This document shows positions 1 to 64,000 of a stretch of DNA of 64,000 nt, one piece after another. The notes under the pieces are model-generated. The model worked only from the letters and a program-made list of their open reading frames with translations, was not told where the DNA came from and searched no databases. This DNA comes from a virus (lineage: Duplodnaviria > Caudoviricetes): the IMG/VR virus record IMGVR_UViG_3300014204_000012, positions 1-64,000 of that record; one strand, written 5' to 3'. Every line of letters begins with the position of its first letter. Within the stretch, counting starts at the first letter, position 1. Made by a program: the position numbers and the translations under genes.

Positions 1-2531
1 ATTACACCATCTGCCTCATTAAGCTGAATACGATCCAATGGTTCAAAGAACGATAAGTTGTTTATGTTTGTATTGTCGAAATATTTTCCACCCCAGCAAA
101 TATCCTGTATTTCAACTTCACCAAAATCAGCTATCTCAACCATTGGCCTTCCCTTAGAATAAGACCTTAACCCGGAGGGTATATCAATAACAAAGTCCTC
201 AACGTACCTGTATTCGTCTGTCTTCGACGTTGTCCCTGCCTGAAAGTGGCGATAGCAAAAGAAAGCATCACCACAATCAATATACGGATTATCGGGAACT
301 TCCATTATGCCATTGGTCACATCATATCCCCAGTAATCTTCAAAATACACGGTTTCCGTCAATATGCTCTTTGGCCTATGTATTGACACCGTTATTCCCT
401 CGAAGTCTGCCGATGTATAGGTTCCACACGGTATCAACAAATAAAATCCACTGTACGTATCACTCCCATCTTCAACGGAATTTAACGTGCCAACAATTTG
501 TATCGAATCGGTCTTCCATACTCCGCTTGAAAGATATTCCTTAATTAAGATATCCCCGTCTGCAAAATCATATCCCATGTTATTAGGCATTTTAATTGCA
601 AACATTTTCCTGTTATCTTCTTCGTAGTCATATATTGTCTCCGAATCAGCAACAAACGGGAACACCGATAAGTAGTTTATAGATTCAGACACCAGAAACC
701 GATAAGACACCGCCCACGTTGGTGCCACTGTCTTTGAAATATCAAATTTCAACCTTACCCGTTTGTTTACATCGGTGATAGTCCTTTCACTGTTAAACGG
801 AATATAAATTCTCTTTTTAAATAAAGCACCGGAAGTCCTACCCTTTAAATCCAGAAACTCCAAAGCCACATTATACCATGAACCCATCTTGAATGTAACA
901 TTCGATTCAAGATTCTTCGTAATAGACATTACCTCTGCGGTAAATCGATTCATCCGGTTGAATGATATGTTATAACTTGAAAAGTGTCCAGATGGAATAT
1001 TTATCAAAGTATAATACACCGAAGGGAACGATGGTTCTGCAATGCTATTTTTGCCACTTGCTGAATAACAGTTGTAAAAGTCAATATCAAATTTATCACC
1101 CGATGAAGATGAGTTACATGAAACATTAACCCCGTTGTTCCCATTATTCACATTGAACAAAGTGGAATGTATCAAACTATTCAAATGAATAACAAACAAT
1201 GCCGCTATCTCCGCCGCAGTTTCCCCCGTTGATATAATGGAATGAGTATAAGAAAATTCAAACTCTGCCTGTTTCGCCCACGTACTCGCAGACAGCGGAT
1301 AACTGGGATCACCCGAAGCTGGCATAATAGGCGACGCATACCATTGATTGTATCCGAATACAAACGAAATGGTTATTACATCGTCAACATCTAATCCACT
1401 TGTGTTTCCGTCTGCTACCGTAGCAGGTATTTGTATTTCCATGCGAAGGTTATTGGCAACCACGGACACCGTGGGAGCCGGTAACGATGAACTCTCTACT
1501 CCGGTTTCGATTGTCTGGTAATCCACACTTAAATCGAAATCACAATCCGTAGGGACTTCATAACTCTTCTTTAAACCAGCAAAGACAGCCCTATTCTGAA
1601 CTATCCTTACATCCTTCGCTAATAATGGCACATCACTGTAAAAAGTCAATGCCTGTTTGTCAGTTATGTATTTTCTGACAACATCATTGTAGAAATTCAC
1701 AACTACACTGGAATTGGGTTCCTCCTTATCAAAGTCCTCAATTATGAACCACGATCCTGTATTCCCCTCCTTTGCCAACACACGAACTCGTTTGACTTCG
1801 CTGTTACCACTGTCTACATTTATCGAAACGTAATTACCATAAAAATTATCAACATAGATTTTATCCGATCCAATAAACATCGAAGGTGATATTGCCAACC
1901 GAGAGTGTGGTGACAACGTGGAAATCTCATTGTCTTTGTAAATATACTGATAGGCAAATTGGAATGACTTTCCAATTAGTTTGTTAACCTTATAGGCGGA
2001 ATCACTCAGTATCGAAATCACCGGGGCTTCCAATGGAGGTGATACCGCTAACGAAAGTGTCTCACTATCCAACACTGAATACGTCTCTTTCCAATCAGTA
2101 CTTGTGGATATTGCCCGTGTCATGTTTAATTTACCCGGTGCATTGCGATAATCTGTCCACACCAGAATATCACCAACAATATCCGCAAACACCGGATAAT
2201 GTTGATCGAAGTTAAAAAACGTACCTGAAACCAATGTTTCAATCGTATCGGTGTCTTTATAATATCTTTTAATACTATCTACTGCATTTTGACAAAAGAA
2301 AACACCGGCATTACGTTCCTTGTCTTCAACAAACCCAACAACCCTGTCCCCGGGAGAAAGTTTGTCCTTTAACGTGGTTCCTTTTATTCCTGCATTGATA
2401 CCATCAAGTTTCCCCTGATAGGAATTTACAAACATATTCCTTCTGCTACGAACCGTACCTTTGTCCGTAGTGACTAAATAATCCTGTGTATCATAGTCCA
2501 TACCACCGTTAGGAACGATCACTGTCCTCAT
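1..2531 (-). CDS. Large tail protein, muzzle/stabilisation-like (3' end truncated by window edge, >843 aa)
   Basis: Not in ORF track (no stop in window). ATG at 2531 overlaps the upstream TGA (ATGA). Translation starts MRTVIVPNGGMDYDTQD and the frame is in register at position 3 (..LDRIQLNEADGV); I read through it by eye. Position after ring-like genes matches crAss-like muzzle. Confidence 0.65.
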   Translation of the reverse strand, partial: MRTVIVPNGGMDYDTQDYLVTTDKGTVRSRRNMFVNSYQGKLDGINAGIKGTTLKDKLSPGDRVVGFVEDKERNAGVFFCQNAVDSIKRYYKDTDTIETLVSGTFFNFDQHYPVFADIVGDILVWTDYRNAPGKLNMTRAISTSTDWKETYSVLDSETLSLAVSPPLEAPVISILSDSAYKVNKLIGKSFQFAYQYIYKDNEISTLSPHSRLAISPSMFIGSDKIYVDNFYGNYVSINVDSGNSEVKRVRVLAKEGNTGSWFIIEDFDKEEPNSSVVVNFYNDVVRKYITDKQALTFYSDVPLLAKDVRIVQNRAVFAGLKKSYEVPTDCDFDLSVDYQTIETGVESSSLPAPTVSVVANNLRMEIQIPATVADGNTSGLDVDDVITISFVFGYNQWYASPIMPASGDPSYPLSASTWAKQAEFEFSYTHSIISTGETAAEIAALFVIHLNSLIHSTLFNVNNGNNGVNVSCNSSSSGDKFDIDFYNCYSASGKNSIAEPSFPSVYYTLINIPSGHFSSYNISFNRMNRFTAEVMSITKNLESNVTFKMGSWYNVALEFLDLKGRTSGALFKKRIYIPFNSERTITDVNKRVRLKFDISKTVAPTWAVSYRFLVSESINYLSVFPFVADSETIYDYEEDNRKMFAIKMPNNMGYDFADGDILIKEYLSSGVWKTDSIQIVGTLNSVEDGSDTYSGFYLLIPCGTYTSADFEGITVSIHRPKSILTETVYFEDYWGYDVTNGIMEVPDNPYIDCGDAFFCYRHFQAGTTSKTDEYRYVEDFVIDIPSGLRSYSKGRPMVEIADFGEVEIQDICWGGKYFDNTNINNLSFFEPLDRIQLNEADGV

Positions 2532-3265
2532 AGTCTCCGGGGTGTTTGTGAACTTGTTTCAAAAATAACATCATATAACTCGTCAATAGTAGGCATATCC
2601 AGTAATTGGAACTTCTCAACCTCGTGTAGATATTCACGGTGTTTCTCTTCCCGGTAATCCCCTTTATACACGGTCGGCATCGAGGCCACCAACTTCCATT
2701 CAACGTATGCCACTAACATATTGTATGCGGTTCCCGGAACCATCGTATGGTCAAGATCACTGACTCCTGTGGTTATGTATCTCACAAGTATTTCATCCCT
2801 ATCCGAATTGGCATACAAATCCATTGCCGCCTTTTTCAGTATCACACGACGACCATCTTCATCCAACCTAAAGTAATACTCATCATTTACCGCATTAGCC
2901 CCGTAGGAGTATTGTAGAGACCGTAGAAGTTCATCGTCTTCACCAATGGTAGAATCTAACGCCTGATCCAAAGGATCTTCTAAGGGGGCTACAATGCCAT
3001 TAGCAAGGGTGAAGGTGAACATCTCTCCCGCAACCGGTATCCCTATTGAAAGGAACTCCATCATTTCATCGGGTAGGTTTACAGTTTTTATAGGTGTCAC
3101 AGGCAACCACGTTTCCACCAACGACCGACTATTAAATATTCTCCATTCCCGGTATCCACGAAGAAAGTACATCGCTGCCTCCCGCTCCCTCTTTCTGTCA
3201 AAATCCCGTACACCAGCCAACGCCTCATCTATGATCTGTCGTGCCGGGTTATATCCTTTTAGCAT
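2528..3265 (-). CDS. Head-tail connector ring/adaptor-like protein (245 aa)
   Basis: Size and position immediately upstream of the muzzle-like gene; coupled start/stop overlaps. Context-based. Confidence 0.5.
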   Translation of the reverse strand: MLKGYNPARQIIDEALAGVRDFDRKREREAAMYFLRGYREWRIFNSRSLVETWLPVTPIKTVNLPDEMMEFLSIGIPVAGEMFTFTLANGIVAPLEDPLDQALDSTIGEDDELLRSLQYSYGANAVNDEYYFRLDEDGRRVILKKAAMDLYANSDRDEILVRYITTGVSDLDHTMVPGTAYNMLVAYVEWKLVASMPTVYKGDYREEKHREYLHEVEKFQLLDMPTIDELYDVIFETSSQTPRRL

Positions 3266-3888
3266 TACTGGTTGTTATTAGTTTTGTCATTATACACTTT
3301 CCCAAACCACGTCGCCACCAACTTCACAAACGTATCGAAATCAGACTTTGGCATCGTTATGTTCTCGTTATCACCATACGATTCCCATGTTGGAACCAAC
3401 CCAAAATCAACTTCCAATATTCCACCACGTATCCCATCATTGGTATCTTCCACAATTATCCTCTTGTCCACAACTCCCTCCACGTTCCCATACCTGAAAA
3501 ACACATCTTTCGTGGCTTCTCCCACCGGTAACGAATCGAACAACGATTTTGTAGGTCTGTCAAATCTCACAAACGATGAACCACCACCACTGGGTTGAAC
3601 ATACCAAATTCCTTTATTACTGGGAAGTGGCACAATGTCCACGGGTGGATACGCATATTTTAATTTGTTCGTGTCTTTATATAACTTCTGTTTATAATAG
3701 TGCTTCACGTAGTACCCCTCAATACCTGTGTCTCCCTGTGTTTCATACACCGCATTTAACAGGTTCTCCCATGCAAACCCACACGCCAGGTCAATACGTT
3801 TCCAGTGTATCTTACCCGCATTGTCGTCTACGGACTCTGCGCCAAGTATAAATCCCCGTACAAGTTCAACTATCTTCGATTTTTCCAT
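3265..3888 (-). CDS. Ring/adaptor-like structural protein (207 aa)
   Basis: Context in connector module; 1-nt stop/start overlap with downstream gene. Confidence 0.5.
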   Translation of the reverse strand: MEKSKIVELVRGFILGAESVDDNAGKIHWKRIDLACGFAWENLLNAVYETQGDTGIEGYYVKHYYKQKLYKDTNKLKYAYPPVDIVPLPSNKGIWYVQPSGGGSSFVRFDRPTKSLFDSLPVGEATKDVFFRYGNVEGVVDKRIIVEDTNDGIRGGILEVDFGLVPTWESYGDNENITMPKSDFDTFVKLVATWFGKVYNDKTNNNQ

Positions 3889-3901
3889 TATATACTATAT
3901 T

Positions 3902-4219
3902 TTATAAAATGTATATATACTTCACGGCATTAAACAAATCATAAAATGTTTTTCTATTAAGTTTTATTAAACCACTACTTAATGTATTCTTTGTTTTATG
4001 TTCTTCTTTATATTTCTGCCACAATTCGAGTATTATTTCCCAAATCCTAATACGGTTTTCATTTAAAGGTTTAATTTTGTTTTCAGCAAGTATTGATTTT
4101 AACTCGGTTTCAATATCTGTATACCTTTCAGAAAATATTTCATACCCCCTTCCATTATTTCCACATTTTGTCATTAACATTAGGAGATAAAACTTATCAA
4201 TTTTTCTTGAAATATCCAT
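3902..4219 (-). CDS. AT-rich hypothetical protein (105 aa)
   Basis: ORF track; visibly more AT-rich than flanking structural genes. Confidence 0.55.
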   Translation of the reverse strand: MDISRKIDKFYLLMLMTKCGNNGRGYEIFSERYTDIETELKSILAENKIKPLNENRIRIWEIILELWQKYKEEHKTKNTLSSGLIKLNRKTFYDLFNAVKYIYIL

Positions 4220-4893
4220 TATCTACCTGTTTTAATAACATTATCCGCATACTGCATGGCATCACTCCTTTCAATATTCACACCAGCATCCCGTATGATC
4301 CTGTATGCTATTTCCACTTTATTTGCATCACTCCACAATAACTCCGTACCTGTATATACCGGCAAAAGGGTAACAGGATCAGTGGTGAACGTAACTACCG
4401 CCGTACCCGGTGTCGTGTAATAATGAACAGTCACAGATGTTATGGTTGCTGGATATACTATAAATGCAGTAGAATCAATCCAGCACATAATAGGATCAGA
4501 AACAGACGGATATGTAATCGGGTTCACAATTCTGTTCGCAAGTTCATCCGCATTGACTTCATCAAATCCACGTGCCACCACCGGAACGGGAATAACACTG
4601 ATAAGATATTCCATATTCAACCCAGTTAAACTCACTTGTCCCCCCGTTACCGTCTTTGTACTTGTCCGATAAAAAGGCAATAAATCGGACACCAACTTTT
4701 TGCTTACACCAACACCATTTCGTGCTATCGGGGCATCTTGTGAATACTCTTGTGGTAATCCCAGTTTTTCATAAAACAAACGCAAGCTCTGTGCGTTGAT
4801 AATTGAAGTAAATTCAGTAGCCCCAAATGCGTTACCATTTATGTCTTTATTTAAGACGAAGTTGACAATCTTTATTATATCGTGGTTTGTCAT
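4219..4893 (-). CDS. Ring/tail tubular-like structural protein (224 aa)
   Basis: Context; own -7 promoter at 4907; helical N- and C-termini around a beta-rich middle, as in adaptor rings. Confidence 0.5.
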   Translation of the reverse strand: MTNHDIIKIVNFVLNKDINGNAFGATEFTSIINAQSLRLFYEKLGLPQEYSQDAPIARNGVGVSKKLVSDLLPFYRTSTKTVTGGQVSLTGLNMEYLISVIPVPVVARGFDEVNADELANRIVNPITYPSVSDPIMCWIDSTAFIVYPATITSVTVHYYTTPGTAVVTFTTDPVTLLPVYTGTELLWSDANKVEIAYRIIRDAGVNIERSDAMQYADNVIKTGR

Positions 4894-4906
4894 ACTATTT
4901 TTTATA

Positions 4907-4914
4907 CAAAGATA
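4907..4914 (-). promoter_or_regulatory. Bacteroidota sigma -7 element TATCTTTG
   Basis: caaagata on plus strand, 13 nt upstream of ATG 4893. Confidence 0.6.
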
Positions 4915-4922
4915 CTACAAAC

Positions 4923-4943
4923 AAAAAAAGCTCCGAAGAGCTT
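4923..4943 (-). terminator. Intrinsic terminator
   Basis: Minus strand AAGCTC-TTCG-GAGCTT (cUUCGg loop) followed by T tract. Confidence 0.85.
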
Positions 4944-4965
4944 GCGACTATACACAGTAGGGTAA

Positions 4966-5445
4966 TTATACCTTCCACATGTGGGTAACAAACAGGGTTA
5001 TCATTCCCAACACCAATGCAGAATAAAGGGTAAACGAAATCCAATAATTAGCGGTCTTATTTTCCAATGCTCTTAACCTTTTTTCTCTGGAAACATGAAT
5101 TTCATCACATAAAAGATTAAACTCACTTTTATCAACTTTGTTGTTTTCCAAGTCTGTTAACCTCTTCGTTGTTCCGTCTTTTATATCCTTTATGTCGGTC
5201 TTCAAACCCTCCATACGGGTTCTCAATTCAATCAACAAATCATGGTCGTCAGCACTCTTTAGGTGAAGAACCTTTACACTCGTTGCTGCGGCATCAGCAA
5301 CCACTTTATGTGCCTCCTCGGCAGAAACCGCTATTGTCCTTGCGGCATTGGCAGCAGCATTCTCAATTACCCTGACTGCGGTCTCCGCTGCTTTATCCAG
5401 TTCGTCCTTTAACCGGATACTGTTGTCTGACTTTTTCTCTACCAT
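4966..5445 (-). CDS. Coiled-coil protein with C-terminal transmembrane helix (159 aa), possible lysis/membrane accessory
   Basis: Ala/Glu-rich helical region; hydrophobic C-terminus YWISFTLYSALVLGMITLFVTHMW. Confidence 0.55.
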   Translation of the reverse strand: MVEKKSDNSIRLKDELDKAAETAVRVIENAAANAARTIAVSAEEAHKVVADAAATSVKVLHLKSADDHDLLIELRTRMEGLKTDIKDIKDGTTKRLTDLENNKVDKSEFNLLCDEIHVSREKRLRALENKTANYWISFTLYSALVLGMITLFVTHMWKV

Positions 5446-5675
5446 GTTAAATTTGCATTTTCAATAATATTATTTGCTTCTTCTTCTGTTTTCCCATCCT
5501 GGATTAAGGCAATTATGATATTGTCCCTGTCAGGAACTCCCTTAACCACCACGATGTCACAAACATAACTTGTGTGGTCTTCCATTTGCTCTGTGCTGTG
5601 ATTAAAACAGAACTCATATCTTCTGTCACCTAAGTCAACTATTTGAGGGATGATGTCGTTACTGTATTTTTTCAT
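5439..5675 (-). CDS. Small acidic fibre-associated protein (78 aa)
   Basis: Directly downstream of the lectin-fold fibre gene; chaperone role is inferred. Confidence 0.55.
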   Translation of the reverse strand: MKKYSNDIIPQIVDLGDRRYEFCFNHSTEQMEDHTSYVCDIVVVKGVPDRDNIIIALIQDGKTEEEANNIIENANLTW

Positions 5676-5683
5676 GGTATATA

Positions 5684-6916
5684 TTATTGGATAATCAGGC
5701 GAGAACCAATATATGTAACAGGATTAGCTGCGCTATTACCCACAGTAGCACACAATACACCCGCATCAGCACTGCTACGAGCAGTACCACCACAGAGCAG
5801 AGCTCTCCAACCACCTCCCAATGCAGGAGCATAAAAATAATCGCAAAACTGAGTAGTTGAAGATCCACCTACACTTGCAGGAAGTATATCCCCGTTAGCA
5901 CCAAACAAGATAGTTTTTATCCATCCCCCTGTATCTGTCGGCAGTAATCCAACTAATCTTGCTCCTGTACTTGTACCATCTGCAAAATTTGCAGGGTTAT
6001 CAAAGATATAAGCCTCGCGCCTGTCAGCTAAATTGTTAATAGTGCATCCGTCTGTCCATTTCCAGATGTGTCCAAACACATTTTCAGTTCCTCGATAGCG
6101 AGGAACTGTAAAGGTTCTGTTCACCCCTGCACCTCCAAAGTTTGTAATTACGGCACTTACTTCCCCTGAACCATTTGCGAGACTATCTGAAGTTCCACAT
6201 ATAATAAAGGGATTTCGTCCGTTATAAGTATTCCATTCTGCATCAACAGCAGTTGTAACGCCATTTCCTAATCCCCCCTGTTTGTAACCCTGAGCGGTTA
6301 AATTCGCATTAACGGGTTTCTGAATGTTGTTTGTGGCATACTCCATGATCAAAAGATAAACCAATTCCTTGTAGGGGCTGTACCACTGCTGTTCATACCC
6401 TGCCCCATTTGCACGGGCATAAGTACGAAAGTTAGTTTCTGAAACAGAAGTAGTGGGGAGTACCCCAGCAAAAGAACAAAGTTTATTTGAAGCATCTTTG
6501 AATCCTTCATAGGAACTGTAATTCCAAATGTCAGATTTCACAAATCCTGGTAATGGAAGTAAAGAAACCTTTATTCTTTGAATAGTTCCTATTGTTTCAT
6601 AACGCCAATATAATGGAGCAGTTTTTCTCACACAAACATTCCCATCTGTTCCCGTCAAATCAGAAGCAGTTACTCCATCTGCTTTTTTACTCCAGTCTGT
6701 TGGATAGAGATAATAATTTACATTCTTTGTCCCATGAGAAATTACACATCCCTTTAGTAAATTCTGTGCAGGAAGAGTTCTATGTAGATCCATAGCCGAC
6801 TTACACCCCGCAATTCTAACCCAGTCAGGAGACGCTATTGACGAATCCCTTTCAATACCATACCACTGACTGGTTATGTTACTCATGTGGGCTTGTATCT
6901 GTGGAATTATACTCAT
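5684..6916 (-). CDS. Receptor-binding/fibre protein with C-terminal C-type-lectin (DGR-target-like) fold
   Basis: Motifs RGTENVFGHIWKWTDG and C-terminal GG.A...A.AG......N.A.N....IGSRL. Start reassigned to ATG 6916 (ATGA overlap with upstream stop). Confidence 0.65.
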   Translation of the reverse strand: MSIIPQIQAHMSNITSQWYGIERDSSIASPDWVRIAGCKSAMDLHRTLPAQNLLKGCVISHGTKNVNYYLYPTDWSKKADGVTASDLTGTDGNVCVRKTAPLYWRYETIGTIQRIKVSLLPLPGFVKSDIWNYSSYEGFKDASNKLCSFAGVLPTTSVSETNFRTYARANGAGYEQQWYSPYKELVYLLIMEYATNNIQKPVNANLTAQGYKQGGLGNGVTTAVDAEWNTYNGRNPFIICGTSDSLANGSGEVSAVITNFGGAGVNRTFTVPRYRGTENVFGHIWKWTDGCTINNLADRREAYIFDNPANFADGTSTGARLVGLLPTDTGGWIKTILFGANGDILPASVGGSSTTQFCDYFYAPALGGGWRALLCGGTARSSADAGVLCATVGNSAANPVTYIGSRLIIQ

Positions 6917-8169
6917 AGTTGCACCGTGTTTAAGCAAAATCTGAATATTCCACCAGATTTAGGAGTCGTAATGGCAGATAAGGCCTGAACAAGCATGTAA
7001 ATAGTTGTGTCGTCTGTTTCACAAATATACGTATAGAATGGTTGCGACTTGCCAAATATAGTATCACTACCAGCCAACAACGCATCCATTGGTACATCTA
7101 CATAACACATTCGTTTTGACGCATTGGCAAAATTATTCACAAAAGCCACATTGTCCCCTACAATGGATGCCGGAACATCATTGAAAAACCACAATCTCAA
7201 CGTGGTGGATGCAAATTGTGTTGCATCTGTTTCGACTTTAATTTCATTCAAATATCCACCACCACCGTTTAATCTGGCAGCACCAGCAAATGAAACCGGA
7301 ATTAATGTGGCATTTGCCGTAGTGTGTGCAATGGTTACAGCAAGATCACCAGTTCCAGAACCACCGGTTGGGGCGGTGAATGGTACCCCTGCTACATTCG
7401 CCTCGAACACAACGGTGTCACCTGAATGAGTTAGAACAACACCAACGGCAAGATAATCCGCCTTATTCCCCACTGAATCGAAGTCAATAGCCGTCTGCGC
7501 AAGTGTTCCATTAAATGTGGCTAATTTTGTTACACCAGCACAAATTATGTTTACAGTTCCTCCAGTTCCGGTAAGCGTTACGGTTTCCTTTTGTTTTACT
7601 TCTGCCGTGTAGGTGTTTATGGCATCACCAGCCGTGTAGTTTTCCGTATCCGCAGGTCTCGTTATTGACCCCGTAAGTTTAACGGTTCTAATCTGATCAA
7701 CAACCTTTGCACGACCAAGTGAATCAACCAATATCGGAGTAACTTCATTGTCTGTGTTTACGGCACTCGTATCAACATCCCTACGCACACCACACACCAC
7801 CAATCCTTTCGTGGTCGCCTCCGCATACGTATCCGTACCAAGAACCTTAACGGTATCGTCAATAAGTTCCAACGCTGTTGATCCACCCGAAGACGCTGTG
7901 TCTTCCAACCACAGTTCTATGTGTATCTTATCTGTGGATGCCAAAACAGGCAACGATATATCCAAAGTTATCACACCGGCAGCAATACTACACTTTACGT
8001 TCTGTTCCTCAAGTGAATAATACAACTGCGATTGTGTCTTATTGAATATAAAGTGTAACTGTGCGTTGGTAACTGCCGAATACGCTGCTGCCAAAGTTAT
8101 CGTTCTTCCTCCACTTGCAGGGGTGATGTCTGCCTCCGCTACGACTGTTAGTTTACTATAATTAGCCAT
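6913..8169 (-). CDS. Fibre-like structural protein (418 aa)
   Basis: Thr/Ala/Gly/Val-rich beta composition; first gene after promoter 8185. Confidence 0.55.
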   Translation of the reverse strand: MANYSKLTVVAEADITPASGGRTITLAAAYSAVTNAQLHFIFNKTQSQLYYSLEEQNVKCSIAAGVITLDISLPVLASTDKIHIELWLEDTASSGGSTALELIDDTVKVLGTDTYAEATTKGLVVCGVRRDVDTSAVNTDNEVTPILVDSLGRAKVVDQIRTVKLTGSITRPADTENYTAGDAINTYTAEVKQKETVTLTGTGGTVNIICAGVTKLATFNGTLAQTAIDFDSVGNKADYLAVGVVLTHSGDTVVFEANVAGVPFTAPTGGSGTGDLAVTIAHTTANATLIPVSFAGAARLNGGGGYLNEIKVETDATQFASTTLRLWFFNDVPASIVGDNVAFVNNFANASKRMCYVDVPMDALLAGSDTIFGKSQPFYTYICETDDTTIYMLVQALSAITTPKSGGIFRFCLNTVQL

Positions 8170-8184
8170 TTTATGTTTTTATTA

Positions 8185-8192
8185 CAAAGATA
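8185..8192 (-). promoter_or_regulatory. -7 element TATCTTTG
   Basis: caaagata, 15 nt upstream of ATG 8169. Confidence 0.6.
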
Positions 8193-8209
8193 AAACATTA
8201 TTAACTACA

Positions 8210-8237
8210 CAAAAAAAGCCCTGATTTCTCAGAGCTT
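8210..8237 (-). terminator. Intrinsic terminator
   Basis: Minus strand AAGCTCTGA-GAAA-TCAGGGCTT (one G-U pair) plus T tract. Confidence 0.85.
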
Positions 8238-8256
8238 TCAAAAATGGAAAACGTAT

Positions 8257-9297
8257 TTATTTTGAGGTGGATGGTATCTCCATTTTCAAACATAGTTTTT
8301 CCACGAGGACTTCAATGGTGTCTTTCAGGGTTGTTTCAATCTCCCGATCCTTGCACATCTTCATCAACGATGGTCTGTCAAGTTCACGGAGTTCATCACC
8401 ATTCTGGAACTCACTATATCCCAGATACGCCAATATTCTTCCCTTTATTTTCACGTTATCAATAGCCTCGTTTATCAACGCCATTTCCTTTTTGGCAATA
8501 TCGGCTGGTTTCAGTTTCAACAGCAATTCCATGTTTTCGCCCTCACCAAGATACCATGCCGTATTCTGTTTGTTAAACACGATTGCATTACTGCCAATAG
8601 CCTCCCTTATCACCGTAGCCACACGGAGTGAACCTATACTGTCAATCAGTTTCTCAAATACAGAAACATTGACAAACCTGTCGTGCGACTTTTCCCCAGC
8701 ATCAACAACACGGAACAGTTGATTGCGAACCTGATTGATACCAAGTTTATTCACGTCTTCAACACCAAATGCCGTTGCCACTGTCCGTAACAATTTAGCA
8801 TTAGTCGAAACGTGTGATCCCCTGCCGTATATCCAGAATTTCAAATCCACGTCTTTAGACATATCTGCGGCTTCCCTTGAAGCATCTGCCTCCGGATCAA
8901 CAACAACAATATCCCCACACCGCACCGCATCACTTTTGTTCATAAGGAACCACAGAAATTCAACATCTTTTTCAGTTAAGAGTTTTGATTCCCTCATGTA
9001 TTCGTGGTGATAAGAAAACACCAGTCTCCCATCTTTATCCCGACTTGGCATCTTTGGGGTGTATCTCCAATCACCGTATTCTCCACCACGGAGTTCCATA
9101 GCATACATCCTCGGCAGTTCACGGAATCCGCTTACGTTGATTACACGTGCCCCGCCCGGATAAACGACACTCACATACCCCGGCTTATTGGGGGCGAAAA
9201 ACTGGTTACGCAAATTCTCAATTTGCACACGGATTTCATTACATAGTTCTGATTTCCCCTTTTTCCAGTCTACAAATTCATTTTGATAATATAACAT
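8257..9297 (-). CDS. Conserved virion-module protein downstream of MCP operon (~346 aa)
   Basis: ORF track; start moved to ATG 9297 because the track start 9321 lies inside the terminator hairpin. Confidence 0.6.
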   Translation of the reverse strand: MLYYQNEFVDWKKGKSELCNEIRVQIENLRNQFFAPNKPGYVSVVYPGGARVINVSGFRELPRMYAMELRGGEYGDWRYTPKMPSRDKDGRLVFSYHHEYMRESKLLTEKDVEFLWFLMNKSDAVRCGDIVVVDPEADASREAADMSKDVDLKFWIYGRGSHVSTNAKLLRTVATAFGVEDVNKLGINQVRNQLFRVVDAGEKSHDRFVNVSVFEKLIDSIGSLRVATVIREAIGSNAIVFNKQNTAWYLGEGENMELLLKLKPADIAKKEMALINEAIDNVKIKGRILAYLGYSEFQNGDELRELDRPSLMKMCKDREIETTLKDTIEVLVEKLCLKMEIPSTSK

Positions 9298-9308
9298 ATT
9301 ATTTAAGT

Positions 9309-9330
9309 TAAAAGGGGGCATGTGCCCCCT
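9309..9330 (-). terminator. Hairpin terminator after MCP operon
   Basis: AGGGGGCA-TG-TGCCCCCT palindrome followed by short T run on minus strand. Confidence 0.7.
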
Positions 9331-9333
9331 GTG

Positions 9334-9828
9334 TTATTTGTACAGTTGATATTGTATTTGCCCTATATCAAACACCTGCGTTGTATCAAGTGATATATCA
9401 GGATTTACATTAAACCGGAAGAACCTGTACGCTTTTGCAGACGAGTTATCGAATATAAGCGTGGTGTCCCCCGTAGTTCCTGCCCATGTTTTTGTTAGCA
9501 CCGTAGTCCAAGACGCATCATCATAGAAGTATTTAGCTTCTAAGGTGACGGTGACACTCGGAGTTCCGGCAAGACTATCCAAATCCATTTTACCGTATCC
9601 TTTCAAGGCATCATACAGGTTATCAACACAGAATGTATATGTCCATGTGGAATCATCCTGGCTGACAGTCTGCGTCGCCCCACCGTTAAGTTGGAAGAAC
9701 GTCTTGTTCCTGTTAATATCAAGTTTTACATCAAACAAGGCATCCACATTCTTAACAGTATAGATTGTCTGCCCCAATGAAATCAGAGCAGACAATACAA
9801 AGATCAAAGAGAATAATACCTTTCTCAT
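9334..9828 (-). CDS. Signal-peptide-bearing beta-rich protein (164 aa) coupled to MCP
   Basis: MRKVLFSLIFVLSALISLG|Q: basic N-terminus, hydrophobic core, Gln at +1. TAATG overlap with the MCP stop. Confidence 0.7.
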   Translation of the reverse strand: MRKVLFSLIFVLSALISLGQTIYTVKNVDALFDVKLDINRNKTFFQLNGGATQTVSQDDSTWTYTFCVDNLYDALKGYGKMDLDSLAGTPSVTVTLEAKYFYDDASWTTVLTKTWAGTTGDTTLIFDNSSAKAYRFFRFNVNPDISLDTTQVFDIGQIQYQLYK

Positions 9829-11234
9829 TATGCACCTGTTCCGGAATCACCGGTGTTACGAACAAGAATAGTCTGTTGCATATACACCCAGATAGGCATA
9901 ATTTCAGTCATAGCATAGAAACGGATTCCGTCGTATGCGTTGGTAGCCACCGGATACATATTGCTCACACCCGGAGAAGGAACGATAACCCTTCTGCGAT
10001 TTTCTCCCTTACCCACGGGATAACCAATGGTTAAGTGCGGTAAACGCAAATCTTCACGAACTCCACCAACATCAAAGGTGACCTTATGTTCTCCCTGTGG
10101 GAACATGAACCCGTAGTTACCAAGACCGTAATCAGCGATACCATATTTTGCCGGGTTTGACAAAGACGACAGTTCAATGATATTGAAGTTTACGGAGTTC
10201 ATAAACACCTTGTTCACGTTGAACCCAACTTCACTCACCTGATCATAGAAATTGTGACCCTGTGAATACGTGGTCAGGAAGTCACGCATTGACTTGTAAA
10301 TCTGCGTATTCAAAAGACCACCAACGAAGAAATCAACATTCTTATTACCTACACCAACGGCTTCCAAAAGTGGTTTCACAGATTCAAAACTGTCTTCGTC
10401 AAATGCTGAACTCCAGGTCAATTCCTGACCCAGTAACGCCATAGTCTTAATCAGACCGGCAGCAGATGGAATAGCAACAGCGGTTCCACTGAAGTTTGAA
10501 GTTGCAGTAAGATTCGATGTATTGGTGTTTGCCTCACCTAAGAGTAAAGCGGCATCAAGTTGGCTATCCAGACGGAAGTCCATATCAACAATGGCACGGC
10601 TGAGAATACCTTTTGATCCATTCGCCATTTCCACATCCTCGTAATCCTGTTGGAATATCTGACCACCTTCAACACCGAAGGTTTCCTTCATAATACGATT
10701 ACTTGTGGTTCTGGTGAAATATCCGGAAGTCATACCTTCAGGTTGTGCAGTTCCATACCCCCACGAACTGGCTCCAATCATCATGGAACATTCAGTAATA
10801 GGACTTGGAATAGTTGCGGTCACATCGTATGCCGTAGCAGTCCACACACCGGCACTGGCCTCAATAAGACGCAATGCAATAGGAGTGGTTTTGTTGGTGT
10901 ATTTTGCCGGTACAATTAAGTCAAACCCTGCACGCAGATACGGTTCATCCAATACGTTCGGAGTGATAGCAACACCAGTGATAGGAGCAGAGGCATCAGC
11001 CGCAATAGCAACACGAACTGCCATTTCCGGTGCGCCTTCCTCGATAATAGTCAAAGAACGGGTGGTTACGTCTTTGGTTTGACCCGCAAGGTGAAGGAAG
11101 TTAAAAAGACCCAACAGGTCTCCGTACCTCTTAATAACCTTTCCATAGGTCTGTGGTTTACGGGCAACATCATAGATGGAAGCAATATTGTTATACTCCC
11201 AATTGCCACCAATAAGTTTTTGTGTTAAAGCCAT
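9828..11234 (-). CDS. Major capsid protein (468 aa), crAss-like HK97 fold
   Basis: Position portal-scaffold-MCP, size and composition; family motifs not checked by search. Confidence 0.8.
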   Translation of the reverse strand: MALTQKLIGGNWEYNNIASIYDVARKPQTYGKVIKRYGDLLGLFNFLHLAGQTKDVTTRSLTIIEEGAPEMAVRVAIAADASAPITGVAITPNVLDEPYLRAGFDLIVPAKYTNKTTPIALRLIEASAGVWTATAYDVTATIPSPITECSMMIGASSWGYGTAQPEGMTSGYFTRTTSNRIMKETFGVEGGQIFQQDYEDVEMANGSKGILSRAIVDMDFRLDSQLDAALLLGEANTNTSNLTATSNFSGTAVAIPSAAGLIKTMALLGQELTWSSAFDEDSFESVKPLLEAVGVGNKNVDFFVGGLLNTQIYKSMRDFLTTYSQGHNFYDQVSEVGFNVNKVFMNSVNFNIIELSSLSNPAKYGIADYGLGNYGFMFPQGEHKVTFDVGGVREDLRLPHLTIGYPVGKGENRRRVIVPSPGVSNMYPVATNAYDGIRFYAMTEIMPIWVYMQQTILVRNTGDSGTGA

Positions 11235-11247
11235 TTTAAATCATTTT

Positions 11248-12303
11248 TTAATAGTTACCGAATATTCTGTCAATAACAGCATCCGGTGATGTATCTTCCG
11301 CATCATTCGTGTTATTTCCGCTACCCAACGGGGCTTTCGCACCGTATTTCTCCCGATAAATCTCTTTGTACTTTTCTTCCTTCACGGAATCAACATACTC
11401 GATAATTTTATCAAGATTGCGTTCTAACAACTTCGTGCGTACAGTAGCAGCCACTTTTTTCCCCGTTTCCTCACTGGGTTTTACACCTGCGGAAATAAGT
11501 TCTTCCAAAACCTCATCTTCCAAACCCTTCCGCATTTCCTCAGTGACAACGAAGTCCACACCTTCCGCTAATGAAAGCTTGTCAATTCCCTTAACAATTT
11601 CTCCCACCGGGGAAGACCACGTTTCTTTTAACGATGTTCTTGCACTCGAATAATCAACCTTCTCCGGTAACTTTATACCCGAGAACAACCCATTCAAACG
11701 ATCTTTGGCCGCCTTAGCATCTACCTTTAGCTTGTTTACTGTTTTCTGATCCCATTCACCCGGGTCTGCATCTACTATACCGTATTTGTCTGCTAACAGT
11801 TCCTCAACACCGGCTACCCCGCCTACTATGTCTTGGTTGTTTACATACAAATCAATTTTCAACGCATCCCAATCAGAAAGGGATTTTACTTTTCCAGGAC
11901 TCAACTTTTCGAGAACTTCCACGACCTCTGGTGTGAACTCCTTTGCCTTTTTAATCAAAAACTGATTCCGAATAAATTCGTCGTCATTCGCAAACCAATC
12001 TCTGGGATTAAGGTTTGTGTTAACCAAAGTTGAAAGCTCTTCGTTTTTCTTTACTACTGAACTTAATTGCAAATTCACATCGTCAAACTTACTACCCTTT
12101 GCAAGATAGTCCTTCAGTTCATATTCGTCTTTCAACACTGAACCATAGGTCTTATTAAATTCTCCGATGTCTAATTTCCAACTTGGCACACCCGGTTCCT
12201 GCTTAGGCTCCGGTGTTACTTCTGTGCCCACTTTCTCCTCTGGCTGACTGGTATCAGCAATCGGTGTTGTTTTCTCTTCTGCGAGAATGTCATTTATCAA
12301 CAT
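11248..12303 (-). CDS. Acidic scaffold-like protein (351 aa)
   Basis: Glu/Lys/Asp-rich, helical, between portal and MCP. Confidence 0.55.
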   Translation of the reverse strand: MLINDILAEEKTTPIADTSQPEEKVGTEVTPEPKQEPGVPSWKLDIGEFNKTYGSVLKDEYELKDYLAKGSKFDDVNLQLSSVVKKNEELSTLVNTNLNPRDWFANDDEFIRNQFLIKKAKEFTPEVVEVLEKLSPGKVKSLSDWDALKIDLYVNNQDIVGGVAGVEELLADKYGIVDADPGEWDQKTVNKLKVDAKAAKDRLNGLFSGIKLPEKVDYSSARTSLKETWSSPVGEIVKGIDKLSLAEGVDFVVTEEMRKGLEDEVLEELISAGVKPSEETGKKVAATVRTKLLERNLDKIIEYVDSVKEEKYKEIYREKYGAKAPLGSGNNTNDAEDTSPDAVIDRIFGNY

Positions 12304-12319
12304 TGTGATTATTTTTTTA

Positions 12320-12327
12320 CAAAGATA
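12320..12327 (-). promoter_or_regulatory. -7 element TATCTTTG
   Basis: caaagata, 16 nt upstream of ATG 12303. Confidence 0.6.
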
Positions 12328-12346
12328 TATGTTTTAACTTTTTCAC

Positions 12347-14752
12347 TTAAAAACCCTCACCCCCGGAAGGTGACACCGGGGCAGTATCCTGTTTGGGTGC
12401 TGGCATACCCCCCTGCTGTGGCTGTTGCACTGGCTGTTGCTGTGGCTGTTGCTGTGGAACTATCATCCCTATTGCCTGTTGAAGTTGTACCTCACCCTTT
12501 TCGTATGCCTTTTCAATTATACTATTTATAGCCGCCTTATTCGATATGTCAATGGCTGTCCTCGTCTTTAACATTTCGGTTTCACTTTCAATCTGTGATT
12601 TCAACACTAATGACTGCTGTTGTATTTGTGCGTTCAGTTGTTGCATTGACTTTTCTTTTCGTTCTTCCTGTGCCTGTGCTTTTCTGTTCGCAAAAGCCAA
12701 TAACTGAGCCACACGTTTCAATGAATGACCTTCCTGAATCATTGCCTTAAACCTCACCGAATCAGCTTCCGTTATCCCCACCTTACCATCACGACCATTC
12801 TTCAATGATAGGTTTATGGTTTCTACCAAATCACGGATTTCCTGTTCTGTGGGTCTCACACGGGTACGTATGCCATACTGAACGTCGTGTCCTTCGGCTA
12901 TCTTCAACAATTCCAAGTTTGTTTCTCCAATAACACTTGCATACGCTTTCTTTGCCACCGGATACTGCCTTACCACCGCCTGTAATCTCAAACACATGGC
13001 ACGTGCTGTATCCGATTTCAGTATGTTGGTCTGTTTAAGAATACCACTCAGAATATCATTCGTGGCACCCATCGCAAACTCTGTCACCGCCTTCCCCGTG
13101 TCCGGTGCTGGTGTAGAACCTAACCACACCGGGTCTATACCTGTCAGGTCTTTAATCAACCCCAGTGCCAACGACATACTATCCCGTGCCTCAATCATTA
13201 TGTTTCCGGCACCTCCCGCAATGGGTTCTATTGTCCTGCTCTGTGAATATCCTAAAGTCTGTACATTCTTATCACGCCTGAACAAAATACCGGTCTGCCT
13301 CCACATCTTTATGATTTCAAGTGGAGTGAGTTTCTTATTCCCCAGATTCAGGTTTTCAATAGCACCAAGTTCAATACTGAACCCGTTTAACGACGCCATT
13401 GCCAAACCCTGTTGCATCTTCAACCACGCATTTTGAAACATATCCAGTGCTGGAATTAGACGTGGTAACAACGGTCTACCAACTACCTTAACAGCATGAA
13501 TAGGTAATTCCACTTCGGATTCACCATCTCTGGGTTGAACATCCATCATGCCGTAGTCGTAAATCATATCACTATCCACAACCCACGATCCCTCCATGAC
13601 CACCTTAACACTTGTAACGAGTTCTGTGTCCCGTTTACCAAGTTTCATCCTATCTTCTTTGGGGAATGTTACCTTTCTGCCGAACTTGTTTTCATGTTGG
13701 ACTTCTTTTTCGTGTAATAGGTCTATCCACTTTACATGAAACACCGGGATCAGGTAGTTATCATAGAAGTTTGAATACGCATTGGAATTAATCTTATTGT
13801 CCTTATTCCAATCATCACACAGGGGATTACCGTACTTTCCATCAAATTTCTTACACATGGATTTCAGGTCTTCTTCCTTGAACCCGTGTTGCCTTAAATC
13901 ACTTACCTTTTCAAAGGTCAGGTAAAAACCATAGTCGGGTTTGTTGTATCCACTTTCTTTGTTATACTGCACACCGGCATACTGCGGATCAAGATAACCA
14001 CACGTGACCCTCCCCGTGGTTTTGTTGTAAATATCCCGCACTAAGGCAAACCCGTTTACAGTCAAGTCAAAGATTATCCTGTCCTGAATGTTCTCATCCC
14101 ACCGTGATTCAGAAAATGCAGCCTTCAACAACATTTCCTGTGCTATGGAATAGTTTAATTTAAAACCACCCTCGGCATCATAAAGATTGAGTTCTTCCAC
14201 ATTCTCCGGTACGAAACCAAGTTCCTGTTGTGGTAATCCCACCATCGCCCGAAGTGCAGAAAACATATTCTGGAATTTTGAATCAACGTATGTTCCCCAC
14301 TTTACTGTTTCCTTTACGTCTCCGCTATACTGATCCACGGCATCCACGGATACAATGTTCACACTTGAACCCAGTTTGCTTACAATGGCATCAATGACTT
14401 TCGGCATTGGCGACATTATATTCTGATTTATGTTTAGGTAAGCACGCCTCCTACGTTTTTTACCATCAACACTATCCACAACGATCCCCGTGGATTCTTC
14501 TTTGCCGAATAGCTGCTCCTCATACTGCGTGGAATCCTGTTTACCGTATGCGTATGATCTATAAGTGGCAACTTTACTATATAGATCACCGGAAATATAA
14601 GTCGTTCCATTCAGGTAATCAGAATAAACGGAACGCACGTAATCAAGACAATACTTTTTATCTTTTTTTTCAGTCGGTGACACTCCCTTGTCATTCCTGT
14701 CCGGTGGATTGAATTTCCCCTTTGGGTAATCCGACTTAGCAAAATCAAACAT
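12347..14752 (-). CDS. Portal protein (801 aa)
   Basis: Directly downstream of terminase; size and Q-rich coiled C-terminal barrel typical of crAss-like portals. Confidence 0.85.
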   Translation of the reverse strand: MFDFAKSDYPKGKFNPPDRNDKGVSPTEKKDKKYCLDYVRSVYSDYLNGTTYISGDLYSKVATYRSYAYGKQDSTQYEEQLFGKEESTGIVVDSVDGKKRRRRAYLNINQNIMSPMPKVIDAIVSKLGSSVNIVSVDAVDQYSGDVKETVKWGTYVDSKFQNMFSALRAMVGLPQQELGFVPENVEELNLYDAEGGFKLNYSIAQEMLLKAAFSESRWDENIQDRIIFDLTVNGFALVRDIYNKTTGRVTCGYLDPQYAGVQYNKESGYNKPDYGFYLTFEKVSDLRQHGFKEEDLKSMCKKFDGKYGNPLCDDWNKDNKINSNAYSNFYDNYLIPVFHVKWIDLLHEKEVQHENKFGRKVTFPKEDRMKLGKRDTELVTSVKVVMEGSWVVDSDMIYDYGMMDVQPRDGESEVELPIHAVKVVGRPLLPRLIPALDMFQNAWLKMQQGLAMASLNGFSIELGAIENLNLGNKKLTPLEIIKMWRQTGILFRRDKNVQTLGYSQSRTIEPIAGGAGNIMIEARDSMSLALGLIKDLTGIDPVWLGSTPAPDTGKAVTEFAMGATNDILSGILKQTNILKSDTARAMCLRLQAVVRQYPVAKKAYASVIGETNLELLKIAEGHDVQYGIRTRVRPTEQEIRDLVETINLSLKNGRDGKVGITEADSVRFKAMIQEGHSLKRVAQLLAFANRKAQAQEERKEKSMQQLNAQIQQQSLVLKSQIESETEMLKTRTAIDISNKAAINSIIEKAYEKGEVQLQQAIGMIVPQQQPQQQPVQQPQQGGMPAPKQDTAPVSPSGGEGF

Positions 14753-14763
14753 ATTTTAAAGGA

Positions 14764-14830
14764 TTTTAGACACTGTTTCTGCAAAGGTATATATTTTATC
14801 AACTTCGGGCAGAAAGTGTCACCACGGGGC
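14764..14830 (-). repeat. Dispersed ~70-bp quasi-palindromic element, copy 1
   Basis: GACACT..N36..AAAGTGTC arms; contains the portal -7 element TACCTTTG (14782-14789). Confidence 0.7.
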
Positions 14831-14850
14831 TGTGGTAGCATGTAGGGGGG

Positions 14851-17166
14851 TTACCACACGTCTATGTAGTCTTCTTCTTCGTAATTTGTCTCCTCCGTTT
14901 TTATCAAACTCGTGTATTGGCTCTTGGCACCCATCAACGCCAACCCGTGTGCCGCCAATCGGTCATACGATCTCATCTCTTCCATACCACGAATATCCTT
15001 ACATTCCTGTAAAAATGGATAAAAGTCTTCGTGCATACCCCGACCTGCAATATAGTCACGTAGTAAATTGAATAAAGTATGTTTTGAACCCTCCAAGTTG
15101 AATACACCGGGTTTCTCCTTGACTTTCCCTGTTCCTATCTCTAAATCATAAAGTAAATAACCACCAAATCCATTACGGATAAAATATTCATACGTGGTGG
15201 GTTCGTTGGTCTCTGGGTACACCATGCCCCCACACCAAATAGCAGTCATTAAAACGTCTTTGTTGAACTCATCGGTATTCCTAACACGATACCGGTATGA
15301 TAAAATGAATTTATAAGTTTGCCAATCATCAATAGATTTTCCCTTATCCACGGTTTCATCATAATTTAACAACGCCGCAATACCACCATCGGAAAGACGA
15401 CTGCCACTACCTGTCTTTTGTAGTTTAATATTTGCCTCCTGTTTATTTGCAAACCGGAATGGGTCAACACCGATTGTTATTATACCCGGATTCTCGGGTC
15501 GGTACATCGGCACGTATTCACCTGCAAATGTGGAATAATAATTGGCAATGATTTTTCTATTTGACGTGGACTTTGGTGGAAAACCAGATATTAACCACCT
15601 GCCATTTTCTTCATCATCTTTCCAACCCACATCACCACCATAAACATCCCTCACAAAATATAAATTTCCCCTGCGTACATTAGACCCCCTACGCAGTTCT
15701 GCCATACGCGTGTCTATGATCTGCATATCGAATCCAATATCACCGGATTCACCCAGAAAACAATCCATGTACTGCATTGGAAATAGTTTCCTTAATTCCC
15801 TATATTTTTCCAATGCGGTGATACTTCCGTCTTTCAACAGGGCATCACGTTCTCCCTGTAAATAAGCATCTGCCGTCTGGGTAAAACCTTCCTCTTTTTG
15901 ATAATCTAACACCTCACCAATTACGGGCATCCCATAGCTATCAATAAATCCATCAACTTCTTCTGCTGCTGATCTGAATAAACGGAACAACCCAGAAAAC
16001 GTCTGACCGCTTGATCCTATTCTTCTATAAAACTTTGATGTTTCACATAAATGACGGAAAGATGAAGAACCTGCTGCCATTTCGTCAACAGTGGATGGAT
16101 GTTCTGCATAACCATGTATTAACATTCCATTTCCCTGAGACAAACAGTTCTTTATAATATCCCACCGTTTCAAAATTTCCTCAGTAATTTTCCCCTCTTC
16201 ATCCAGAAGTGCAAACACAAGTTTCTTCCCATCATAAAATCCCGGTGACATAGTTGTTGCATACGATATTTTAGTGTGCAATCCATCTCCTGTGTAGTCT
16301 GTCTTAGAAATATCAAACTTAATTTCATCAGAACTCCTACCAGACACAGTATATGGTTTAAAAAATATCGGCAATGAATTATAAGAAGCAAGCATTTTGG
16401 ACTTGAACTGTTCAGCAGAGTGATCTCCGTTATAGGACATAAAACCAAATCCATCTGTACCAATGGTTCTCGTCACAACCTCCTCCCCATCACTCATTCC
16501 CTCATTCGTAAATCCCCCTCGTCTGTTTTTGGGCATTATTGGGCCATAACAAAGTCTCCTACCAAGATGTTTCATCTTAAATGTACCATCTGATTCCGGA
16601 ATTGCATAACCATCTTCATCAAGTTTTGCAAAAGTTTCATCGGTAGTATAACAATATTGCCTAAATAAGAACCTTTTTCTTCCAGCATCACGGTAATCCG
16701 GATAATAAATACCCTTGTCTGTATCCATTTTCCAGAAGTTCAAATACATGAAATGCCACCCGGTTATGTACGTGGGTTTTCCATTATTGAAAAACCAATA
16801 CCCGTTTATCCGATGCCACCACATTCTTTTTATCCACGCAATTTCTGTGGTAAATTGGGATTTCCGGTCTTCAAGCATATTCCAAAACCTCTTTTGGATT
16901 TTGTAATACGTGACCACTTTGGTTTTATCTGAATCAAATTCATTCTGTAATGAAGTCAACGCCTCCTCCTCCAACAATACCAACCTACGTGGTATTTCCG
17001 TTCTCTTAAACCGCTGTTCCCTGTGTTGCAAACCAAAACCATCTATAAAAGAATACCCCGGAGGTTTTGGCAACCGGAGTACCATTGGGATAAGGTCTGG
17101 ATCATTGTCATTTACGACAACGTATTTATCGGAATCTAAATACTCACTCGTCTTCGGGTGTTGCAT
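14851..17166 (-). CDS. Terminase large subunit (771 aa)
   Basis: Walker A-like PKNRRGGFT, Walker B LLDEEGK, nuclease ITIGVDPF...DRLAAHG. Confidence 0.9.
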   Translation of the reverse strand: MQHPKTSEYLDSDKYVVVNDNDPDLIPMVLRLPKPPGYSFIDGFGLQHREQRFKRTEIPRRLVLLEEEALTSLQNEFDSDKTKVVTYYKIQKRFWNMLEDRKSQFTTEIAWIKRMWWHRINGYWFFNNGKPTYITGWHFMYLNFWKMDTDKGIYYPDYRDAGRKRFLFRQYCYTTDETFAKLDEDGYAIPESDGTFKMKHLGRRLCYGPIMPKNRRGGFTNEGMSDGEEVVTRTIGTDGFGFMSYNGDHSAEQFKSKMLASYNSLPIFFKPYTVSGRSSDEIKFDISKTDYTGDGLHTKISYATTMSPGFYDGKKLVFALLDEEGKITEEILKRWDIIKNCLSQGNGMLIHGYAEHPSTVDEMAAGSSSFRHLCETSKFYRRIGSSGQTFSGLFRLFRSAAEEVDGFIDSYGMPVIGEVLDYQKEEGFTQTADAYLQGERDALLKDGSITALEKYRELRKLFPMQYMDCFLGESGDIGFDMQIIDTRMAELRRGSNVRRGNLYFVRDVYGGDVGWKDDEENGRWLISGFPPKSTSNRKIIANYYSTFAGEYVPMYRPENPGIITIGVDPFRFANKQEANIKLQKTGSGSRLSDGGIAALLNYDETVDKGKSIDDWQTYKFILSYRYRVRNTDEFNKDVLMTAIWCGGMVYPETNEPTTYEYFIRNGFGGYLLYDLEIGTGKVKEKPGVFNLEGSKHTLFNLLRDYIAGRGMHEDFYPFLQECKDIRGMEEMRSYDRLAAHGLALMGAKSQYTSLIKTEETNYEEEDYIDVW

Positions 17167-17836
17167 TTCCTACAAATCTGATTGGTTCTATTTGATAATC
17201 CCCGTATGGATTGTCTTCTTCAAGTTTACTACCGGTTAACAACCTACTGGCGTAATCCTCCGGTCTCAACTTTAATCTGGTTTCCTCAACCCGGTAATAT
17301 AACTTCTGTTTGAATAATTCTGTTTCTTCGGATAAACCAAACACCCGATCCGACAACTGATCAAGTCTGTTATTTATCAAAGACACCGACTTGATTTCGT
17401 TTACATCACCGGTTCTGCCACCCAACGCATCCAACGTGTACTTTAACAGCATTTCACTCAAGTACACAATTTCTGTCCACACCGGGTTATGAACATACGC
17501 CACGTAGTCCACAACGGCATTTACGAACTCCTCATTCTTACCCAGCAACAAACCGTCGTAACAGGATTCAAAATATGTCTTGCCGTCTTTTTCGACTGTC
17601 CTGAATCCTGATGCCTCACCTGCCTCGTACTTCTTTGCCCACAATCCGATGTCTTTCATTTCAGCAAAGGGACTACGGGGATCATAGAGTAACACAATGA
17701 ACGTGTACACAGCTTTCTTCCCCGGTAACACAAAGTCCCTCTTTAATCCCGGTATCTTCGCCTCAATGTCCCTAACAAACCAGTTTGACATCGGGTTGAA
17801 TGGCAGTTTGCGTAAATCAAGGTCTTTAATGTTCAT
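17144..17836 (-). CDS. Hypothetical protein, terminase small subunit candidate (230 aa)
   Basis: Overlaps the TerL start; position only. Confidence 0.4.
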   Translation of the reverse strand: MNIKDLDLRKLPFNPMSNWFVRDIEAKIPGLKRDFVLPGKKAVYTFIVLLYDPRSPFAEMKDIGLWAKKYEAGEASGFRTVEKDGKTYFESCYDGLLLGKNEEFVNAVVDYVAYVHNPVWTEIVYLSEMLLKYTLDALGGRTGDVNEIKSVSLINNRLDQLSDRVFGLSEETELFKQKLYYRVEETRLKLRPEDYASRLLTGSKLEEDNPYGDYQIEPIRFVGNATPEDE

Positions 17837-18231
17837 TTATTTAATAATTCAGGATTTTCATAAATATTTCCGATAACCTCAGCCCATTCTTCTGGTTGTA
17901 AAATCTCGTAATCTGTTATAAAACAAATTAAGTATTTTAATTCACGCAATGCCCACCCTGCATTTTCCCAGCATACAGTAAACTTTCTTTCTTTGATAAT
18001 ATCACAGTCCGGGTTTCCAACAATAATATCCCCATCATAAATTTCAATTCCATTCTTGTCCTTTAATCCGGTGTATTGGCCTAAAGTATCAGTTCTTATA
18101 TATTCTATTTTTTTACCATCTATACACTGAATAGAATCAATTTCATTGTCTGAATATACAGAATGTGGTAATCCAATAATCCACCTATCTGTTCCCGACA
18201 TTATTGCCCTAAACTTAATTTCTCTGTTCAT
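17833..18231 (-). CDS. YopX-family protein
   Basis: MNREIKFRA..GQYTGLKDKNGIEIYDGDII..EVIGNIYENPELL; start at ATG 18231 (ATGA overlap). Confidence 0.8.
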   Translation of the reverse strand: MNREIKFRAIMSGTDRWIIGLPHSVYSDNEIDSIQCIDGKKIEYIRTDTLGQYTGLKDKNGIEIYDGDIIVGNPDCDIIKERKFTVCWENAGWALRELKYLICFITDYEILQPEEWAEVIGNIYENPELLNK

Positions 18232-18524
18232 TTTTTGTATGTATAAGGGAACAAATAACCTACATTCGACCACCGAGAAAAACAAGAATCCACTATAAGA
18301 ACCCTACCTGTTTCTGGATCAATGTCCTTAATTATTACAACAGTTTTATCACCAAGCATGTTTTTAAAATAACAACGGTCTCCAACAGATGGGTTTTTTC
18401 TCCATTTTTTAGTTTTGTAATAACGGATAGGCAACACCACAATACAATACGGAGAAGATACTACATAATAAACAAAATCTAAAAACAACCCAAACAAATT
18501 TATCAGTAATTCTATAAGTTTCAT
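18228..18524 (-). CDS. Hypothetical protein with hydrophobic N-terminus (98 aa)
   Basis: ORF track; coupled to YopX. Confidence 0.55.
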   Translation of the reverse strand: MKLIELLINLFGLFLDFVYYVVSSPYCIVVLPIRYYKTKKWRKNPSVGDRCYFKNMLGDKTVVIIKDIDPETGRVLIVDSCFSRWSNVGYLFPYTYKK

Positions 18525-18602
18525 CTTATTTATTATTAGTTGATTATATTACGTTTTAATAAATAATTATTGTAGTTAACTACACATATATCACAGTTAG
18601 CG

Positions 18603-18848
18603 TCAAGTTTGCCAGACATGATTACACTCCATGCACTGATGTACGTTCCTCCCATCTTCCTGCCATTTATCTGATTTACATTGAGGGCAAACCAGACCGA
18701 TAACACTATGTAAATTTAATTCTTTAACCTTACTCTCGTGGTAAGCATTAGCATATTCTTGTATGGTCTCCCAGTAGTGTGTTGGCACAGGGCAGTCCAT
18801 ATACTCATTTGTTGGAAACTTTTTTAACATAAATTGATTTACTGTCAT
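18603..18848 (-). CDS. Small Zn-ribbon protein (81 aa)
   Basis: CPQC...CMEC. Confidence 0.6.
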   Translation of the reverse strand: MTVNQFMLKKFPTNEYMDCPVPTHYWETIQEYANAYHESKVKELNLHSVIGLVCPQCKSDKWQEDGRNVHQCMECNHVWQT

Positions 18849-18895
18849 ATTCGTTCTTTTTATTCGGTTAAATAACTAAAAGTTACATCTGTTCG

Positions 18896-19843
18896 TTAGT
18901 GTACCACTTTCCCATTTATAATCCGCATGTTCTCCACCTGAAACAACTCACCATCGGTCTCCACAATCGCAAACCCATGATTCCACTTATTATACGGATC
19001 ATAGTCAGCATACAGATTACATAAACACCCGGTTGACCAACATGTAACAACCTTTTTATCCAAGTTTGGTTCAGTGTGTGAAGATGTCCTGTGAAAATGT
19101 CCAATCAGAGCAGACTTATGAGTATAAAGATACAACGATCTTGACGGGTTAACACCACCAGACCTCATACCAAGTTCGTGACCATGCAAAATAGGAAGAC
19201 TTCCTGCCTTTATGATTCTTTTGTCCTTAACACAATCTATACCAAGTTCTGGTAATCCCAATAGGTCTTCCACGTGGAACAAATCGGTCTGAAACAACAA
19301 CGGTGCATTTTGCATCATGTAGATTTCCACACGGTCGTCATGGTTACCTATCTTGTACACAATTTTTGCCTCTGGAAGTTCTGACATCAACCATTGTAAA
19401 AATTGTTTAGTGTAACCAATCTCAGCTTTCCAATCTACCCTTCGTGGGTCTTTAAGGAACTTGCTTCCAGCATACCCATCCATTATGTCACCGTTCAAAA
19501 CAACAGTGTTTACTCCAACATAATTTCCGTAATTAACAGCAAGACTTATCGCATTGTTATCATGAAACGGAGCGTGAACATCAGATAACACCAGAATTTT
19601 GTTATTCACAACGGGAAGAACATATGGCGAATAATCACGACTTTCCTCCGGTGGCAACAATGGAACATTTACGGAATTGTGCCTACTTCTTTCACCATCC
19701 GAACCCATATACCACCGTACTCGTTTCCTTGCGTTCTCCAAGCTAATAAACAAATCCGGCCTGTCTTTAAAAAGTTCCTTCGCAATTTTCTTCTTTGAAA
19801 GTGTAGTATATTTCTGAATGTACTCTAAAACAACTTCTCTCAT
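18896..19843 (-). CDS. Calcineurin-like metallophosphoesterase with N-terminal HTH-like segment (315 aa)
   Basis: SDVH, NGDIMD, GNHD, HGHE, GHFH motifs. Confidence 0.85.
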   Translation of the reverse strand: MREVVLEYIQKYTTLSKKKIAKELFKDRPDLFISLENARKRVRWYMGSDGERSRHNSVNVPLLPPEESRDYSPYVLPVVNNKILVLSDVHAPFHDNNAISLAVNYGNYVGVNTVVLNGDIMDGYAGSKFLKDPRRVDWKAEIGYTKQFLQWLMSELPEAKIVYKIGNHDDRVEIYMMQNAPLLFQTDLFHVEDLLGLPELGIDCVKDKRIIKAGSLPILHGHELGMRSGGVNPSRSLYLYTHKSALIGHFHRTSSHTEPNLDKKVVTCWSTGCLCNLYADYDPYNKWNHGFAIVETDGELFQVENMRIINGKVVH

Positions 19844-20529
19844 ATTTTATAGTTTATCCACCGCCTCTGAACATAACCCAAACCCTTCTCAAAGGTACAA
19901 TATCTTTCGTCTTCAAGTTTTGTCCATAGATTCATGCGGAAATTAACAACGTCGCCAACATTTACATCAACGGCATCTTTCGCCTTTCTGTTTACATACC
20001 GTGAGTTCATCTTACCCACATATTTAACCACACCTTTTTTAAGGTTCTGTTTCTCCGTGTTGTCGGGAACAATGATATACTTGCTTTTCTCCTTTTCACG
20101 GTATTCCCCAACCAGAACATACCCGTTTAGCGGAATAATACGTTCCCCACGACCACGTTTTACAAATATGATTTCCTGAAAGTCCACAAGAAAATAACGA
20201 ACCCCGTCAACAATTATAACGGGGCAGTTAAAGGATTCCACAAGTCCAAAATAGACCACATCACCAACCAAAAGGGTTTGTTCATCATATGGGAACTTCC
20301 AGTCCATACCGTGTCCGTGATCACGCTTATTGAACAACCTGTCTGGTTTTACACATACCACTCCGGTTCTCACAGCATGGCCAGATTCATCCCACAAAGA
20401 ATCCCCACGGATAATACCACTTTTGTACTCATCTGGAATAAGGTCTATTCTGACAAGCACTTTGTTGTTTAGGGTTTTCGAAGGAACACGGTCTGACGTT
20501 ACGATTGATCTGTCTTTGTCGCCTATCAT
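19840..20529 (-). CDS. Tandem double GroES-like co-chaperonin (~229 aa)
   Basis: Two units, TLNNKVLVR..GVV..VGDVVYF and PLNGYVLV..KKGVVKYVG..VGDVVNF. Start moved to ATG 20529 (ATGA overlap). Confidence 0.7.
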   Translation of the reverse strand: MIGDKDRSIVTSDRVPSKTLNNKVLVRIDLIPDEYKSGIIRGDSLWDESGHAVRTGVVCVKPDRLFNKRDHGHGMDWKFPYDEQTLLVGDVVYFGLVESFNCPVIIVDGVRYFLVDFQEIIFVKRGRGERIIPLNGYVLVGEYREKEKSKYIIVPDNTEKQNLKKGVVKYVGKMNSRYVNRKAKDAVDVNVGDVVNFRMNLWTKLEDERYCTFEKGLGYVQRRWINYKI

Positions 20530-20756
20530 CTGTACACGAATAAAACATTTGCATACCGGACAATATCTTTCCCATCCAACTCCGTACACCCGACACTGTC
20601 GTAAATAACTTCGTCACCAACAAAGAACTCCGGGGTTTCCACTTCTCCGGTTGAAATAACCTTACCCTTTTTCATGGATACCTTTTTGTTCGGTATGAAT
20701 ATCAAACCAACTTTCTCCAAGAATGGTTCAATAAGTATGTTGTTCCCTAATATCAT
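20526..20756 (-). CDS. groES: GroES-like co-chaperonin (76 aa)
   Basis: ILGNNILIEP..GLIFIP..KGKVISTG..VGDEVIY. Confidence 0.75.
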   Translation of the reverse strand: MILGNNILIEPFLEKVGLIFIPNKKVSMKKGKVISTGEVETPEFFVGDEVIYDSVGCTELDGKDIVRYANVLFVYR

Positions 20757-21268
20757 ACGATTTCACCACATTTGTCACACACAAACCAGCCGATTGATTT
20801 ATCCAGGTGTACATTTTTGCAACTACAAAATTCAGTTTCAGCACCTTCCAACCACTCCTTAAAACTGGCATCGGTATTCCTTCCTTCGTAAAATGCTACC
20901 TTCATGGCTTTCTTCATCGCCTTTAACGCAAGGAACCGTGGAATGTACACAACATTGTCCTCGATTCTGGTGCTGTCACCATCTAAAAAAGGATTACGGA
21001 AACCAACACCGTCCATTTCTTTATACCTGTAAAAACCTAAGGAAGTATCCCGGTAAACAACACCATCCAATATTTCACACCTGTTCACAGTTCGTTTTGG
21101 TTCTTCTTCTGCATCTGTAAGCGGGCAAAATACCGATATATCAGCCCCACCATAACGCTTGATTGTGCAAAGATTTATAAGGCATCTACCATCAAGATCA
21201 TCGTCTTCCATATCGGAAAAAGGACACTCTTTACAACTTTTTATTTTAACATCATTAAACTTTTTCAT
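20753..21268 (-). CDS. Hypothetical protein with Cys clusters (171 aa)
   Basis: CKECPF..C..C..CP at the N-terminus and C.C..CDKC at the C-terminus. Confidence 0.6.
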   Translation of the reverse strand: MKKFNDVKIKSCKECPFSDMEDDDLDGRCLINLCTIKRYGGADISVFCPLTDAEEEPKRTVNRCEILDGVVYRDTSLGFYRYKEMDGVGFRNPFLDGDSTRIEDNVVYIPRFLALKAMKKAMKVAFYEGRNTDASFKEWLEGAETEFCSCKNVHLDKSIGWFVCDKCGEIV

Positions 21269-21308
21269 ATCATTTTTAATTCAAAGGTTTCTACAATTAA
21301 AATATACA

Positions 21309-21872
21309 CTATGCAACTTTTATTTTACTTTCAAATAAATTTGAATTTAACGCAATGTTATGGTATTCATAACTTATTTTAATATCATCTAACATTGATT
21401 TATGTTTTTCAACCGTATCAAGTAATTTGCCTGTTTTTTTATTAACAAACATTTTTTGATCAATATTATAAAACATAAATGTATGAAGTTTTCTGTGATC
21501 TTTAGGTGAAACAATGAAAACATCATAGAGAAGATTATAATTCCAATGATGAATTTGTACCCCATCATCCAAACACATTTTTTTTCTTATAGTATGACTT
21601 GCTGTTTTATACCTTGATAGAGGGATGTTCCTTTTAGCAACTAATTCGTTATGTTTATTTTTATAATTAAGTCTATGATACCTTTCTCTTGAACGAAATC
21701 TTTCAGATTCAACCCACTCTGAATCCCTTGATTTTTCACACACATAAACATAAGAATCATTTTTAGTACATGACTTACACTTATTAAGATGTCCGTCTGC
21801 CATTTGAGGATGAACGTAAAATTCATCAAGCGGTTTAATACATCCACATTTAAAACACTTCTTTTCCATCAT
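21309..21872 (-). CDS. HNH-like homing endonuclease with N-terminal Zn finger (187 aa)
   Basis: CFKC..KPLDEF..CKSC; IHHWNY..DHRKLH; AT-rich. Confidence 0.7.
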
Positions 21873-21951
21873 ATAAGAGTTAAGTCGAATGTTTCAATAA
21901 GTTTACCATACATGGTATTGTTTTTAAATAAAACATCAATTTCCGGAGGTA

Positions 21952-22317
21952 TTAAAAAGGAAGTGAATCGTCTACCTCCGGTGTCTGAAAATTTTCAACA
22001 GGGGGATTTGACTTTGGTTCTGCCAAGAAACTACCCTGTTCCTGCCGGTACGTCTCCACCCGGAAACACTTTACATCGGTGTAATACCTTCCATTGTACT
22101 CCCGCGATTCCACATCAACGGTACACGCCAGGTCTGTGCCGATCTTCGTGTCACCGATGAACTCAATCACCGTGGCATCAAAAGACATCACCAGGACACT
22201 ACTGGGATACTTGCCCATTTTGTCAATCAGGAACTCTACTTTGTTCCACTGCTTTCCACCTTTACCGACGCCTGTTGCGACGTCAAATTTCTTTGCTAAC
22301 TTTCCCTTAATTTCCAT
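21952..22317 (-). CDS. DUF3127-type single-stranded DNA-binding protein (121 aa)
   Basis: MEIKGK..W.K.EF..KYP..SREYNGRYYTDVKCFRVE, acidic tail DDSLPF. Confidence 0.8.
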   Translation of the reverse strand: MEIKGKLAKKFDVATGVGKGGKQWNKVEFLIDKMGKYPSSVLVMSFDATVIEFIGDTKIGTDLACTVDVESREYNGRYYTDVKCFRVETYRQEQGSFLAEPKSNPPVENFQTPEVDDSLPF

Positions 22318-22320
22318 TTT

Positions 22321-22590
22321 TTAGTTATTTGTTATATATACCGTGTGGTATGATTTAAACTCTGAAATGTGTTTACGGAAATCACTCACCGTGGCGTGCC
22401 TCAAATACGATTCTATGGTTTCTGAATCACATCCCAACAACTCCTCAATGGTTGATTTTTCAACTTTGCCGTATTTGTATTCGTCAATAGCATCCGCAAT
22501 GGCCGACGTGACCTTCTCCACCGGAATGACACCGGATTCTGTCAGTCTCATTAATTCGTAAATTTTGTTTATGCAGGTAACGATGTCCAT
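22321..22590 (-). CDS. Hypothetical protein (89 aa)
   Basis: First gene after promoter 22600. Confidence 0.6.
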   Translation of the reverse strand: MDIVTCINKIYELMRLTESGVIPVEKVTSAIADAIDEYKYGKVEKSTIEELLGCDSETIESYLRHATVSDFRKHISEFKSYHTVYITNN

Positions 22591-22599
22591 TTTTTTTTA

Positions 22600-22631
22600 C
22601 AAAGGTAATACATTATGTGCAATTTTGCAAC
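22600..22631 (-). promoter_or_regulatory. Promoter GTTG-N20-TACCTTTG
   Basis: caaaggta 22600-22607 and caac 22628-22631. Confidence 0.6.
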
Positions 22632-22830
22632 ATGTTATAAAACACATTAATTCAGATATTCTATTTAAACCAAAAAGGGTTTTTCCCCTGATATCCCTTC
22701 TGGGCGGCAGGTGGTCTGTTAGTTTAGGAAGTACAGTACCAACAGCAGTACAGCGTTTTTAGCTTAATCGCCCCTGTACGACATTTACCGGATGCAACAA
22801 CTCGTAAATCATCAGCACCAAAGCAGAAAC

Positions 22831-22890
22831 CCTAAACCACTTTGGATTTTTATTTGCATACCCCTCCCGATAAACGGCTAAAAGTGTCAC
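22831..22890 (-). repeat. Dispersed element, copy 2
   Basis: Reverse complement reads GACACTTT..GGGGTATGCAAAT..AAAGTGGTTTAGG. Confidence 0.55.
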
Positions 22891-23259
22891 CAATCTTTTT
22901 GTTGTCTGCACACAACGGGATAAGACCTCAAACATAACCCTATGTAATGAGAAACCCCGGAAGACATTTGCCAACCGGGGGAGATATATGAATAATGGTA
23001 TTAAAGCAACTCTTTGCTCTAATGTTTTTAATTCAATTTGTAACCTATATACCATTACTCTTTTTTCTCAGTACAAAGATATAACATTTTATCGAAATAA
23101 AAAATACTTATACAATTTTTTTTACTAAAAAAAACAACGCCATATTGGTCAATACCGACAATGGCGTTGTTAAATGAATATAAAGTAATCTCCTGCAAAG
23201 GTATGTAAAAATATCCTAAATAAAAAATTATATTACATGTTTTAAAACATACGCAAAAA

Positions 23260-23291
23260 TTTGCACACACGGATAAAATACACGAACTTTG
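23260..23291 (+). promoter_or_regulatory. Promoter TTTG-N20-GAACTTTG opening the plus-strand block
   Basis: TTTGCAC at 23260, -7-like box 23284-23291, ATG 23305. Confidence 0.55.
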
Positions 23292-23304
23292 CAGAAAAAA
23301 AACT

Positions 23305-24593
23305 ATGACAGGAGTAGAACTTATTGCCAAAGAAAGACAGGAACAAATCGAAAAACACGGAAGAACTGTTGAATATGATGTTTTCATAAACAAATCTATG
23401 CAATTATCGGAAGCAGCCGCATCCCTTATTCATCCAGACATATCAACACCAAGAAAGAGATTTAGTGTAATGCCTACAAACTGGGATGATGGTTTATCCT
23501 TAAGAATGTGTAAAAAACAATATTTAGAAAGATTGGTTATTTCCGGTGCTTTGATTGCTGCTGAAATTGACAGAGTGTTATATTTAAGTGAAAAACAATA
23601 ATGGAAATAAAATTACAAAGTCCAAAGATTTCGATGCACCTGACCCGGGATATGGCATTTATTGAAATAATAGATTCACAATCGAGTACTACATTTGTCA
23701 AAGTGAAGTTAGACCCGAACTATTTTTTATCAATGTTATCTGGATTGTCTTATACGGAATGTGAGGCTACCGTGTATGATCTTGATAGAATTGGTAAAAC
23801 CATGCAACATAAAGTGTTTGAATTTGAAATAAAACGAACAGATAAACAAAGTGATTTGGAACTTGATTGCGTGGAGTTTCTTTTTGAAAATGGCATGTAC
23901 GAGTGGCTTCCGGATCATTACTATAACAGCCAGAATACATTTTTTGAAAAGGATGGTAGAAAATATGCACGTACAACCATAAGAAGGTGGGTGTGAGCAA
24001 ACACGACAAAAGTTACAGTTCATTGGAAATCGATGTGGAGGAACTGGAATACCAGATGAATGAGGTAGGCATGTATTCCGTCATACAGGGGATTTGTGAC
24101 TTCAACCTGTTCTGGGTGGCAACACTCCCGATGGTGTGTAGACATTGTGTCATTGATTTTCTCTTTGAACATGTCAATAAGTTCAAACGTAAATTAACAC
24201 TTAGGGAGTTTTTCGTTGTGGACTTCATCATATCGAACTTTCACCCGGTGGACTTCGATGAATTTTCTGGTATGTATAAGCGGTGCAAACAGGATGTGTT
24301 TTACTATAAATCAAAAATAAATGGAAAAAGTAAAAGTTTTAGTTCCTGAGTTCTTCATCCGGTCAAGGACGGTTAGGGGAGAAAGTAGTAAACAAACCTT
24401 TGTGGTTGTAAGGACAGAAGACAATGATGCCGCCTTGTTAATCAGAAAACTGGTGTTATCTGGTGATATCAATCGTTTCGCTGACTACAAAATTCTTAAA
24501 CAGTTTAAAAACCAGTATTTGTTTGAACTGGTGTTTTCCATAAAGATAAAAACACTGGAAAAAGTTGTTTCACACATAAACGAATACAAATAA
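23305..24593 (+). other. Four coupled hypothetical CDS (23305-23601, 23601-23996, 23987-24349, 24321-24593)
   Basis: Co-oriented, overlapping starts and stops. Confidence 0.65.
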
Positions 24594-25627
24594 TGTTAAA
24601 ACACGGCTCTCTTTTTACCGGTATCGGAGGTTTTGATCTTGCCGCAGAATGGGCAGGATGGAATAACTCATTTTATTGCGAAAATAACCCGTTTTGTCAG
24701 AAGGTTTTAAAATATTACTGGTCGGAAGCGGAGAGTTTTGAAGACATAACAAAATCAGATTTTAGCAAATATGAAGGAAGAATTGATGTTATTTCCGGTG
24801 GATTTCCCTGCCAGCCTTTTAGTCTTGCCGGGAAGCGAAAAGGCACAGAAGATAACCGCCACCTCTGGCCGGAAATGCTTAGAGTTATTAAACAGGTTAA
24901 ACCGCCATGGGTTGTGGGTGAAAATGTTTACGGGCTTATTAATTGGTCAGAAGGGTTGGTATTCAACCAGATCATATCTGACCTGGAAGACGCAGGGTAT
25001 GAAGTACAACCATATCTTATTCCGGCTTGTGCCGTCAACGCCCCACACAGAAGGGACAGACTTTGGATTGTTGCCCACAGTACAGGCATGGGACGGGAAC
25101 CGAGGGCCACTATCAAAGAACAGATACCAGAAGAAGTTGGGGGGGCCGAATTTAATATCAGAAATAAAACACAGGATGCTTCCGACACCAAATCAACGGG
25201 ACTGGAAGGGGGAATCAGGTTATCAGAATCAATTCGATTTAAACAGGGAGATAAAGAAAATGCTTCCAACTCCAACAAATTCAATGGTAACTTATCAGGA
25301 TTTCGAGCAGGCGAAATATCACAGTTCAAAACGTCCGGAGTACTCAAATATAATATTGCCAACGCCAATGCAACCATGGAACGGAGGAACGAACGGAAAA
25401 GCAAAAGCGAAGCAAATATATGGGAGCAATTCCCAACTGAATCCCCGCTTTGTAGCCGAAATGATGGGCTTCCCTCCAAACTGGCTGGAATTACCTTTTC
25501 AAAACACAGAAACGAATCAATTAAATCCTACGGGAACGCCATAGTTCCGCAAGTCGCATATCAGATTTTTAAAGCAATTAACGAATATGAAAACATTTAT
25601 AATAACATTCAGAACTGGAGCCTGTGA
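24593..25627 (+). CDS. dcm: C5 DNA cytosine methyltransferase, alpha chain (344 aa)
   Basis: Motif I FTGIGG, IV GGFPCQPFS, VI ENV, VIII HRRDRLW, X YGNAIVPQVA; no motif IX in frame. Confidence 0.9.
   Translation: MLKHGSLFTGIGGFDLAAEWAGWNNSFYCENNPFCQKVLKYYWSEAESFEDITKSDFSKYEGRIDVISGGFPCQPFSLAGKRKGTEDNRHLWPEMLRVIKQVKPPWVVGENVYGLINWSEGLVFNQIISDLEDAGYEVQPYLIPACAVNAPHRRDRLWIVAHSTGMGREPRATIKEQIPEEVGGAEFNIRNKTQDASDTKSTGLEGGIRLSESIRFKQGDKENASNSNKFNGNLSGFRAGEISQFKTSGVLKYNIANANATMERRNERKSKSEANIWEQFPTESPLCSRNDGLPSKLAGITFSKHRNESIKSYGNAIVPQVAYQIFKAINEYENIYNNIQNWSL
24771..25544 (+). CDS. Nested alternative-frame methyltransferase beta chain (up to 257 aa)
   Basis: Open +1 frame inside dcm carrying LNPRFVAEMMGFPPNW (motif IX-like) and four LPT(P/V) repeats. 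Confidence 0.7.
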   Translation: MKEELMLFPVDFPASLLVLPGSEKAQKITATSGRKCLELLNRLNRHGLWVKMFTGLLIGQKGWYSTRSYLTWKTQGMKYNHILFRLVPSTPHTEGTDFGLLPTVQAWDGNRGPLSKNRYQKKLGGPNLISEIKHRMLPTPNQRDWKGESGYQNQFDLNREIKKMLPTPTNSMVTYQDFEQAKYHSSKRPEYSNIILPTPMQPWNGGTNGKAKAKQIYGSNSQLNPRFVAEMMGFPPNWLELPFQNTETNQLNPTGTP

Positions 25628-26367
25628 ACGGAAGATGAGGATTAAAAATTGTGAAACTGAATTACACGCCGGGTACAAACTAATATCCTACATAACACGG
25701 AAGGAGGGTATAAGGCCAACGTTGATTTCGTGTAAGGAAGATTCCGGTATGGGATCGTTTGGTGACATTTTTAAAGACATATTCAAATGAAAAACATTAA
25801 ATTATCTAAACCATCAACCTTCAATTCCATTCTAAGAGAATACGGACAAAGTTGGTTGGAGCAAAACAAAGAATTTGAGGATCTTGAAATAGAGATACAA
25901 ACAGGTGAATCTATCCTCAAAGACCCGGTGTGTAAAAAAATATTAAACGCCAGAAAAAAAGTACTAAACAATTGCCTTGTTAAATTCTGTTGCTTTGATT
26001 TACTTGGAATGGAAACAGAGAAACGGGAGTATTCTGTTTTTGTAAAAAAGGTAATGGATAATTTGGCGTTTATTCTAAAGGAAAGAATTAAATGCATACG
26101 ATTACAAAACGCATTCGAATGAACATTTTTGAACTCATCGGCTCCGTAAACAAACTCGTTGAAATCAATGAACGGTGTCACCGGTGTATCATGCGGAACC
26201 GGGAGACAGATGAAGACGACGACATGGAAAGCATGAGGTTGGCAAATGAGATTCTCCGCTGTGTACCAGGTGAATTGAAAGATGAACTCCGGTGTGAGTT
26301 ATTCACGATCCGGGATGGTAAAAAGGCACATGAACTAGTGAAAAAACTGATTAAAATATTAAAATGA
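25587..26367 (+). other. Three small hypothetical CDS (25587-25790, 25787-26122, ~26119-26367)
   Basis: ORF track, ATGA overlaps. Confidence 0.6.
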
Positions 26368-26368
26368 A

Positions 26369-26725
26369 TCAGTCACCCTTTTTCAACAACAACCTTTTGT
26401 CAATGCGAATGTTTCCAAGACGAAGATATAAAATGTCAATGACCTCAGCCTTGAATCCAGCATCCATTGGTATCTTGTCAATGTCTTTTTCGATGGCATC
26501 AATGTATTCCACAAATGCTTTCATTGTGATAACACCGTCGTCATGGTCGAGATAATAACCGGCACTCTGTTTCTCCCTGAAGGACTTTGTAGCACGCAAA
26601 ACACTACGAAAGGTTGTCCAGCACCTTTCTATGGCAAAAGTGGCTCTACGGTCACCGTATGCCCTCACAAGGGCGATGGATGTGTCTTCGTCGGTGGACT
26701 TAATCTGATTAATGAGTTCTTTCAT
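26369..26725 (-). CDS. Inverted stand-alone hypothetical protein (118 aa)
   Basis: Own -7 box (caaagtta 26736-26743); divergent from the tRNA. Confidence 0.6.
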   Translation of the reverse strand: MKELINQIKSTDEDTSIALVRAYGDRRATFAIERCWTTFRSVLRATKSFREKQSAGYYLDHDDGVITMKAFVEYIDAIEKDIDKIPMDAGFKAEVIDILYLRLGNIRIDKRLLLKKGD

Positions 26726-26808
26726 CGTTTTCTTACAAAGTTAATATGTTATACAACATATTTTGTCATAATATTTCAAAATGTATGCAAAATTTGGAAA
26801 TATTAGTG

Positions 26809-26816
26809 TAACTTTG
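26809..26816 (+). promoter_or_regulatory. -7 element TAACTTTG for tRNA
   Basis: 4 nt upstream of the tRNA 5' end. Confidence 0.7.
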
Positions 26817-26820
26817 CAAT

Positions 26821-26893
26821 GCCGGGGTGGAGCAGTTGGTAGCTTATGAGGCCCATAACCTCATGGTCGGTGGTTCGAGTCCATCCCCCGGAA
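26821..26893 (+). tRNA. tRNA-Met(CAT), initiator-like, CCA not encoded
   Basis: Cloverleaf read by eye: D-stem GAGC/GCTT, anticodon stem TGAGG/CCTCA, CAT at 26854-26856, T-arm GGTGG-TTCGAGT-CCATC, 1:72 mismatch, A11-U24. Confidence 0.9.
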
Positions 26894-26973
26894 CTAACGC
26901 ATACTGGGAACGGGTCGGTGAAGTTTAGTAACCGATACCTCCGTATGCAAAACGATAATCTAAAACAACAAAA

Positions 26974-27318
26974 ATGGAACATTTAACACATGGGTTACAA
27001 GGTTTGAGATCATATGATGGAAATGAAACAAAAACACATCCTATAAATGAAAATTCAACCACAATTATTACTAAAAAAGGTGGTATTTATACGGAAACGT
27101 GGGGTACATACGAATTGTGTGATAAATGTGGTGGATTTGTTCGACAAATTAGTGGGTACAGGTATTTAACCGTAAAAGATTGCACCTGTTCTAGTGATAA
27201 TACAGTAGATATTAGATCACGTATTATCCCATTATTAGACGAATGGAATAAAACATGGTTGAAATTAGATGTAATAAAAGATGAAATAATTAGAATATCT
27301 GGTCTAAAAATACAATAG
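26974..27318 (+). CDS. Hypothetical protein with CDKC..C.C (114 aa)
   Basis: ORF track. Confidence 0.6.
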   Translation: MEHLTHGLQGLRSYDGNETKTHPINENSTTIITKKGGIYTETWGTYELCDKCGGFVRQISGYRYLTVKDCTCSSDNTVDIRSRIIPLLDEWNKTWLKLDVIKDEIIRISGLKIQ

Positions 27319-27320
27319 AG

Positions 27321-27536
27321 ATGGAAGATTCAACACAGGGTTTTCGTCGGGGTACAATAAGGGGGATAACAATATCACATGTTAATCACGGTTCAACTCC
27401 TCATGTTTGTCCGGTTTGTGGTGGTAGGGGATTAGTACCGAATGGATTTTACAATATACAGGGGTTATATTCTTCGTCAAGTGCAATACATGAACAGTGT
27501 CGTACATGCAAAGGAACCGGTGTAATATGGGGCTGA
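27321..27536 (+). CDS. Small DnaJ-type Zn-finger protein (71 aa)
   Basis: CPVCGGRG...CRTCKGTG. Confidence 0.65.
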   Translation: MEDSTQGFRRGTIRGITISHVNHGSTPHVCPVCGGRGLVPNGFYNIQGLYSSSSAIHEQCRTCKGTGVIWG

Positions 27537-27869
27537 TAAAATATCACAAAACATATTCTGGTTATTCTACAAACACGTATTTGTACGTTTGTGGAGTTGA
27601 TGTTCTGGTTATTTGTAAGACGGGAACTAAGTTGATAAGGTTCTTCATAAAATCAATTAACGCAGGAACCGTCTTCATTACGAAATCTGTTATTGACCCG
27701 GATAAACCCGGTGTTAAAATTAGAAACTGGTATATTGGAATAATATGAAAAACAATGACATTCCCCGTGTGGAAAAGACAAATGAACAGAAGCAAAACGA
27801 ACTCCATGCAAAGTACGATAATGCGTATAAAAACGTGTTGAACACAAAGAAAGCTGAAAAGAAAAAGAA

Positions 27870-28139
27870 ATGACAGATATGGGAAATACAGAAACAGCAA
27901 ACGGTGTTAATGATTTCGACACCGAATCGTATGACGACGAATATTATGATGGTCAACCCTGTGAATGTTGTCCAAAATGTGGTAGGGAATACGATGATAT
28001 TGATTGAAATTATCAGTCCTGTTCGAAATGTGGGTGGGATGCTGAAAAAGAAAGTTTCAACAATAAACTAATCCGAGAACCCACGGAAGATGATTTTATG
28101 AATGGAGACGCAGATTTCTTAACCGGTGATTGGTTTTAA
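27870..28139 (+). pseudogene. Acidic Zn-ribbon protein (89 codons) interrupted by in-frame TGA at 28005-28007
   Basis: ..CCPKCGREYDDID*NYQSCSKCGWD..; the two CxxC halves flank the stop in the same frame. Confidence 0.7.
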
Positions 28140-28250
28140 AAGAAATGAAAACAGACTTGCATATTGGGCAATCCATTTGGTATTTTTTGTGAGTAATTAT
28201 CTATGTACGTTGTATGACAAAACGTGCGTAAACAATCATAACTGCATATA

Positions 28251-29094
28251 ATGAATGATAAAACATACAAAAAAATGACAGAACGTGATTTTGATTTGAT
28301 ATGGGAAGCCCGTGCTATTGCAGACACCTGCAAAATATATGAACTTCTCCAACAAGCAGAATCAACCGAGTGTCAACACAAACTCAGTGCGATGTTGGCT
28401 TTTTTAATACGACAAAAAGAAAACGAAGTATAAACCAGTCGGTTATGCCGACACAATAAATTAAATTATGAGTGAATTTGAAGATTGTAAGCAATGTGCA
28501 AAACCAGTGTCTAAAGGTGAAAAATCGTGTCAAAGAGAGTCTGAGTTTGAAAGTTTAATCCATTCGTTCCGAAATGAATCGGGAAACATAAGACTTGTTT
28601 CTCTTGAAATTAGAAACAAAGTTGAACTGTTTAAAACAGGTGCACCGGAAGAAGTTATAAATAAATACTGTGAATCAGATGCTCCCGGTGTATTGCAGTC
28701 TCTTTACAACATCTTACAGGATATGTCAAATACCTACATTATCCTTCAAGACACCAATGCCAAATTGCGTGAACTCGTTGGGTAAAATCACATTATCAGA
28801 TGATATTTTGATTTATCACCTATTTGAATGATAACTTAAAACAATTAAATTATGAAATGGAAAGACTTAAAACAATTTTGTGATTCCCTTGGTGAAGACC
28901 AATTAGAAAAGAACGTAATCCTTTGGCGGGAAGATGATGCAATTAATCGTATTGGAACATGTCTGTTAGAAGAAGACCACTACATTGGAAAGGGAGAAGA
29001 AGGTTGCTATCCCGAAAGTGAAGCAAGTAAACCACTTAGAAAACTTAAAAAAGTTTACTCAAAAGGTGATGCAATTTTGTATGAATATTTTTAA
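28251..29094 (+). other. Three hypothetical CDS (28251-28433, 28468-28785, 28852-29094)
   Basis: ORF track with AT-rich leaders. Confidence 0.6.
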
Positions 29095-29102
29095 CAACAT
29101 CT

Positions 29103-29897
29103 ATGGAAGAAGGATTACGATATAACGAAGGTAAGACCAGATACGATCTTCTGCCTCCTTTTGCAGTTGACCAGTGTGCCCGTGTGTTTACCTTCGGTGC
29201 CACAAAGTACGCCGAACGTAACTGGGAGAAGGGCATGAAGTGGAGCAACGTGTTGGCGTCTCTTAAACGCCACATTGCCGCCATTGAACGTGGTGAAGAC
29301 TACGATAGTGAAACCGGTTTGCTCCATGCCGCACACGCCATGTGTAATACTGCGTTCCTAACGGAGTACTACAAAATATACCCCCAGGGTGACGATAGGC
29401 CACATACTTATCTCCACAGGCCAAAGATAGGTCTTGACATTGATGAAATCTTGTCGGACTGGGTGAGGGCGTGGACTGATCACTTTGATATGCCTATACC
29501 AGACTCGTGGAACTTCGACCGTGAAATAAAGGCCAAGTTCGACCAGATGAAAGATAATAAGGAATTCTGGTTATCCATACCCATAAAAACCCAACCTAAA
29601 GACATTCCTTTTGAACCACACTGTTATATTACATCTCGATCAATACCTGTTGATTGGACGATAGAGTGGCTTGATCTTAACGGGTTCCCCACGGCTCCGG
29701 TGTACTCCGTGAAGTTCGGTGAAAGTAAGATTGACGTTGCTAAGTCAAGCGGTATTGACATCTTCGTTGACGACTGCTTTCAGAACTTCGTGGAACTCAA
29801 CAATGCCGGTGTGTGCTGTTTCCTGTTTGACGCACCCCACAACCAGCGTTACGCTGTTGGTTTTAAAAGAATACATTCACTTAGGGAAATTTTATGA
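29103..29897 (+). CDS. dATP/dGTP diphosphohydrolase (DUF5664-like) fused to HAD 5'-nucleotidase (264 aa)
   Basis: GLRYNEGKTRYDLLP..GATKYAERNWEKG..SLKRH..D.ETGLLHAAHA; then GLDIDEIL..YITSR..IFVDD. Confidence 0.8.
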   Translation: MEEGLRYNEGKTRYDLLPPFAVDQCARVFTFGATKYAERNWEKGMKWSNVLASLKRHIAAIERGEDYDSETGLLHAAHAMCNTAFLTEYYKIYPQGDDRPHTYLHRPKIGLDIDEILSDWVRAWTDHFDMPIPDSWNFDREIKAKFDQMKDNKEFWLSIPIKTQPKDIPFEPHCYITSRSIPVDWTIEWLDLNGFPTAPVYSVKFGESKIDVAKSSGIDIFVDDCFQNFVELNNAGVCCFLFDAPHNQRYAVGFKRIHSLREIL

Positions 29898-30039
29898 AAA
29901 CATTGATAAAAAGATTATATAGTGTTTTTTTAATGCCTTATTTGGAAAGAGACAGGTACTTTGAAGAACTTGTTAATGAAACAGAAATAGAGTGTAGTTT
30001 TATAGCAAGAAAAATATTACTTGACAAAAACAAAGGAAA

Positions 30040-30849
30040 ATGTGTAAAATCATAGCCTGGTGGAGTGCTGGTATTACTTCCTCTGTGGCTTGTAAGATTG
30101 CATTGGAATTGTACCAAAATGTTGAGCTTTATTATATTTATATTGACACAGCACACGAAGATAATGCAAGGTTTAAAGCAGATTGCGAACGCTGGTATGG
30201 TTGCGAAATTAAAACTTTAAAAAGTAAAGAATTTAACAACCAATTTGATGTAATTGAAAAAACAGGAGCCGTAAATACTCCGACAGGTGCGCCGTGTACC
30301 TTGCATTTAAAGAAAAAAGTTCGTTTTGACTTTGAAAGGTTAAACGAATTGAGCCTTTTTAATACCCAAACTATCACGGGTCAGGTTTGGGGTTACGAAT
30401 ATGAACCAAAGGAAATAAACCGTGCAATTAGGCACTTACAACAATATCCAGATACAAAACCATTGTTCCCATTAATTGAAAGGGGATTGACAAAAGAAAT
30501 GTGTGCTGGCTTATTATTAAAAAATGGTATTGAATTGCCTGAAATGTACAAACTTGGCTACTCGAATAATAATTGCATTGGATGCGTGAAAGGAGGCAAA
30601 GGATATTGGAACAAGATTAAAACCGATTTTCCACCTATTTTTAAGCGTATGGCGGATTTAGAACGCAGGGTAGGATATTCATGTATCAATGGTTTATTCC
30701 TAGATGAACTCACGCCAGAAATGGGTAGGGCAAAGCATGAAATAATGCCAAACTGCGGAAATATCTGTGAGGTTGAATTTGCAGATATTCCAGATAAAAA
30801 CTTGCAGGAAATATTGTCAGGTCGTAAAAGTATTTACGAAATTGCTTAG
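30040..30849 (+). CDS. PAPS-reductase-like adenine nucleotide alpha-hydrolase (269 aa)
   Basis: Divergent PP-loop WWSAGITS; APCTLHLKK; NNNCIGCVKGGKGYW. Confidence 0.75.
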   Translation: MCKIIAWWSAGITSSVACKIALELYQNVELYYIYIDTAHEDNARFKADCERWYGCEIKTLKSKEFNNQFDVIEKTGAVNTPTGAPCTLHLKKKVRFDFERLNELSLFNTQTITGQVWGYEYEPKEINRAIRHLQQYPDTKPLFPLIERGLTKEMCAGLLLKNGIELPEMYKLGYSNNNCIGCVKGGKGYWNKIKTDFPPIFKRMADLERRVGYSCINGLFLDELTPEMGRAKHEIMPNCGNICEVEFADIPDKNLQEILSGRKSIYEIA

Positions 30850-30881
30850 TATAAGAAGATACATTCGCTAAAGGAACTCGT

Positions 30882-31295
30882 ATGAAGAAAGACAGTAAAT
30901 TAAGTATTGGTTTATTTCAGGAAATACCACTTTATCCCACGCTTTTTAAGGTTGATGTCTGGGTGTGCAATGACCTTGATAACCTCAGTGTTTACTTTCA
31001 CAACCGCTACGGTAGAAGTGTTGAATATTACAAAGAGGAACTTACACCTAATCAAGTGTCAAGTATTGAAACAGGTGACCTGTGTGAGTTGAAGAACGAA
31101 ACCCGCATCGTAATGAACGTGTATTCCTTTAATCTTTCCATAATGGTACACGAACTGAACCACGTTGTTTATCATTTGTCAAAACACTGCGGATTGGAAA
31201 CAAACTATGAAAGTCAGGAGTGGGTGAGTTATATGTTGGAATACCTTGTTGTGAGATGCAGTGATCGTGCCAACTTTAAACCGTGTGTGATATGA
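30882..31295 (+). CDS. HExxH zincin-like protein (137 aa)
   Basis: MVHELNHVVYH...ESQE. Confidence 0.55.
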   Translation: MKKDSKLSIGLFQEIPLYPTLFKVDVWVCNDLDNLSVYFHNRYGRSVEYYKEELTPNQVSSIETGDLCELKNETRIVMNVYSFNLSIMVHELNHVVYHLSKHCGLETNYESQEWVSYMLEYLVVRCSDRANFKPCVI

Positions 31296-31654
31296 ACCCC
31301 AAAGTAAACATCGAACAATTCTTTGTGAAAGACAACACCTGTCGTGGTGATGGCAAAATATGGGAATCCGGAACCTTATTTGCTGCCGTAAAAAACTTAC
31401 CAGTTTTCGATCTTCAGTTGGCTGCGTTGAACCTCGATATTCCATTTTCCAGTTCAAGTACGTTGTCTCTTTTTCTATATCAGGCACAACGAGTAAAAGA
31501 TGCAGACCTGTCTTATCCTATTATTCAGGCTCCGGATGGTTGGATAATGGATGGTCTTCACCGTGTTGCCAAAGCCATTTTAGAAGGTCACACCACCATT
31601 AAGGCAGTACGGTTGCCCGTGTTGCCCGATCCCGATAGAATCGAAAAAGAATGA
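31292..31654 (+). CDS. ParB/Srx-like domain protein
   Basis: DLSYPIIQAPDGWIMDGLHRVAKA; ATGA overlap at 31292. Confidence 0.7.
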   Translation: MNPKVNIEQFFVKDNTCRGDGKIWESGTLFAAVKNLPVFDLQLAALNLDIPFSSSSTLSLFLYQAQRVKDADLSYPIIQAPDGWIMDGLHRVAKAILEGHTTIKAVRLPVLPDPDRIEKE

Positions 31655-32518
31655 ATGTTGACAAATTAGAATCAGTACTCACCGAAATCGGGTGTAAGTA
31701 TGAAAAAATAAACGAACATAGACGTTTCCCCCTAATAGAATACGATGCGTATTTAAAACTTAAAAGCGGATTTGGTAATCCTCTATATTGTAAGTTTTAT
31801 TTTCTAAAAGGTAGGTTCACCGGATACGGGTGTTGGGAAGACTGATCCCCGTGTATTTAAACTAAAAACAAGTAAATATGAGTAAGATTATTTTAAAAAA
31901 GGATTTAATAATTCCGGCAGGAACAGTTTTTGAAAACTGCGACGGATTAACAACCCGGTTTGGTTCTGATAACTTTGAGGCATTTCAAGGAACCGGTAAA
32001 GATGGTGTAATTACCATTTATATTGATAAGGAAACTAATTCAGATAATCCCAATCAGTTTGAATTTGTTCCTTGATAAAACCAGTGTGTTAAAATAGTAA
32101 AGCCACAACATGAAAAAATAGTATGTATACAATAAGCGAAATTCAATCCCGGCGTGATGTTAAATACATAAACATCCCCAATATATGTTTTTCCATAACA
32201 AGTAAAGATGATTCGAGAGAAGAATCGTTTAGCATACAACGTAAAATATATGGCTTTGACGATTCCGAAACATGGAGTCTTACAGATACTTTATGTAACT
32301 TCATCTTACCCAGATTAAAACGATTCAGGGAAATTAATAACGGTTTCCCGTATGGTCTTACATTCTCGTCCTGGTGTGATATAATTGATAAAATTATTCT
32401 TTCCCTTGAGCTAATATCAAGAGACAGCGGTTCTCAAGTGTGGAACAAAGAAGAACAATCACAGATCACAGAAGGTCTTGATTTGTTTCGTGAATACTTC
32501 TTGTCTTTGTGGTGGTGA
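31651..32518 (+). other. Three hypothetical CDS (31651-31845, 31878-32075, 32123-32518)
   Basis: ORF track. Confidence 0.6.
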
Positions 32519-32625
32519 AAAAGTAGTCGCTAATTGCAGCATGGGTGGTAAAAAAGTGGTCGGAGTGTGGGTAGTAAAAAACTGGTCGCTAAGGGGAGTT
32601 GGTAAAAAAGTAGTCGCTAAGGGGA
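32511..32625. repeat. Four degenerate direct repeats, consensus GGTRGTAAAAAAGTRGTCGCTAA
   Basis: Copies start at about 32511, 32544, 32570 and 32598. Confidence 0.8.
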
Positions 32626-32864
32626 CACTGGTTAACATTATCGACCGGCACCGCCCCCGGGCGACTTCCGAAACCGCGACACCGGCACATCGAATTTCAA
32701 ACTTAAACAACCAGTACAAAATAAAAGCGGATCATTCATCCAGGCACCTGGACACACAATAAAGCGACACACAGAAGACGCAACTCAATCAACAACGCAA
32801 AGGGGAAATCATTGTAATTAATCCATTCCCCGGATAGGAGAAAGCCCCACAACGTCACCGCAGA

Positions 32865-32935
32865 CCTTACAATCAACGATCGTACTAAAGTGACACAAAT
32901 ACCCACTTCGTACGTTAAAGTCGTCATACAGCCCC
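32865..32935 (-). repeat. Dispersed element, copy 3
   Basis: Reverse complement GACGACTTT..AAGTGGGTATTTGTGTCACTTT..TTGATTGTA. Confidence 0.6.
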
Positions 32936-32997
32936 ACAGTGCCCCCAGAATGGCGATATGTTTGACAGCATAAACACGTAAAATAGTTATTGAATTG

Positions 32998-33057
32998 TTT
33001 GCACGTGTGAAAACTTGTTTGTTAATTTGATTCATAATTTAAAAACTTATACAAATG
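32998..33057 (+). promoter_or_regulatory. Early promoter/leader TTTGCACGT-N15-TTAATTTGATTCATAATTTAAAAACTTATACAAATG
   Basis: Near-duplicate at 34768-34827. Confidence 0.75.
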
Positions 33058-33920
33058 AAATGTACTGCTTACGGTTGCAAACATGAAGCAACGAGAGAAA
33101 TAAAAACATTATGGGGAAAAAAAGAGGTGATTGGATTCTGTGAAAAACACACCCCTAATTTTCTTACTGATCTTAAAATCGGTGAAATATCACAGCCGTC
33201 AACGGTGTGTGGAATTACGCAAAGTTGGTATCAAAGAGTTAAATAATCATTAAAATTTACTGATATGAAAAATTTAAGTAAACTATCAAAAAAAGCAACG
33301 GAGTTCTGCGAACTGTCAGGGTTCGACGTTGACGCCGTGAAGTCGCATATGAGATACGGTTGTTTTAATATTCAGAAATGCGAAACGAAAAAAGAGATGA
33401 AGGACGCCGGTGTTGATTTTTCTTATCCCTATGTAATCTGGAATCCTTACAGTTTATCTTTAACCGATTAAAATAAAACAAGATGGAAACTTTTGAATTT
33501 AATGGATTGTATTTTTATGAAGGAACGTCAGAAGGCGTAATGAAAGTTATCTGCAACAATTTACACGGGGATCGTCTCCGTATCTGGTTTGGTGACAAAG
33601 TTACCGGTAAAAGCTGGGACGAGGAGAACGATGTTTGCGGTTACATTGGAAGAACGACAGGAAATAAACCTATATCCATCCTGTTAAATAATCAACAGAG
33701 TTCCGGGGGAGGTGCGATTTTAACGAATTGTATTGTTAAGATTGTAAACACGAAGACGAAACGGGTTTTATATCAGCATCCCAACTTTTCACAGTCTTTG
33801 TTTACCGCCGTTGGTTGTTCTGTATTACAAGACGGAGACACATTTGCACCCAACTGTAAAAGCGAAGTTTCAGCTCAAAGATTAGCCGACTTTATGAACG
33901 GTAAAAGAATGTCAAAATAA
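33055..33920 (+). other. Early-type CDS 33055-33246, 33265-33471, 33483-33920
   Basis: Small ORFs after the conserved promoter, ended by terminator 33946. Confidence 0.65.
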
Positions 33921-33945
33921 CACAAAACAAACAACAATTTAAACG

Positions 33946-33969
33946 AGCCGGGTAATACCGGCTTTTTTA
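33946..33969 (+). terminator. Intrinsic terminator
   Basis: AGCCGG-GTAATA-CCGGCT plus TTTTT. Confidence 0.85.
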
Positions 33970-34109
33970 TTGCCAAAATATCAAATTGCAATCGTTTTAT
34001 ACTATTTTGGTTACATGTCGTTATCTCCGCTCGGGAGGCAAATATCAAATTGATACTTTTACCCCAGTATTTTGTTACATATTGGCAGTTGGGCATTGCG
34101 TTACTTTGA

Positions 34110-34166
34110 TGGATTTGTTAGAGCGGATAAATGTATGTCTTCAGGGTGAAAGTGGCCGTAAAGGGC
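34110..34166 (+). repeat. Dispersed element, copy 4 (left arm degenerate)
   Basis: GGATAAATGTATGTC..GGTGAAAGTGGCCGTA; matches 36176-36191 at 15/16. Confidence 0.6.
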
Positions 34167-34767
34167 TGTGAATAGGCTTAAATCGGCTAATTTACGTTGT
34201 CTCTTTGGTGCTCAAAAAGGTGTTTATGGCTTTTGACCCCCTGGTTTTATGTCTGCAAACTGAATGAACAAACTTTGTTCATAACTGTTAGTTTGTTGTT
34301 AGTTCGTTTTCATTGTGAGTTGAATAATTATCTCATTGTGAACTATTAATTGAATTCTTTCCAATGTTTAGTTCATATATTAATCACTATCAAAAAGTTA
34401 TCGGAGTAAACACGGTATGCAACCCTGTTTGAGTTCATCCGACGCCCCCACCCCCTATCCTATCTGGTCTGTTTATAGTTATAAAAGGGGATGTTTAGGG
34501 AAAAATACACACGGTGCACACTTCGCCACCTGGATAACCTCGTCAAACTTTCGAATATTTCAACAATTTTGTTTTGAGAAATGTAGCTACTATAAATATA
34601 GTAGTTCAGCATTAGATATTAAGTAAGTAAGTAATATAATAATATATTTAAAATATAATATAAATAAATATAATATATATATATAAACACTGTATTTATT
34701 TCTTTTCTTTATGTCACTTTCTTTTCTTTGCACATGTTTTATAACACAAAAAATAATCACCAAAATA

Positions 34768-34827
34768 TTTGCACGTTAAAAAAATTATTCATTACTTTGA
34801 TTCATAATTTTAAAAACTATACAAATG
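34768..34827 (+). promoter_or_regulatory. Early promoter/leader, second copy
   Basis: TTTGCACGT-N15-TTACTTTGATTCATAATTTTAAAAACTATACAAATG. Confidence 0.75.
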
Positions 34828-36126
34828 ACACGATTTAGAATTGCAGAAAGTGATATCGTTAAAGCAACGGCGTCTGGTAATAGGAGGTTAATAGCCTCCT
34901 TGTATGATTCGGGTTTCACAACTATACAGGGCGTAATTTCGTCTCTTAATCGTAAAATTCCGTATTACGGAGGAAACCGGATAGAATATAACATTACCAT
35001 TCCGGAAAAAATGAAGTCAATATATGTTACACGGAAGGTCAATTAATTTAAAATAATTACTAAAATTTACGATCATGGAAAGAACTAAAACACAAATAAA
35101 AGCCCGGAAATCTTTTGATTACCAATGTAACAAGGCTTCAAAGTGCAGACATGAAAGATTTAAAGAATCCTGTTTTATTTGCCCGTTTGAAAAAACGTGT
35201 GAAATCCAAAAAGCGATTGAAACGGCAAGGAGTAAAATGTATTAATTTTTAAAATTTGATATTATGAAAACCTTAAAACAAGTATTAAAAGAAAATTCTG
35301 ATTACAGAGCATTAATTAATGCTGTAATATCCCGGATCGGGATAGAAAGCGTATCGGATGTAAACAATTTCGGTATTAATGGCGGTTTTTCTGGGTTTAT
35401 TTACTACTCAGAAACCCATGAATTCGCGATGAAATACCGGAAATACATTATTCCCATGTTGGAAGAAATGGCGGATCAGTTGGGAGAAGATGTTATTGAA
35501 ATGGTGTCCTGTTTTGGTGTATTTCGTAATTCACCAATAGACAAAGAAGATAAAAGGGACCTATACCGTTATCTGGGCGGGTCTAAATGTGATCAGTCGC
35601 AGATAACGAATGTTATGGCCTGGTTTGCCGCTGAAGAGGTTTGCAGAATGTTTGAAGAATAGGCTTAATCTGTCAAAGCGGTGTTTCCGGGGATCGCACC
35701 CGGAAAGCCACAAGGTTTAATTTTAAAAATTTACTACAATGAAAAATGAATTTAAGGAAATTGAGGGATATGTTTGTGCAACTTGCGGACAGGAATACAA
35801 ACACATACCGAATATCTGTGATTGTGGGCAAATTTCCTGTTTAGGAAATTTTAAACCCGTTTATGTTGTTCCCTTAGATGATCGTGGGTGGGAGTGTATT
35901 AATATCAATCTATTTGATTATCCCGCATATGCCATCAAAAATGCAACAAGGGGAACATACAGTGAAGAATATGGAGATCCTAATCTTAAAAAAATATGGG
36001 TTTCATCCGATTTTAATGGTGTTATTTTGGTAAAACACAGAAATGATCTTAGCCAATGGATCAAAGTGTTTTAATCTTGTATAAAATAAAAGAATATAAT
36101 ATATACCCGTTATTTTACACCTGACA

Positions 36127-36207
36127 GCGTTTTTAAGACACTTTTACCCAAAGTGGGTAATTTATATCATTCACCGGTGAAAGTGTCCGTAGAACGCCCA
36201 CAGGGGC
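36127..36207 (+). repeat. Dispersed element, copy 5
   Basis: Perfect GACACTTT-N35-AAAGTGTC arms; inner TTACCCA/TGGGTAA and TCACCGGTGA dyads. Confidence 0.75.
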
Positions 36208-36968
36208 AAAATTGAGGAGATGAATTGATAACTTTAAAAAATATAATCAATGAATAAATTTGTTAATTTCTTAATAGGACAAACTATCAATTTTATTGAT
36301 GAGGAAAACAAGATGAACGAAGAGTTTAAGAAGAGGGCGGAATCATCCCGCGTAAAATATTGGGATGCTTGCAAATATCCCAGGAAGAAGAAAAAGCAAA
36401 TAAGAAAGGAAGCATTATTAGATTATAGTTTTTATATGGCTATGTCTAAACCCGTATTGGGTAATTTTTAAATAATTTATACAATGAAAAAACCACTATT
36501 TATTTTAACATTCATCTTTGCAGGGGCGACCCTGTATGTAACTACGCTTTTCGTTCACATTACCACAGCCGAAGCATTAACGGCGGTAGTTGGGTACGCA
36601 ATTCTGTGGGCGATGTTTTTTAAGATTGTGTCCTTTGTGGCACAGGAATACAAACCGGAAAGAAACGAACGTACATTCCCCAGACCGGGAGTGTGGAATA
36701 AAGAACTTGAATGACAGAAAGAATCCTGGCCAACCTCCTATTAGATAGGAAGGGGGCAAATTTGGCAGTTACCTGTAATTGCAGGATGATACAGAACTTC
36801 ACACCGGGGGATTGCGTTGTGGTGTCCTCGCTGGTGTTCCCTTGCCTTACCCGTGTTGAACCCGCAAGGGTACTGAGTTGGGTACGTGAAAACTTACCAC
36901 AGATAAAACCCGGTGGTTACTTCCTTATCAATAAAAACGTGTTTTATGCTGTAAAACATGTTTGAAAA

Positions 36969-37000
36969 CTTGTATATCTGAAAGGGAATTATTTATTTTG
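36969..37000 (+). promoter_or_regulatory. Promoter CTTG-N20-TTATTTTG
   Basis: Same spacing as the early promoters; ATG 37016. Confidence 0.5.
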
Positions 37001-37317
37001 TAAAAAAATATAATTATGAAAAGGTTGTTAAATTTTATCAAGTCCATATTCGGCAACGATGAGCCAAAAATACAAAAACAAGAACCGATCACAAAGAGTT
37101 TCACCCTGCCACAACGGGCTCACTTACCTGCTGTAAAACGTACTCACAACAATCTGAAGAGAACTACGGGGCGTAAAATCCAGGTGATACAGGTAGTGAA
37201 GAAACCCAGTCACTTTTTTGATATGCCACAATTTGACGGAGAAAAGTCCGTTCCGGTGTGGGTTTCTGCTAAATTTAAAACAAAAGTAATATTTCACTGA
37301 TTTTAATAGTTGTAATT

Positions 37318-38118
37318 ATGAAAACAAATAATTTCAAATTGTTTAGGGTTTTATTATTGGCTGGTTTATTAAAGGAAAATATTAGGCGTGCTGACCTGAG
37401 CGGTGCTAACCTGGGAGGTGCTAACCTGAGCGGTGCTGACCTGAGCGATGCTAACCTGAGCGGTGCTGACCTGAGCGATGCTAACCTGAGCGATGCTGAC
37501 CTGGGCGGTGCTAACCTGAGCGATGCTAACCTGAGCGATGCTAACCTGAGCGGTGCTAACCTGAGCGGTGCTAACCTGGGAGGTGCTAACCTGAGCTATG
37601 CTAACCTGAGCGATGCTAACCTGGGCGGTGCTAACCTGAGCTATGCTAACCTGAGCGGTGCTAACCTGAGCGGTGCTGACCTGAGCGATGCTAACCTGAG
37701 CGATGCTGACCTGGGCGGTGCTAACCTGAGCGGTGCTAACCTGAGCGATGCTAACCTGAGCGGTGCTAACCTGAGCGGTGCTATTTATGACGAACATACG
37801 TATTGTGTTTGCATAAACTGTCCCGAAGAAGGTTCTTTCATTGCATACAAGAAAGCACATGAAAAAATTGTTAAGTTACTTATCCCGGAAAAAGCTAAAC
37901 GTAGTTCTGCCACCTCCTTAAAGTGCAGGGCTAGCAAGGCTACGTGTTTGGAAATTGAAGGTGGATTAACAGAGGTTTCCTCTGATTACGATTCTAATTT
38001 TATTTATAGAGTAGGGGAAACGGTTGAGGTTACTGACTTTGATGAAAACCGTTGGAAAGAATGTTCCACTGGGATACATTTTTTTATGAACCGGGAACAA
38101 GCAAGACAATACTTATGA
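37318..38118 (+). CDS. Pentapeptide-repeat protein with DUF5758-like C-terminal domain (266 aa)
   Basis: 26 A(N/D)L(S/G)x repeats; C-terminus [24 protein letters not shown]. Confidence 0.9.
37390..37779 (+). repeat. 26 x 15-bp tandem repeat GCT(A/G)ACCTG(A/G)G(C/A)(G/T)(G/A)T
   Basis: Counted from sequence and translation. Confidence 0.95.
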
Positions 38119-38766
38119 TCAAAATTGATGAAAATTGGAATATTGAAACAGACTCTTACTGTTTCAAACTTATTCACACGTTTAAGTCCGGAAACATCCG
38201 TAAAAACGGTGAAGAGATAACTGGCAGGGATGAAACGTATCATCCAACACTTCGCAAGTGCCTTTTATGGTATTGTAACGAAGTAACGAAGGACTGCGAC
38301 GACATTAAGGCGGTGATTAAAAAGATTGACGAACTCAACGCCAAAATCGAATCGTTATGATACAGAATCTAAGAAACGCACTCGACAGCGGATACAGCGT
38401 TGTGAGTGCAACTATTAAGGATCGGAAATGCCGTGTAGTTGTGGAGAAGGATAATCCAACAGGAAAGGTTACACGGGTTTTCGTGGTGAGCTTGAATTAT
38501 GCAGACAGACTAAAATTGATATGATGAAAAAAGTAACATTCAAAACATTTCAGAAATTTATGAAAGAACACGACGCGTGGAATAAATACGTTGCAAATTT
38601 TGAACGTAGTCGTGGCAAACTTCCGGAATGTCATTTCATAAGAAGGGCCGGTAAGGATTCGTGGATTGATGGTGCATTTATTTGGGAGGGCACACCTGAA
38701 GAAAAGGAATATTGGAAACAAATAAATAGATTATGGCAGGATACGCTACAGTCTGTAAACGAATAG
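38115..38766 (+). other. Hypothetical CDS 38115-38360 and 38521-38766
   Basis: ORF track; starts refined by overlap. Confidence 0.6.
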
Positions 38767-39041
38767 ACGACAGCGCAAAACAGGGTGGCCGGTGGGTGTG
38801 TTTCTTCTGTGATCAACCACTTGGGAAACATGCTAGCCACCACCATCTAAAAGGCAGAGACGGAGACCTATTAACAGACGAAAAATACATCGTGCTTTCA
38901 CATCATAGATGCCACGTTGAACTGTGGCATGGTACACCACATTCCATACTTGAAAGTTACTGGTGGTGGGATGGTTTTCAACAACGACTAAAAAAGTTAC
39001 TAAATGAGGACACTAAAGGAATCACAGGACGTGGTGTTTGA
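38733..39041 (+). CDS. Small HNH-like nuclease (102 aa)
   Basis: CFFC..HHHLKGR..VLSHHRCH. Confidence 0.55.
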   Translation: MAGYATVCKRIDDSAKQGGRWVCFFCDQPLGKHASHHHLKGRDGDLLTDEKYIVLSHHRCHVELWHGTPHSILESYWWWDGFQQRLKKLLNEDTKGITGRGV

Positions 39042-39695
39042 AACCATAACGGAGATCAACAGACGGATTTTCAAATGCAACAACAGGGAGTTGAAAAATA
39101 AAATTATCCGTGATGTTTGCGAACGGAATGGTATCAGCGAGAAACACATTCGGGAAGTAATGCAGATTGAATTATGAAACATTTTGTATTCGCTGTAATT
39201 CTGGTTATATTCTGGTCGTTTGGCTGGATTGACGCATTCTGTTTGTTGTTTTTTCCCTGTGTGTGGGGGTTTGGTACTTTTATTCACCATGTTTTTAAAA
39301 GCAAATGAGAACATACTATCTATTCCACAACGAATTGAAACGCCAGCAAAAGGAGCTTATCGAATCCATGCTTTATAATGCAATTTGGATTTACTTACTA
39401 TTGTTTTTTCTTATTGTTTGCTTTATGTTTGTTGTGGTTGTGCTTTCGTTTTCAGAGTGGATGTGGGTTAAACCGGAGTGGTGATTATTAAACATATTTT
39501 TTATAACATAAAATTTTAAAACATGACAATTATTAACATTGGAACGAGCAAAAAAGATATCGTGAATGTAAAATTAGACAAAGAGTATAACGATATTTGT
39601 TTTAAGGATATTATTGATGTCGTTAAAAAAGAACTGGGAGATATACGGGGTATCAAAATATTTGGATGGGGTGAGGTAAAAAACGATAGCGAATA

Positions 39696-42600
39696 ATGAA
39701 TACATTCCTTTCAGACGAACAATATCAGTTGATCCTGGACATGCGACAGTTACGCACGGGCCAGGGTGGCAAATACAAGTGGCTACTCGGTGTCAATGTT
39801 TGCACCATTTTAGAATCAGAAGTGAAAGCAGATACAAACGGGAAACCATACATCGCTGTACGCTTTGTTAGAAAGCCACAGGAGGTACTTGGTCGTCGGA
39901 TATACTTTTCCCCACATGAGGAGTATTTCTTCACCTACGACGATCTGAGACGCCTCTGTGTGGCTTGTGGACATGAACTAAAACCACGACCGGAAGGATA
40001 CCAGGTGCTGGATTACTTTAAGGCGGTTAGCCGTCGGATGAAAACATTTACTGCTGAGTTAAACGTGGTAATGGGCGTGGTTAGGAAGATTAAACGGGAC
40101 GAGTATGGGAAACCGGTGATTAATTTTACCTACGGATACAATCTGGAAGTGTACGATTACCGGATTTTAAACTACACGGGTGAAGTTAATTGGAAGGAAA
40201 TTTACACAAAATTGAATTATTAAAAACTTAAAAGTATAAAAATGAAAACATTATCTTTTGAATTAACAATGCCAAATGTAGGTAGTTGGAATGGGAAATG
40301 GACAGGCGAAGAACGCAAATATTTTGTTATTAGGAAATTTGAAAATAAAACTGCTGCTAAAATTATGCAAGATGCTAAATCGTATCCTATTTACGAGGGT
40401 GTTTTTACTCGCACTTTAGTAGGGACAAGCGCACCAAGGAAAGGCCATTATTATAATTTTGGTGATGGTTGGGGCGCACATATTGAAATAGAACAGGTTT
40501 ATGCTAAAGAAGCAAATAAACGTAGAAAAAAATCTGCTGGATTTTGTGGTTATGAATGGATGATTGATTCTATTATTCGATTTGACGAAATATTAAACTC
40601 AAATCAGATTAAGGAAAGAAATTTACGTTAAATCAGATTATTAAAATTTATAAAAATGGAAAACTTAAAAGAGCAACTACAAGAAGAAAAAAACAGGCTA
40701 AAAGCACTGTGTACATTTGTGAAAAATGACATTCTGGAATGGACTGAAAAAGACAAAGAAGGTGAAGACACTGTAAAACGTGGTGTGTTTGGTTACTATT
40801 ACGTTTCAGACGATCTTTCAACTGCTGTAAGGATCAATCTTCCAGTTTCACACCAGTTGGCTTTCACTTCTTCATACGCATACATCAGAAATCCTGATTT
40901 GTCACGTTTTAAGGTTGTCCAGAATCCTATAAACAAATATACCATATCAAGGATAAATGATATGATTGAAATGAAGGAGTGGGAAATAAATAAGAAAACG
41001 GGGTTATTAAGAAACCAACTTAAAAAACTTCATTTTATTAAAAACAAATATCAATCAAATTGTGTGCATAATTGGTCTAGGGTTGGAGGTCTGTTTGCTG
41101 ATCCAGTGGAAGTAAAAACTGATTGTCTGGGACAAGAGTGGAAATATTACAAGTGGGAATGTAAATTTTGTGGAAAAGTAATTCAAAGCACTTAAATTAT
41201 TAAAAATGGCAAGCATTGACAAAACATACATTGACGGCAAGGAATATCCAATATATAGACAGTGGTGGATAGATAACTATGACAAAATGGTTAAGGAATT
41301 AGGGGAGGCTATTTGGTTATATACCTTTTCTATATTTGAATTTGATTATAAAGGTAGATATGTAGAGGAAGAAGTAGTAGTTACTCCGGAGTTTCTTAAA
41401 AATAACACAAAAGACATTGATCATTACGTTAAATTTTATGATTTTGCTATTTGGAACACTTCGGAAAAGGAAGACAGATGGCTTGTTAAAAACTGCCCCA
41501 TTGAATCATTTCGGATTAAAATGATTGAGGTGTATCCACGTGGTTGGAGTGGGTTCAAGGGACAATCGTGGGTTCCTAAGAAAAACAATAAACCAAAATG
41601 TATAAAATGAGAAAAAAGATAAAAAAGTTCATTTTAAGTTGCACAAATGATATATTTAATGTACCTTTGTGCAGCGTTAAGGGAATGACTACCAACGATG
41701 GTAAACCGTATGTGATAAAATTAAAAATTAGGTAAAATGTACAGAGAATTTAAAGCATTTTTAATTAAGCACGGGGTGTTACGGAGATACACCACAAATC
41801 TAATAAAATTTAGGACACCAGGATATCATGTATCAGACGATGAAAGGATTTATGGTGCATTTCTTTGGGATTATACCACGGAAGGAGATGGTTTTTGGTC
41901 TGAAATTAGTGATGCTTGGGATGTGGAATACAAAAAGTTATCCAGTGGACAAGTTCATTGAAAACCACAGCGACCTGAACGACGTAATTTACAAACTTAA
42001 AGAGATGAAATTTCCGTATTTTCTAAGCACATACACCGGGAAACCCACTGAAGAAACAGAACTTCAAAAGTGGAATCGGCTTAATTCTTTCTTCCATCAG
42101 GGAGTCGTGAGAACATATTCGGATTGCTCAGGGTTATTACCTGACGATGCCAAACAAGACCTGCAAATGCGTTTCGCTTTGGTTTCCGATGTTGAAGACT
42201 GTGCATTTGTGGAGTCCATCAGCGGGATGAGTGTAAGGCGATTAACGGATTTCATCGAGGTGTGCCAGGTGTTTCTATTACGGGAATTTGGTGTACGTGC
42301 AAACGAGTTGCTTGAAACCAATAGGATGAGATTTTTAAAACTTAAAACAATAAAGAAATGATCAAAACAGTAAAAGGAATTGAAAAGAAAGCCGCTAAGA
42401 ACGGCAGGACATTTGCTAAAATATCGTTTGACGATTGTTCGGCGAATGTGTTTGATACAAAAATTATCGAGGCTTCCGAAACTAACATCGGCAAACAGGT
42501 GGAAGTTGAATTCAAAGAAGAAAACGGTTACAAAAACATTACTTCGTTGGTTCCCATTGGGGAAAGTGTGCCACAACTTCAAAACCGGTTACCTGTTGCT

Positions 42601-43013
42601 CCGGCATCCATTGATTATCCTGATTCCGTAAAGTTGAATCTGGATTGTCTGGATAAGGCAATTCAGATAACGACGGTGTGTTTGACTGTGGACAACGACG
42701 GCAACCCGGTGAAATTAAACCGGAAGACATTGTATCAGTTGGCAGAAGACATTAGGAAATGGGCGAAAGGAGAAACGGTATGAAAACGGAATTAATTGAA
42801 TGTAAAGGAAAACATATACACGCGAGTGAAACAAAAATTGGAGATTTAATGATTCTATATTACGGAAGCGATCATGTAGGAGAAATCTTGTTACGTGTTT
42901 ATGAGGGATTGGTTTCTTTGTCTAATCCACGTAATACGTGGGTTGGTGTACCATATGAACTTTTGGTCACTTTATTAGAACCCGGAGACAAAGTGACTCT
43001 AACACAGGAATAA
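39696..43013 (+). other. Hypothetical CDS 39696-40223, 40242-40631, 40656-41195, 41206-41610, 41737-41961, 41828-42361 (NinB-like?), 42358-42783 (OB-fold/SSB-like?), 42780-43013
   Basis: ORF track; fold guesses are low confidence. Confidence 0.6.
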
Positions 43014-44119
43014 TGATAGCAATTACTCAAATTTTAGACATATCGTGCAGGCTCTTCGGTGTAACCACAGAAGACGTGAAGGGTAAGAGCCGGGAGGGTA
43101 CACCCCTGATGGTTCGTCATTTGGTGAGGGCGTTGGCATCCGAAAAAGGATACAAACCAACAGAGATAGCTGATGAAATTGGTGGATCGAGATATGCTGT
43201 GTATAACTCCGTGAAACTGATTTTAAAGTTCTGTCAGTTCCATGAACAATGCAACACGCTCCGTGATGCCATTGATGCGTTCGTTCCGGAAGTTCCTATT
43301 AAGCCAGTTGAGAAACCTGTTGAAATCATACAAACCCGTGACGACAGCGGTATTATCCGGGTAACACAGGAGGCGTATGATGAGAGGTTTTATGGTCACA
43401 ACGAGAAGATAAACCCACGTACCGGGAATAAGTGGTTCCCTGCCTTTCACTACCTGTGGAGTGCAGGTGCCCCGATGAGTCCGTTTCTGGTGAGTTGGTA
43501 CAAAGAATACGGACACGAGGCCGACCGAATTATGAAACATAAGGAACAGATCGGATCGTTTGTGCACGACCGGATTGAGCAAATGGGAAAACACCATATC
43601 CCCACGACCATTGAAAACATTGAAAACTTCTGCCGGGATGAAGGTGACGTTTTATTCATTAAACGCTGTCTGGACGGGTTCTTGAACTTTATGAAAGACC
43701 ATGATTCCGTGATTGTGTCTTCTGAAAAGATGATACTTGGCGAAGACTGGGGAGGCACAATGGACTTGGAACTCAGAATCAGTGACGATAAATGGAGCAA
43801 GGTCTGGTGTGTGGATTTGAAAACATCGAAGTCGGTATTCGAGGAACATCTGATTCAGGTTGAAACATACCGCCGGGTGTGCGGTGCTGATCGTGGCGGG
43901 GTGTTGATACTGGGGAACTCAACAAAGAAACGCTACACCTTTACGGAGATTCCAGTCAAGAAACAGGACTATCTTTATTCAAAGTTCCTTGCTGTTAAGG
44001 AAACAGCCTATGTGACGATGCTTGAAAGGGGAACCATAGCACCGACAGAAGAAACATTCCCCAGTGAATTTAATCTTAATCCAGAGAATTATGAAATTGG
44101 GAATAGACTTACCACTTAG
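43013..44119 (+). CDS. DnaA domain IV-like HTH fused to PD-(D/E)XK exonuclease (368 aa)
   Basis: N-terminus FGVTTEDVKGKSRE..VRH..EIADEIGGSRYAVYNSVK; C-terminus GGTMDL..VDLKTS..IQVETY. Confidence 0.7.
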   Translation: MIAITQILDISCRLFGVTTEDVKGKSREGTPLMVRHLVRALASEKGYKPTEIADEIGGSRYAVYNSVKLILKFCQFHEQCNTLRDAIDAFVPEVPIKPVEKPVEIIQTRDDSGIIRVTQEAYDERFYGHNEKINPRTGNKWFPAFHYLWSAGAPMSPFLVSWYKEYGHEADRIMKHKEQIGSFVHDRIEQMGKHHIPTTIENIENFCRDEGDVLFIKRCLDGFLNFMKDHDSVIVSSEKMILGEDWGGTMDLELRISDDKWSKVWCVDLKTSKSVFEEHLIQVETYRRVCGADRGGVLILGNSTKKRYTFTEIPVKKQDYLYSKFLAVKETAYVTMLERGTIAPTEETFPSEFNLNPENYEIGNRLTT

Positions 44120-44355
44120 TTGTAAGTATTGGAAAACGATTGAGGTCAAGGTAATACCGGAACTTGGTGGTAAACATCTTGACTATTACAACTTGGGACT
44201 TCCAACATTTTTGGATGAAGAAGAATCCGATGGTGTAGTTATTGATATTCGCCCTATAAAGGATAATGGTGTTACATTAATGTGGTGTACTGTCGTTGAT
44301 ATAAGAACAGGTGAAGCTACGACGAGGAAAGTTGATTCAATTAAATTCGATATAA

Positions 44356-44880
44356 ATGAAATCAGATTACGCCTCAAACGAGGAATGGTTGTTTAGTCTA
44401 TGGTTGGAATCCGTTGCGGACTACATTGACCACGCGATTTACCAACCAGGATCGTATATATTATTCGCTGGTGATGGTGTGTTTAGGGAACACGTTTATA
44501 CCGCCGACTGGGAGATTTTATGGCGTCCCAGTGCCGAAGGGGTACTTTATACCACCCCGGGGGAGAAAGTGGCTGTAAAACGACGTAGGGAGGTCACAGT
44601 GCCATTTGTAGCCAATCCATCTGTCATTGATGTAAAGGGCGAGTTCGTGGGAAAGAACAATTCATCTGGCATAACATTCCCGGTGAACCAAAAGTGGGTA
44701 ATGGACAAGTACGGGGTGTATGTTCACAAGGTCGTAATCAGCTTTGCAAAGAAAGGGCTGTTTTACCGAACATTTGTGCCGGAATCTGTAAAGGAAAATT
44801 CAAATTACGTACGAAGTGGACTGACGAAGTTCAAATACGAAACACGAAGTTTTGATGAATACTTAAAATTGGTAAAATGA
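44356..44880 (+). CDS. PD-(D/E)XK endonuclease, resolvase/DUF1064-like (174 aa)
   Basis: YASNEE..YTADW..IDVKG. Confidence 0.6.
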   Translation: MKSDYASNEEWLFSLWLESVADYIDHAIYQPGSYILFAGDGVFREHVYTADWEILWRPSAEGVLYTTPGEKVAVKRRREVTVPFVANPSVIDVKGEFVGKNNSSGITFPVNQKWVMDKYGVYVHKVVISFAKKGLFYRTFVPESVKENSNYVRSGLTKFKYETRSFDEYLKLVK

Positions 44881-47800
44881 AAGCGCATGAATTTATAGAA
44901 AAAAACATTGGCAATAGGGTATATGTTACTGGTGATAGAGACCTTGCGTTTAATGGAGGATTGCGTGAAATTATTTTCAAAAAAACAGAATTAACTGTTG
45001 TTAAGCTAACAAGAGGAGGTTTGGCTTATTTAATGGATGATAAAAATCGTTTTTATGCAGTACCACCAAGAAATGTTCGTGAAGTAGATTCATAGGTGTT
45101 TTGTATTTATTTAATTAATCTTTAAAATTAATAATATGGAAGTGAAATTCACAAAAGAGCAAACAGACTTTCTTAATAAAATAAGTACAATCGTGCACAT
45201 GACGAGTGGTAGTACTTATAGGCACATACCTTTTTGGTTTAAAGAAACAGAAGAAGAAGGTGTGTACGAGCTGTTAACATTTGAACATCTTCCTGATGAA
45301 CTGACCGAAGCACTTAAAAACATGAGAGAGTAGTATTTTTAATAATCTTTAAAATTGATATGATGAACGAAAATGAACTTAGGATTGGAAATTTGGTACA
45401 CCATTTAGATAATTGGTCTCATAGACAACCAGAACAGGATTTTAAGGAATTTGATTTTAAATGGGAAGATAGGGATTGGTATGCCATAGGTGAATGCACG
45501 ATGGATTTAAAGGACATTTTACCTATTCCACTAACCGAAGAGTGGTTGGTAAAATTTGGATTTATAAATTACATAATTAATTACTATTTACCAATCCCAG
45601 AAATAAAAGCTGAAATACATTTTGAAATGTTCAGAAAGGAGTATGTCTGTATTTTATATTGTAGTACTGGCTCATTTATTCCAAATGACATTAAATACGT
45701 TCACCAACTTCAGAACTTGTATTTCTGTTTAACAGGAGAAGAACTTGTTTATGATACCGACCAACCTGCGTAAAGCAGATTCCTTTTTTGACTTCATCAA
45801 TGTAAATTTGTACGAGGGTGACGGGTATGAAGTTAAAATCGGTATGAAGTATTGGTATTGGAACGGTGAAACACTTTGGGAAAGAACAGTAACAGAACAT
45901 TTATTTTATCGTGATATTGAAAAATACGTAAAAGAGGGAATGATTTATGTGGAAAAATAATACAAAAATAAAGTTCCTAGAGCAAACAAAACATGATATT
46001 ATGGCATATTTTAATATGTCTCGTGTTGATGAGATAATACTAATATCTGAACATTTGAATGGGAAAGTGTCTTATAATGATAGTGAGATCGCTTTTGGTA
46101 TGGCCCTGCTTGCAGAACAAAATAAACTTATAAATTAGGATTATGTGGATAAATAATAACACGGAACCGATTAGCTCCGAACAGGTGAAGGAAGTTCATA
46201 AATGGTTGAACGAATGGGAATCATTAAGACTTACTGCCATACCATTACGTTTCTTAGAAGAGTTTGGTAATATGAAACGTGGTGTTAATGTAAAAATAGA
46301 CGACACAACAGCATTTGGATGTTCTCATCACAACCATAACAGACATCGTGTTTATATAGATGGTTTGTCTTATGACGAAGCATTAATTTTACAAAAGATA
46401 ATTTCAAAAATAATTTCATGATCATGTGGAAAAACGAACAAGAACAATTAATATTTGACTATGTCTTCGCTGAGCAAATCCTAAAGAGGGATGCCGCAGG
46501 TGAAGCAACAGAGGAATTTCAGGACAAGTTGGTTAGTCTGGGTAACCAACTGAATGTTCACAACCCGGCCATTGTGAGAAAGTGTATTGCCGTATCGAAG
46601 GGGATTGTGAACCGTAGGAACAGCATGTATAAAACGCTTGTGGAGAAAGCAATTTCACCGGAAGATGCTGCTTTCATCGAGCACTACGTTTATATGTGCA
46701 TACAGAACGACATTGAACCGGAACCGGATAGAATTTTACAAGTAAAACTACTAATATGAAAAATCACAATAAAACCACTGATGTAAAAAAGTACAGTAAT
46801 TATTTGGATTTGTTTACTGATGCGATGGAGGCCTTAAATAGAGCAGAAGGACATATATTGGATCGATATGATATTGGTATCATAATGTCATTAATAGTAC
46901 AGGCAAATTGGTTGGGAATCGTGTCTGGTTATAAGAAAATTTTGGATATGCAAAAGAATCCACCGAACCCTGGTTCAAGTATTACGGGTGAATTGACCAT
47001 CCCGGACAGCGTGGAGAAAATGACCGATGAGTATTTACCGGAACAAAACATGCAGGACTGATGGTACGATTCCAGGGTAAAATGAATTGGTTCTCTTGTG
47101 ATCAGATCATTAAGATTGAACCGGGTTTGGGGTCTTTATTAAAAGACTTCAAAGACGAATACATTAAGGACATTTCATTGATCCTTATTGCCCACCTGCA
47201 AAAACAGGGGTTCGTATTCTTTGACAGCGAATACCACTTTAATAAAGAGGATGAGTTCCTGGAAGACGGCATTCACTATTGCAGGTACAGTGATCCTTCC
47301 ACGGAAGTCCGGTATAGGAACGTGAAGGGTGTAAAACGTGTTATTGAAATCGGTATTAACTTCAGACACATCGTATGAAAGAGTTTATAATATGTGCAGC
47401 AATCAGAATTGATGACTCTGGAAAAGTTTATTATGGTCATAGACATAATCATTGCTTGGAAGCATTATGTGGAGAACTTTCATGGTTCATGAACAGGCAA
47501 GAGGTTTCAGGGATAAAAAAAACACAAGGATTTATAACCAGTCAAAATCGTTTTGTTGATAGAAAAGAAGGTTTAGTTATAGCACTTGCAAATGATCAAG
47601 TTCTTGGCAAAAAAGAAATCAGAGGTGATGAGCTTTACAGCGAAGACTTATATTAAATGTATATACCATGAACTTATTTACTAAACTATTCGGTAAAAAG
47701 TGTTTCATCATTGATGCCAAGTTTGCACACATGGAATGTTCTAGTTTTCGTGTGTATGCCAAAACAGAAGATGCTGCTGTTGCGAAGTTTCTGAATGAAC

Positions 47801-48133
47801 CGTTCGTAAGTGGGCAGCGTCTTCTAAGTATCAAGGTGTATGAAGTTGAGTGAAATGTCAATGGGTGAACAAGTGGACGTATTGGTTATGCGATTATCAA
47901 AGATCGGAATAACAATAAAACTCCGTGCAAACTATCCGTGGATTTATTTAACACGCGTAAACGGGAATCGTGTAACAGAGATTAGTCACGGTGAACATGG
48001 GTACACTATTGGGTTTGCTCCTATAAGGAAGGATCATGTGTTTAGTTTTATAGATATTCCCGATATGTTCCGTATAATCAGAAAGTACGTTCGGTTAAAA
48101 CAAACACCCAGAACAAATAATGCTATGAATTAA
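44877..48133 (+). other. Run of about 12 small hypothetical CDS (e.g. 45136-45333, 45360-45773, 46143-46421, 46418-46759, 46756-47061, 47061-47378, 47375-47656, 47668-47853, 47840-48133)
   Basis: ORF track, ATGA couplings. 45360-45773 (ELRIGN..PIPLTEEW..VHQLQNLY) looks like a widespread Bacteroidota-phage family. Confidence 0.65.
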
Positions 48134-48141
48134 GTGAAGGA

Positions 48142-48309
48142 TTAGTCCTTATTAATAACCTTTTTATCAACCTCCTTTTTGGAGGTTTTCTTTTTAAATA
48201 CACTTTTCACAAAAACTACTATTTCGTCCCTGTTCTTCCAGATGAGATCAAGTGCCATTGTTAATAGCACACTTACCCACTTATTCCCTGTCTTCTCTTT
48301 TGTTTTCAT
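48142..48309 (-). CDS. 55-aa cationic amphipathic peptide coupled to endolysin
   Basis: Below track cutoff; ATGA overlap with endolysin stop; MKTKEKTGNKWVSVLLTMALDLIWKNRDEIVVFVKSVFKKKTSKKEVDKKVINKD. Confidence 0.6.
   Translation of the reverse strand: MKTKEKTGNKWVSVLLTMALDLIWKNRDEIVVFVKSVFKKKTSKKEVDKKVINKD
48169..48195 (+). terminator. Intrinsic terminator at convergence
   Basis: AACCTCC-TTTTT-GGAGGTT plus TTCTTTTT. Confidence 0.75.
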
Positions 48310-48800
48310 ACAAAATATTTAATGTATTTCTGTGGTATTTGTTTAATCAATGCTTGTCTTATTTCAGACTTTTCAATATCGGTATCTTTATTTATATCGA
48401 ATAATGGATTTTGTTTCGCCACAATGTCATTGGGTATCCTGAACGAATCCGGTTTACCAACCGCAGCAGGCCAAAATATCATACAATAAAGATCAACAAA
48501 ATCCTTGTATTTGTTTCTATGTGGGGAAAGATATTTTTTAACATATTCAAGTTGTTCTACGTTTGTCATTGCTTTAAGTTTGTCCGTAGTAGTTCCTAAT
48601 ACGATTGCTGTTTTTGGCATGAATTGGATGAGACCAGTTGCACCTATTTTATTTTGTATTGTGTGATCGAGTGTATGTGATGTTTCAAACCACATTAAAA
48701 AAAGTAAGTGATTGGGGTCTACTCCTAAATATGAAGAAATCTGAACAACTTTATCCAGAAACTCTTTTTTATTCTCTTTTATCAATTCTTCAAATATCAT
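48306..48800 (-). CDS. Endolysin, lysozyme-like/lytic transglycosylase fold (164 aa)
   Basis: MWFETS..GATGLIQFMPKTA..EQLEYVKKYL..DLYCMIFWPAA; own -7 box 48810-48817. Confidence 0.8.
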   Translation of the reverse strand: MIFEELIKENKKEFLDKVVQISSYLGVDPNHLLFLMWFETSHTLDHTIQNKIGATGLIQFMPKTAIVLGTTTDKLKAMTNVEQLEYVKKYLSPHRNKYKDFVDLYCMIFWPAAVGKPDSFRIPNDIVAKQNPLFDINKDTDIEKSEIRQALIKQIPQKYIKYFV

Positions 48801-48885
48801 TTTTTATTTCAAAGGTAGGTTTTATTTCCGTAACGGGTTTAAAATGGTGCAATGTGGAAATATTTGATGTTATAAAACATAAACG

Positions 48886-48917
48886 CTTGCAGATGTCAAA
48901 AATTGTTTATACCTTTG
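48886..48917 (+). promoter_or_regulatory. Promoter CTTG-N20-TACCTTTG
   Basis: Canonical spacing; divergent from the endolysin promoter. Confidence 0.7.
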
Positions 48918-48945
48918 TACTGTTCTTTGAATGTCATGGTTACAC

Positions 48946-49009
48946 GCACCATATGTGTTGGTACAGGACTGAAATAATAGGTCTTCGGAACCGAAATCCG
49001 AATGGTGCA
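48946..49009 (+). ncRNA. tRNA-like structured RNA candidate
   Basis: 7-bp GCACCAT/ATGGTGC stem contiguous with TCGGA-ACCGAAA-TCCGA arm, plus two internal hairpins. Confidence 0.4.
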
Positions 49010-49024
49010 CAAAATACTTTCACA

Positions 49025-49306
49025 ATGGACAAAATTGACAACGCAATAAAGGCGTTAATAAACAAACAACTCGAAAAGTACAACGTGGACTTCGACTACG
49101 TTATGGATCACCAGCAAATTGATGGTAAACTTTGGTGTTATTATTTCACTTTAACGAAGGATGAAGATGAAGCATTCCGGAAGTGGGCTATTGAATATCT
49201 GCGTAAAACATTCCACTGGCAGAAACAATATGCAGAGAAGGAGTTCTCTTGGTATTACCTAATGTACGGGCTTAATGTGTCACCAGACGTTACTACAGCC
49301 CCGTAG
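49025..49306 (+). CDS. Hypothetical protein (93 aa)
   Basis: ATG 49025 after the promoter and RNA fold; the track's upstream extension overlaps the endolysin. Confidence 0.65.
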   Translation: MDKIDNAIKALINKQLEKYNVDFDYVMDHQQIDGKLWCYYFTLTKDEDEAFRKWAIEYLRKTFHWQKQYAEKEFSWYYLMYGLNVSPDVTTAP

Positions 49307-49367
49307 GGACACTTTCGCCATGGAGACGATAAATTACACCAACAGCAAAGAAAATCGCCTTAAAGCG
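49298..49367 (+). repeat. Dispersed element, copy 6
   Basis: GCCCCGTAGGGACACTTT matches the reverse complement of 14813-14830 at 16/18. Confidence 0.7.
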
Positions 49368-49569
49368 TTTAAGGTGGCAAAAGTAAGCATCAGCGTTAAA
49401 ATCAAACTTGATAAAATATGGAGACTGTCAAAGAAGTTCGCTACTATATTCCGAAGAAGGGGTTCAACTGCTTAACGGGGTGGTACGAGAAAAAAGACCC
49501 AAAGGGCAAGGACGATGCGATCCGGGTGGCGAAAATAGTAAGAATTAACGGTAAACAAACAATTCAATT

Positions 49570-51108
49570 ATGAAAGAACAACTCATTGATTTAGCGAAAA
49601 AGAATGGTTTTGCAACCAAAGTGATAAATTCCATGCCTTACTCAAAGAGTGCCCCGTGGTTTCATTTAGAAGTTACACGGTATTTCCTATGGATGTGTGA
49701 AATTCAGAAATGGTTGATAGAAAAACACAACATTGTTGTCTGTGTCGAATTTGAAACCATTGACGATTCTGAAACCGCCTATACGTGGAATATTACAGAA
49801 CACATAACAGAGGGTAGGGGAATGGCAAAGGATACATGGGACTTTTATAAAAGAACCGATTCTTTTTCACAACATTTTATGTGGTGGAAAACATACGAAG
49901 AATCATTGGAAGATGGATTAATCAAAGCATTAAAACTTATAAAATGAAATTATTTAACAAGAAACTTAATTTATCCAGTGACGATGTGTTGGCGTGTGAG
50001 GACTACGCACAACTCAAATACTGGTATTCCTGTGTGGAAATTGACATACTGGAAATGGAATTACGCCTAAAGGGTGAAGACAACGACCGGGTGTACCAAG
50101 CTATGTCCTTGCAGAAGTCGCTTTCAAAACTCATCCAACTTCAAATATCGAAAGTTGGTAAACCGGTTAGGTTTGAAAAGTACGTCATTGATGTTTGCAA
50201 GGAGTTGTTTGTTGACAAGTGGGATGTGATTATTGAACGTGCCCGTGCTAAGAAGGAATTGGAGGAACTGTAATGGATCATTTCGATAATGTTTTGATAA
50301 AGTTGCAACGGCAGTATAGTAGAGACGAAACCGTTGCGGCTTTAACGAAGAAACTTAAAGAAACTGAAACCAGAGTTGGACAACTGGAATCGGAGGTCGA
50401 TTATCTAAATTCAGAATATGAGGTTGAAAAAGAAAAGAGAGAGATAATCAGGATGTCTAAAATAGAGGCACGTAAAGAAGAACTTTATAGAAGACAAAAT
50501 GATAAGATTAAACAGTATCGTTCCGCAATTAAGAAGTTAAAACAACAGCGGAATGATTTAATTGCAAAATGTATTTCATTTGAAAAAAAATAAATAATTA
50601 TGGGAAAAAAACAACTACCAGATTGGCTTGAAACATTATACAACGTGAACCCGTGTTTAGCTGAACGGGCAGAAAAACATCTGAATAAACTGTATTCGGA
50701 GGACGATCTTATTAGTTTTGCCGCGTGGTGTATCATAAATAAATACAATAATGCCCAATATGGTCATATACCAACAGATTACGAACTTATTGAAATGTGG
50801 AAGAAATCAAAAAAAATATGAAAAAACAATCTAAAACATACAGCATTAGCAGTGGCCTGTTTGCACCAGTTGTTCGTTTTTTCGGATTAAAAGGTTCGTG
50901 GAAGTGGGCTGTAAAAGAAATGAAAAATGGTAAATTGCTTGTAAGAACGTGCGTGACAGGTGCGATAAAATACAGATTAAGCACAGACGGACAAAATAGA
51001 CTCGAATGTGATTTTCACAGAAAAGAAAGCGAAGCGAAGTGGGAAAACGCTAATTTTTTCATTTCTGACATGGAAGCTACTGATTGGGGTATTTATAATT
51101 GGGGATAA
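49570..51108 (+). other. Hypothetical CDS 49570-49947, 49944-50273, 50273-50593, 50600-50821, 50818-51108
   Basis: ORF track. Confidence 0.65.
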
Positions 51109-51390
51109 CTGTATATATATGTAATTGTATTTGCTCACACATTATAGGTGTGACTTTTCATTATAAATAATATAATTAAAAATATTATGAGACCATACGG
51201 AAGAGAAAAGAAACTACAAGGAACAGGCGTTTGGAAAAGAGACGTACACCCTCCGAAAGGATATGTAAATTGGTGGGAAAATATGTGTAATTTTCTTTCC
51301 AGAAGTAGAATGAAACAAAACTGGAAAAAAGATGTAAAATGTGAGCTATCCGATAATTACCTTTAAGTATTATATGTAATTCAAGTTATT

Positions 51391-51774
51391 ATGAAAAAAC
51401 TACTATTGATAACACTATTTTCGCTGATAACCATATTGGGTTATTCACAGAATTGGTACAAGGGATACGATCCGTGGATAGCAAAGGATAAGGGGTTACA
51501 CGTGGGGATTGAGTTCTTTCTACAATTTTCTGGTACTCAGATAATATTAGGAGATGGAGGAGAAAGGAAATATGCTGAACCTGCTGTTCTTGTAGCTACT
51601 TGCCTGGCGGGAATAGGAAAAGAGTTTTGTGTTGATTCACAACCCAGTTATAAGGATTTAACAGCAGATGCTGTAGGAATTGTTGCAGGATTTTTATTAA
51701 GTAGACAAGTTGAAAGATGGCACAAGAATAAAGCATACAGGGTACATAAAAGAATGGAAAGGAAACGGAAATGA
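51391..51774 (+). CDS. Signal-peptide membrane protein, YfiM-like (127 aa)
   Basis: MKKLLLITLFSLITILGYS|Q; DKGLH..GIGKE..SYKDLTADAVG. Confidence 0.6.
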   Translation: MKKLLLITLFSLITILGYSQNWYKGYDPWIAKDKGLHVGIEFFLQFSGTQIILGDGGERKYAEPAVLVATCLAGIGKEFCVDSQPSYKDLTADAVGIVAGFLLSRQVERWHKNKAYRVHKRMERKRK

Positions 51775-54194
51775 GTATAACACAAAATTCACAATTGAAT
51801 ATACCTGTTAACGTGGGTTTTTGTTTGGAGTGTAATCACTCCTTTAAAACTGATAGAAATGAATGTCTCGACATGTGTGATGATTGTCTTGATGATTTTA
51901 AAAGACGAATTGAAAAAATGAAAGATGCTAATTACATGATGAATGTTATGAGGTCTGCTGTTAGATTTGCTAATGATACCGGTAAGAGAGATGTTGCAGA
52001 TCGTGCTTTTTTTGCTTGTCTTTTTCCTGAATTAAAAAATAGTCAAGTTGCTAAAATATTAGCATCTCAAAAAAAAGTTGCCTATGTACGTTCTTAATGT
52101 TATTATCAATTATTTATAAAATGAAACAAAAATGAGTGGTGGATTTTTTGACTATTACCAGTATCACATTGATACAATAGCCGACAGTATTGAAGGTGTA
52201 TTGGACAATCAGGGTAAAGAAAAACCAAGTGATGAATGGGATGGGGGCTATTTAAAGGAATATCCCGTGAAGCTCTACCCGACTTATCCCGAAGTTGTTC
52301 AGGATAAAATGAGAGAAGCCGTAAAACAACTTCGAATAGCAAGGGTTTATGCTCAAAGAATTGATTACTTTCTATCAGGTGACGATGGTGAAGAAACATT
52401 TGTTAAACGATTGGAGAAGGAATTAAAAGATATTGAAAATGAGAAAAGTATTATTTAAAAAGTGGATAACTGAAATACCACAAGGATTAAAATATCCAGA
52501 TAGAATAGCAATAGAAGGAACTAATTGTTGGGAACCTGATTTTATACATAAGGGATTATTTCATCAATGGGCAGCTGCCTATGAAGAATCAACTGCTGGA
52601 TTTGGAAACTATACAGTTGGTTTAATTGAGTTGCCAGATGGTACAATGGCAGAAGTACTTCCATCAAACATAAAATTTATTGAACCAGTTTAAAACGAAA
52701 TAAAATGACAAATAACGAAATTAAAAATGCTTCAAAATTGAATATGTCGGGAGACCACGCTTATGAAATGGGTTTTATTGCAGGTGCTAACTTTGTCAAT
52801 GAAAGACAACCATACACTGCTGAAGACATGGTGAACGCTTTTGAATGGTTGGAAAGTAGTGGATTCAGACAAATTTTTATCAGTACATGGAGAAGTGTAT
52901 ACTATGAGCCAGTTTTTTCTACGAATAAACTTTTAAAACTTTGGGAGGAACAGGAATGAAAACAAGTGATGTAAAATGTGGAAGAGAATACGAATATAAA
53001 GGGGAGAAGGTCACTGTTCTGCAAAGGATATATGGTAAAGAAACAAATAAACCAAATATGCAAAGTGGTGAGCTTTTTACTGGATTTAAGAGAAAAACAA
53101 AGAAATTTCTTCTTTCAAATGGAGAAATTGTATATTCTAAATGGTTAAGTATTTGGGAGGAAAACGAAAATGGATAAGCATATACCACGAATATCAGTTG
53201 AACCTGATCCATTTATTTATACTGCTGAAGATATAAATAATTTCCTTGTTTGGGCCTTCAGACATTGGGAATACAATGATATTCTTAAGAAGTGGATGTG
53301 GTGTATGCCAAAAGAGGCAACTTCTAAACAAGTCACAACAATTGAACTTTTAAGAATTTGGGAGGAAAGTAAAAATGAATGAAGTAGTACAATATTTACT
53401 TGACAAAAAAGCTAATAATGATAATCAAATTGATCTAAATGCTTATGCACTTGGACTTATTGATATGTGTGTTTATATGCAGGAGTTTGCGGAGTGGACT
53501 TGTAAAACTAAATGGGCATTTTTAGATAGTACTTGGGTTAATGCCAAGGGTGAGGAAAAAACATCAACAGAACTTTTAAGTGATTGGAAGGATGAACAGA
53601 AATGAGTAATGAAGAGTTAATTGAATATTCCATCCTTTGGTTTGAAGAAATTGTAGAAAAATGTGACAGAATGACTACGGGTAATTTTTCACATGATAAT
53701 AGACAACTTAAAGGATTTGCTCAAAGATGCGCTGATTTTATTAAAATACATCATAAAGTGAAGGAGGAATAAAATATGAATCAGAAATCTGCTGATAAAC
53801 AGAAAAGATTTGATAAACTAATGTGGTTTATTATTGCTTTAGTTTACGCCATTGTCTTCGCTGTAATAATTATTTTTTGTGCAAGTATAAATTAAAACAC
53901 ACGGAAATGATTTCAAGAAAAGAGTATTTAAGTGCAAAATTAACAGTTGAACGGTATGAACTTCAACAGGAGAAACTAAGATTGTCAATGGATGAATGTA
54001 AGGTTAAATTTCCTATTGGATGTTTTGTCATATCGAAACTGAATACAGCAGTAAGAGGTACTGTATATGATTATACCGATTGGGATGGAACCACTCAGTT
54101 GTTATGCCATAAGGAAGATTGTGGTAAAACCAGAATACTTGTGACAAATGCAGTTGTTACATTTCCTGTTAGATTTGCTTGTGAAGTAAAATAA
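51771..54194 (+). other. Run of small CDS 51771-52097, 52132-52458, ~52439-52693, 52705-52959, 52956-53177, 53170-53382, 53375-53605, 53602-53772, 53776-53895, 53907-54194
   Basis: ORF track plus manual translation; several share a 3' junction motif. Confidence 0.65.
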
Positions 54195-54295
54195 GAATTA
54201 CGTTATTGTATTTTAATTGTTAAAAGTAAAATAAAAGATTGAACCACAAATCGAATAAAACAGTTATCTTTGTATTGAATTTAAAAACAAATGAC

Positions 54296-54517
54296 ATGTC
54301 AGAAGATCGTAGGGGGTTTTTGACCCCGGAGCAAGAACAGAAACTTGACGATTTGATCGTCTTAAAAGGTATCCCGGAAGTTATTGATGGAATCGCTATC
54401 AGAATGGCCGACAACACGGGATTAGAGAAGCTGAAAGCCAAATTGCTGGCTGAAAAACCGGAACTGCTACCGTTCATCTATGAAGTGATTGACGAGATTT
54501 TTGCAGCATTGCCGTAA
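54296..54517 (+). CDS. Stand-alone hypothetical protein (73 aa)
   Basis: Own -7 box TATCTTTG 54265-54272 and a downstream terminator. Confidence 0.65.
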   Translation: MSEDRRGFLTPEQEQKLDDLIVLKGIPEVIDGIAIRMADNTGLEKLKAKLLAEKPELLPFIYEVIDEIFAALP

Positions 54518-54534
54518 CCCGGTTTTATCAAATG

Positions 54535-54567
54535 AAAAGAGTGACCTTAAAAAAGCCACTCTTTTTT
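54535..54567. terminator. Bidirectional terminator
   Basis: AAAAGAGTG..CACTCTTTT dyad between convergent genes. Confidence 0.75.
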
Positions 54568-54568
54568 G

Positions 54569-54635
54569 TTTTAAGACACTTTGCGACTACAATATACAAA
54601 TACCCCACTTAACGTAGATAATTGATTGTAGAGCC
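54569..54635 (-). repeat. Dispersed element, copy 7
   Basis: Reverse complement AAGTGGGGTATTTGTAT..AAAGTGTCTTAAAA resembles copy 5. Confidence 0.7.
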
Positions 54636-54647
54636 TCTCACACGCAT

Positions 54648-54860
54648 CTACGGGGCTTTGGGGTCTTTACTTATGAGTAGCAATAACGCCGCAATAACAG
54701 AACCCACATAGAGGATAATATCACCGGTGTCAATACCGAAGAAATCCTCCGGTTTGATACCACACAGCCGCAACACAATTACGAATATCATTGCGATACC
54801 CATTCCGGTAGTCAGTTTACTGCCACCGATGTTCCCAAGTGTTGACCTGTCCAGTTTCAT
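54648..54860 (-). CDS. Two-TM holin-like protein (70 aa)
   Basis: Two hydrophobic segments, basic C-terminus KDPKAP; ATGA overlap at 54860. Confidence 0.55.
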   Translation of the reverse strand: MKLDRSTLGNIGGSKLTTGMGIAMIFVIVLRLCGIKPEDFFGIDTGDIILYVGSVIAALLLLISKDPKAP

Positions 54861-57841
54861 AATCCCGATGAATACCAAGTCCCAACACCACCAACCATAC
54901 GATACACCAAGCGATACGCACCATAGTATCCATTTGTATCGAGTAAATTGTACACATCGAAGTTCTGTGTAGCCACATCTGGATCACCGGGATCGTCAAG
55001 GGTTATCACCACCCGCATATATGTCGGATAGAAATAATGACGTGAAGCTATTAAATTCACATAGTCATACGTCGGACACAAGTCCAATACTTCCTCGTGC
55101 ATACCGCCACCGTAGTTGGCGTACCTACCCTTATACGACACGTATGCGGTTATGCTGTCCTGAGTGAGAACAGTACGTGTCCACGAACCATCAGATAATG
55201 ACCACGCACCAACCTTAAATGTTCCATTGAAATCGGTAAGATTATAGAATGCTGTCGTATTGGGAACATCTAATGTTGACGGAGCCGTACCACAGGTATT
55301 AGCTATGGAATCGGTGTATCCGTCTACGGTCTTCTGTAACAGGATTTGTATGGTGTAATTCGGATCGTCGTAGGACACATTTGTTGTGTCGTAATGCGTG
55401 TACATCTTCGGATACGTCACCGTTGTTCCGTCACCACAAAGTGCATTTGAAGACGCCGAGAACATCAACAGTTTGTAGTGGTTTACATTCTCCGGGTCAC
55501 TGGAATACGATGTCATTTTCGTACTTGCCAATACAGTAAGCATCGAGTTCTTAAACAGATTGTAGTCGGTAAGGTTACGAGCCACCAGTTTAACCGTATC
55601 ACTTGACTTGATATAAGAGATGGAATCGGTGAATGTCCGGCAACTATATCCCGAAGACGGAGTTTCCAACCACGCACAGTTTACATTCCTATTAAGGGAT
55701 ATTTTGAAGTCATTACCCCAACGGTTAGATGTGGGAACGTAAGTCATGTTTGTTGCCCACCCGGATGTTTCAAAGATGTAATGCTGTACGTCATTCTGGA
55801 TGTGTGCTGACTTATTTGAATAGGTTAAATCATAAGTCCCTGCTGAACCGTTCCACACCATCGTTATTGCTGCCGTGGTGTCAATAGTCTGGTAGTCCTT
55901 TTCAAATGGTGTACACAGGTCGAAGTCCAGAGTGTCCAAGCATTTCCATGACAACCTCCAGTTGGTATTCGTGGAATACGGATCAATCTTGAACTTGATC
56001 TTATCCCCTGTGGCAACTGTTGGGAGTGTCGTTATCTTATTGAAGTACGATGAATATATATTGTGAAGTGGGAAGTTATAAGCACCATAAGCCGTACCCA
56101 CCTGCCATGTCTCCAATAGGGTTTCAGTGGCTCCGTGGACAAAATAAACCCTTAAAGTGTCTATAACGTTCTCACCATAGAAGAACCACGGCACATAAGA
56201 AGTCGTCGCATCCAAGTCCATCGAAATCTCCCTGGTGGGGAGTTCGTCGGTATTCAACTCATAAGAATACGACACCGAATGTTCGTAGGCAATAGCTCCT
56301 TCCGTGTATCCACTTCCGTTATCACAGATATAAGCTGCTGACACCACATCCGAGAGACAGGTGGCAAGATCTGGACTGTATGTACCCTGTTGTGTATAGG
56401 CAGAGACGTATTTCTCACCATTTACATACACCCATCTGATCACAGGGGTATAGGTTCCGCTAACTACAGGCATAGCACTCGTAAACGGCTGTAACACGTA
56501 ATTGGTTATCCCTGCACCACTGGTGGCCGTGGTGAACTTAAATACGCCCCCCACATACCAGTCAATAACATAGTCACCCACCGTGGCTGTGGTGGAAGAC
56601 AAGTCACCGATGTCAAGGTGTCCCACAGTCGGAACTATATCAGCGAGGTACAAGTTGGCAAAGTCACACATCTGAGCGGTAACAGTAACAGTGTCGCAAG
56701 GTGCAATAATGTCACAGATGTTCTTCCATCCAAAGTCACAGTCTGCATTGCTCAATTTGACAAGCACCTGACCTGCTAAACCACCCGGGGGAACGGGACA
56801 GCCATTGAGGGAGACGATAACACTGTCTGAACCTATCTTAATGTCTATTAAACTATCACCCTCCTCAACGTATAGCACGTGGTTATTGAACACTGTATCA
56901 ATGTCGCCATCATTCGCCACTATCCAATACACGGAATCCAGATCAGCAGTTCCACTTGACGTATTGATGTGTACCTTCCGGTGTCCTCCTGCACTCACAT
57001 CGTACACGGGAACCCAATCAAGAGTGTCGTAAGTTGAAGTGGTTAGTTCAGGAATGTCCATGTTCACAATCACGTTCCCGCTGGAGCTAAAGTAACCACC
57101 ACCACCAAGTCCAATCCCTGCTGTCACACTTAGTTTAGTGGGATCAAAAGCAAGTACAATGGTGTGATCGGTGTTGTTCAGACTTATCGCCATGAAAGCC
57201 GAATCCACATCAATTCCCCGGAAGTAGAATACATTGTCTGTGGTATTGTTCCACACCCCTATTCCTTCGTGGTTGCCATTCTGAGCATCGTAGAACCCTG
57301 CTGAATCAAACACCTGTGTAATCGGTATCCAATATGCCTTACCGTTTATGTTTTGCAGTATATCCCCGGAGACACCGTCTGTGGCATTTAGTTTCGTTAT
57401 CCTCAGTGAATCCCCGTCAAGAAAATAAAAGTTATTTGTGTTTATGGAATCCTCCACTTCCAGTGAGTTCATCACATGAACATCATACACGTTTGTATTG
57501 TATATTCCACCGTGAGTGTCCCTTTTCCACAGGGGATCGAGTAAGTCGAGAATCTTCAATACTTTCCAATTATACTTTACGTTATTGGACACTCTAATGT
57601 AGTTGTCACCTGTAACCCATAGCTTGTGCCAGTTAATTGAATCGGAACTGAACTGATGGTAGGTAACATCGAGAACCGGAATTATGGTATCCCGGTATGC
57701 AAAGTAACTTTGTGAGAACAGTGTGTCCCGTGCCATAAGGTTTCTATCATAGTCCCCTACGGTCAATGTGGATGGTGACACCACTGCCTGACCAAATCCA
57801 ATCACGGGTATAAATAACAACAAAAACAAAAGTCTTTTCAT
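54857..57841 (-). CDS. Large signal-peptide-bearing Cys-rich fibre/adhesin-like protein (994 aa)
   Basis: Start at ATG 57841: MKRLLFLLLFIPVIGFG|Q; fibre motif PPGGLAGQVLVKLSNADCDFGW; 14 Cys. Confidence 0.7.
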   Translation of the reverse strand: MKRLLFLLLFIPVIGFGQAVVSPSTLTVGDYDRNLMARDTLFSQSYFAYRDTIIPVLDVTYHQFSSDSINWHKLWVTGDNYIRVSNNVKYNWKVLKILDLLDPLWKRDTHGGIYNTNVYDVHVMNSLEVEDSINTNNFYFLDGDSLRITKLNATDGVSGDILQNINGKAYWIPITQVFDSAGFYDAQNGNHEGIGVWNNTTDNVFYFRGIDVDSAFMAISLNNTDHTIVLAFDPTKLSVTAGIGLGGGGYFSSSGNVIVNMDIPELTTSTYDTLDWVPVYDVSAGGHRKVHINTSSGTADLDSVYWIVANDGDIDTVFNNHVLYVEEGDSLIDIKIGSDSVIVSLNGCPVPPGGLAGQVLVKLSNADCDFGWKNICDIIAPCDTVTVTAQMCDFANLYLADIVPTVGHLDIGDLSSTTATVGDYVIDWYVGGVFKFTTATSGAGITNYVLQPFTSAMPVVSGTYTPVIRWVYVNGEKYVSAYTQQGTYSPDLATCLSDVVSAAYICDNGSGYTEGAIAYEHSVSYSYELNTDELPTREISMDLDATTSYVPWFFYGENVIDTLRVYFVHGATETLLETWQVGTAYGAYNFPLHNIYSSYFNKITTLPTVATGDKIKFKIDPYSTNTNWRLSWKCLDTLDFDLCTPFEKDYQTIDTTAAITMVWNGSAGTYDLTYSNKSAHIQNDVQHYIFETSGWATNMTYVPTSNRWGNDFKISLNRNVNCAWLETPSSGYSCRTFTDSISYIKSSDTVKLVARNLTDYNLFKNSMLTVLASTKMTSYSSDPENVNHYKLLMFSASSNALCGDGTTVTYPKMYTHYDTTNVSYDDPNYTIQILLQKTVDGYTDSIANTCGTAPSTLDVPNTTAFYNLTDFNGTFKVGAWSLSDGSWTRTVLTQDSITAYVSYKGRYANYGGGMHEEVLDLCPTYDYVNLIASRHYFYPTYMRVVITLDDPGDPDVATQNFDVYNLLDTNGYYGAYRLVYRMVGGVGTWYSSGL

Positions 57842-57855
57842 AATTCTATTTTGTA

Positions 57856-57863
57856 CAAAGATA
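57856..57863 (-). promoter_or_regulatory. -7 element TATCTTTG
   Basis: 14 nt upstream of ATG 57841. Confidence 0.65.
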
Positions 57864-57867
57864 ACAC

Positions 57868-57913
57868 AAAAAGAAATGCCCCTGTGGGCTCCTGAGAGAC
57901 CCGTAGAGGCATT
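57868..57913 (-). terminator. Long hairpin terminator
   Basis: AATGCC..GGCATT closing stem, T-rich tail on minus strand. Confidence 0.65.
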
Positions 57914-57967
57914 ATCTTCTGAAGTTGATAATTTGTTCACCTGTACCCAAAAACACCCGTACAGGCG
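57900..57967 (+). repeat. Dispersed element, copy 8
   Basis: CCCGTAG..GAAGTTGATAA (11/11 with the reverse complement of copy 1)..CCCGTACAGGCG. Confidence 0.6.
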
Positions 57968-58034
57968 TTGTGGCGTGTCGTATAACCGCTGACTAACCAT
58001 GCGGCATAGATCAATATAAGTGAACCCAGGATCA

Positions 58035-58328
58035 TCATTGCTCTTTTACTTTTACTTCTGGTGCTGACAGAATCCTTGTTACAAAGCCCACATCGGCACG
58101 ACTGAATCCACTAAACACGTCAATGGCTTTCTTCACTTTCTGGTAATCCACTTCTTCAAGGAGTACGGAATCATCAGATGATTCGATCTTCTTTGCAAGT
58201 TCATCCTGAGTGATAACATCCCTCCCGGAGAGTTTCAGTTCAGGGTTGAACAATAGGTTGACAACTGACGTCTTTACGTCATACGGTCTTTCGTCAACCT
58301 GATACGGTGTTAAATCAATCTTTCTCAA
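58035..58328 (-). CDS. Small acidic protein, fibre chaperone candidate (97 aa)
   Basis: TTG start overlapping the stop of a 21-codon ORF (58325-58390). Confidence 0.6.
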   Translation of the reverse strand: MRKIDLTPYQVDERPYDVKTSVVNLLFNPELKLSGRDVITQDELAKKIESSDDSVLLEEVDYQKVKKAIDVFSGFSRADVGFVTRILSAPEVKVKEQ

Positions 58329-58461
58329 TCTGGAATGTCTTTTTTAATAATTACGGGTTCCTCTTTTTCTTTTTTCTTATCTGTTTTCATATTGAAAATG
58401 TTTTAATTGCACAAAGTTACGGAATTGTTTTATTAAAACCGTAATTTTGCACAATATTTTA

Positions 58462-60258
58462 TCAATAATCTGCATACACGGGAATGAACCCAGGGGTACC
58501 ATTCATGTCAATCTGAATCTTAGCGATAGTTGCAGCCGCAGGACTACCGGTATCAGCGGTCAAACATCCGGCTTGTGCATTGAAATCAATCAGGTTCGTT
58601 ACATTGGCAGTACCATTGATCTGAATAGCCGCATTCACCGTTGAACCAACGTCAATGTGTAACATGGACTGCACAACTGAATTAGGTACACCCACTTCAC
58701 TGACAATGGAAACACCGTGGCACATTTGCGTTACGGTAGCACCGGCAGCACCATCAATGATAAACAATCCAGCGTTTACCCATCCCTTAGCTACGGTCTT
58801 ATTTCCGGTTAAAAATGCCTTACCTGATATAGCGGTTAAGTGTGCGTTATCACCGGTTGTGCTTACATCGTCCGCAATAGTTAAATGTGATTGTAATGCG
58901 TAAGCATCCCAGATGTTCTTACCTACACTGGCACGTGCCATTAAGGTTGCCAACTGGTGATTAGGCTGGTGTGCGGTTGTATTTGCTGTTTTAAAGTAGG
59001 CAGCACCGATGGTCTGGTCTCCACTTGTGCCCGCATCCGCAACGGAAACAATGTTCACCTGAACCGGGACAATACTGGCGGTTGGTGTTAACGACTTCGC
59101 TGTGTTAATGTCACCGTACCCCAGAATGAAACTCCCCACACCCTGTACCATCGTGGAACTTGAAAAGTCAATACCCTTTGTTAGAGTACCGGCAAAGTTG
59201 ATACCGGTTCCGATGGTATTGGCAAACCCGATTCCCGTGGTTAAAGTTCCTGCTGAGTTCTCAATGCTTATGCCTTTTGTGGCTGTGCCATGAGTAACAT
59301 CCACCAGGATAACCTCACTAACTGTTGAACCCGTACCATTCTGTAAGGCCACAAAGACGTTATCAACAGTTCCAGCCGCATTGGTATTGTTGTTCACCGC
59401 AACGAGTACCGAACAATCATTTGCGCCCGCCTTGGTGATCTGTCCTGAACCCTCAATGGAGAAATAACCACCAAGTAAACTACCTGTGCCAACGGTAACA
59501 GCCGCAGATACGTTCACAGAGGCGTTTAAGATAGCCGAAGATGCAACAGCATGTGCAAGGTTCTGTCTTAACTGAAGACACCCCACAGCGGCAAGCGCAT
59601 TAGTGGCACCGGTGTCAACCCTCAACCGGGCAGCAGCAACATCAAATGCTACGTTCCCACTGTTCTTAATGTTGACCTGAATAGGAACCCAGTGATCACC
59701 TGCCAGCGTAACGGCCATTGGTGCATCCCAACTACCGATGTTGATGAACGGCGTGTTTCTTGCTCCTGTACCTGCCGTGGTATAAGCAACAACAGATGGA
59801 GTAAGGGACTTGAAATTAGTGGCAGCGATAGACGCAGGAATGGCACTCGTGGTGACAAACACATTGGTTCCGGTTGGTGAACTTGCTGAACTAATAGCCG
59901 AAAACTGGTTGGCTGTTAAGTTGTAAGTAGCCACTGTACCCGCTGTCCTATATGTGGGTTTTTCAGTACTGGCCTCCACATATGCTGAACCCGTACCTGC
60001 TGAAATGCTTAATGTCAACACCCAACTACCGGCTTCCAAATACGAATAATCGTATGGAAATTCGTAACGTGTGTTTGCTGAAGTTAGTGTCACCGTGCCC
60101 AGTGTGGTTGCATCTTTCTTTATTGTCGCCACTGCCCCCGCTGAGGAAGACGACACAGACACCATTTTAACACAGTACCCCTCTGGTATTCTCCAAGTGG
60201 TAGATGTGGTAAAGGAATCTATTACCCTGTTTATACTCCTGTCTCTTGTTGTTTTCAT
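58462..60258 (-). CDS. Fibre-like structural protein (598 aa)
   Basis: Thr/Ala/Gly-rich repetitive beta composition; -7 box at 60272-60279. Confidence 0.65.
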   Translation of the reverse strand: MKTTRDRSINRVIDSFTTSTTWRIPEGYCVKMVSVSSSSAGAVATIKKDATTLGTVTLTSANTRYEFPYDYSYLEAGSWVLTLSISAGTGSAYVEASTEKPTYRTAGTVATYNLTANQFSAISSASSPTGTNVFVTTSAIPASIAATNFKSLTPSVVAYTTAGTGARNTPFINIGSWDAPMAVTLAGDHWVPIQVNIKNSGNVAFDVAAARLRVDTGATNALAAVGCLQLRQNLAHAVASSAILNASVNVSAAVTVGTGSLLGGYFSIEGSGQITKAGANDCSVLVAVNNNTNAAGTVDNVFVALQNGTGSTVSEVILVDVTHGTATKGISIENSAGTLTTGIGFANTIGTGINFAGTLTKGIDFSSSTMVQGVGSFILGYGDINTAKSLTPTASIVPVQVNIVSVADAGTSGDQTIGAAYFKTANTTAHQPNHQLATLMARASVGKNIWDAYALQSHLTIADDVSTTGDNAHLTAISGKAFLTGNKTVAKGWVNAGLFIIDGAAGATVTQMCHGVSIVSEVGVPNSVVQSMLHIDVGSTVNAAIQINGTANVTNLIDFNAQAGCLTADTGSPAAATIAKIQIDMNGTPGFIPVYADY

Positions 60259-60286
60259 TATGTGTTTTTTACAAAGTTAATTCATT

Positions 60287-60976
60287 TTAAAAATAATAAT
60301 TGTATAATGATGTTTTTTCAGCAGAAGATAATTCCCTATTAAAAACATATACTTGATCTATTTTAGAATCAGATTTATAATTTAAAAGTCCACCTACTGA
60401 AAATATAGCATTAAGAGAATTGAAACTAAGAGTAGCAGCAAGCGTCGCAACACTTTCGACTCCATCATCCATTTTGAATTTCATTTGATTACTCGCCGCA
60501 TCCTTGTCATAACTTGCGCAGAAGAAATGCCAATTTGATGTATCCGAAAGGGTTATGTCTATATGGTTTGAAGATGCCCCCACCGTTGACCAATGACCAC
60601 AAAAAAACCTTATTTTACCCCCCTCGTAGATAATACCATAACCATCATTCCATAAAGCCTGATTTGTACAGCAAACAAAAGGATCATCATTTGACAATGA
60701 ATCTGCTTTCATCCAAAATGAGATAGTAAATTTACTCAGGTAGAACGGTGAAGCATCATTAACATAATAGCCAATTAAATAAGCATCATTATTGAAATCA
60801 TATGCTTTATCGCTAATATCATTTCTATCTGATGTTAAATTAGCACCAACATTTTCTTTAAAATGGTACCCATTACCAGATGTATCATTAATATTACCAG
60901 TAAAATCATATCTTGCGAGTAATCCAGATGGCATTATAAAACCACCAAATCTATATGGATTTAAAATATATCCCAT
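60287..60976 (-). CDS. LamG/concanavalin A-like lectin domain protein
   Basis: Probable start MGYILNPYRF; LARYDFTGN..FTISFWMK..WHFFCASYD..IDQVYVFNRELS; AT-rich. Confidence 0.75.
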   Translation of the reverse strand: MGYILNPYRFGGFIMPSGLLARYDFTGNINDTSGNGYHFKENVGANLTSDRNDISDKAYDFNNDAYLIGYYVNDASPFYLSKFTISFWMKADSLSNDDPFVCCTNQALWNDGYGIIYEGGKIRFFCGHWSTVGASSNHIDITLSDTSNWHFFCASYDKDAASNQMKFKMDDGVESVATLAATLSFNSLNAIFSVGGLLNYKSDSKIDQVYVFNRELSSAEKTSLYNYYF

Positions 60977-61025
60977 TTTGTATTTTTCATGTACGTTAAA
61001 CAACGGATTGATTGACCTCTCCATA

Positions 61026-61571
61026 TCAGACACCCGTTTTTTCCCATCCCTCGTCTATATTCGGTTCCAACCCTGATGTTATCTCTGCTACCTTTGTCTT
61101 TAATGCCACATCGTTCTTCCATATCTTCACAGCCAACGCCAGTATCTTATTCTTTATCTCCTGTTCACTCGTGGTAAGTTTCATTCCGGATACCTCACGA
61201 AAGATCGTTGCAATCCCAAGTGTTATCAATTTTAACTGTTCGGTGAATGGAAAAACCTGGTTATTCGCATCATTCTCTGCGTTGATTACCGACGTCTGTA
61301 TGTCTGCTGCTGGTCTCTTGGGTGTATTAAAAGTAATTTGATACTGATTCAACCAATTATATTCAGGGTGTGGAATAGATGTAATAGCCTCCACCCTGTT
61401 AAGAATGAATATTCTTGAATCATAGTCCGGCTCTGCACAAGGTTGTGTCTTAATTAACCACTCCAAATCTGGATCAAGACCCGAAATCGGTTGCATATCT
61501 TCACGTGGATAATCTGCGTGTTTAAGAATCTCGCCTGTACTCTTTCTAATCAAAACTGCTGGTGTTCCCAT
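61026..61571 (-). CDS. Hypothetical tail-associated protein (181 aa)
   Basis: Between fibre and lectin genes. Confidence 0.6.
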   Translation of the reverse strand: MGTPAVLIRKSTGEILKHADYPREDMQPISGLDPDLEWLIKTQPCAEPDYDSRIFILNRVEAITSIPHPEYNWLNQYQITFNTPKRPAADIQTSVINAENDANNQVFPFTEQLKLITLGIATIFREVSGMKLTTSEQEIKNKILALAVKIWKNDVALKTKVAEITSGLEPNIDEGWEKTGV

Positions 61572-61590
61572 AATGTTATTTATTTTTAAT

Positions 61591-63771
61591 TTACCTGTAT
61601 CCTTCTAAAAACACTTTTAATCCTGCACCCGCAATGGTGCTACCAATCTGATCAACGTCAAACGTCAACAGATCATTTTTGTGTAACTGATAACTACTTG
61701 CTGCACCTGTGAAAGTTGATGTCTCCGCATATGTACCAGATGCCGCAATAGTCAACACTGCATTTAATATTGTTGTTCCACCGTCTTCAATGTCAACCTG
61801 CAAGTCAGAGTCCGTAGGAGCCGTCTTACAGGTCGCATACGCCCTCGTAACCTTAAAGTCGAATGGAACATTAACCGATAGCTTTTCGCCCGTTGTAAGG
61901 GCTGTGGTCTCGTCTGACAGGCAATAACCGGTGACCTCAAGCGCTGTCTTACTTGACCTCAATGAAAGCGATGTCATGTACTTCGCATCGTCTGTTCCGG
62001 TATCTACATCGGTGTATGCCGCCTTTGTTAGTGCCGCCTGTTTGTTGTTAAACGTATTCCAATCCGTTGAAGATAAATACCCGTCTACACTCGTTGATGC
62101 CGCCTGCGTTGCTACGGTCTTCTGTGCGTCTGTAAAGTGTTGATAATTTCCACCTGCCGCATTTAACCCCGCAAGGTTATCGTGTAATGTTATAAGCGGT
62201 GTTGAAAAGTGGGTGCTGTGGGTTGTTCCATTGTAAGCAACGGTAACACTCGTGGTGTTGTTGCTCGTAATGAAACCCATTTGACCGAACTTGTCCGTTA
62301 CGGCAATGGCAAAAGCACCCTGAACACTTGTCTGATCGTATTGGAGATAATTAGTTCCAGTTGATGTTATAGTAGGTGACGTTGAACCAAATAATTTGTT
62401 CCACACATTGAACGTAACAGCATTCTCATTGGAATATCCCGTTGGAACAATTATAGTCGCTGTATTTACATCTGATATTGCTGATATTTGATATATCCCA
62501 GAAGGGGTTTGCAGATAGGAAGCCACCGTGTTCGTGGCATTAGCCGCAAAGTAAGTTCCTGCAAACTGACTGGAAGTTATTGTTGCTGTCCTTGTATTTG
62601 CACCTACTCCGGAAGTTGTCACACTCCCAGAAGCCACAGGAACAACCTGATAAATCTGTCTTGTCACTGTGGTTACCCTACCACCTACAACAGAGTTCAC
62701 AGCAGCAAAGGTGGTGAAATCCCATGTTCCTGCATCTATGGTTGTCCTCCCTAATGCGGTATCATACAGCCACGCCACATAAGCACGTGTATCACTTGCC
62801 GCCTGTCCTACGATTGTTTGTTCTGCGGTAACCACAGGTGTCTTTGAAAGCGAAGCAACCTGTATTCCATTACCTGCCGTACCGTCCTGTTTTAGTCCAG
62901 TAGGAGTTGTAATTGAATTTATAACTGGTGTACTATTGTAAAACTCAATACCTGCACTTGCTGAACTCGTCACGGGGGCACCGTTTACCCATTCTGTTCC
63001 ATTAAACCTCAACACCTGATCCGCAACGGCAGAACTAACAACAACGTCACTTATGTCATTTAGGGTTTGCATTGGCCGTATATTAACATACACCCTACCC
63101 ACTGATGGGTCTTTGATCATTACCCTACCGACACGGACTTCGTATCTACCAGCACTTATAGAAGTAGCAAGTGTACCGGCGGTGTCACCAAGATAAAGTG
63201 AATCCCCTACGTTAAATGAGTTTGTGTTTAGTCCATTTACGTGCCCCCTGATTGTCACATGACCATACACCGAATCTGCTATGGATGCCGTTGTAACAAC
63301 ACCCAAAACAAATGCCTTTGACACATCTGAATTATCCGCAAGTGCAATGGTGGGATACCCCCCGGATGCCCCGCTGATATAAACAACATTACCGGCTACC
63401 AAAGGAGAACCGGTATTATTTAGGCAATACGCTTGTGTTTCCTGCCCAACCTGTATGGTAACATCGGTATCAACTTCAATACCCATTGTCCTCCATAGTG
63501 CATCAAAGAATACCTTTCCCTCTGCAAATGTTCCCACCGTTGGTGATGTATCCAATAAAAACCCTTCTCCAAATGTGGGTCTTCCGTTTATCACTGTTTG
63601 CGGTGTGGTTTGATCCAACAGAAGCGTTGATGCACTCGATATGGGTGTAATCATAACGGGGTCAAGACCAGAATCAAATCCCAATACTTTCCCGTTCTCC
63701 GCTAATACCGACTTTTCATCAAAAGTTCCACCGGAGTTCTCTTTTACTAATTTATATGTTCCGTCTGCCAT
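61591..63771 (-). CDS. Tail fibre protein (726 aa)
   Basis: LNDISDVVVSSAVADQVLRFNGTEWVN, GYLSSTDWNTFNNKQ, C-terminal FDVDQIGSTIAGAGLKVFL. Confidence 0.75.
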   Translation of the reverse strand: MADGTYKLVKENSGGTFDEKSVLAENGKVLGFDSGLDPVMITPISSASTLLLDQTTPQTVINGRPTFGEGFLLDTSPTVGTFAEGKVFFDALWRTMGIEVDTDVTIQVGQETQAYCLNNTGSPLVAGNVVYISGASGGYPTIALADNSDVSKAFVLGVVTTASIADSVYGHVTIRGHVNGLNTNSFNVGDSLYLGDTAGTLATSISAGRYEVRVGRVMIKDPSVGRVYVNIRPMQTLNDISDVVVSSAVADQVLRFNGTEWVNGAPVTSSASAGIEFYNSTPVINSITTPTGLKQDGTAGNGIQVASLSKTPVVTAEQTIVGQAASDTRAYVAWLYDTALGRTTIDAGTWDFTTFAAVNSVVGGRVTTVTRQIYQVVPVASGSVTTSGVGANTRTATITSSQFAGTYFAANATNTVASYLQTPSGIYQISAISDVNTATIIVPTGYSNENAVTFNVWNKLFGSTSPTITSTGTNYLQYDQTSVQGAFAIAVTDKFGQMGFITSNNTTSVTVAYNGTTHSTHFSTPLITLHDNLAGLNAAGGNYQHFTDAQKTVATQAASTSVDGYLSSTDWNTFNNKQAALTKAAYTDVDTGTDDAKYMTSLSLRSSKTALEVTGYCLSDETTALTTGEKLSVNVPFDFKVTRAYATCKTAPTDSDLQVDIEDGGTTILNAVLTIAASGTYAETSTFTGAASSYQLHKNDLLTFDVDQIGSTIAGAGLKVFLEGYR

Positions 63772-63782
63772 AATCTATATTT

Positions 63783-64000
63783 TTACCACGAGGATAACGG
63801 GGTTCTTTTCCAAACACTGTCTTGTACACATACATAAAAATAATTAATATCGTATGCCATTTGTCCAGCCATACCCGGTGATGTCTTTGTTGCTGGTGCT
63901 GCCACCCACAGGGTAGGTGAAGTTGGGTCTTGTTCTACTACGTTACCACTTGCGTCAACTGCTAAGAACTTTGTGGTTATTCCAGAGAATGTACCCGATC
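63783..64000 (-). CDS. 3' end of another fibre protein (5' truncated by window edge)
   Basis: ..APATKTSPGMAGQMAYDINYFYVCVQDSVWKRTPLSSW*, a common fibre C-terminal motif; not in ORF track. Confidence 0.75.
   Translation of the reverse strand, partial: SGTFSGITTKFLAVDASGNVVEQDPTSPTLWVAAPATKTSPGMAGQMAYDINYFYVCVQDSVWKRTPLSSW

Follow-up and report, generated by a model that had tools for sequence, protein, structure and literature searches.

A dispersed repeat family in the phage genome

The window analysed here is a 64,000-nucleotide stretch of a Caudoviricetes phage genome, in which a short repeat occurs between the TerL and portal genes, in a non-coding early region, between a holin-like gene and a fibre gene, and inside ORFs. 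A preliminary description listed eight copies; all eight quoted strings are exact in position and strand, although in that orientation their pairwise identity is only 33–59%. A leave-one-out profile search recovered five of them at 16–30 bits (14764, F1; 49298, F2; 57900, F3; 36127, with one match per strand, F5 and F5'; 34110, F6). The top score over 20 shuffled genomes was at most 14.6 bits, and in 1.4 Mb of unrelated real DNA it was 10.4–12.9 bits. The word GACACTTT occurs 10 times against 3.3 expected, a count reached in none of 100 shuffles. The repeat family is thus genuine. Copies were also scored with R1, a sequence-only model whose E-values are rough. The features in the window are as follows.

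14778..14849, minus strand: F1, between the TerL stop and the portal start (leave-one-out nhmmer 17.9 bits; R1 45.8 bits)
14782..14789, minus strand: -7 box of host type (TACCTTTG) in the portal promoter; the F1 box lies 22 nt upstream
32889..32943, minus strand: F8, degenerate or partial (no leave-one-out match; pairwise z 4.8 against F5', 3.2 against F7)
34116..34185, minus strand: F6 (leave-one-out 16.5 bits; R1 37.8 bits)
36114..36175, plus strand: F5', plus half of an inverted pair (nhmmer 19.5–30.7 bits; R1 37.0 bits)
36145..36217, minus strand: F5, minus half of the pair (leave-one-out 18.3 bits; R1 35.1 bits)
44538..44590, minus strand: F10, new, antisense inside ORF 44356–44880 (16.2 bits from a profile trained without F10)
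49287..49340, plus strand: F2 (leave-one-out 23.3 bits; R1 36.9 bits)
54596..54656, minus strand: F7, degenerate (leave-one-out 1.3 bits; pairwise z 2.9–4.1 against F3, F4, F5 and F8)
57876..57912, minus strand: hairpin from the F3 upstream blocks (fold z about -2.6 to -3.2)
57879..57946, plus strand: F3, long form (leave-one-out 23.3 bits; R1 42.9 bits)

Two further copies of the original eight, 54569 (F7) and 32865 (F8), are classed as degenerate because each weakly resembles several members in pairwise comparison (z 3–5); F8 retains only the box and downstream block, and the middle block of F7 is inverted. The remaining one, at 22831 (22831..22890, minus strand), is unsupported: it scores 2.8 bits, shares with F1 only the 10-mer GTGACACTTT and lies inside ORF 22759–23055. 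Three additional members were found inside ORFs, F10 in the window and two (F4 and F9) in a 2584-aa virion gene outside it. F10 has pairwise z values of 4–9 against six members. No family name had been recognised, and an Rfam search of the element likewise gave nothing.

The element is an asymmetric cassette

After re-orientation, the copies align as an asymmetric 55–70 bp DNA cassette around a CACTTTC box. An upstream CAG..CCGTAG-type block is followed by a nearly invariant G-CACTTTC-nCC box, where the information content of the alignment peaks (core approximately RAG-(A/C)CACTTTC-TC), and by a TA-rich hexamer. In intergenic copies this hexamer is TAnAAT-like and lies 16–17 nt past the box, with a TACC block ~20–22 nt past it, a geometry that appears -35/-10-like or -33/-7-like.

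The quasi-palindromic plan first proposed, with shared outer arms ~35–37 nt apart, did not hold. Pairs of GACACTTT and AAAGTGTC spaced 28–44 nt apart are exact only at 36137–36187 and match with at most one mismatch per arm at 14769–14820. Since pairs exist at these two sites only, and shuffled genomes yield 0–3 with at most one mismatch per arm, the arms are not a family trait; they are perfect at 36127 because F5 and F5' overlap there in inverted orientation. The suggestion of a folded single-stranded DNA or RNA element fared no better. RNAalifold found no consensus structure across the copies, and the covariation check on them gave no support for a hairpin. The sole candidate stem, from box to downstream block, reaches 62% pairing, equal to that of shuffled controls, and shows one compensatory change. 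On the available evidence, the element would act as primary-sequence DNA, that is, as a putative protein recognition site.

Placement and orientation of the copies

Non-coding DNA makes up 6.6% of the genome yet contains six of the nine supported copies (p about 6e-6), an intergenic enrichment. The three overlooked members inside ORFs (F4, in sense orientation; F9 and F10) occupy a Pro/Glu-rich linker and a hypervariable loop. The F10 box falls in this loop, where the protein alignment shows no added length. Five of the nine copies (F3, F5, F6, F9 and F10) are antisense to local genes. Within the plus-strand gene block of ~30 kb just two or three copies are sense, a number that could not account for all of its promoters. 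The non-coding early region contains a cluster of three to four, beside an AT-rich repeat, and GC skew tracks gene strand only.

The individual settings differ. F2 is in sense orientation within a 111-nt gap between probable genes 49028–49306 and 49418–49573, and its CCCGTAG block contains the stop codon of the upstream gene. F5' is sense, upstream of gene 36250–36471, and F7 directly follows the stop of gene 54648–54860. F6, matched on the strand opposite to that first assigned to 34110, lies in ~900 nt of non-coding early region, with no convincing ORFs in 33921–34824. F3, between the holin-like and fibre genes, is antisense to both. On the minus strand a T run comes after its hairpin, with the -7 box of the fibre promoter (57856–57863) beyond, a predicted terminator-plus-promoter cassette.

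Late promoters of this phage consist of a hairpin and T run followed, about 20 nt on, by TAyCTTTG. At F1 the box replaces the T run and occupies the expected place of the portal late promoter's -33 element. In relatives that lack the element, the portal promoter has only a T run, together with the same -7 box; the full host-type TAnnTTTG box is restricted to F1 and its orthologues. Two close relatives, L060 and L059, keep the orthologous F1 copy. The TerL/portal spacer is about 78% (L060) and about 68% (L059) identical, while third codon positions in the flanking genes reach only 50–52% and 39–44% identity, with synonymous sites near saturation. F1 is conserved beyond neutral expectation and appears to be under constraint.

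Relatives and the giant-gene site

Searching 15 relatives' records with R1 gave one to three sites per record in six (12.6–20.9 bits, several at 12–13 bits, near the noise ceiling) and no match in nine. Weaker copies occur in some phages with only 42–53% TerL identity; such relatives carry 0–3 copies, against 9–11 in this phage. At five of the six intergenic sites in relatives, a same-strand ORF starts 4–358 nt downstream, and one of the five precedes a homologue of a structural gene; downstream of G003:48411 the ORF scan reported none. In the cross-genome alignment the CAGC.. block, the box and GATAAAATATACC stay in register. One relative's copy (G008:15142) has an inverted box about 34 nt downstream, and L059 has an additional copy at a non-orthologous location.

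F4, in a linker of the giant virion-protein gene, is a single orthologous site in which GTAGAGCCAC..TCTCC is common to four lineages down to synonymous positions. The Val, Glu, Pro and Ser codons are identical, although the flanking protein is only 31–33% identical; from each lineage's codon usage, the chance of such sharing is about 1e-6 or less. In three of the four lineages, the site has two direct CCC-R-Y-R-GAG-type repeats with a spacing of exactly 21 nt. The site is conserved beyond neutral expectation, pointing to selection on the nucleotides themselves. F4 and its orthologues, the best-conserved site of all, have no TA-rich hexamer at the right distance, so the box there cannot be a complete promoter.

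A putative transcription-control box

We consider it about an even bet (probability roughly 0.5) that the element is a DNA-level transcription-control box for host RNA polymerase and a phage factor, expanded in this lineage. The transcription machinery would recognise the cassette as double-stranded DNA, and the box would be a promoter or regulator element specific to this phage group; its core is most likely bound by a putative phage-encoded factor or by host RNA polymerase modified by one. At the TerL/portal junction the box would take the -33 position of a host-type late promoter. The box is old, being present both at a fixed position within the giant gene and in relatives with 42–53% TerL identity. 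A roughly 65-bp version would then have been copied to at least nine places in this phage's lineage, antisense and intragenic ones included, some of which may be inert, yield antisense RNAs or serve purely as binding sites. Neither the promoter-like geometry nor the conservation in relatives was noted in the preliminary description. Because the search for a phage RNA polymerase motif came up empty, timing has to depend on host polymerase together with phage factors; a regulator search of about 60 ORFs (Pfam and PHROG) returned only a weak DnaA-type HTH on an exonuclease. Protein binding, promoter activity and the existence of the phage factor are what we infer from these patterns. The antisense and intragenic copies, the incomplete F4 site, the restriction of the full TAnnTTTG box to F1, the sparse sense copies in the plus-strand block, and the relatives with no match or matches near noise speak against promoters.

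An unlikely alternative is a selfish or recombination-spread ~65-bp cassette, with the giant-gene site as its source and most copies functionless. It would have spread by homeologous recombination or a mobilising enzyme and been tolerated in intergenic DNA and permissive coding loops. The excess of copies here, their occurrence in both orientations and inside ORFs, and the non-orthologous copy in L059 all fit. Over 50 nt, F3 and the giant-gene copy share 76% identity (self-BLAST E=1e-3), and F3 and F9 share with F4 a lineage-specific spacer between the two upstream blocks that F4 orthologues elsewhere lack, which points to recent copying. The F1 left arm is 21/30 identical to its paralogue F2 and only 10/30 and 16/30 to its own orthologues, whereas the right arm follows orthology (42/55); this hints at exchange between copies. 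The phage has a recombination exonuclease, and Lambda Red-type systems are reported to recombine diverged short homologies (PMC2327257). However, we saw no terminal inverted repeats or target-site duplications, and no transposase, site-specific recombinase or other recombinase among the ORFs scanned (about half). F10 adds no length to its protein. Conservation of the box and downstream blocks at F1 and F4 far exceeds neutral expectation, which means that some copies, at the least, have a function. In a pattern scan of bacterial genomes, the matches listed were only single chance ones, and thus no host-borne family was seen.

Somewhat less probable still is a site for a non-transcription DNA-transaction protein (an iteron-like initiator, a small-terminase (pac) site or an HTH-exonuclease loading site), with the conserved intragenic site primary and intergenic copies accessory or autoregulatory. 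A packaging or nucleoid role, both suggested earlier, is conceivable. Mixed orientation poses no problem for sites of the DNA-transaction kind. The direct repeats at F4 lie in a linker-coding segment, much as the lambda origin iterons sit within gene O; the early-region cluster adjoins the AT-rich repeat, and ORF 43013–44119 combines the DnaA-type HTH (E=5e-5, below the Pfam cutoff) with an exonuclease. Yet the copies are spread over the whole genome, no initiator gene was identified among the roughly 60 ORFs scanned, GC skew gives no signal beyond gene strand, and the downstream block matches a DnaA box at 7/9, not significant by estimate (p about 0.05–0.16). The same-strand ORFs downstream of most intergenic copies in relatives fit promoters better.

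A structured RNA or single-stranded-DNA element with 8-nt outer arms (hairpin promoter, processing site or terminator) is very improbable and largely refuted: the 36114–36217 palindrome folds strongly (z=-5.1), F1 and F3 also fold better than shuffles, G008:15142 has its inverted box and most relatives' copies are sense, but there is no shared fold or Rfam match, upstream blocks fold significantly only in F3, the F1 right arm is altered without compensation in L060 and absent in L059, and about half of the copies are antisense.

Comparison with known systems

T4 middle promoters have a MotA box, used by a phage factor, in place of the upstream hexamer and at a set distance from a downstream element of host type. 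The transcription-control box proposed here resembles these in its many dispersed copies and its place upstream of a host-type element, an analogy of mechanism only: box sequence and spacing differ, and no MotA/AsiA-like proteins were identified. Rickettsia palindromic elements and similar short repeats are palindromic, about 100–150 bp long, and lie in-frame inside genes as demonstrable insertions. Our element likewise occurs inside ORFs at permissive positions in either orientation, but it is not palindromic, F4 is ancient and orthologous across lineages, and F10 adds no length.

PeSLs of T4-like phages are short composite repeats at gene-cassette borders and possible recombination points between otherwise unrelated DNA (PMC2839356, PMC4122927). 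Some copies here similarly adjoin terminator hairpins and flank early-gene cassettes; PeSLs, however, combine a defined early promoter with a conserved stem-loop, co-oriented with transcription, whereas our copies have no conserved stem-loop, mixed orientation and some intragenic positions, with no indel boundary traced to any of them. Halovirus HF2 has class I intergenic repeats, about seven 58-bp copies in which, as in our element, conserved blocks alternate with variable positions. Where the repeats lie is conserved within the genus, promoters in them were demonstrated, and there are long counter-transcripts (PMC8707807). As an archaeal virus, HF2 uses archaeal promoter signals, and its repeat sequence is unrelated; the repeats are not reported inside genes, and their promoter activity was measured, whereas ours is inferred.

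In the crAss-like Cellulophaga phage phi14:2, host polymerase transcribes the middle and late genes, and portal is among the genes preceded by an extended tripartite middle-promoter motif that includes -35/-10-like blocks; the motif is conserved in related phages, with some matches in coding regions and a few antisense (bioRxiv 10.1101/2020.03.07.982082). Nearly all its intergenic matches are sense and transcript 5' ends were mapped, whereas half of our copies are antisense or intragenic and known from sequence alone; our phage also lacks a virion RNA polymerase motif, and its TerL bears no close resemblance to that of crAss-like phages. Compared by description rather than by sequence, both are Bacteroidota phages with a long multi-block motif, -35/-10-like blocks and a site upstream of portal.

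A dispersed family of asymmetric DNA elements

The window had been described as holding eight copies of a ~70-bp quasi-palindromic element, all at module boundaries. The eight quoted strings occur exactly in the sequence, and GACACTTT is over-represented in the genome; in the orientation first assigned, the copies are only 33–59% identical. Re-orienting all copies by a 5′ CAG..CCGTAG block followed by a CACTTTC box (hereafter the box) gave a clean alignment, revealing a real dispersed family. Self-comparison matched 57879-57928 to 74586-74537 (76% over 50 nt) and 14792-14837 to 49336-49291 (76% over 46 nt). Leave-one-out nhmmer scores of individual copies exceeded the maxima of two null sets, 14.6 bits in 20 shuffled genomes and 10.4–12.9 bits in 1.4 Mb of unrelated real DNA with pattern matches masked. 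One further copy, F10, is pairwise-similar to six members. The leave-one-out, F10-profile and pairwise tests, together with the real-DNA null, exclude chance similarity. A sequence-only Infernal model recovered nine sites at 35–46 bits, with the rest of the genome at or below 12.4 bits; its E-values are rough. A position matrix of the core found no wider set of sites above noise.

Supported copies of the element and the genes that serve as landmarks. Bits are leave-one-out nhmmer scores unless stated; sense and antisense refer to neighbouring or enclosing genes; −33 and −7 denote host Bacteroidota-type promoter elements.
F1: 14778-14849, minus strand; sense, right after the TerL stop codon, its box 22 nt before the −7 box of the portal gene; 17.9 bits
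F2: 49287-49340, plus strand; sense, in a 111-nt gap with two probable small genes either side; 23.3 bits
F3: 57879-57946, plus strand; antisense to its neighbours; 23.3 bits
F4: giant ORF, outside the window; sense, in a Pro/Glu-rich linker (aa 663-686); 30.1 bits
F5′: 36114-36175, plus strand; sense, upstream of gene 36250
F5: 36145-36217, minus strand; antisense, inverted partner of F5′; 18.3 bits
F6: 34116-34185, minus strand; antisense to local genes, in a region of ~900 nt; 16.5 bits
F9: giant ORF, outside the window; antisense; 16.2 bits
F10: 44538-44590, minus strand; antisense, inside ORF 44356-44880; 16.2 bits by a profile not trained on it
TerL: 14851-17166, minus strand
Portal: 12347-14752, minus strand
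Giant ORF: 68824-76578, outside the window; 2,584 aa, virion-type

Membership of the original eight was revised accordingly. The copies at 54569 (F7) and 32865 (F8) fail the leave-one-out test and show weak similarity to several partners, so we treated them as degenerate members; the copy at 22831 is unsupported. The site at 34110 belongs to the family (F6), on the strand opposite to the one first assigned, and that at 36127 proved to be two overlapping inverted copies, F5′ and F5.

The element is asymmetric and spans 55–70 bp. Its 5′ end carries, in the long form only, an optional CCCCGT-type block, followed by CAG..CCGTAG or the inverted variants CTACGG and TTTACGG. The box, G-CACTTTC-nCC, holds the highest information in the alignment and is followed on its 3′ side by a GAAGTTG-like block. 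Most intergenic copies across genomes have a TA-rich hexamer 16–17 nt past the box, which is missing at the giant-gene site, and a (T/C)ACC block lies 20–22 nt past the box. Block order is conserved among the nine supported copies; F1 alone has a complete host −7 box, and the conserved blocks show no helical periodicity.

The proposed quasi-palindrome did not hold. RNAalifold predicted no consensus structure, and the only plausible stem, between the box and GAAGTTG, is 62% paired, equal to shuffled controls, with no covariation. The upstream blocks fold significantly in F3 only. The outer arms do pair at 36137-36187. If each arm is allowed one mismatch they also pair at 14769-14820, a number of sites that shuffled genomes reach as well; the right arm of F1 is altered without compensation in one close relative (L060) and absent in another (L059). 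Because no structure is shared, the stem equals controls and the arms are not kept, we regard the family as a primary-sequence DNA motif and reject both a conserved hairpin and conserved outer arms.

Several other identities were considered. A search against Rfam returned only tRNA-Met above threshold, the only hit overlapping the element being isrC at chance level (E=1.3); no Rfam family, tRNA or tmRNA matches the element. Look-alikes of sigma-54, IHF, Fur, ops/RfaH and DnaA-box sites, compared by eye, were neither significant nor able to fit all copies. A peptide-coding repeat was rejected for the family: F3 and F4 share a common frame, but the changes between them show no bias towards third positions, and in F1 that frame is interrupted by a stop.

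Genomic setting and late promoters

The source is a single contig of 80,012 nt, of which the window is bases 1-64000; its first 123 nt are repeated by its last 123 nt, indicating a circular assembly. Gene calls are ORF-based and were made in this analysis. GC skew tracks gene strand only and offers no guide to the origin. TerL has many metagenomic relatives and is only 25–27% identical to that of cultured Flavobacterium, Cellulophaga and Maribacter podophages (INPHARED, protein); an INPHARED DNA search gave no match. Several relatives' TerL proteins (P0011, P0012, P0042 and others) are ~1110–1170 aa long with Hint and LAGLIDADG (intein) domains, neither of which occurs in the window's TerL.

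Late genes use host Bacteroidota-type promoters, consisting of a GC hairpin, a T run, ~20 nt, TAyCTTTG and 10–30 nt before the ATG. At the portal promoter, the F1 box occupies the position that the T run takes in other late promoters. No RNA polymerase motif was found in any ORF, and a virion or phage RNA polymerase promoter was rejected on this ground.

Six of the nine copies lie in non-coding DNA, which makes up 6.6% of the genome. Read on the other strand, the upstream blocks of F3 form a terminator hairpin and T run immediately before the fibre promoter. F10 adds no length in a 20-sequence alignment of the protein family of its ORF, and its box sits in a hypervariable loop of that protein.

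Besides F6, the ~900 nt at 33921-34824, which have no convincing ORF, include an AT-rich repeat (34611-34690) and, at 33945-33964, a bidirectional terminator hairpin; an origin or a region of non-coding RNA could lie here. A segment of 86 nt occurs twice, at 32973-33058 and 34743-34828, with 77% identity between the two. In each copy, a −33 TTTG and a −7-like box immediately precede one of two early-gene cassettes, and the segments are thus probable early promoters. The tRNA-Met (CAT; 26821-26894) is flanked on one side by a minus-strand gene that has a late-type promoter of its own and on the other by the plus-strand block.

Small ORFs called across the elements (for example 49275-49475 and the fibre start at 58000) are probably wrong, a warning for annotation. 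At its N-terminal end ORF 48638-49306 appears to be non-coding, with a 92-aa gene probably starting near 49028; ORF 49418-49573 appears to be genuine and overlaps the start that follows it; and the fibre gene (54857-57841) probably starts at 57841, behind its own promoter, rather than at 58000.

Other genes in the window were also noted. Two ORFs, 29103-29897 and 30040-30849, are associated with a MazZ-like dATP/dGTP diphosphohydrolase N-terminal domain (Pfam PF18909, 8e-33) adjoining a weak PAPS-reductase-like protein; the pair may be a module that modifies DNA bases or acts on the nucleotide pool. The product of 37318-38118 has pentapeptide repeats and a DUF5758 domain and could be a DNA mimic; its DNA gives rise to a 15-nt periodic repeat (family D1). 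The recombination exonuclease (PHROG 298) at 43013-44119 weakly matches, in its own N-terminal segment (aa 5-61), the DnaA C-terminal HTH (E=5e-5, below the Pfam cutoff), making it a candidate sequence-specific DNA binder.

Conservation at the TerL/portal junction

Two metagenomic contigs, L060 (TerL 82% identical) and L059 (74%), carry the element at the same TerL/portal junction. The close relatives' assemblies are GCA_002049725.1 and ERZ27256810, and the comparison covered ~20 kb of their sequence on short contigs. Spacer identity to the window is ~78% for L060 and ~68% for L059, and identity at codon position 3 of the flanking genes is 50–52% and 39–44%, respectively. This pattern indicates that the spacer is under purifying selection, strongest from the box onward. 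The two arms of F1 behave differently. Its left arm is identical to the paralogue F2 at 21 of 30 positions and to its own orthologues at only 10/30 and 16/30, while its right arm follows orthology (42/55). Copies that exchanged segments would give this pattern, and so would constraint limited to the blocks.

In L059 the element occurs once more, at a position that is not orthologous, adjoining genes absent from the window and ~1.9 kb from a synteny break, where the contig stops. Gene content near the strand switch turns over fast: L059 encodes a DUF559/PvuRts1I-like endonuclease (4288-4914), a DnaG-type primase and a DUF3310 protein, with no counterpart in the window's genome by tblastn. As a route to the F3 locus in relatives, we sought homologues of the 598-aa fibre-like protein and found none close.

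A constrained site inside the giant gene

A TerL profile retrieved 21 IMG/VR loci with TerL identities of 36–53%. In these wider relatives, the TerL/portal spacer holds the T run and −7 box only, without the upstream blocks; the one measured, in L061, is 57 nt long and likewise without them, the window's spacer being ~40 nt longer. Applied to whole records, the sequence-only model found matches in 6 of 15, many of which are fragments: G001 (20.9, 17.1 and 12.9 bits), G003 (17.8 and 12.7), G005 (15.6 and 12.6), G008 (14.5 and 13.4), G006 (12.6) and G012 (12.6), the weakest lying near the noise ceiling. Five of the six intergenic matches have a same-strand ORF starting 4–358 nt downstream, one of the five preceding a structural-gene homologue; for the sixth, G003:48411, the ORF scan gave no downstream same-strand ORF. 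Across genomes, CAGC.., the box and GATAAAATATACC align in register with F1, F2 and F5′. Pattern scans for the element in IMG/VR and, among the matches listed, in GTDB genomes returned single chance matches only.

Three matches, in G003, G005 and G008, fall in the orthologue of the giant gene at the position of F4, immediately past a domain with 31–33% identity to residues 205-693 of the window's protein. At this site, ten bases, GTAGAGCCAC, are invariant in four lineages and are followed by TCTCC, in surrounding DNA that is ~50% identical. The Val, Glu, Pro and Ser codons are identical in all four lineages, with a chance of ~1e-6 or less given each lineage's codon usage. Three of the four also have another block like it, at a distance of exactly 21 nt on the upstream side. 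On codon evidence, the site is best seen as under selection on nucleotides and not only on the peptide PVEP(L/P)SP. F3 and F9 share with F4 an inter-block spacer specific to the window's lineage, suggesting that F3 and F9 were copied recently from the F4 version, or F4 from theirs.

The giant ORF itself has no match in Pfam or PHROG and has in common with polyvalent-type proteins only a 200-aa metalloprotease-like domain. This domain of ~200 aa with an HExxH-like motif (genome 71700-73700, aa 949-1157, outside the window) is 36% identical to P0128 and is the sole part common to other giant phage proteins, several of which also carry polyvalent-protein Pfam domains.

What the element may do

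Judged from sequence comparison, the data show an old, selected DNA box in two settings: before genes with promoter-like geometry, and at one fixed intragenic site. A 65-bp version has multiplied in the window's lineage. Given the lack of a phage polymerase and the box replacing the −33 T run at the portal promoter, we read the element as a transcription-control box, with a probability of roughly 0.5; it would be bound by a phage factor or by a factor-modified host polymerase. Counting against this, many window copies are antisense or intragenic, and the best-conserved site has no downstream hexamer. No binding protein for the box was found in the ORFs scanned either.

Antisense and intragenic copies are expected if the element is instead a recombination-spread or mobile cassette, which would also account for the copy-number jump, the two orientations, the non-orthologous copy in L059 and the mosaic arms of F1. 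Such a cassette would here be without inverted ends, without target duplications (by eye) and without any enzyme that we found, and it leaves the constraint at F1 and F4 unexplained; we consider it doubtful. Somewhat less probable still is a site of the iteron, pac or loading type. The mixed orientation suits it, as do direct repeats 21 nt apart within a segment that codes for a linker; the genome-wide scatter and the ORFs downstream of most relatives' copies do not. A folded RNA or ssDNA element is very improbable, as the structure tests speak against it.

In a further scheme, of low probability, the box would be the site of a conserved phage protein, its primary site would lie in the giant gene, and in one lineage the surrounding 65 bp would have escaped from there and been copied around. 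The primary site would consist of two direct repeats 21 nt apart whose synonymous positions stay constant across lineages, and could be origin-, packaging- or entry-related. If true, a cis element from inside a gene would, in a lytic phage, have taken on the behaviour of a small mobile cassette and given rise to promoters, antisense promoters and coding insertions that keep the frame.

In uncultured Bacteroidota phages, regulatory signals are almost unknown except for the host −33/−7 promoter and one crAss-like example, and the element provides a concrete cis element for a whole group of ~60–80-kb podophage genomes. Genes of one temporal class might be recognised by it, and it may point the way to the factor by which host polymerase is redirected. 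Synonymous sites within a structural gene are here constrained by a short non-coding motif, a further point of interest, and the motif's lineage-specific multiplication bears on the spread of phage regulatory cassettes and the formation of genome mosaics.

Comparison with known systems

Gin/Cin and shufflon systems pair a recombinase gene with inverted crossover sites around a variable tail-fibre segment. Here the fibre gene lies between F3 and F7, a weak member, which stand in inverted orientation to each other; none of the ORFs scanned showed a recombinase domain. Stoperators of cluster A mycobacteriophages are short, asymmetric, one-orientation sites that work with a repressor, whereas the copies here are 55–70 bp long and of mixed orientation, and the scan of ORFs gave no repressor gene. 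MITE, REP and RPE-like repeats have terminal inverted repeats or a palindromic body; the present element, by contrast, is asymmetric, with paired arms at two sites only. PeSL cassettes place a conserved stem-loop beside a promoter, and the element lacks a conserved stem-loop. T4 MotA-box promoters are a precedent by mechanism only. Closest to the element are phi14:2, with its tripartite middle promoters (bioRxiv 10.1101/2020.03.07.982082), and halovirus HF2, with its promoter-bearing 58-bp intergenic repeats (PMC8707807). Like motifs of this type, which are ~50–60 bp long, the element is built of several blocks, is repeated in intergenic regions and is retained in relatives, as F1 in L060 and L059 and as the giant-gene site in four lineages.

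Follow-up and report, generated by a model that had tools for sequence, protein, structure and literature searches.

The window analysed here is a 64,000-nucleotide stretch of a complete 80-kb genome with a 123-bp DTR, from a phage of Bacteroidota. The genes for TerL and the portal lie on the same strand as the gene studied here, p994, which is the final large gene of the minus-strand late block and the point at which that block terminates. Comparison of TerL indicates distant kinship to podophages of Flavobacteriia, the Cellulophaga Pachyviridae among them. The features of the locus, and of two other leader-bearing genes, are as follows.

57864–57910, minus strand: terminator-like GC hairpin and U-run (hairpin 57878–57910, tail to 57864).
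57856–57863, minus strand: Bacteroidota −7 box TATCTTTG, 14 nt upstream of the p994 ATG.
54857–57841, minus strand: p994 coding sequence, 994 aa, made up in order of the leader, the N-terminal module, the fibre repeat, the Cys cluster and the C-terminal beta module.
57791–57841, minus strand: predicted signal peptide, residues 1–17: basic K2 and R3, then a hydrophobic core 11 residues long, Gly at both −3 and −1, and a Gln in position +1.
57584–57790, minus strand: residues 18–86, which recur in the 1304-aa leader-bearing neighbour at 37% identity (E 1e-14).
56942–57790, minus strand: N-terminal module, residues 18–300.
56966–57169, minus strand: fibre repeat unit, residues 225–292 (..LSVTAGIGLGGGG..IPELT..YDVSAGGHRKV).
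56666–56800, minus strand: Cys cluster, residues 348–392, where the fibre part meets the C-terminal module; it contains five invariant Cys and the GGLAGQVLVKLS..W motif.
54860–56671, minus strand: C-terminal module, residues 391–994, multi-domain and all-beta.
54648–54860, minus strand: ORF of 70 aa whose ATG overlaps the p994 stop (ATGA); it encodes two hydrophobic helices.
63783–64000, minus strand: 3′-terminal portion of the 1304-aa partner gene; the gene extends to contig position 67697.
9334–9828, minus strand: 164-aa leader-bearing protein (..SLG/Q, with a slash here and below at the predicted cut), directly after a 468-aa gene.

The interval and the 994-aa length given by the first-pass annotation proved correct, and the ORF is real and on the minus strand; translated on the plus strand, 54857–57841 yields stops only and was discarded. 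Read from the ATG at 57841, the protein begins MKRLLFLLLFIPVIGFG/QAVV. The start Met is identical in six of seven close homologues, the seventh (P0009) beginning at aligned position 265, and in the distant homologues L006/L020 and L019 an in-frame stop lies 3–5 codons 5′ of the leader Met. Longer in-frame starts are available (ATG 58000; GTG in the call P0002), but the hairpin with its U-run and the −7 box fall inside the extension, which speaks against them.

A promoter of its own had also been proposed for p994, and this is supported: the terminator hairpin is followed by the −7 box before the ATG, and the box is kept at the identical distance in the L004/L005 homologue. At the level of sequence, these elements establish that p994, at the end of the late block, has its own terminator/promoter unit, from which it would be transcribed. 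We treat as this unit the copy, upstream of p994, of a ~70-bp element that is present in eight copies, which align with one another only loosely. A scan for sigma-70 promoters found them no more often than it did in shuffled sequence and is therefore uninformative on the p994 promoter. The 70-aa ORF coupled to the 3′ end of p994 (C terminus ..SKDPKAP) found no match in family searches (Pfam, PHROGs), and it is its topology alone that would make it holin-like; the sole SLT-type lysin candidate is at 48306–48800, 6 kb away.

The leader has the core LLFLLLFIPVI, small residues G15 and G17 and a predicted cut at GFG/Q. It conforms to the Sec/SPase I pattern and, with Gln at +1, to the Q-rule of Bacteroidota, which has been described together with the glutaminyl cyclase pathway (PMC5837995, PMC10653852). 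The leader is kept in 6 of the 7 close homologues and in every full-length distant protein that shares the N-terminal module (10 of 10), and is also present in phage contigs L004–L006 and L019–L021. Across a 12-sequence alignment of the N-terminal module that includes divergent relatives, the +1 column is at least 90% Gln, and it is the pattern of the leader that is kept, not its sequence. Leaders of this kind occur in just four real ORFs of the 80-kb genome, each with Gln at +1. The Sec signal peptide that had been called from the sequence thus stands, as a Q-rule SPase I leader conserved among relatives.

A Sec leader in front of a large, beta-rich, binding-type C terminus would also suit an adhesin displayed on the infected cell, by type IX secretion or as a surface lipoprotein, the alternative raised by the first-pass annotation. 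Fold matches of the C-terminal module to SGBP-B, a surface glycan-binding protein of Bacteroides, and to a Bdellovibrio fibre point the same way, at low TM-score. Against this, the lipobox is absent, the +1 residue being Gln, not Cys, and the first Cys being residue 348. The check for a T9SS C-terminal sorting domain that had been suggested was run and gave no match at E ≤ 1 to TIGR04183, TIGR04131 or PF18962, with either the whole protein or its last 199 residues; a Pfam search of p994 likewise returned no such domain. Moreover, the C terminus is a module that mostly occurs in other phages without a signal peptide. Although these profiles might miss a highly divergent sorting domain, with neither a T9SS domain nor a lipobox found the surface route is without support, and we consider an adhesin extremely improbable.

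A second line of evidence comes from an O-glycosylation motif that is limited to non-cytoplasmic proteins in Bacteroidota (reviewed in PMC12871550). p994 contains 21 D-S/T-(A/I/L/V/M/T) motifs where 6.2 are expected (3.4-fold, z ~6), and 12 of these sites are conserved in at least six of seven homologues. Allowed third residues follow 21 of its 23 D-S/T dipeptides (binomial p 4e-7), leaving two outside the motif. Control motifs (reversed, or with Glu or Asn) show no such excess, and non-allowed residues are under-represented at the third position. No comparable bias was seen in the late proteins of the genome that lack a signal peptide; the portal and a 418-aa protein, both of this kind, have a mild excess (z ~3). 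Within the family of the C-terminal module, the ratio of allowed to non-allowed third residues is 55:11 in leader-linked members and 197:311 in members without a signal peptide (odds ratio 7.9, p 4e-12, a value that overstates independence because the leader-linked members are mostly close kin). This control, in which motifs are gained in leader-linked members only, could be reused as a sequence test for export-coupled glycosylation. The motif excess is a second, independent signal predictive of export, and together with the conserved Q-rule leader it strongly supports the predicted export of p994. Given a host secretion signal and sugar-attachment motifs at 3.4 times the chance level, p994 probably matures in the periplasm rather than in the cytoplasm.

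The textbook position is that known tailed-phage fibres all fold in the cytoplasm, and p994 could be one of them if its hydrophobic N terminus remained uncleaved and the motif excess were a by-product of beta-rich repeats; the mostly leaderless relatives of the C-terminal module and the mild excess in the portal and the 418-aa protein are consistent with this. We nevertheless regard it as very unlikely: the leader is conserved as a pattern over and above sequence, with its Gln at +1 across divergent relatives, and the motif bias is both specific, as judged by the controls, and tied to the leader inside one module family.

The cysteines do not help to decide the matter. Their number and C-terminal location were annotated correctly: the 14 Cys are residues 348, 368, 376, 382, 392, 495, 506, 634, 643, 722, 734, 802, 850 and 922. 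Cys pairs co-vary in the manner of disulfides (668/847, phi 1.0; 643/922, phi 0.86). However, the module carries an equal Cys load in 89 relatives without a signal peptide (12.9 against 12.4 per module), so the cysteines, which had been offered as a sign of periplasmic folding, are non-discriminating, and we rejected that argument. The phage-fibre joint motif that had been noted, PPGGLAGQVLVK..DFGW, is present at residues 351–372 and is near-invariant in eight homologues.

Neither p994 nor its parts gave anything significant against Pfam, PHROGs or NCBIfam. The fibre repeat at residues 225–292 matches the repeat of P0053 (E 2e-9), a protein without a signal peptide that holds ten such stretches and matches PHROG tail-protein families at 1e-24; the link of p994 to PHROGs is only transitive, through P0053. 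The N-terminal module found no match in GenBank phages and no relative in a search of genome contigs, and a scan of IMG/VR with the full-length p994 alignment found nothing. Its distant carriers bear other C termini (Fib_succ_major, beta-helix). Residues 18–86, common to p994 and its 1304-aa partner, are a candidate docking part. In the ESM Atlas, residues 18–395 score up to 0.89 against viral hypothetical proteins and 0.85 against a T4 gp9/10 cluster, which is a lead only.

The C-terminal module of ~600 residues, likely the receptor-binding part, occurs in hundreds of phage proteins, mostly without a signal peptide and with many other N termini; in 12 other viral contigs its gene neighbourhood looks structural, or it forms the end of proteins of 2100–2600 aa. 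Its AF2 model is confident (pLDDT 90.2, pTM 0.84). The full-length model, built from eight sequences, has a pLDDT of 50.6, with residues 1–389 below 50, and is thus uninformative on a trimeric fibre shaft. By sequence, no solved structure is related to the module as a whole, and a PDB sequence profile search with p994 gave no hit at E ≤ 1. Foldseek with the whole module returned generic beta-sandwiches at TM-scores of 0.1–0.16, among them the SGBP-B and Bdellovibrio matches. With VIA, residues ~115–247 of the module model align over 87–111 residues (Z 8–9.9, rmsd 2.2–3.0) with tied matches to PBSX XepA (6I56) and to GOLD, collagen-binding and CBM domains, folds that resemble one of the several domains of the module. 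Assignment to a family from these searches was dropped, as the matches are generic beta-sandwiches, are tied and cover one domain.

p994 is not the only protein of its kind in the genome. The 1304-aa partner has the same kind of leader, an N-terminal segment in common with p994 and 36 motifs against 9.7 expected; the 164-aa protein has four against 1.3 and, by prediction, brings the exported proteins of the particle gene block to three. Across the phage lineage, the late block keeps two to five large leader-bearing proteins in synteny, with swapped C termini. p994 itself shows hallmarks of a fibre in its late-block location and in a conserved N-terminal part joined to an exchangeable C-terminal module.

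Our favoured reading, held with moderate confidence, is that p994 is a receptor-binding protein of the tail-fibre type that is exported, matured in the periplasm and docked at lysis, the pathway itself being inferred. The protein would be exported by Sec and cut by SPase I after G17, and host glutaminyl cyclase would turn Q18 into pyroglutamate, giving the N terminus pyroGlu-AVVSPSTLTVGDYDR. O-glycosylation on the periplasmic side, at up to 21 sites, and disulfide formation would follow. The N-terminal module would then dock the matured fibre onto particles built in the cytoplasm, at lysis, when the inner membrane is breached and periplasm and cytoplasm mix while the outer membrane is still closed, and the C-terminal module would finally recognize the host. 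We infer membership of the virion from the fibre-type architecture and by analogy with proteins detected by MS/MS in the Cellulophaga phages phi18:3 and phi10:1, discussed below; leader-bearing structural proteins verified in this way in those phages also make joining at lysis plausible. The accepted view is that the particles of tailed phages are assembled entirely in the cytoplasm, and we know of no mechanism that would let such a phage acquire components from the periplasm.

The same leader and motif excess would fit a protein that is exported and glycosylated and yet is not in the particle: a periplasmic or lysis-released accessory made from fibre parts. It might serve in superinfection exclusion, mask receptors or debris against the trapping of progeny, or help in envelope breakdown. 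Its own promoter and the coupled two-helix membrane ORF 3′ of it are consistent with such a role, as are the fibre candidates without a signal peptide that adjoin it (726, 598 and 248 aa), which we counted against the main reading. The ‘exported protein’ XepA of PBSX is among the top VIA matches, although tied with generic beta-sandwiches, and Q-rule proteins in prophages of Porphyromonas gingivalis have been read as host-modifying (PMC10367356). However, a search of the genome found no copy of the C-terminal module without a signal peptide, so that a mask or decoy has no such paralogue to mimic; the syntenic late-block proteins swap C termini like receptor-binding proteins; two cultured phages have similar leader-bearing proteins in their purified virions; and p994 has no recognized route to the cell surface. 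We therefore consider an accessory rather unlikely, but the most credible of the alternatives.

A periplasm-matured fibre may be part of a wider scheme. We put at about even the chance that assembly is split between two compartments in a lineage of Bacteroidota phages, with p994, its 1304-aa partner and perhaps the head-associated 164-aa protein made by way of the periplasm to yield host-glycosylated virions. These parts would undergo Sec export, pyroglutamate formation, host O-glycosylation and periplasmic disulfide formation, and would be fitted only after the inner membrane opens. To our knowledge, such assembly is unknown for tailed phages, and we found no description of an exported, O-glycosylated tailed-phage fibre in the literature. 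If correct, one step of tailed-phage assembly would take place in the periplasm, and infectivity would depend on host genes for secretion, glutaminyl cyclase and glycosylation, a new set of host factors through which resistance to phages could arise in new ways. The glycans on virions would be host glycans specific to the strain, which would matter for how gut and environmental Bacteroidota phages bind mucus, resist proteases and are recognized by the immune system.

The closest known systems are the Cellulophaga phages phi18:3 (KC821620, Pachyviridae) and phi10:1 (KC821618, Assiduviridae), which, like p994, encode large late proteins of fibre or spike type with Q-rule leaders. The leaders of phi18:3 gp085–087 and phi10:1 gp091–094 end in ..SQ, ..AQ or ..GQ (7 of 7), and GenBank notes (‘structural protein, experimental MS/MS proteomics’) are the basis for their virion status. 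Virion preparations could be contaminated by exported proteins that co-purify, a point that we counted against the main reading. There are several such proteins per genome, with a common N-terminal part (residues 1–102 are ~90% identical across phage genera), and their genes stand, as p994 does, at the end of the structural block and before a small membrane ORF. The TerL of the phi18:3 group is homologous to that of the p994 phage at ~25% identity. The Cellulophaga proteins have no detectable sequence similarity to p994, however, and, unlike it, have pectate-lyase-type C termini and are not enriched in motifs (0–3 sites). We found no description in the literature of how they reach the particle. 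The statement in the first-pass annotation that no characterized example is known is therefore only half true, as examples are on record but are not explained.

Bacteroidota substrates of O-glycosylation (PMC12871550) and of the Q-rule (PMC5837995, PMC10653852) resemble p994 in having a Sec leader, Gln at +1 and motifs; p994 differs from these host proteins in being encoded by a lytic-type phage in a particle gene block, at a motif density far above chance. The P. gingivalis prophage proteins also have phage-encoded Q-rule leaders, but the five genes are of unknown function and come from temperate phages (PMC10367356), whereas p994 is large, syntenic, fibre-like and late. With canonical tail fibres and receptor-binding proteins p994 shares a conserved N-terminal part, an exchangeable C-terminal module and a position at the end of the late operon; those fibres, unlike p994, lack a signal peptide and are folded and assembled in the cytoplasm. 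The related spike of Maribacter phage Panino has no signal peptide. In filamentous phages, assembly takes the form of extrusion at the membrane. Their coat proteins g3p and g8p are virion proteins with Sec leaders that are assembled outside the cytoplasm (PMC4823517). The p994 genome encodes TerL and a portal, and its heads are thus packaged in the cytoplasm, unlike the particles of filamentous phages.

The single 80,012-bp contig (39.9% G+C) carries a 123-bp direct terminal repeat and is therefore a complete phage genome; the window covers its first 64 kb. Its nearest TerL sequences come from Flavobacterium, Cellulophaga and Maribacter phages, at about 25–27% identity. Followed over the terminal repeat, the minus-strand late block extends from TerL through genes for proteins of 2584 and 1304 amino acids, then 726, 181, 248 (Laminin_G_3), 598 and 97 amino acids, and ends with p994, the 994-residue tail-fibre-like protein.

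12347–14752, minus strand, as p994: portal
14851–17166, minus strand, as p994: TerL
54648–54860, minus strand: ORF of 70 aa that overlaps the p994 stop with its ATG (ATGA) and encodes two hydrophobic helices and a charged tail

Elsewhere, a 164-aa protein (48306–48800) matches the SLT lytic transglycosylase domain at 21.4 bits (Pfam cut-off, 21.3) and is the likely endolysin; its gene is on the minus strand within a plus-strand block, and is followed by a 55-aa ORF (48142–48309).

The first-pass annotation had placed a real ORF at 54857–57841, and its strand is minus; many stops interrupt the plus-strand reading. The open frame spans 54857–58000, and translation from the ATG at 57841 gives 994 residues beginning MKRLLFLLLFIPVIGFG, followed after the predicted cleavage site by QAVV. 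The same start Met occurs in six of seven close homologues (44–70% identity), the exception being P0009, which is shorter and begins at aligned position 265, and more distant homologues have an in-frame stop 3–5 codons upstream of the leader Met. A GC-rich hairpin and then a U-run lie upstream of p994 (57864–57910), followed by TATCTTTG, a match to the Bacteroidota −7 box TAnnTTTG, 14 nt from the ATG; the homologue in contigs L004 and L005 has an identical box at an identical distance. Because both elements fall inside the longer in-frame extension, that extension is unlikely to be translated. They also support the proposal that p994 has its own promoter, an argument from consensus and not from a mapped start. 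The region 57864–57966 (minus strand) contains two hairpins, the second with the U-run, and holds one copy of an approximately 70-bp element whose eight copies align only loosely. The folding of the complete 193-nt spacer is better than that of shuffled sequences (z −2.4).

A simple leader filter applied to all ORFs of the genome returned six candidates, four of which are real genes. All four leaders have small residues at −3/−1 and Gln at +1, the Bacteroidetes Q-rule (PMC5837995, PMC10653852). Besides p994 and the 1304-aa protein, the leader genes are:

9334–9828, minus strand: 164-aa protein directly after the 468-aa gene; leader ending SLG before Gln; four O-glycosylation motifs against 1.3 expected
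51391–51774, plus (early) strand: 127-aa protein; leader ending GYS before Gln; no motifs; a YfiM-like lipoprotein match that is weak (E 0.004) and well short of the cut-off

The signal peptide proposed for p994 is supported by 12 divergent relatives that keep the leader pattern and not the leader sequence, with a Gln column at least 90% conserved. The protein at 9334–9828 is a predicted exported protein in a head-gene position. In some relatives of the N-terminal or C-terminal module of p994 (P0071, P0092, P0017 and L003 4037–4846), lipobox-like leaders (ending TAC, GAC or TSC) replace the Q-rule leader, which suggests that these fibre parts also exist as lipoproteins.

Host O-glycosylation uses the motif D-S/T-(A/I/L/V/M/T) on non-cytoplasmic proteins only (PMC12871550). 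p994 has 21 such motifs against 6.2 in shuffles (z ~6): the residue after the dipeptide D-S/T is an allowed one in 21 of 23 cases (binomial p 4e-7), counts of the reversed motif and of the Glu/Asn analogues do not depart from chance, and 12 of the 21 sites are retained in at least six of seven homologues. The 1304-aa protein has 36 motifs (9.7 expected), and no late protein without a signal peptide shows a comparable excess. Mild excesses without a leader (z ~3) occur in the portal (6 versus 2.0 expected) and in the 418-aa product of a late gene (6913–8169, minus strand; 7 versus 2.7); the 2584-aa protein (contig positions 68824–76578, minus strand), upstream of the fibre genes, has two motifs and no Cys. 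As an internal control, we compared leader-linked and leaderless (n = 89) members of one family, that of the C-terminal module. Motif density was 1.0 per 100 residues in the former and 0.37 (maximum 0.86) in the latter, and allowed to non-allowed contexts were 55:11 versus 197:311 (odds ratio 7.9, p 4e-12). Most leader-linked members belong to one clade, which limits independence. P0017, a separate lipoprotein-type member, has 10:4. From these patterns, p994 is very likely to be exported and glycosylated.

Searched as a profile against 1.8 billion representatives, p994 divides into two parts. Residues 1–300 recur in ten full-length proteins, all motif-rich with Q-rule or lipobox-like leaders, whose C termini vary (Fib_succ_major, beta-helix and others). 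Phage contigs of 50–77 kb from IMG/VR and metagenomes contain this N-terminal module, with two or more large leader-bearing, motif-rich proteins in the same late block (for example, one of 782 aa with 26 allowed versus 2 other contexts); GenBank phages gave no match, nor did a pattern scan of GTDB genomes. Over its first 70 mature residues p994 matches the 1304-aa neighbour (37% identity, E 1e-14), and residues 225–292 form a single repeat unit, of which leaderless P0053, a match to PHROG tail-protein families, has ten stretches.

The module formed by residues 391–994 occurs in hundreds of proteins (367 at E ≤ 1e-10), the majority about 600 aa and leaderless; it also terminates some 2100–2600-aa proteins in viral contigs and occurs once in a 735-kb phage. 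Its structure, predicted with confidence (98-sequence alignment; pLDDT 90.2, pTM 0.84), comprises several beta-sandwich domains; the matches from structure searches were all of a generic jelly-roll or carbohydrate-binding type (best Z 9.9 across ~100 residues; whole-module TM-scores 0.1–0.16). p994 does have 14 Cys, all within residues 348–922, but their reading as a sign of periplasmic folding fails. Cys load is equal with and without a leader (12.4 versus 12.9) and pairs co-vary family-wide (643/922, phi 0.86), which makes disulfide-like pairing a property of the module itself. The Cys at alignment columns 668/847 are both present in 95 of 98 sequences and both absent in three, including p994, which appears to have lost this pair.

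The best reading of p994, and a probable one, is a virion fibre that would be joined to particles once the inner membrane has been opened. The main rival, an exported accessory outside the virion, seems rather doubtful: particle membership is favoured by module swapping in the style of receptor-binding proteins, by the failure to find a leaderless copy of the C-terminal module in the genome and by precedent in cultured Cellulophaga phages. The surface adhesin first offered as the alternative is unlikely because p994 lacks a lipobox and a search for a T9SS C-terminal domain gave no hit at E ≤ 1.

A literature search found no paper on virion fibres with leaders in Bacteroidota phages, the closest being a note on five Q-rule proteins, function unknown, in P. 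gingivalis prophages. The precedent for a leader-bearing virion protein lies in gp085–087 of phi18:3 (Pachyviridae) and gp091–094 of phi10:1 (Assiduviridae), annotated as structural proteins from experimental MS/MS proteomics; all seven begin with Q-rule leaders, and phi46:3 has five consecutive genes of this kind. Between phage genera, the N-terminal 102 residues of these proteins are ~90% identical and the remainder differs. A related spike of Maribacter phage Panino has no leader, and the trait is therefore lineage-specific. These Cellulophaga proteins have no sequence in common with p994 and carry 0–3 glycosylation motifs, at or below chance, whereas the p994 lineage is motif-rich. The last structural gene with a leader in phi18:3 is followed by a small membrane ORF, gp088, as p994 is by the 70-aa ORF.
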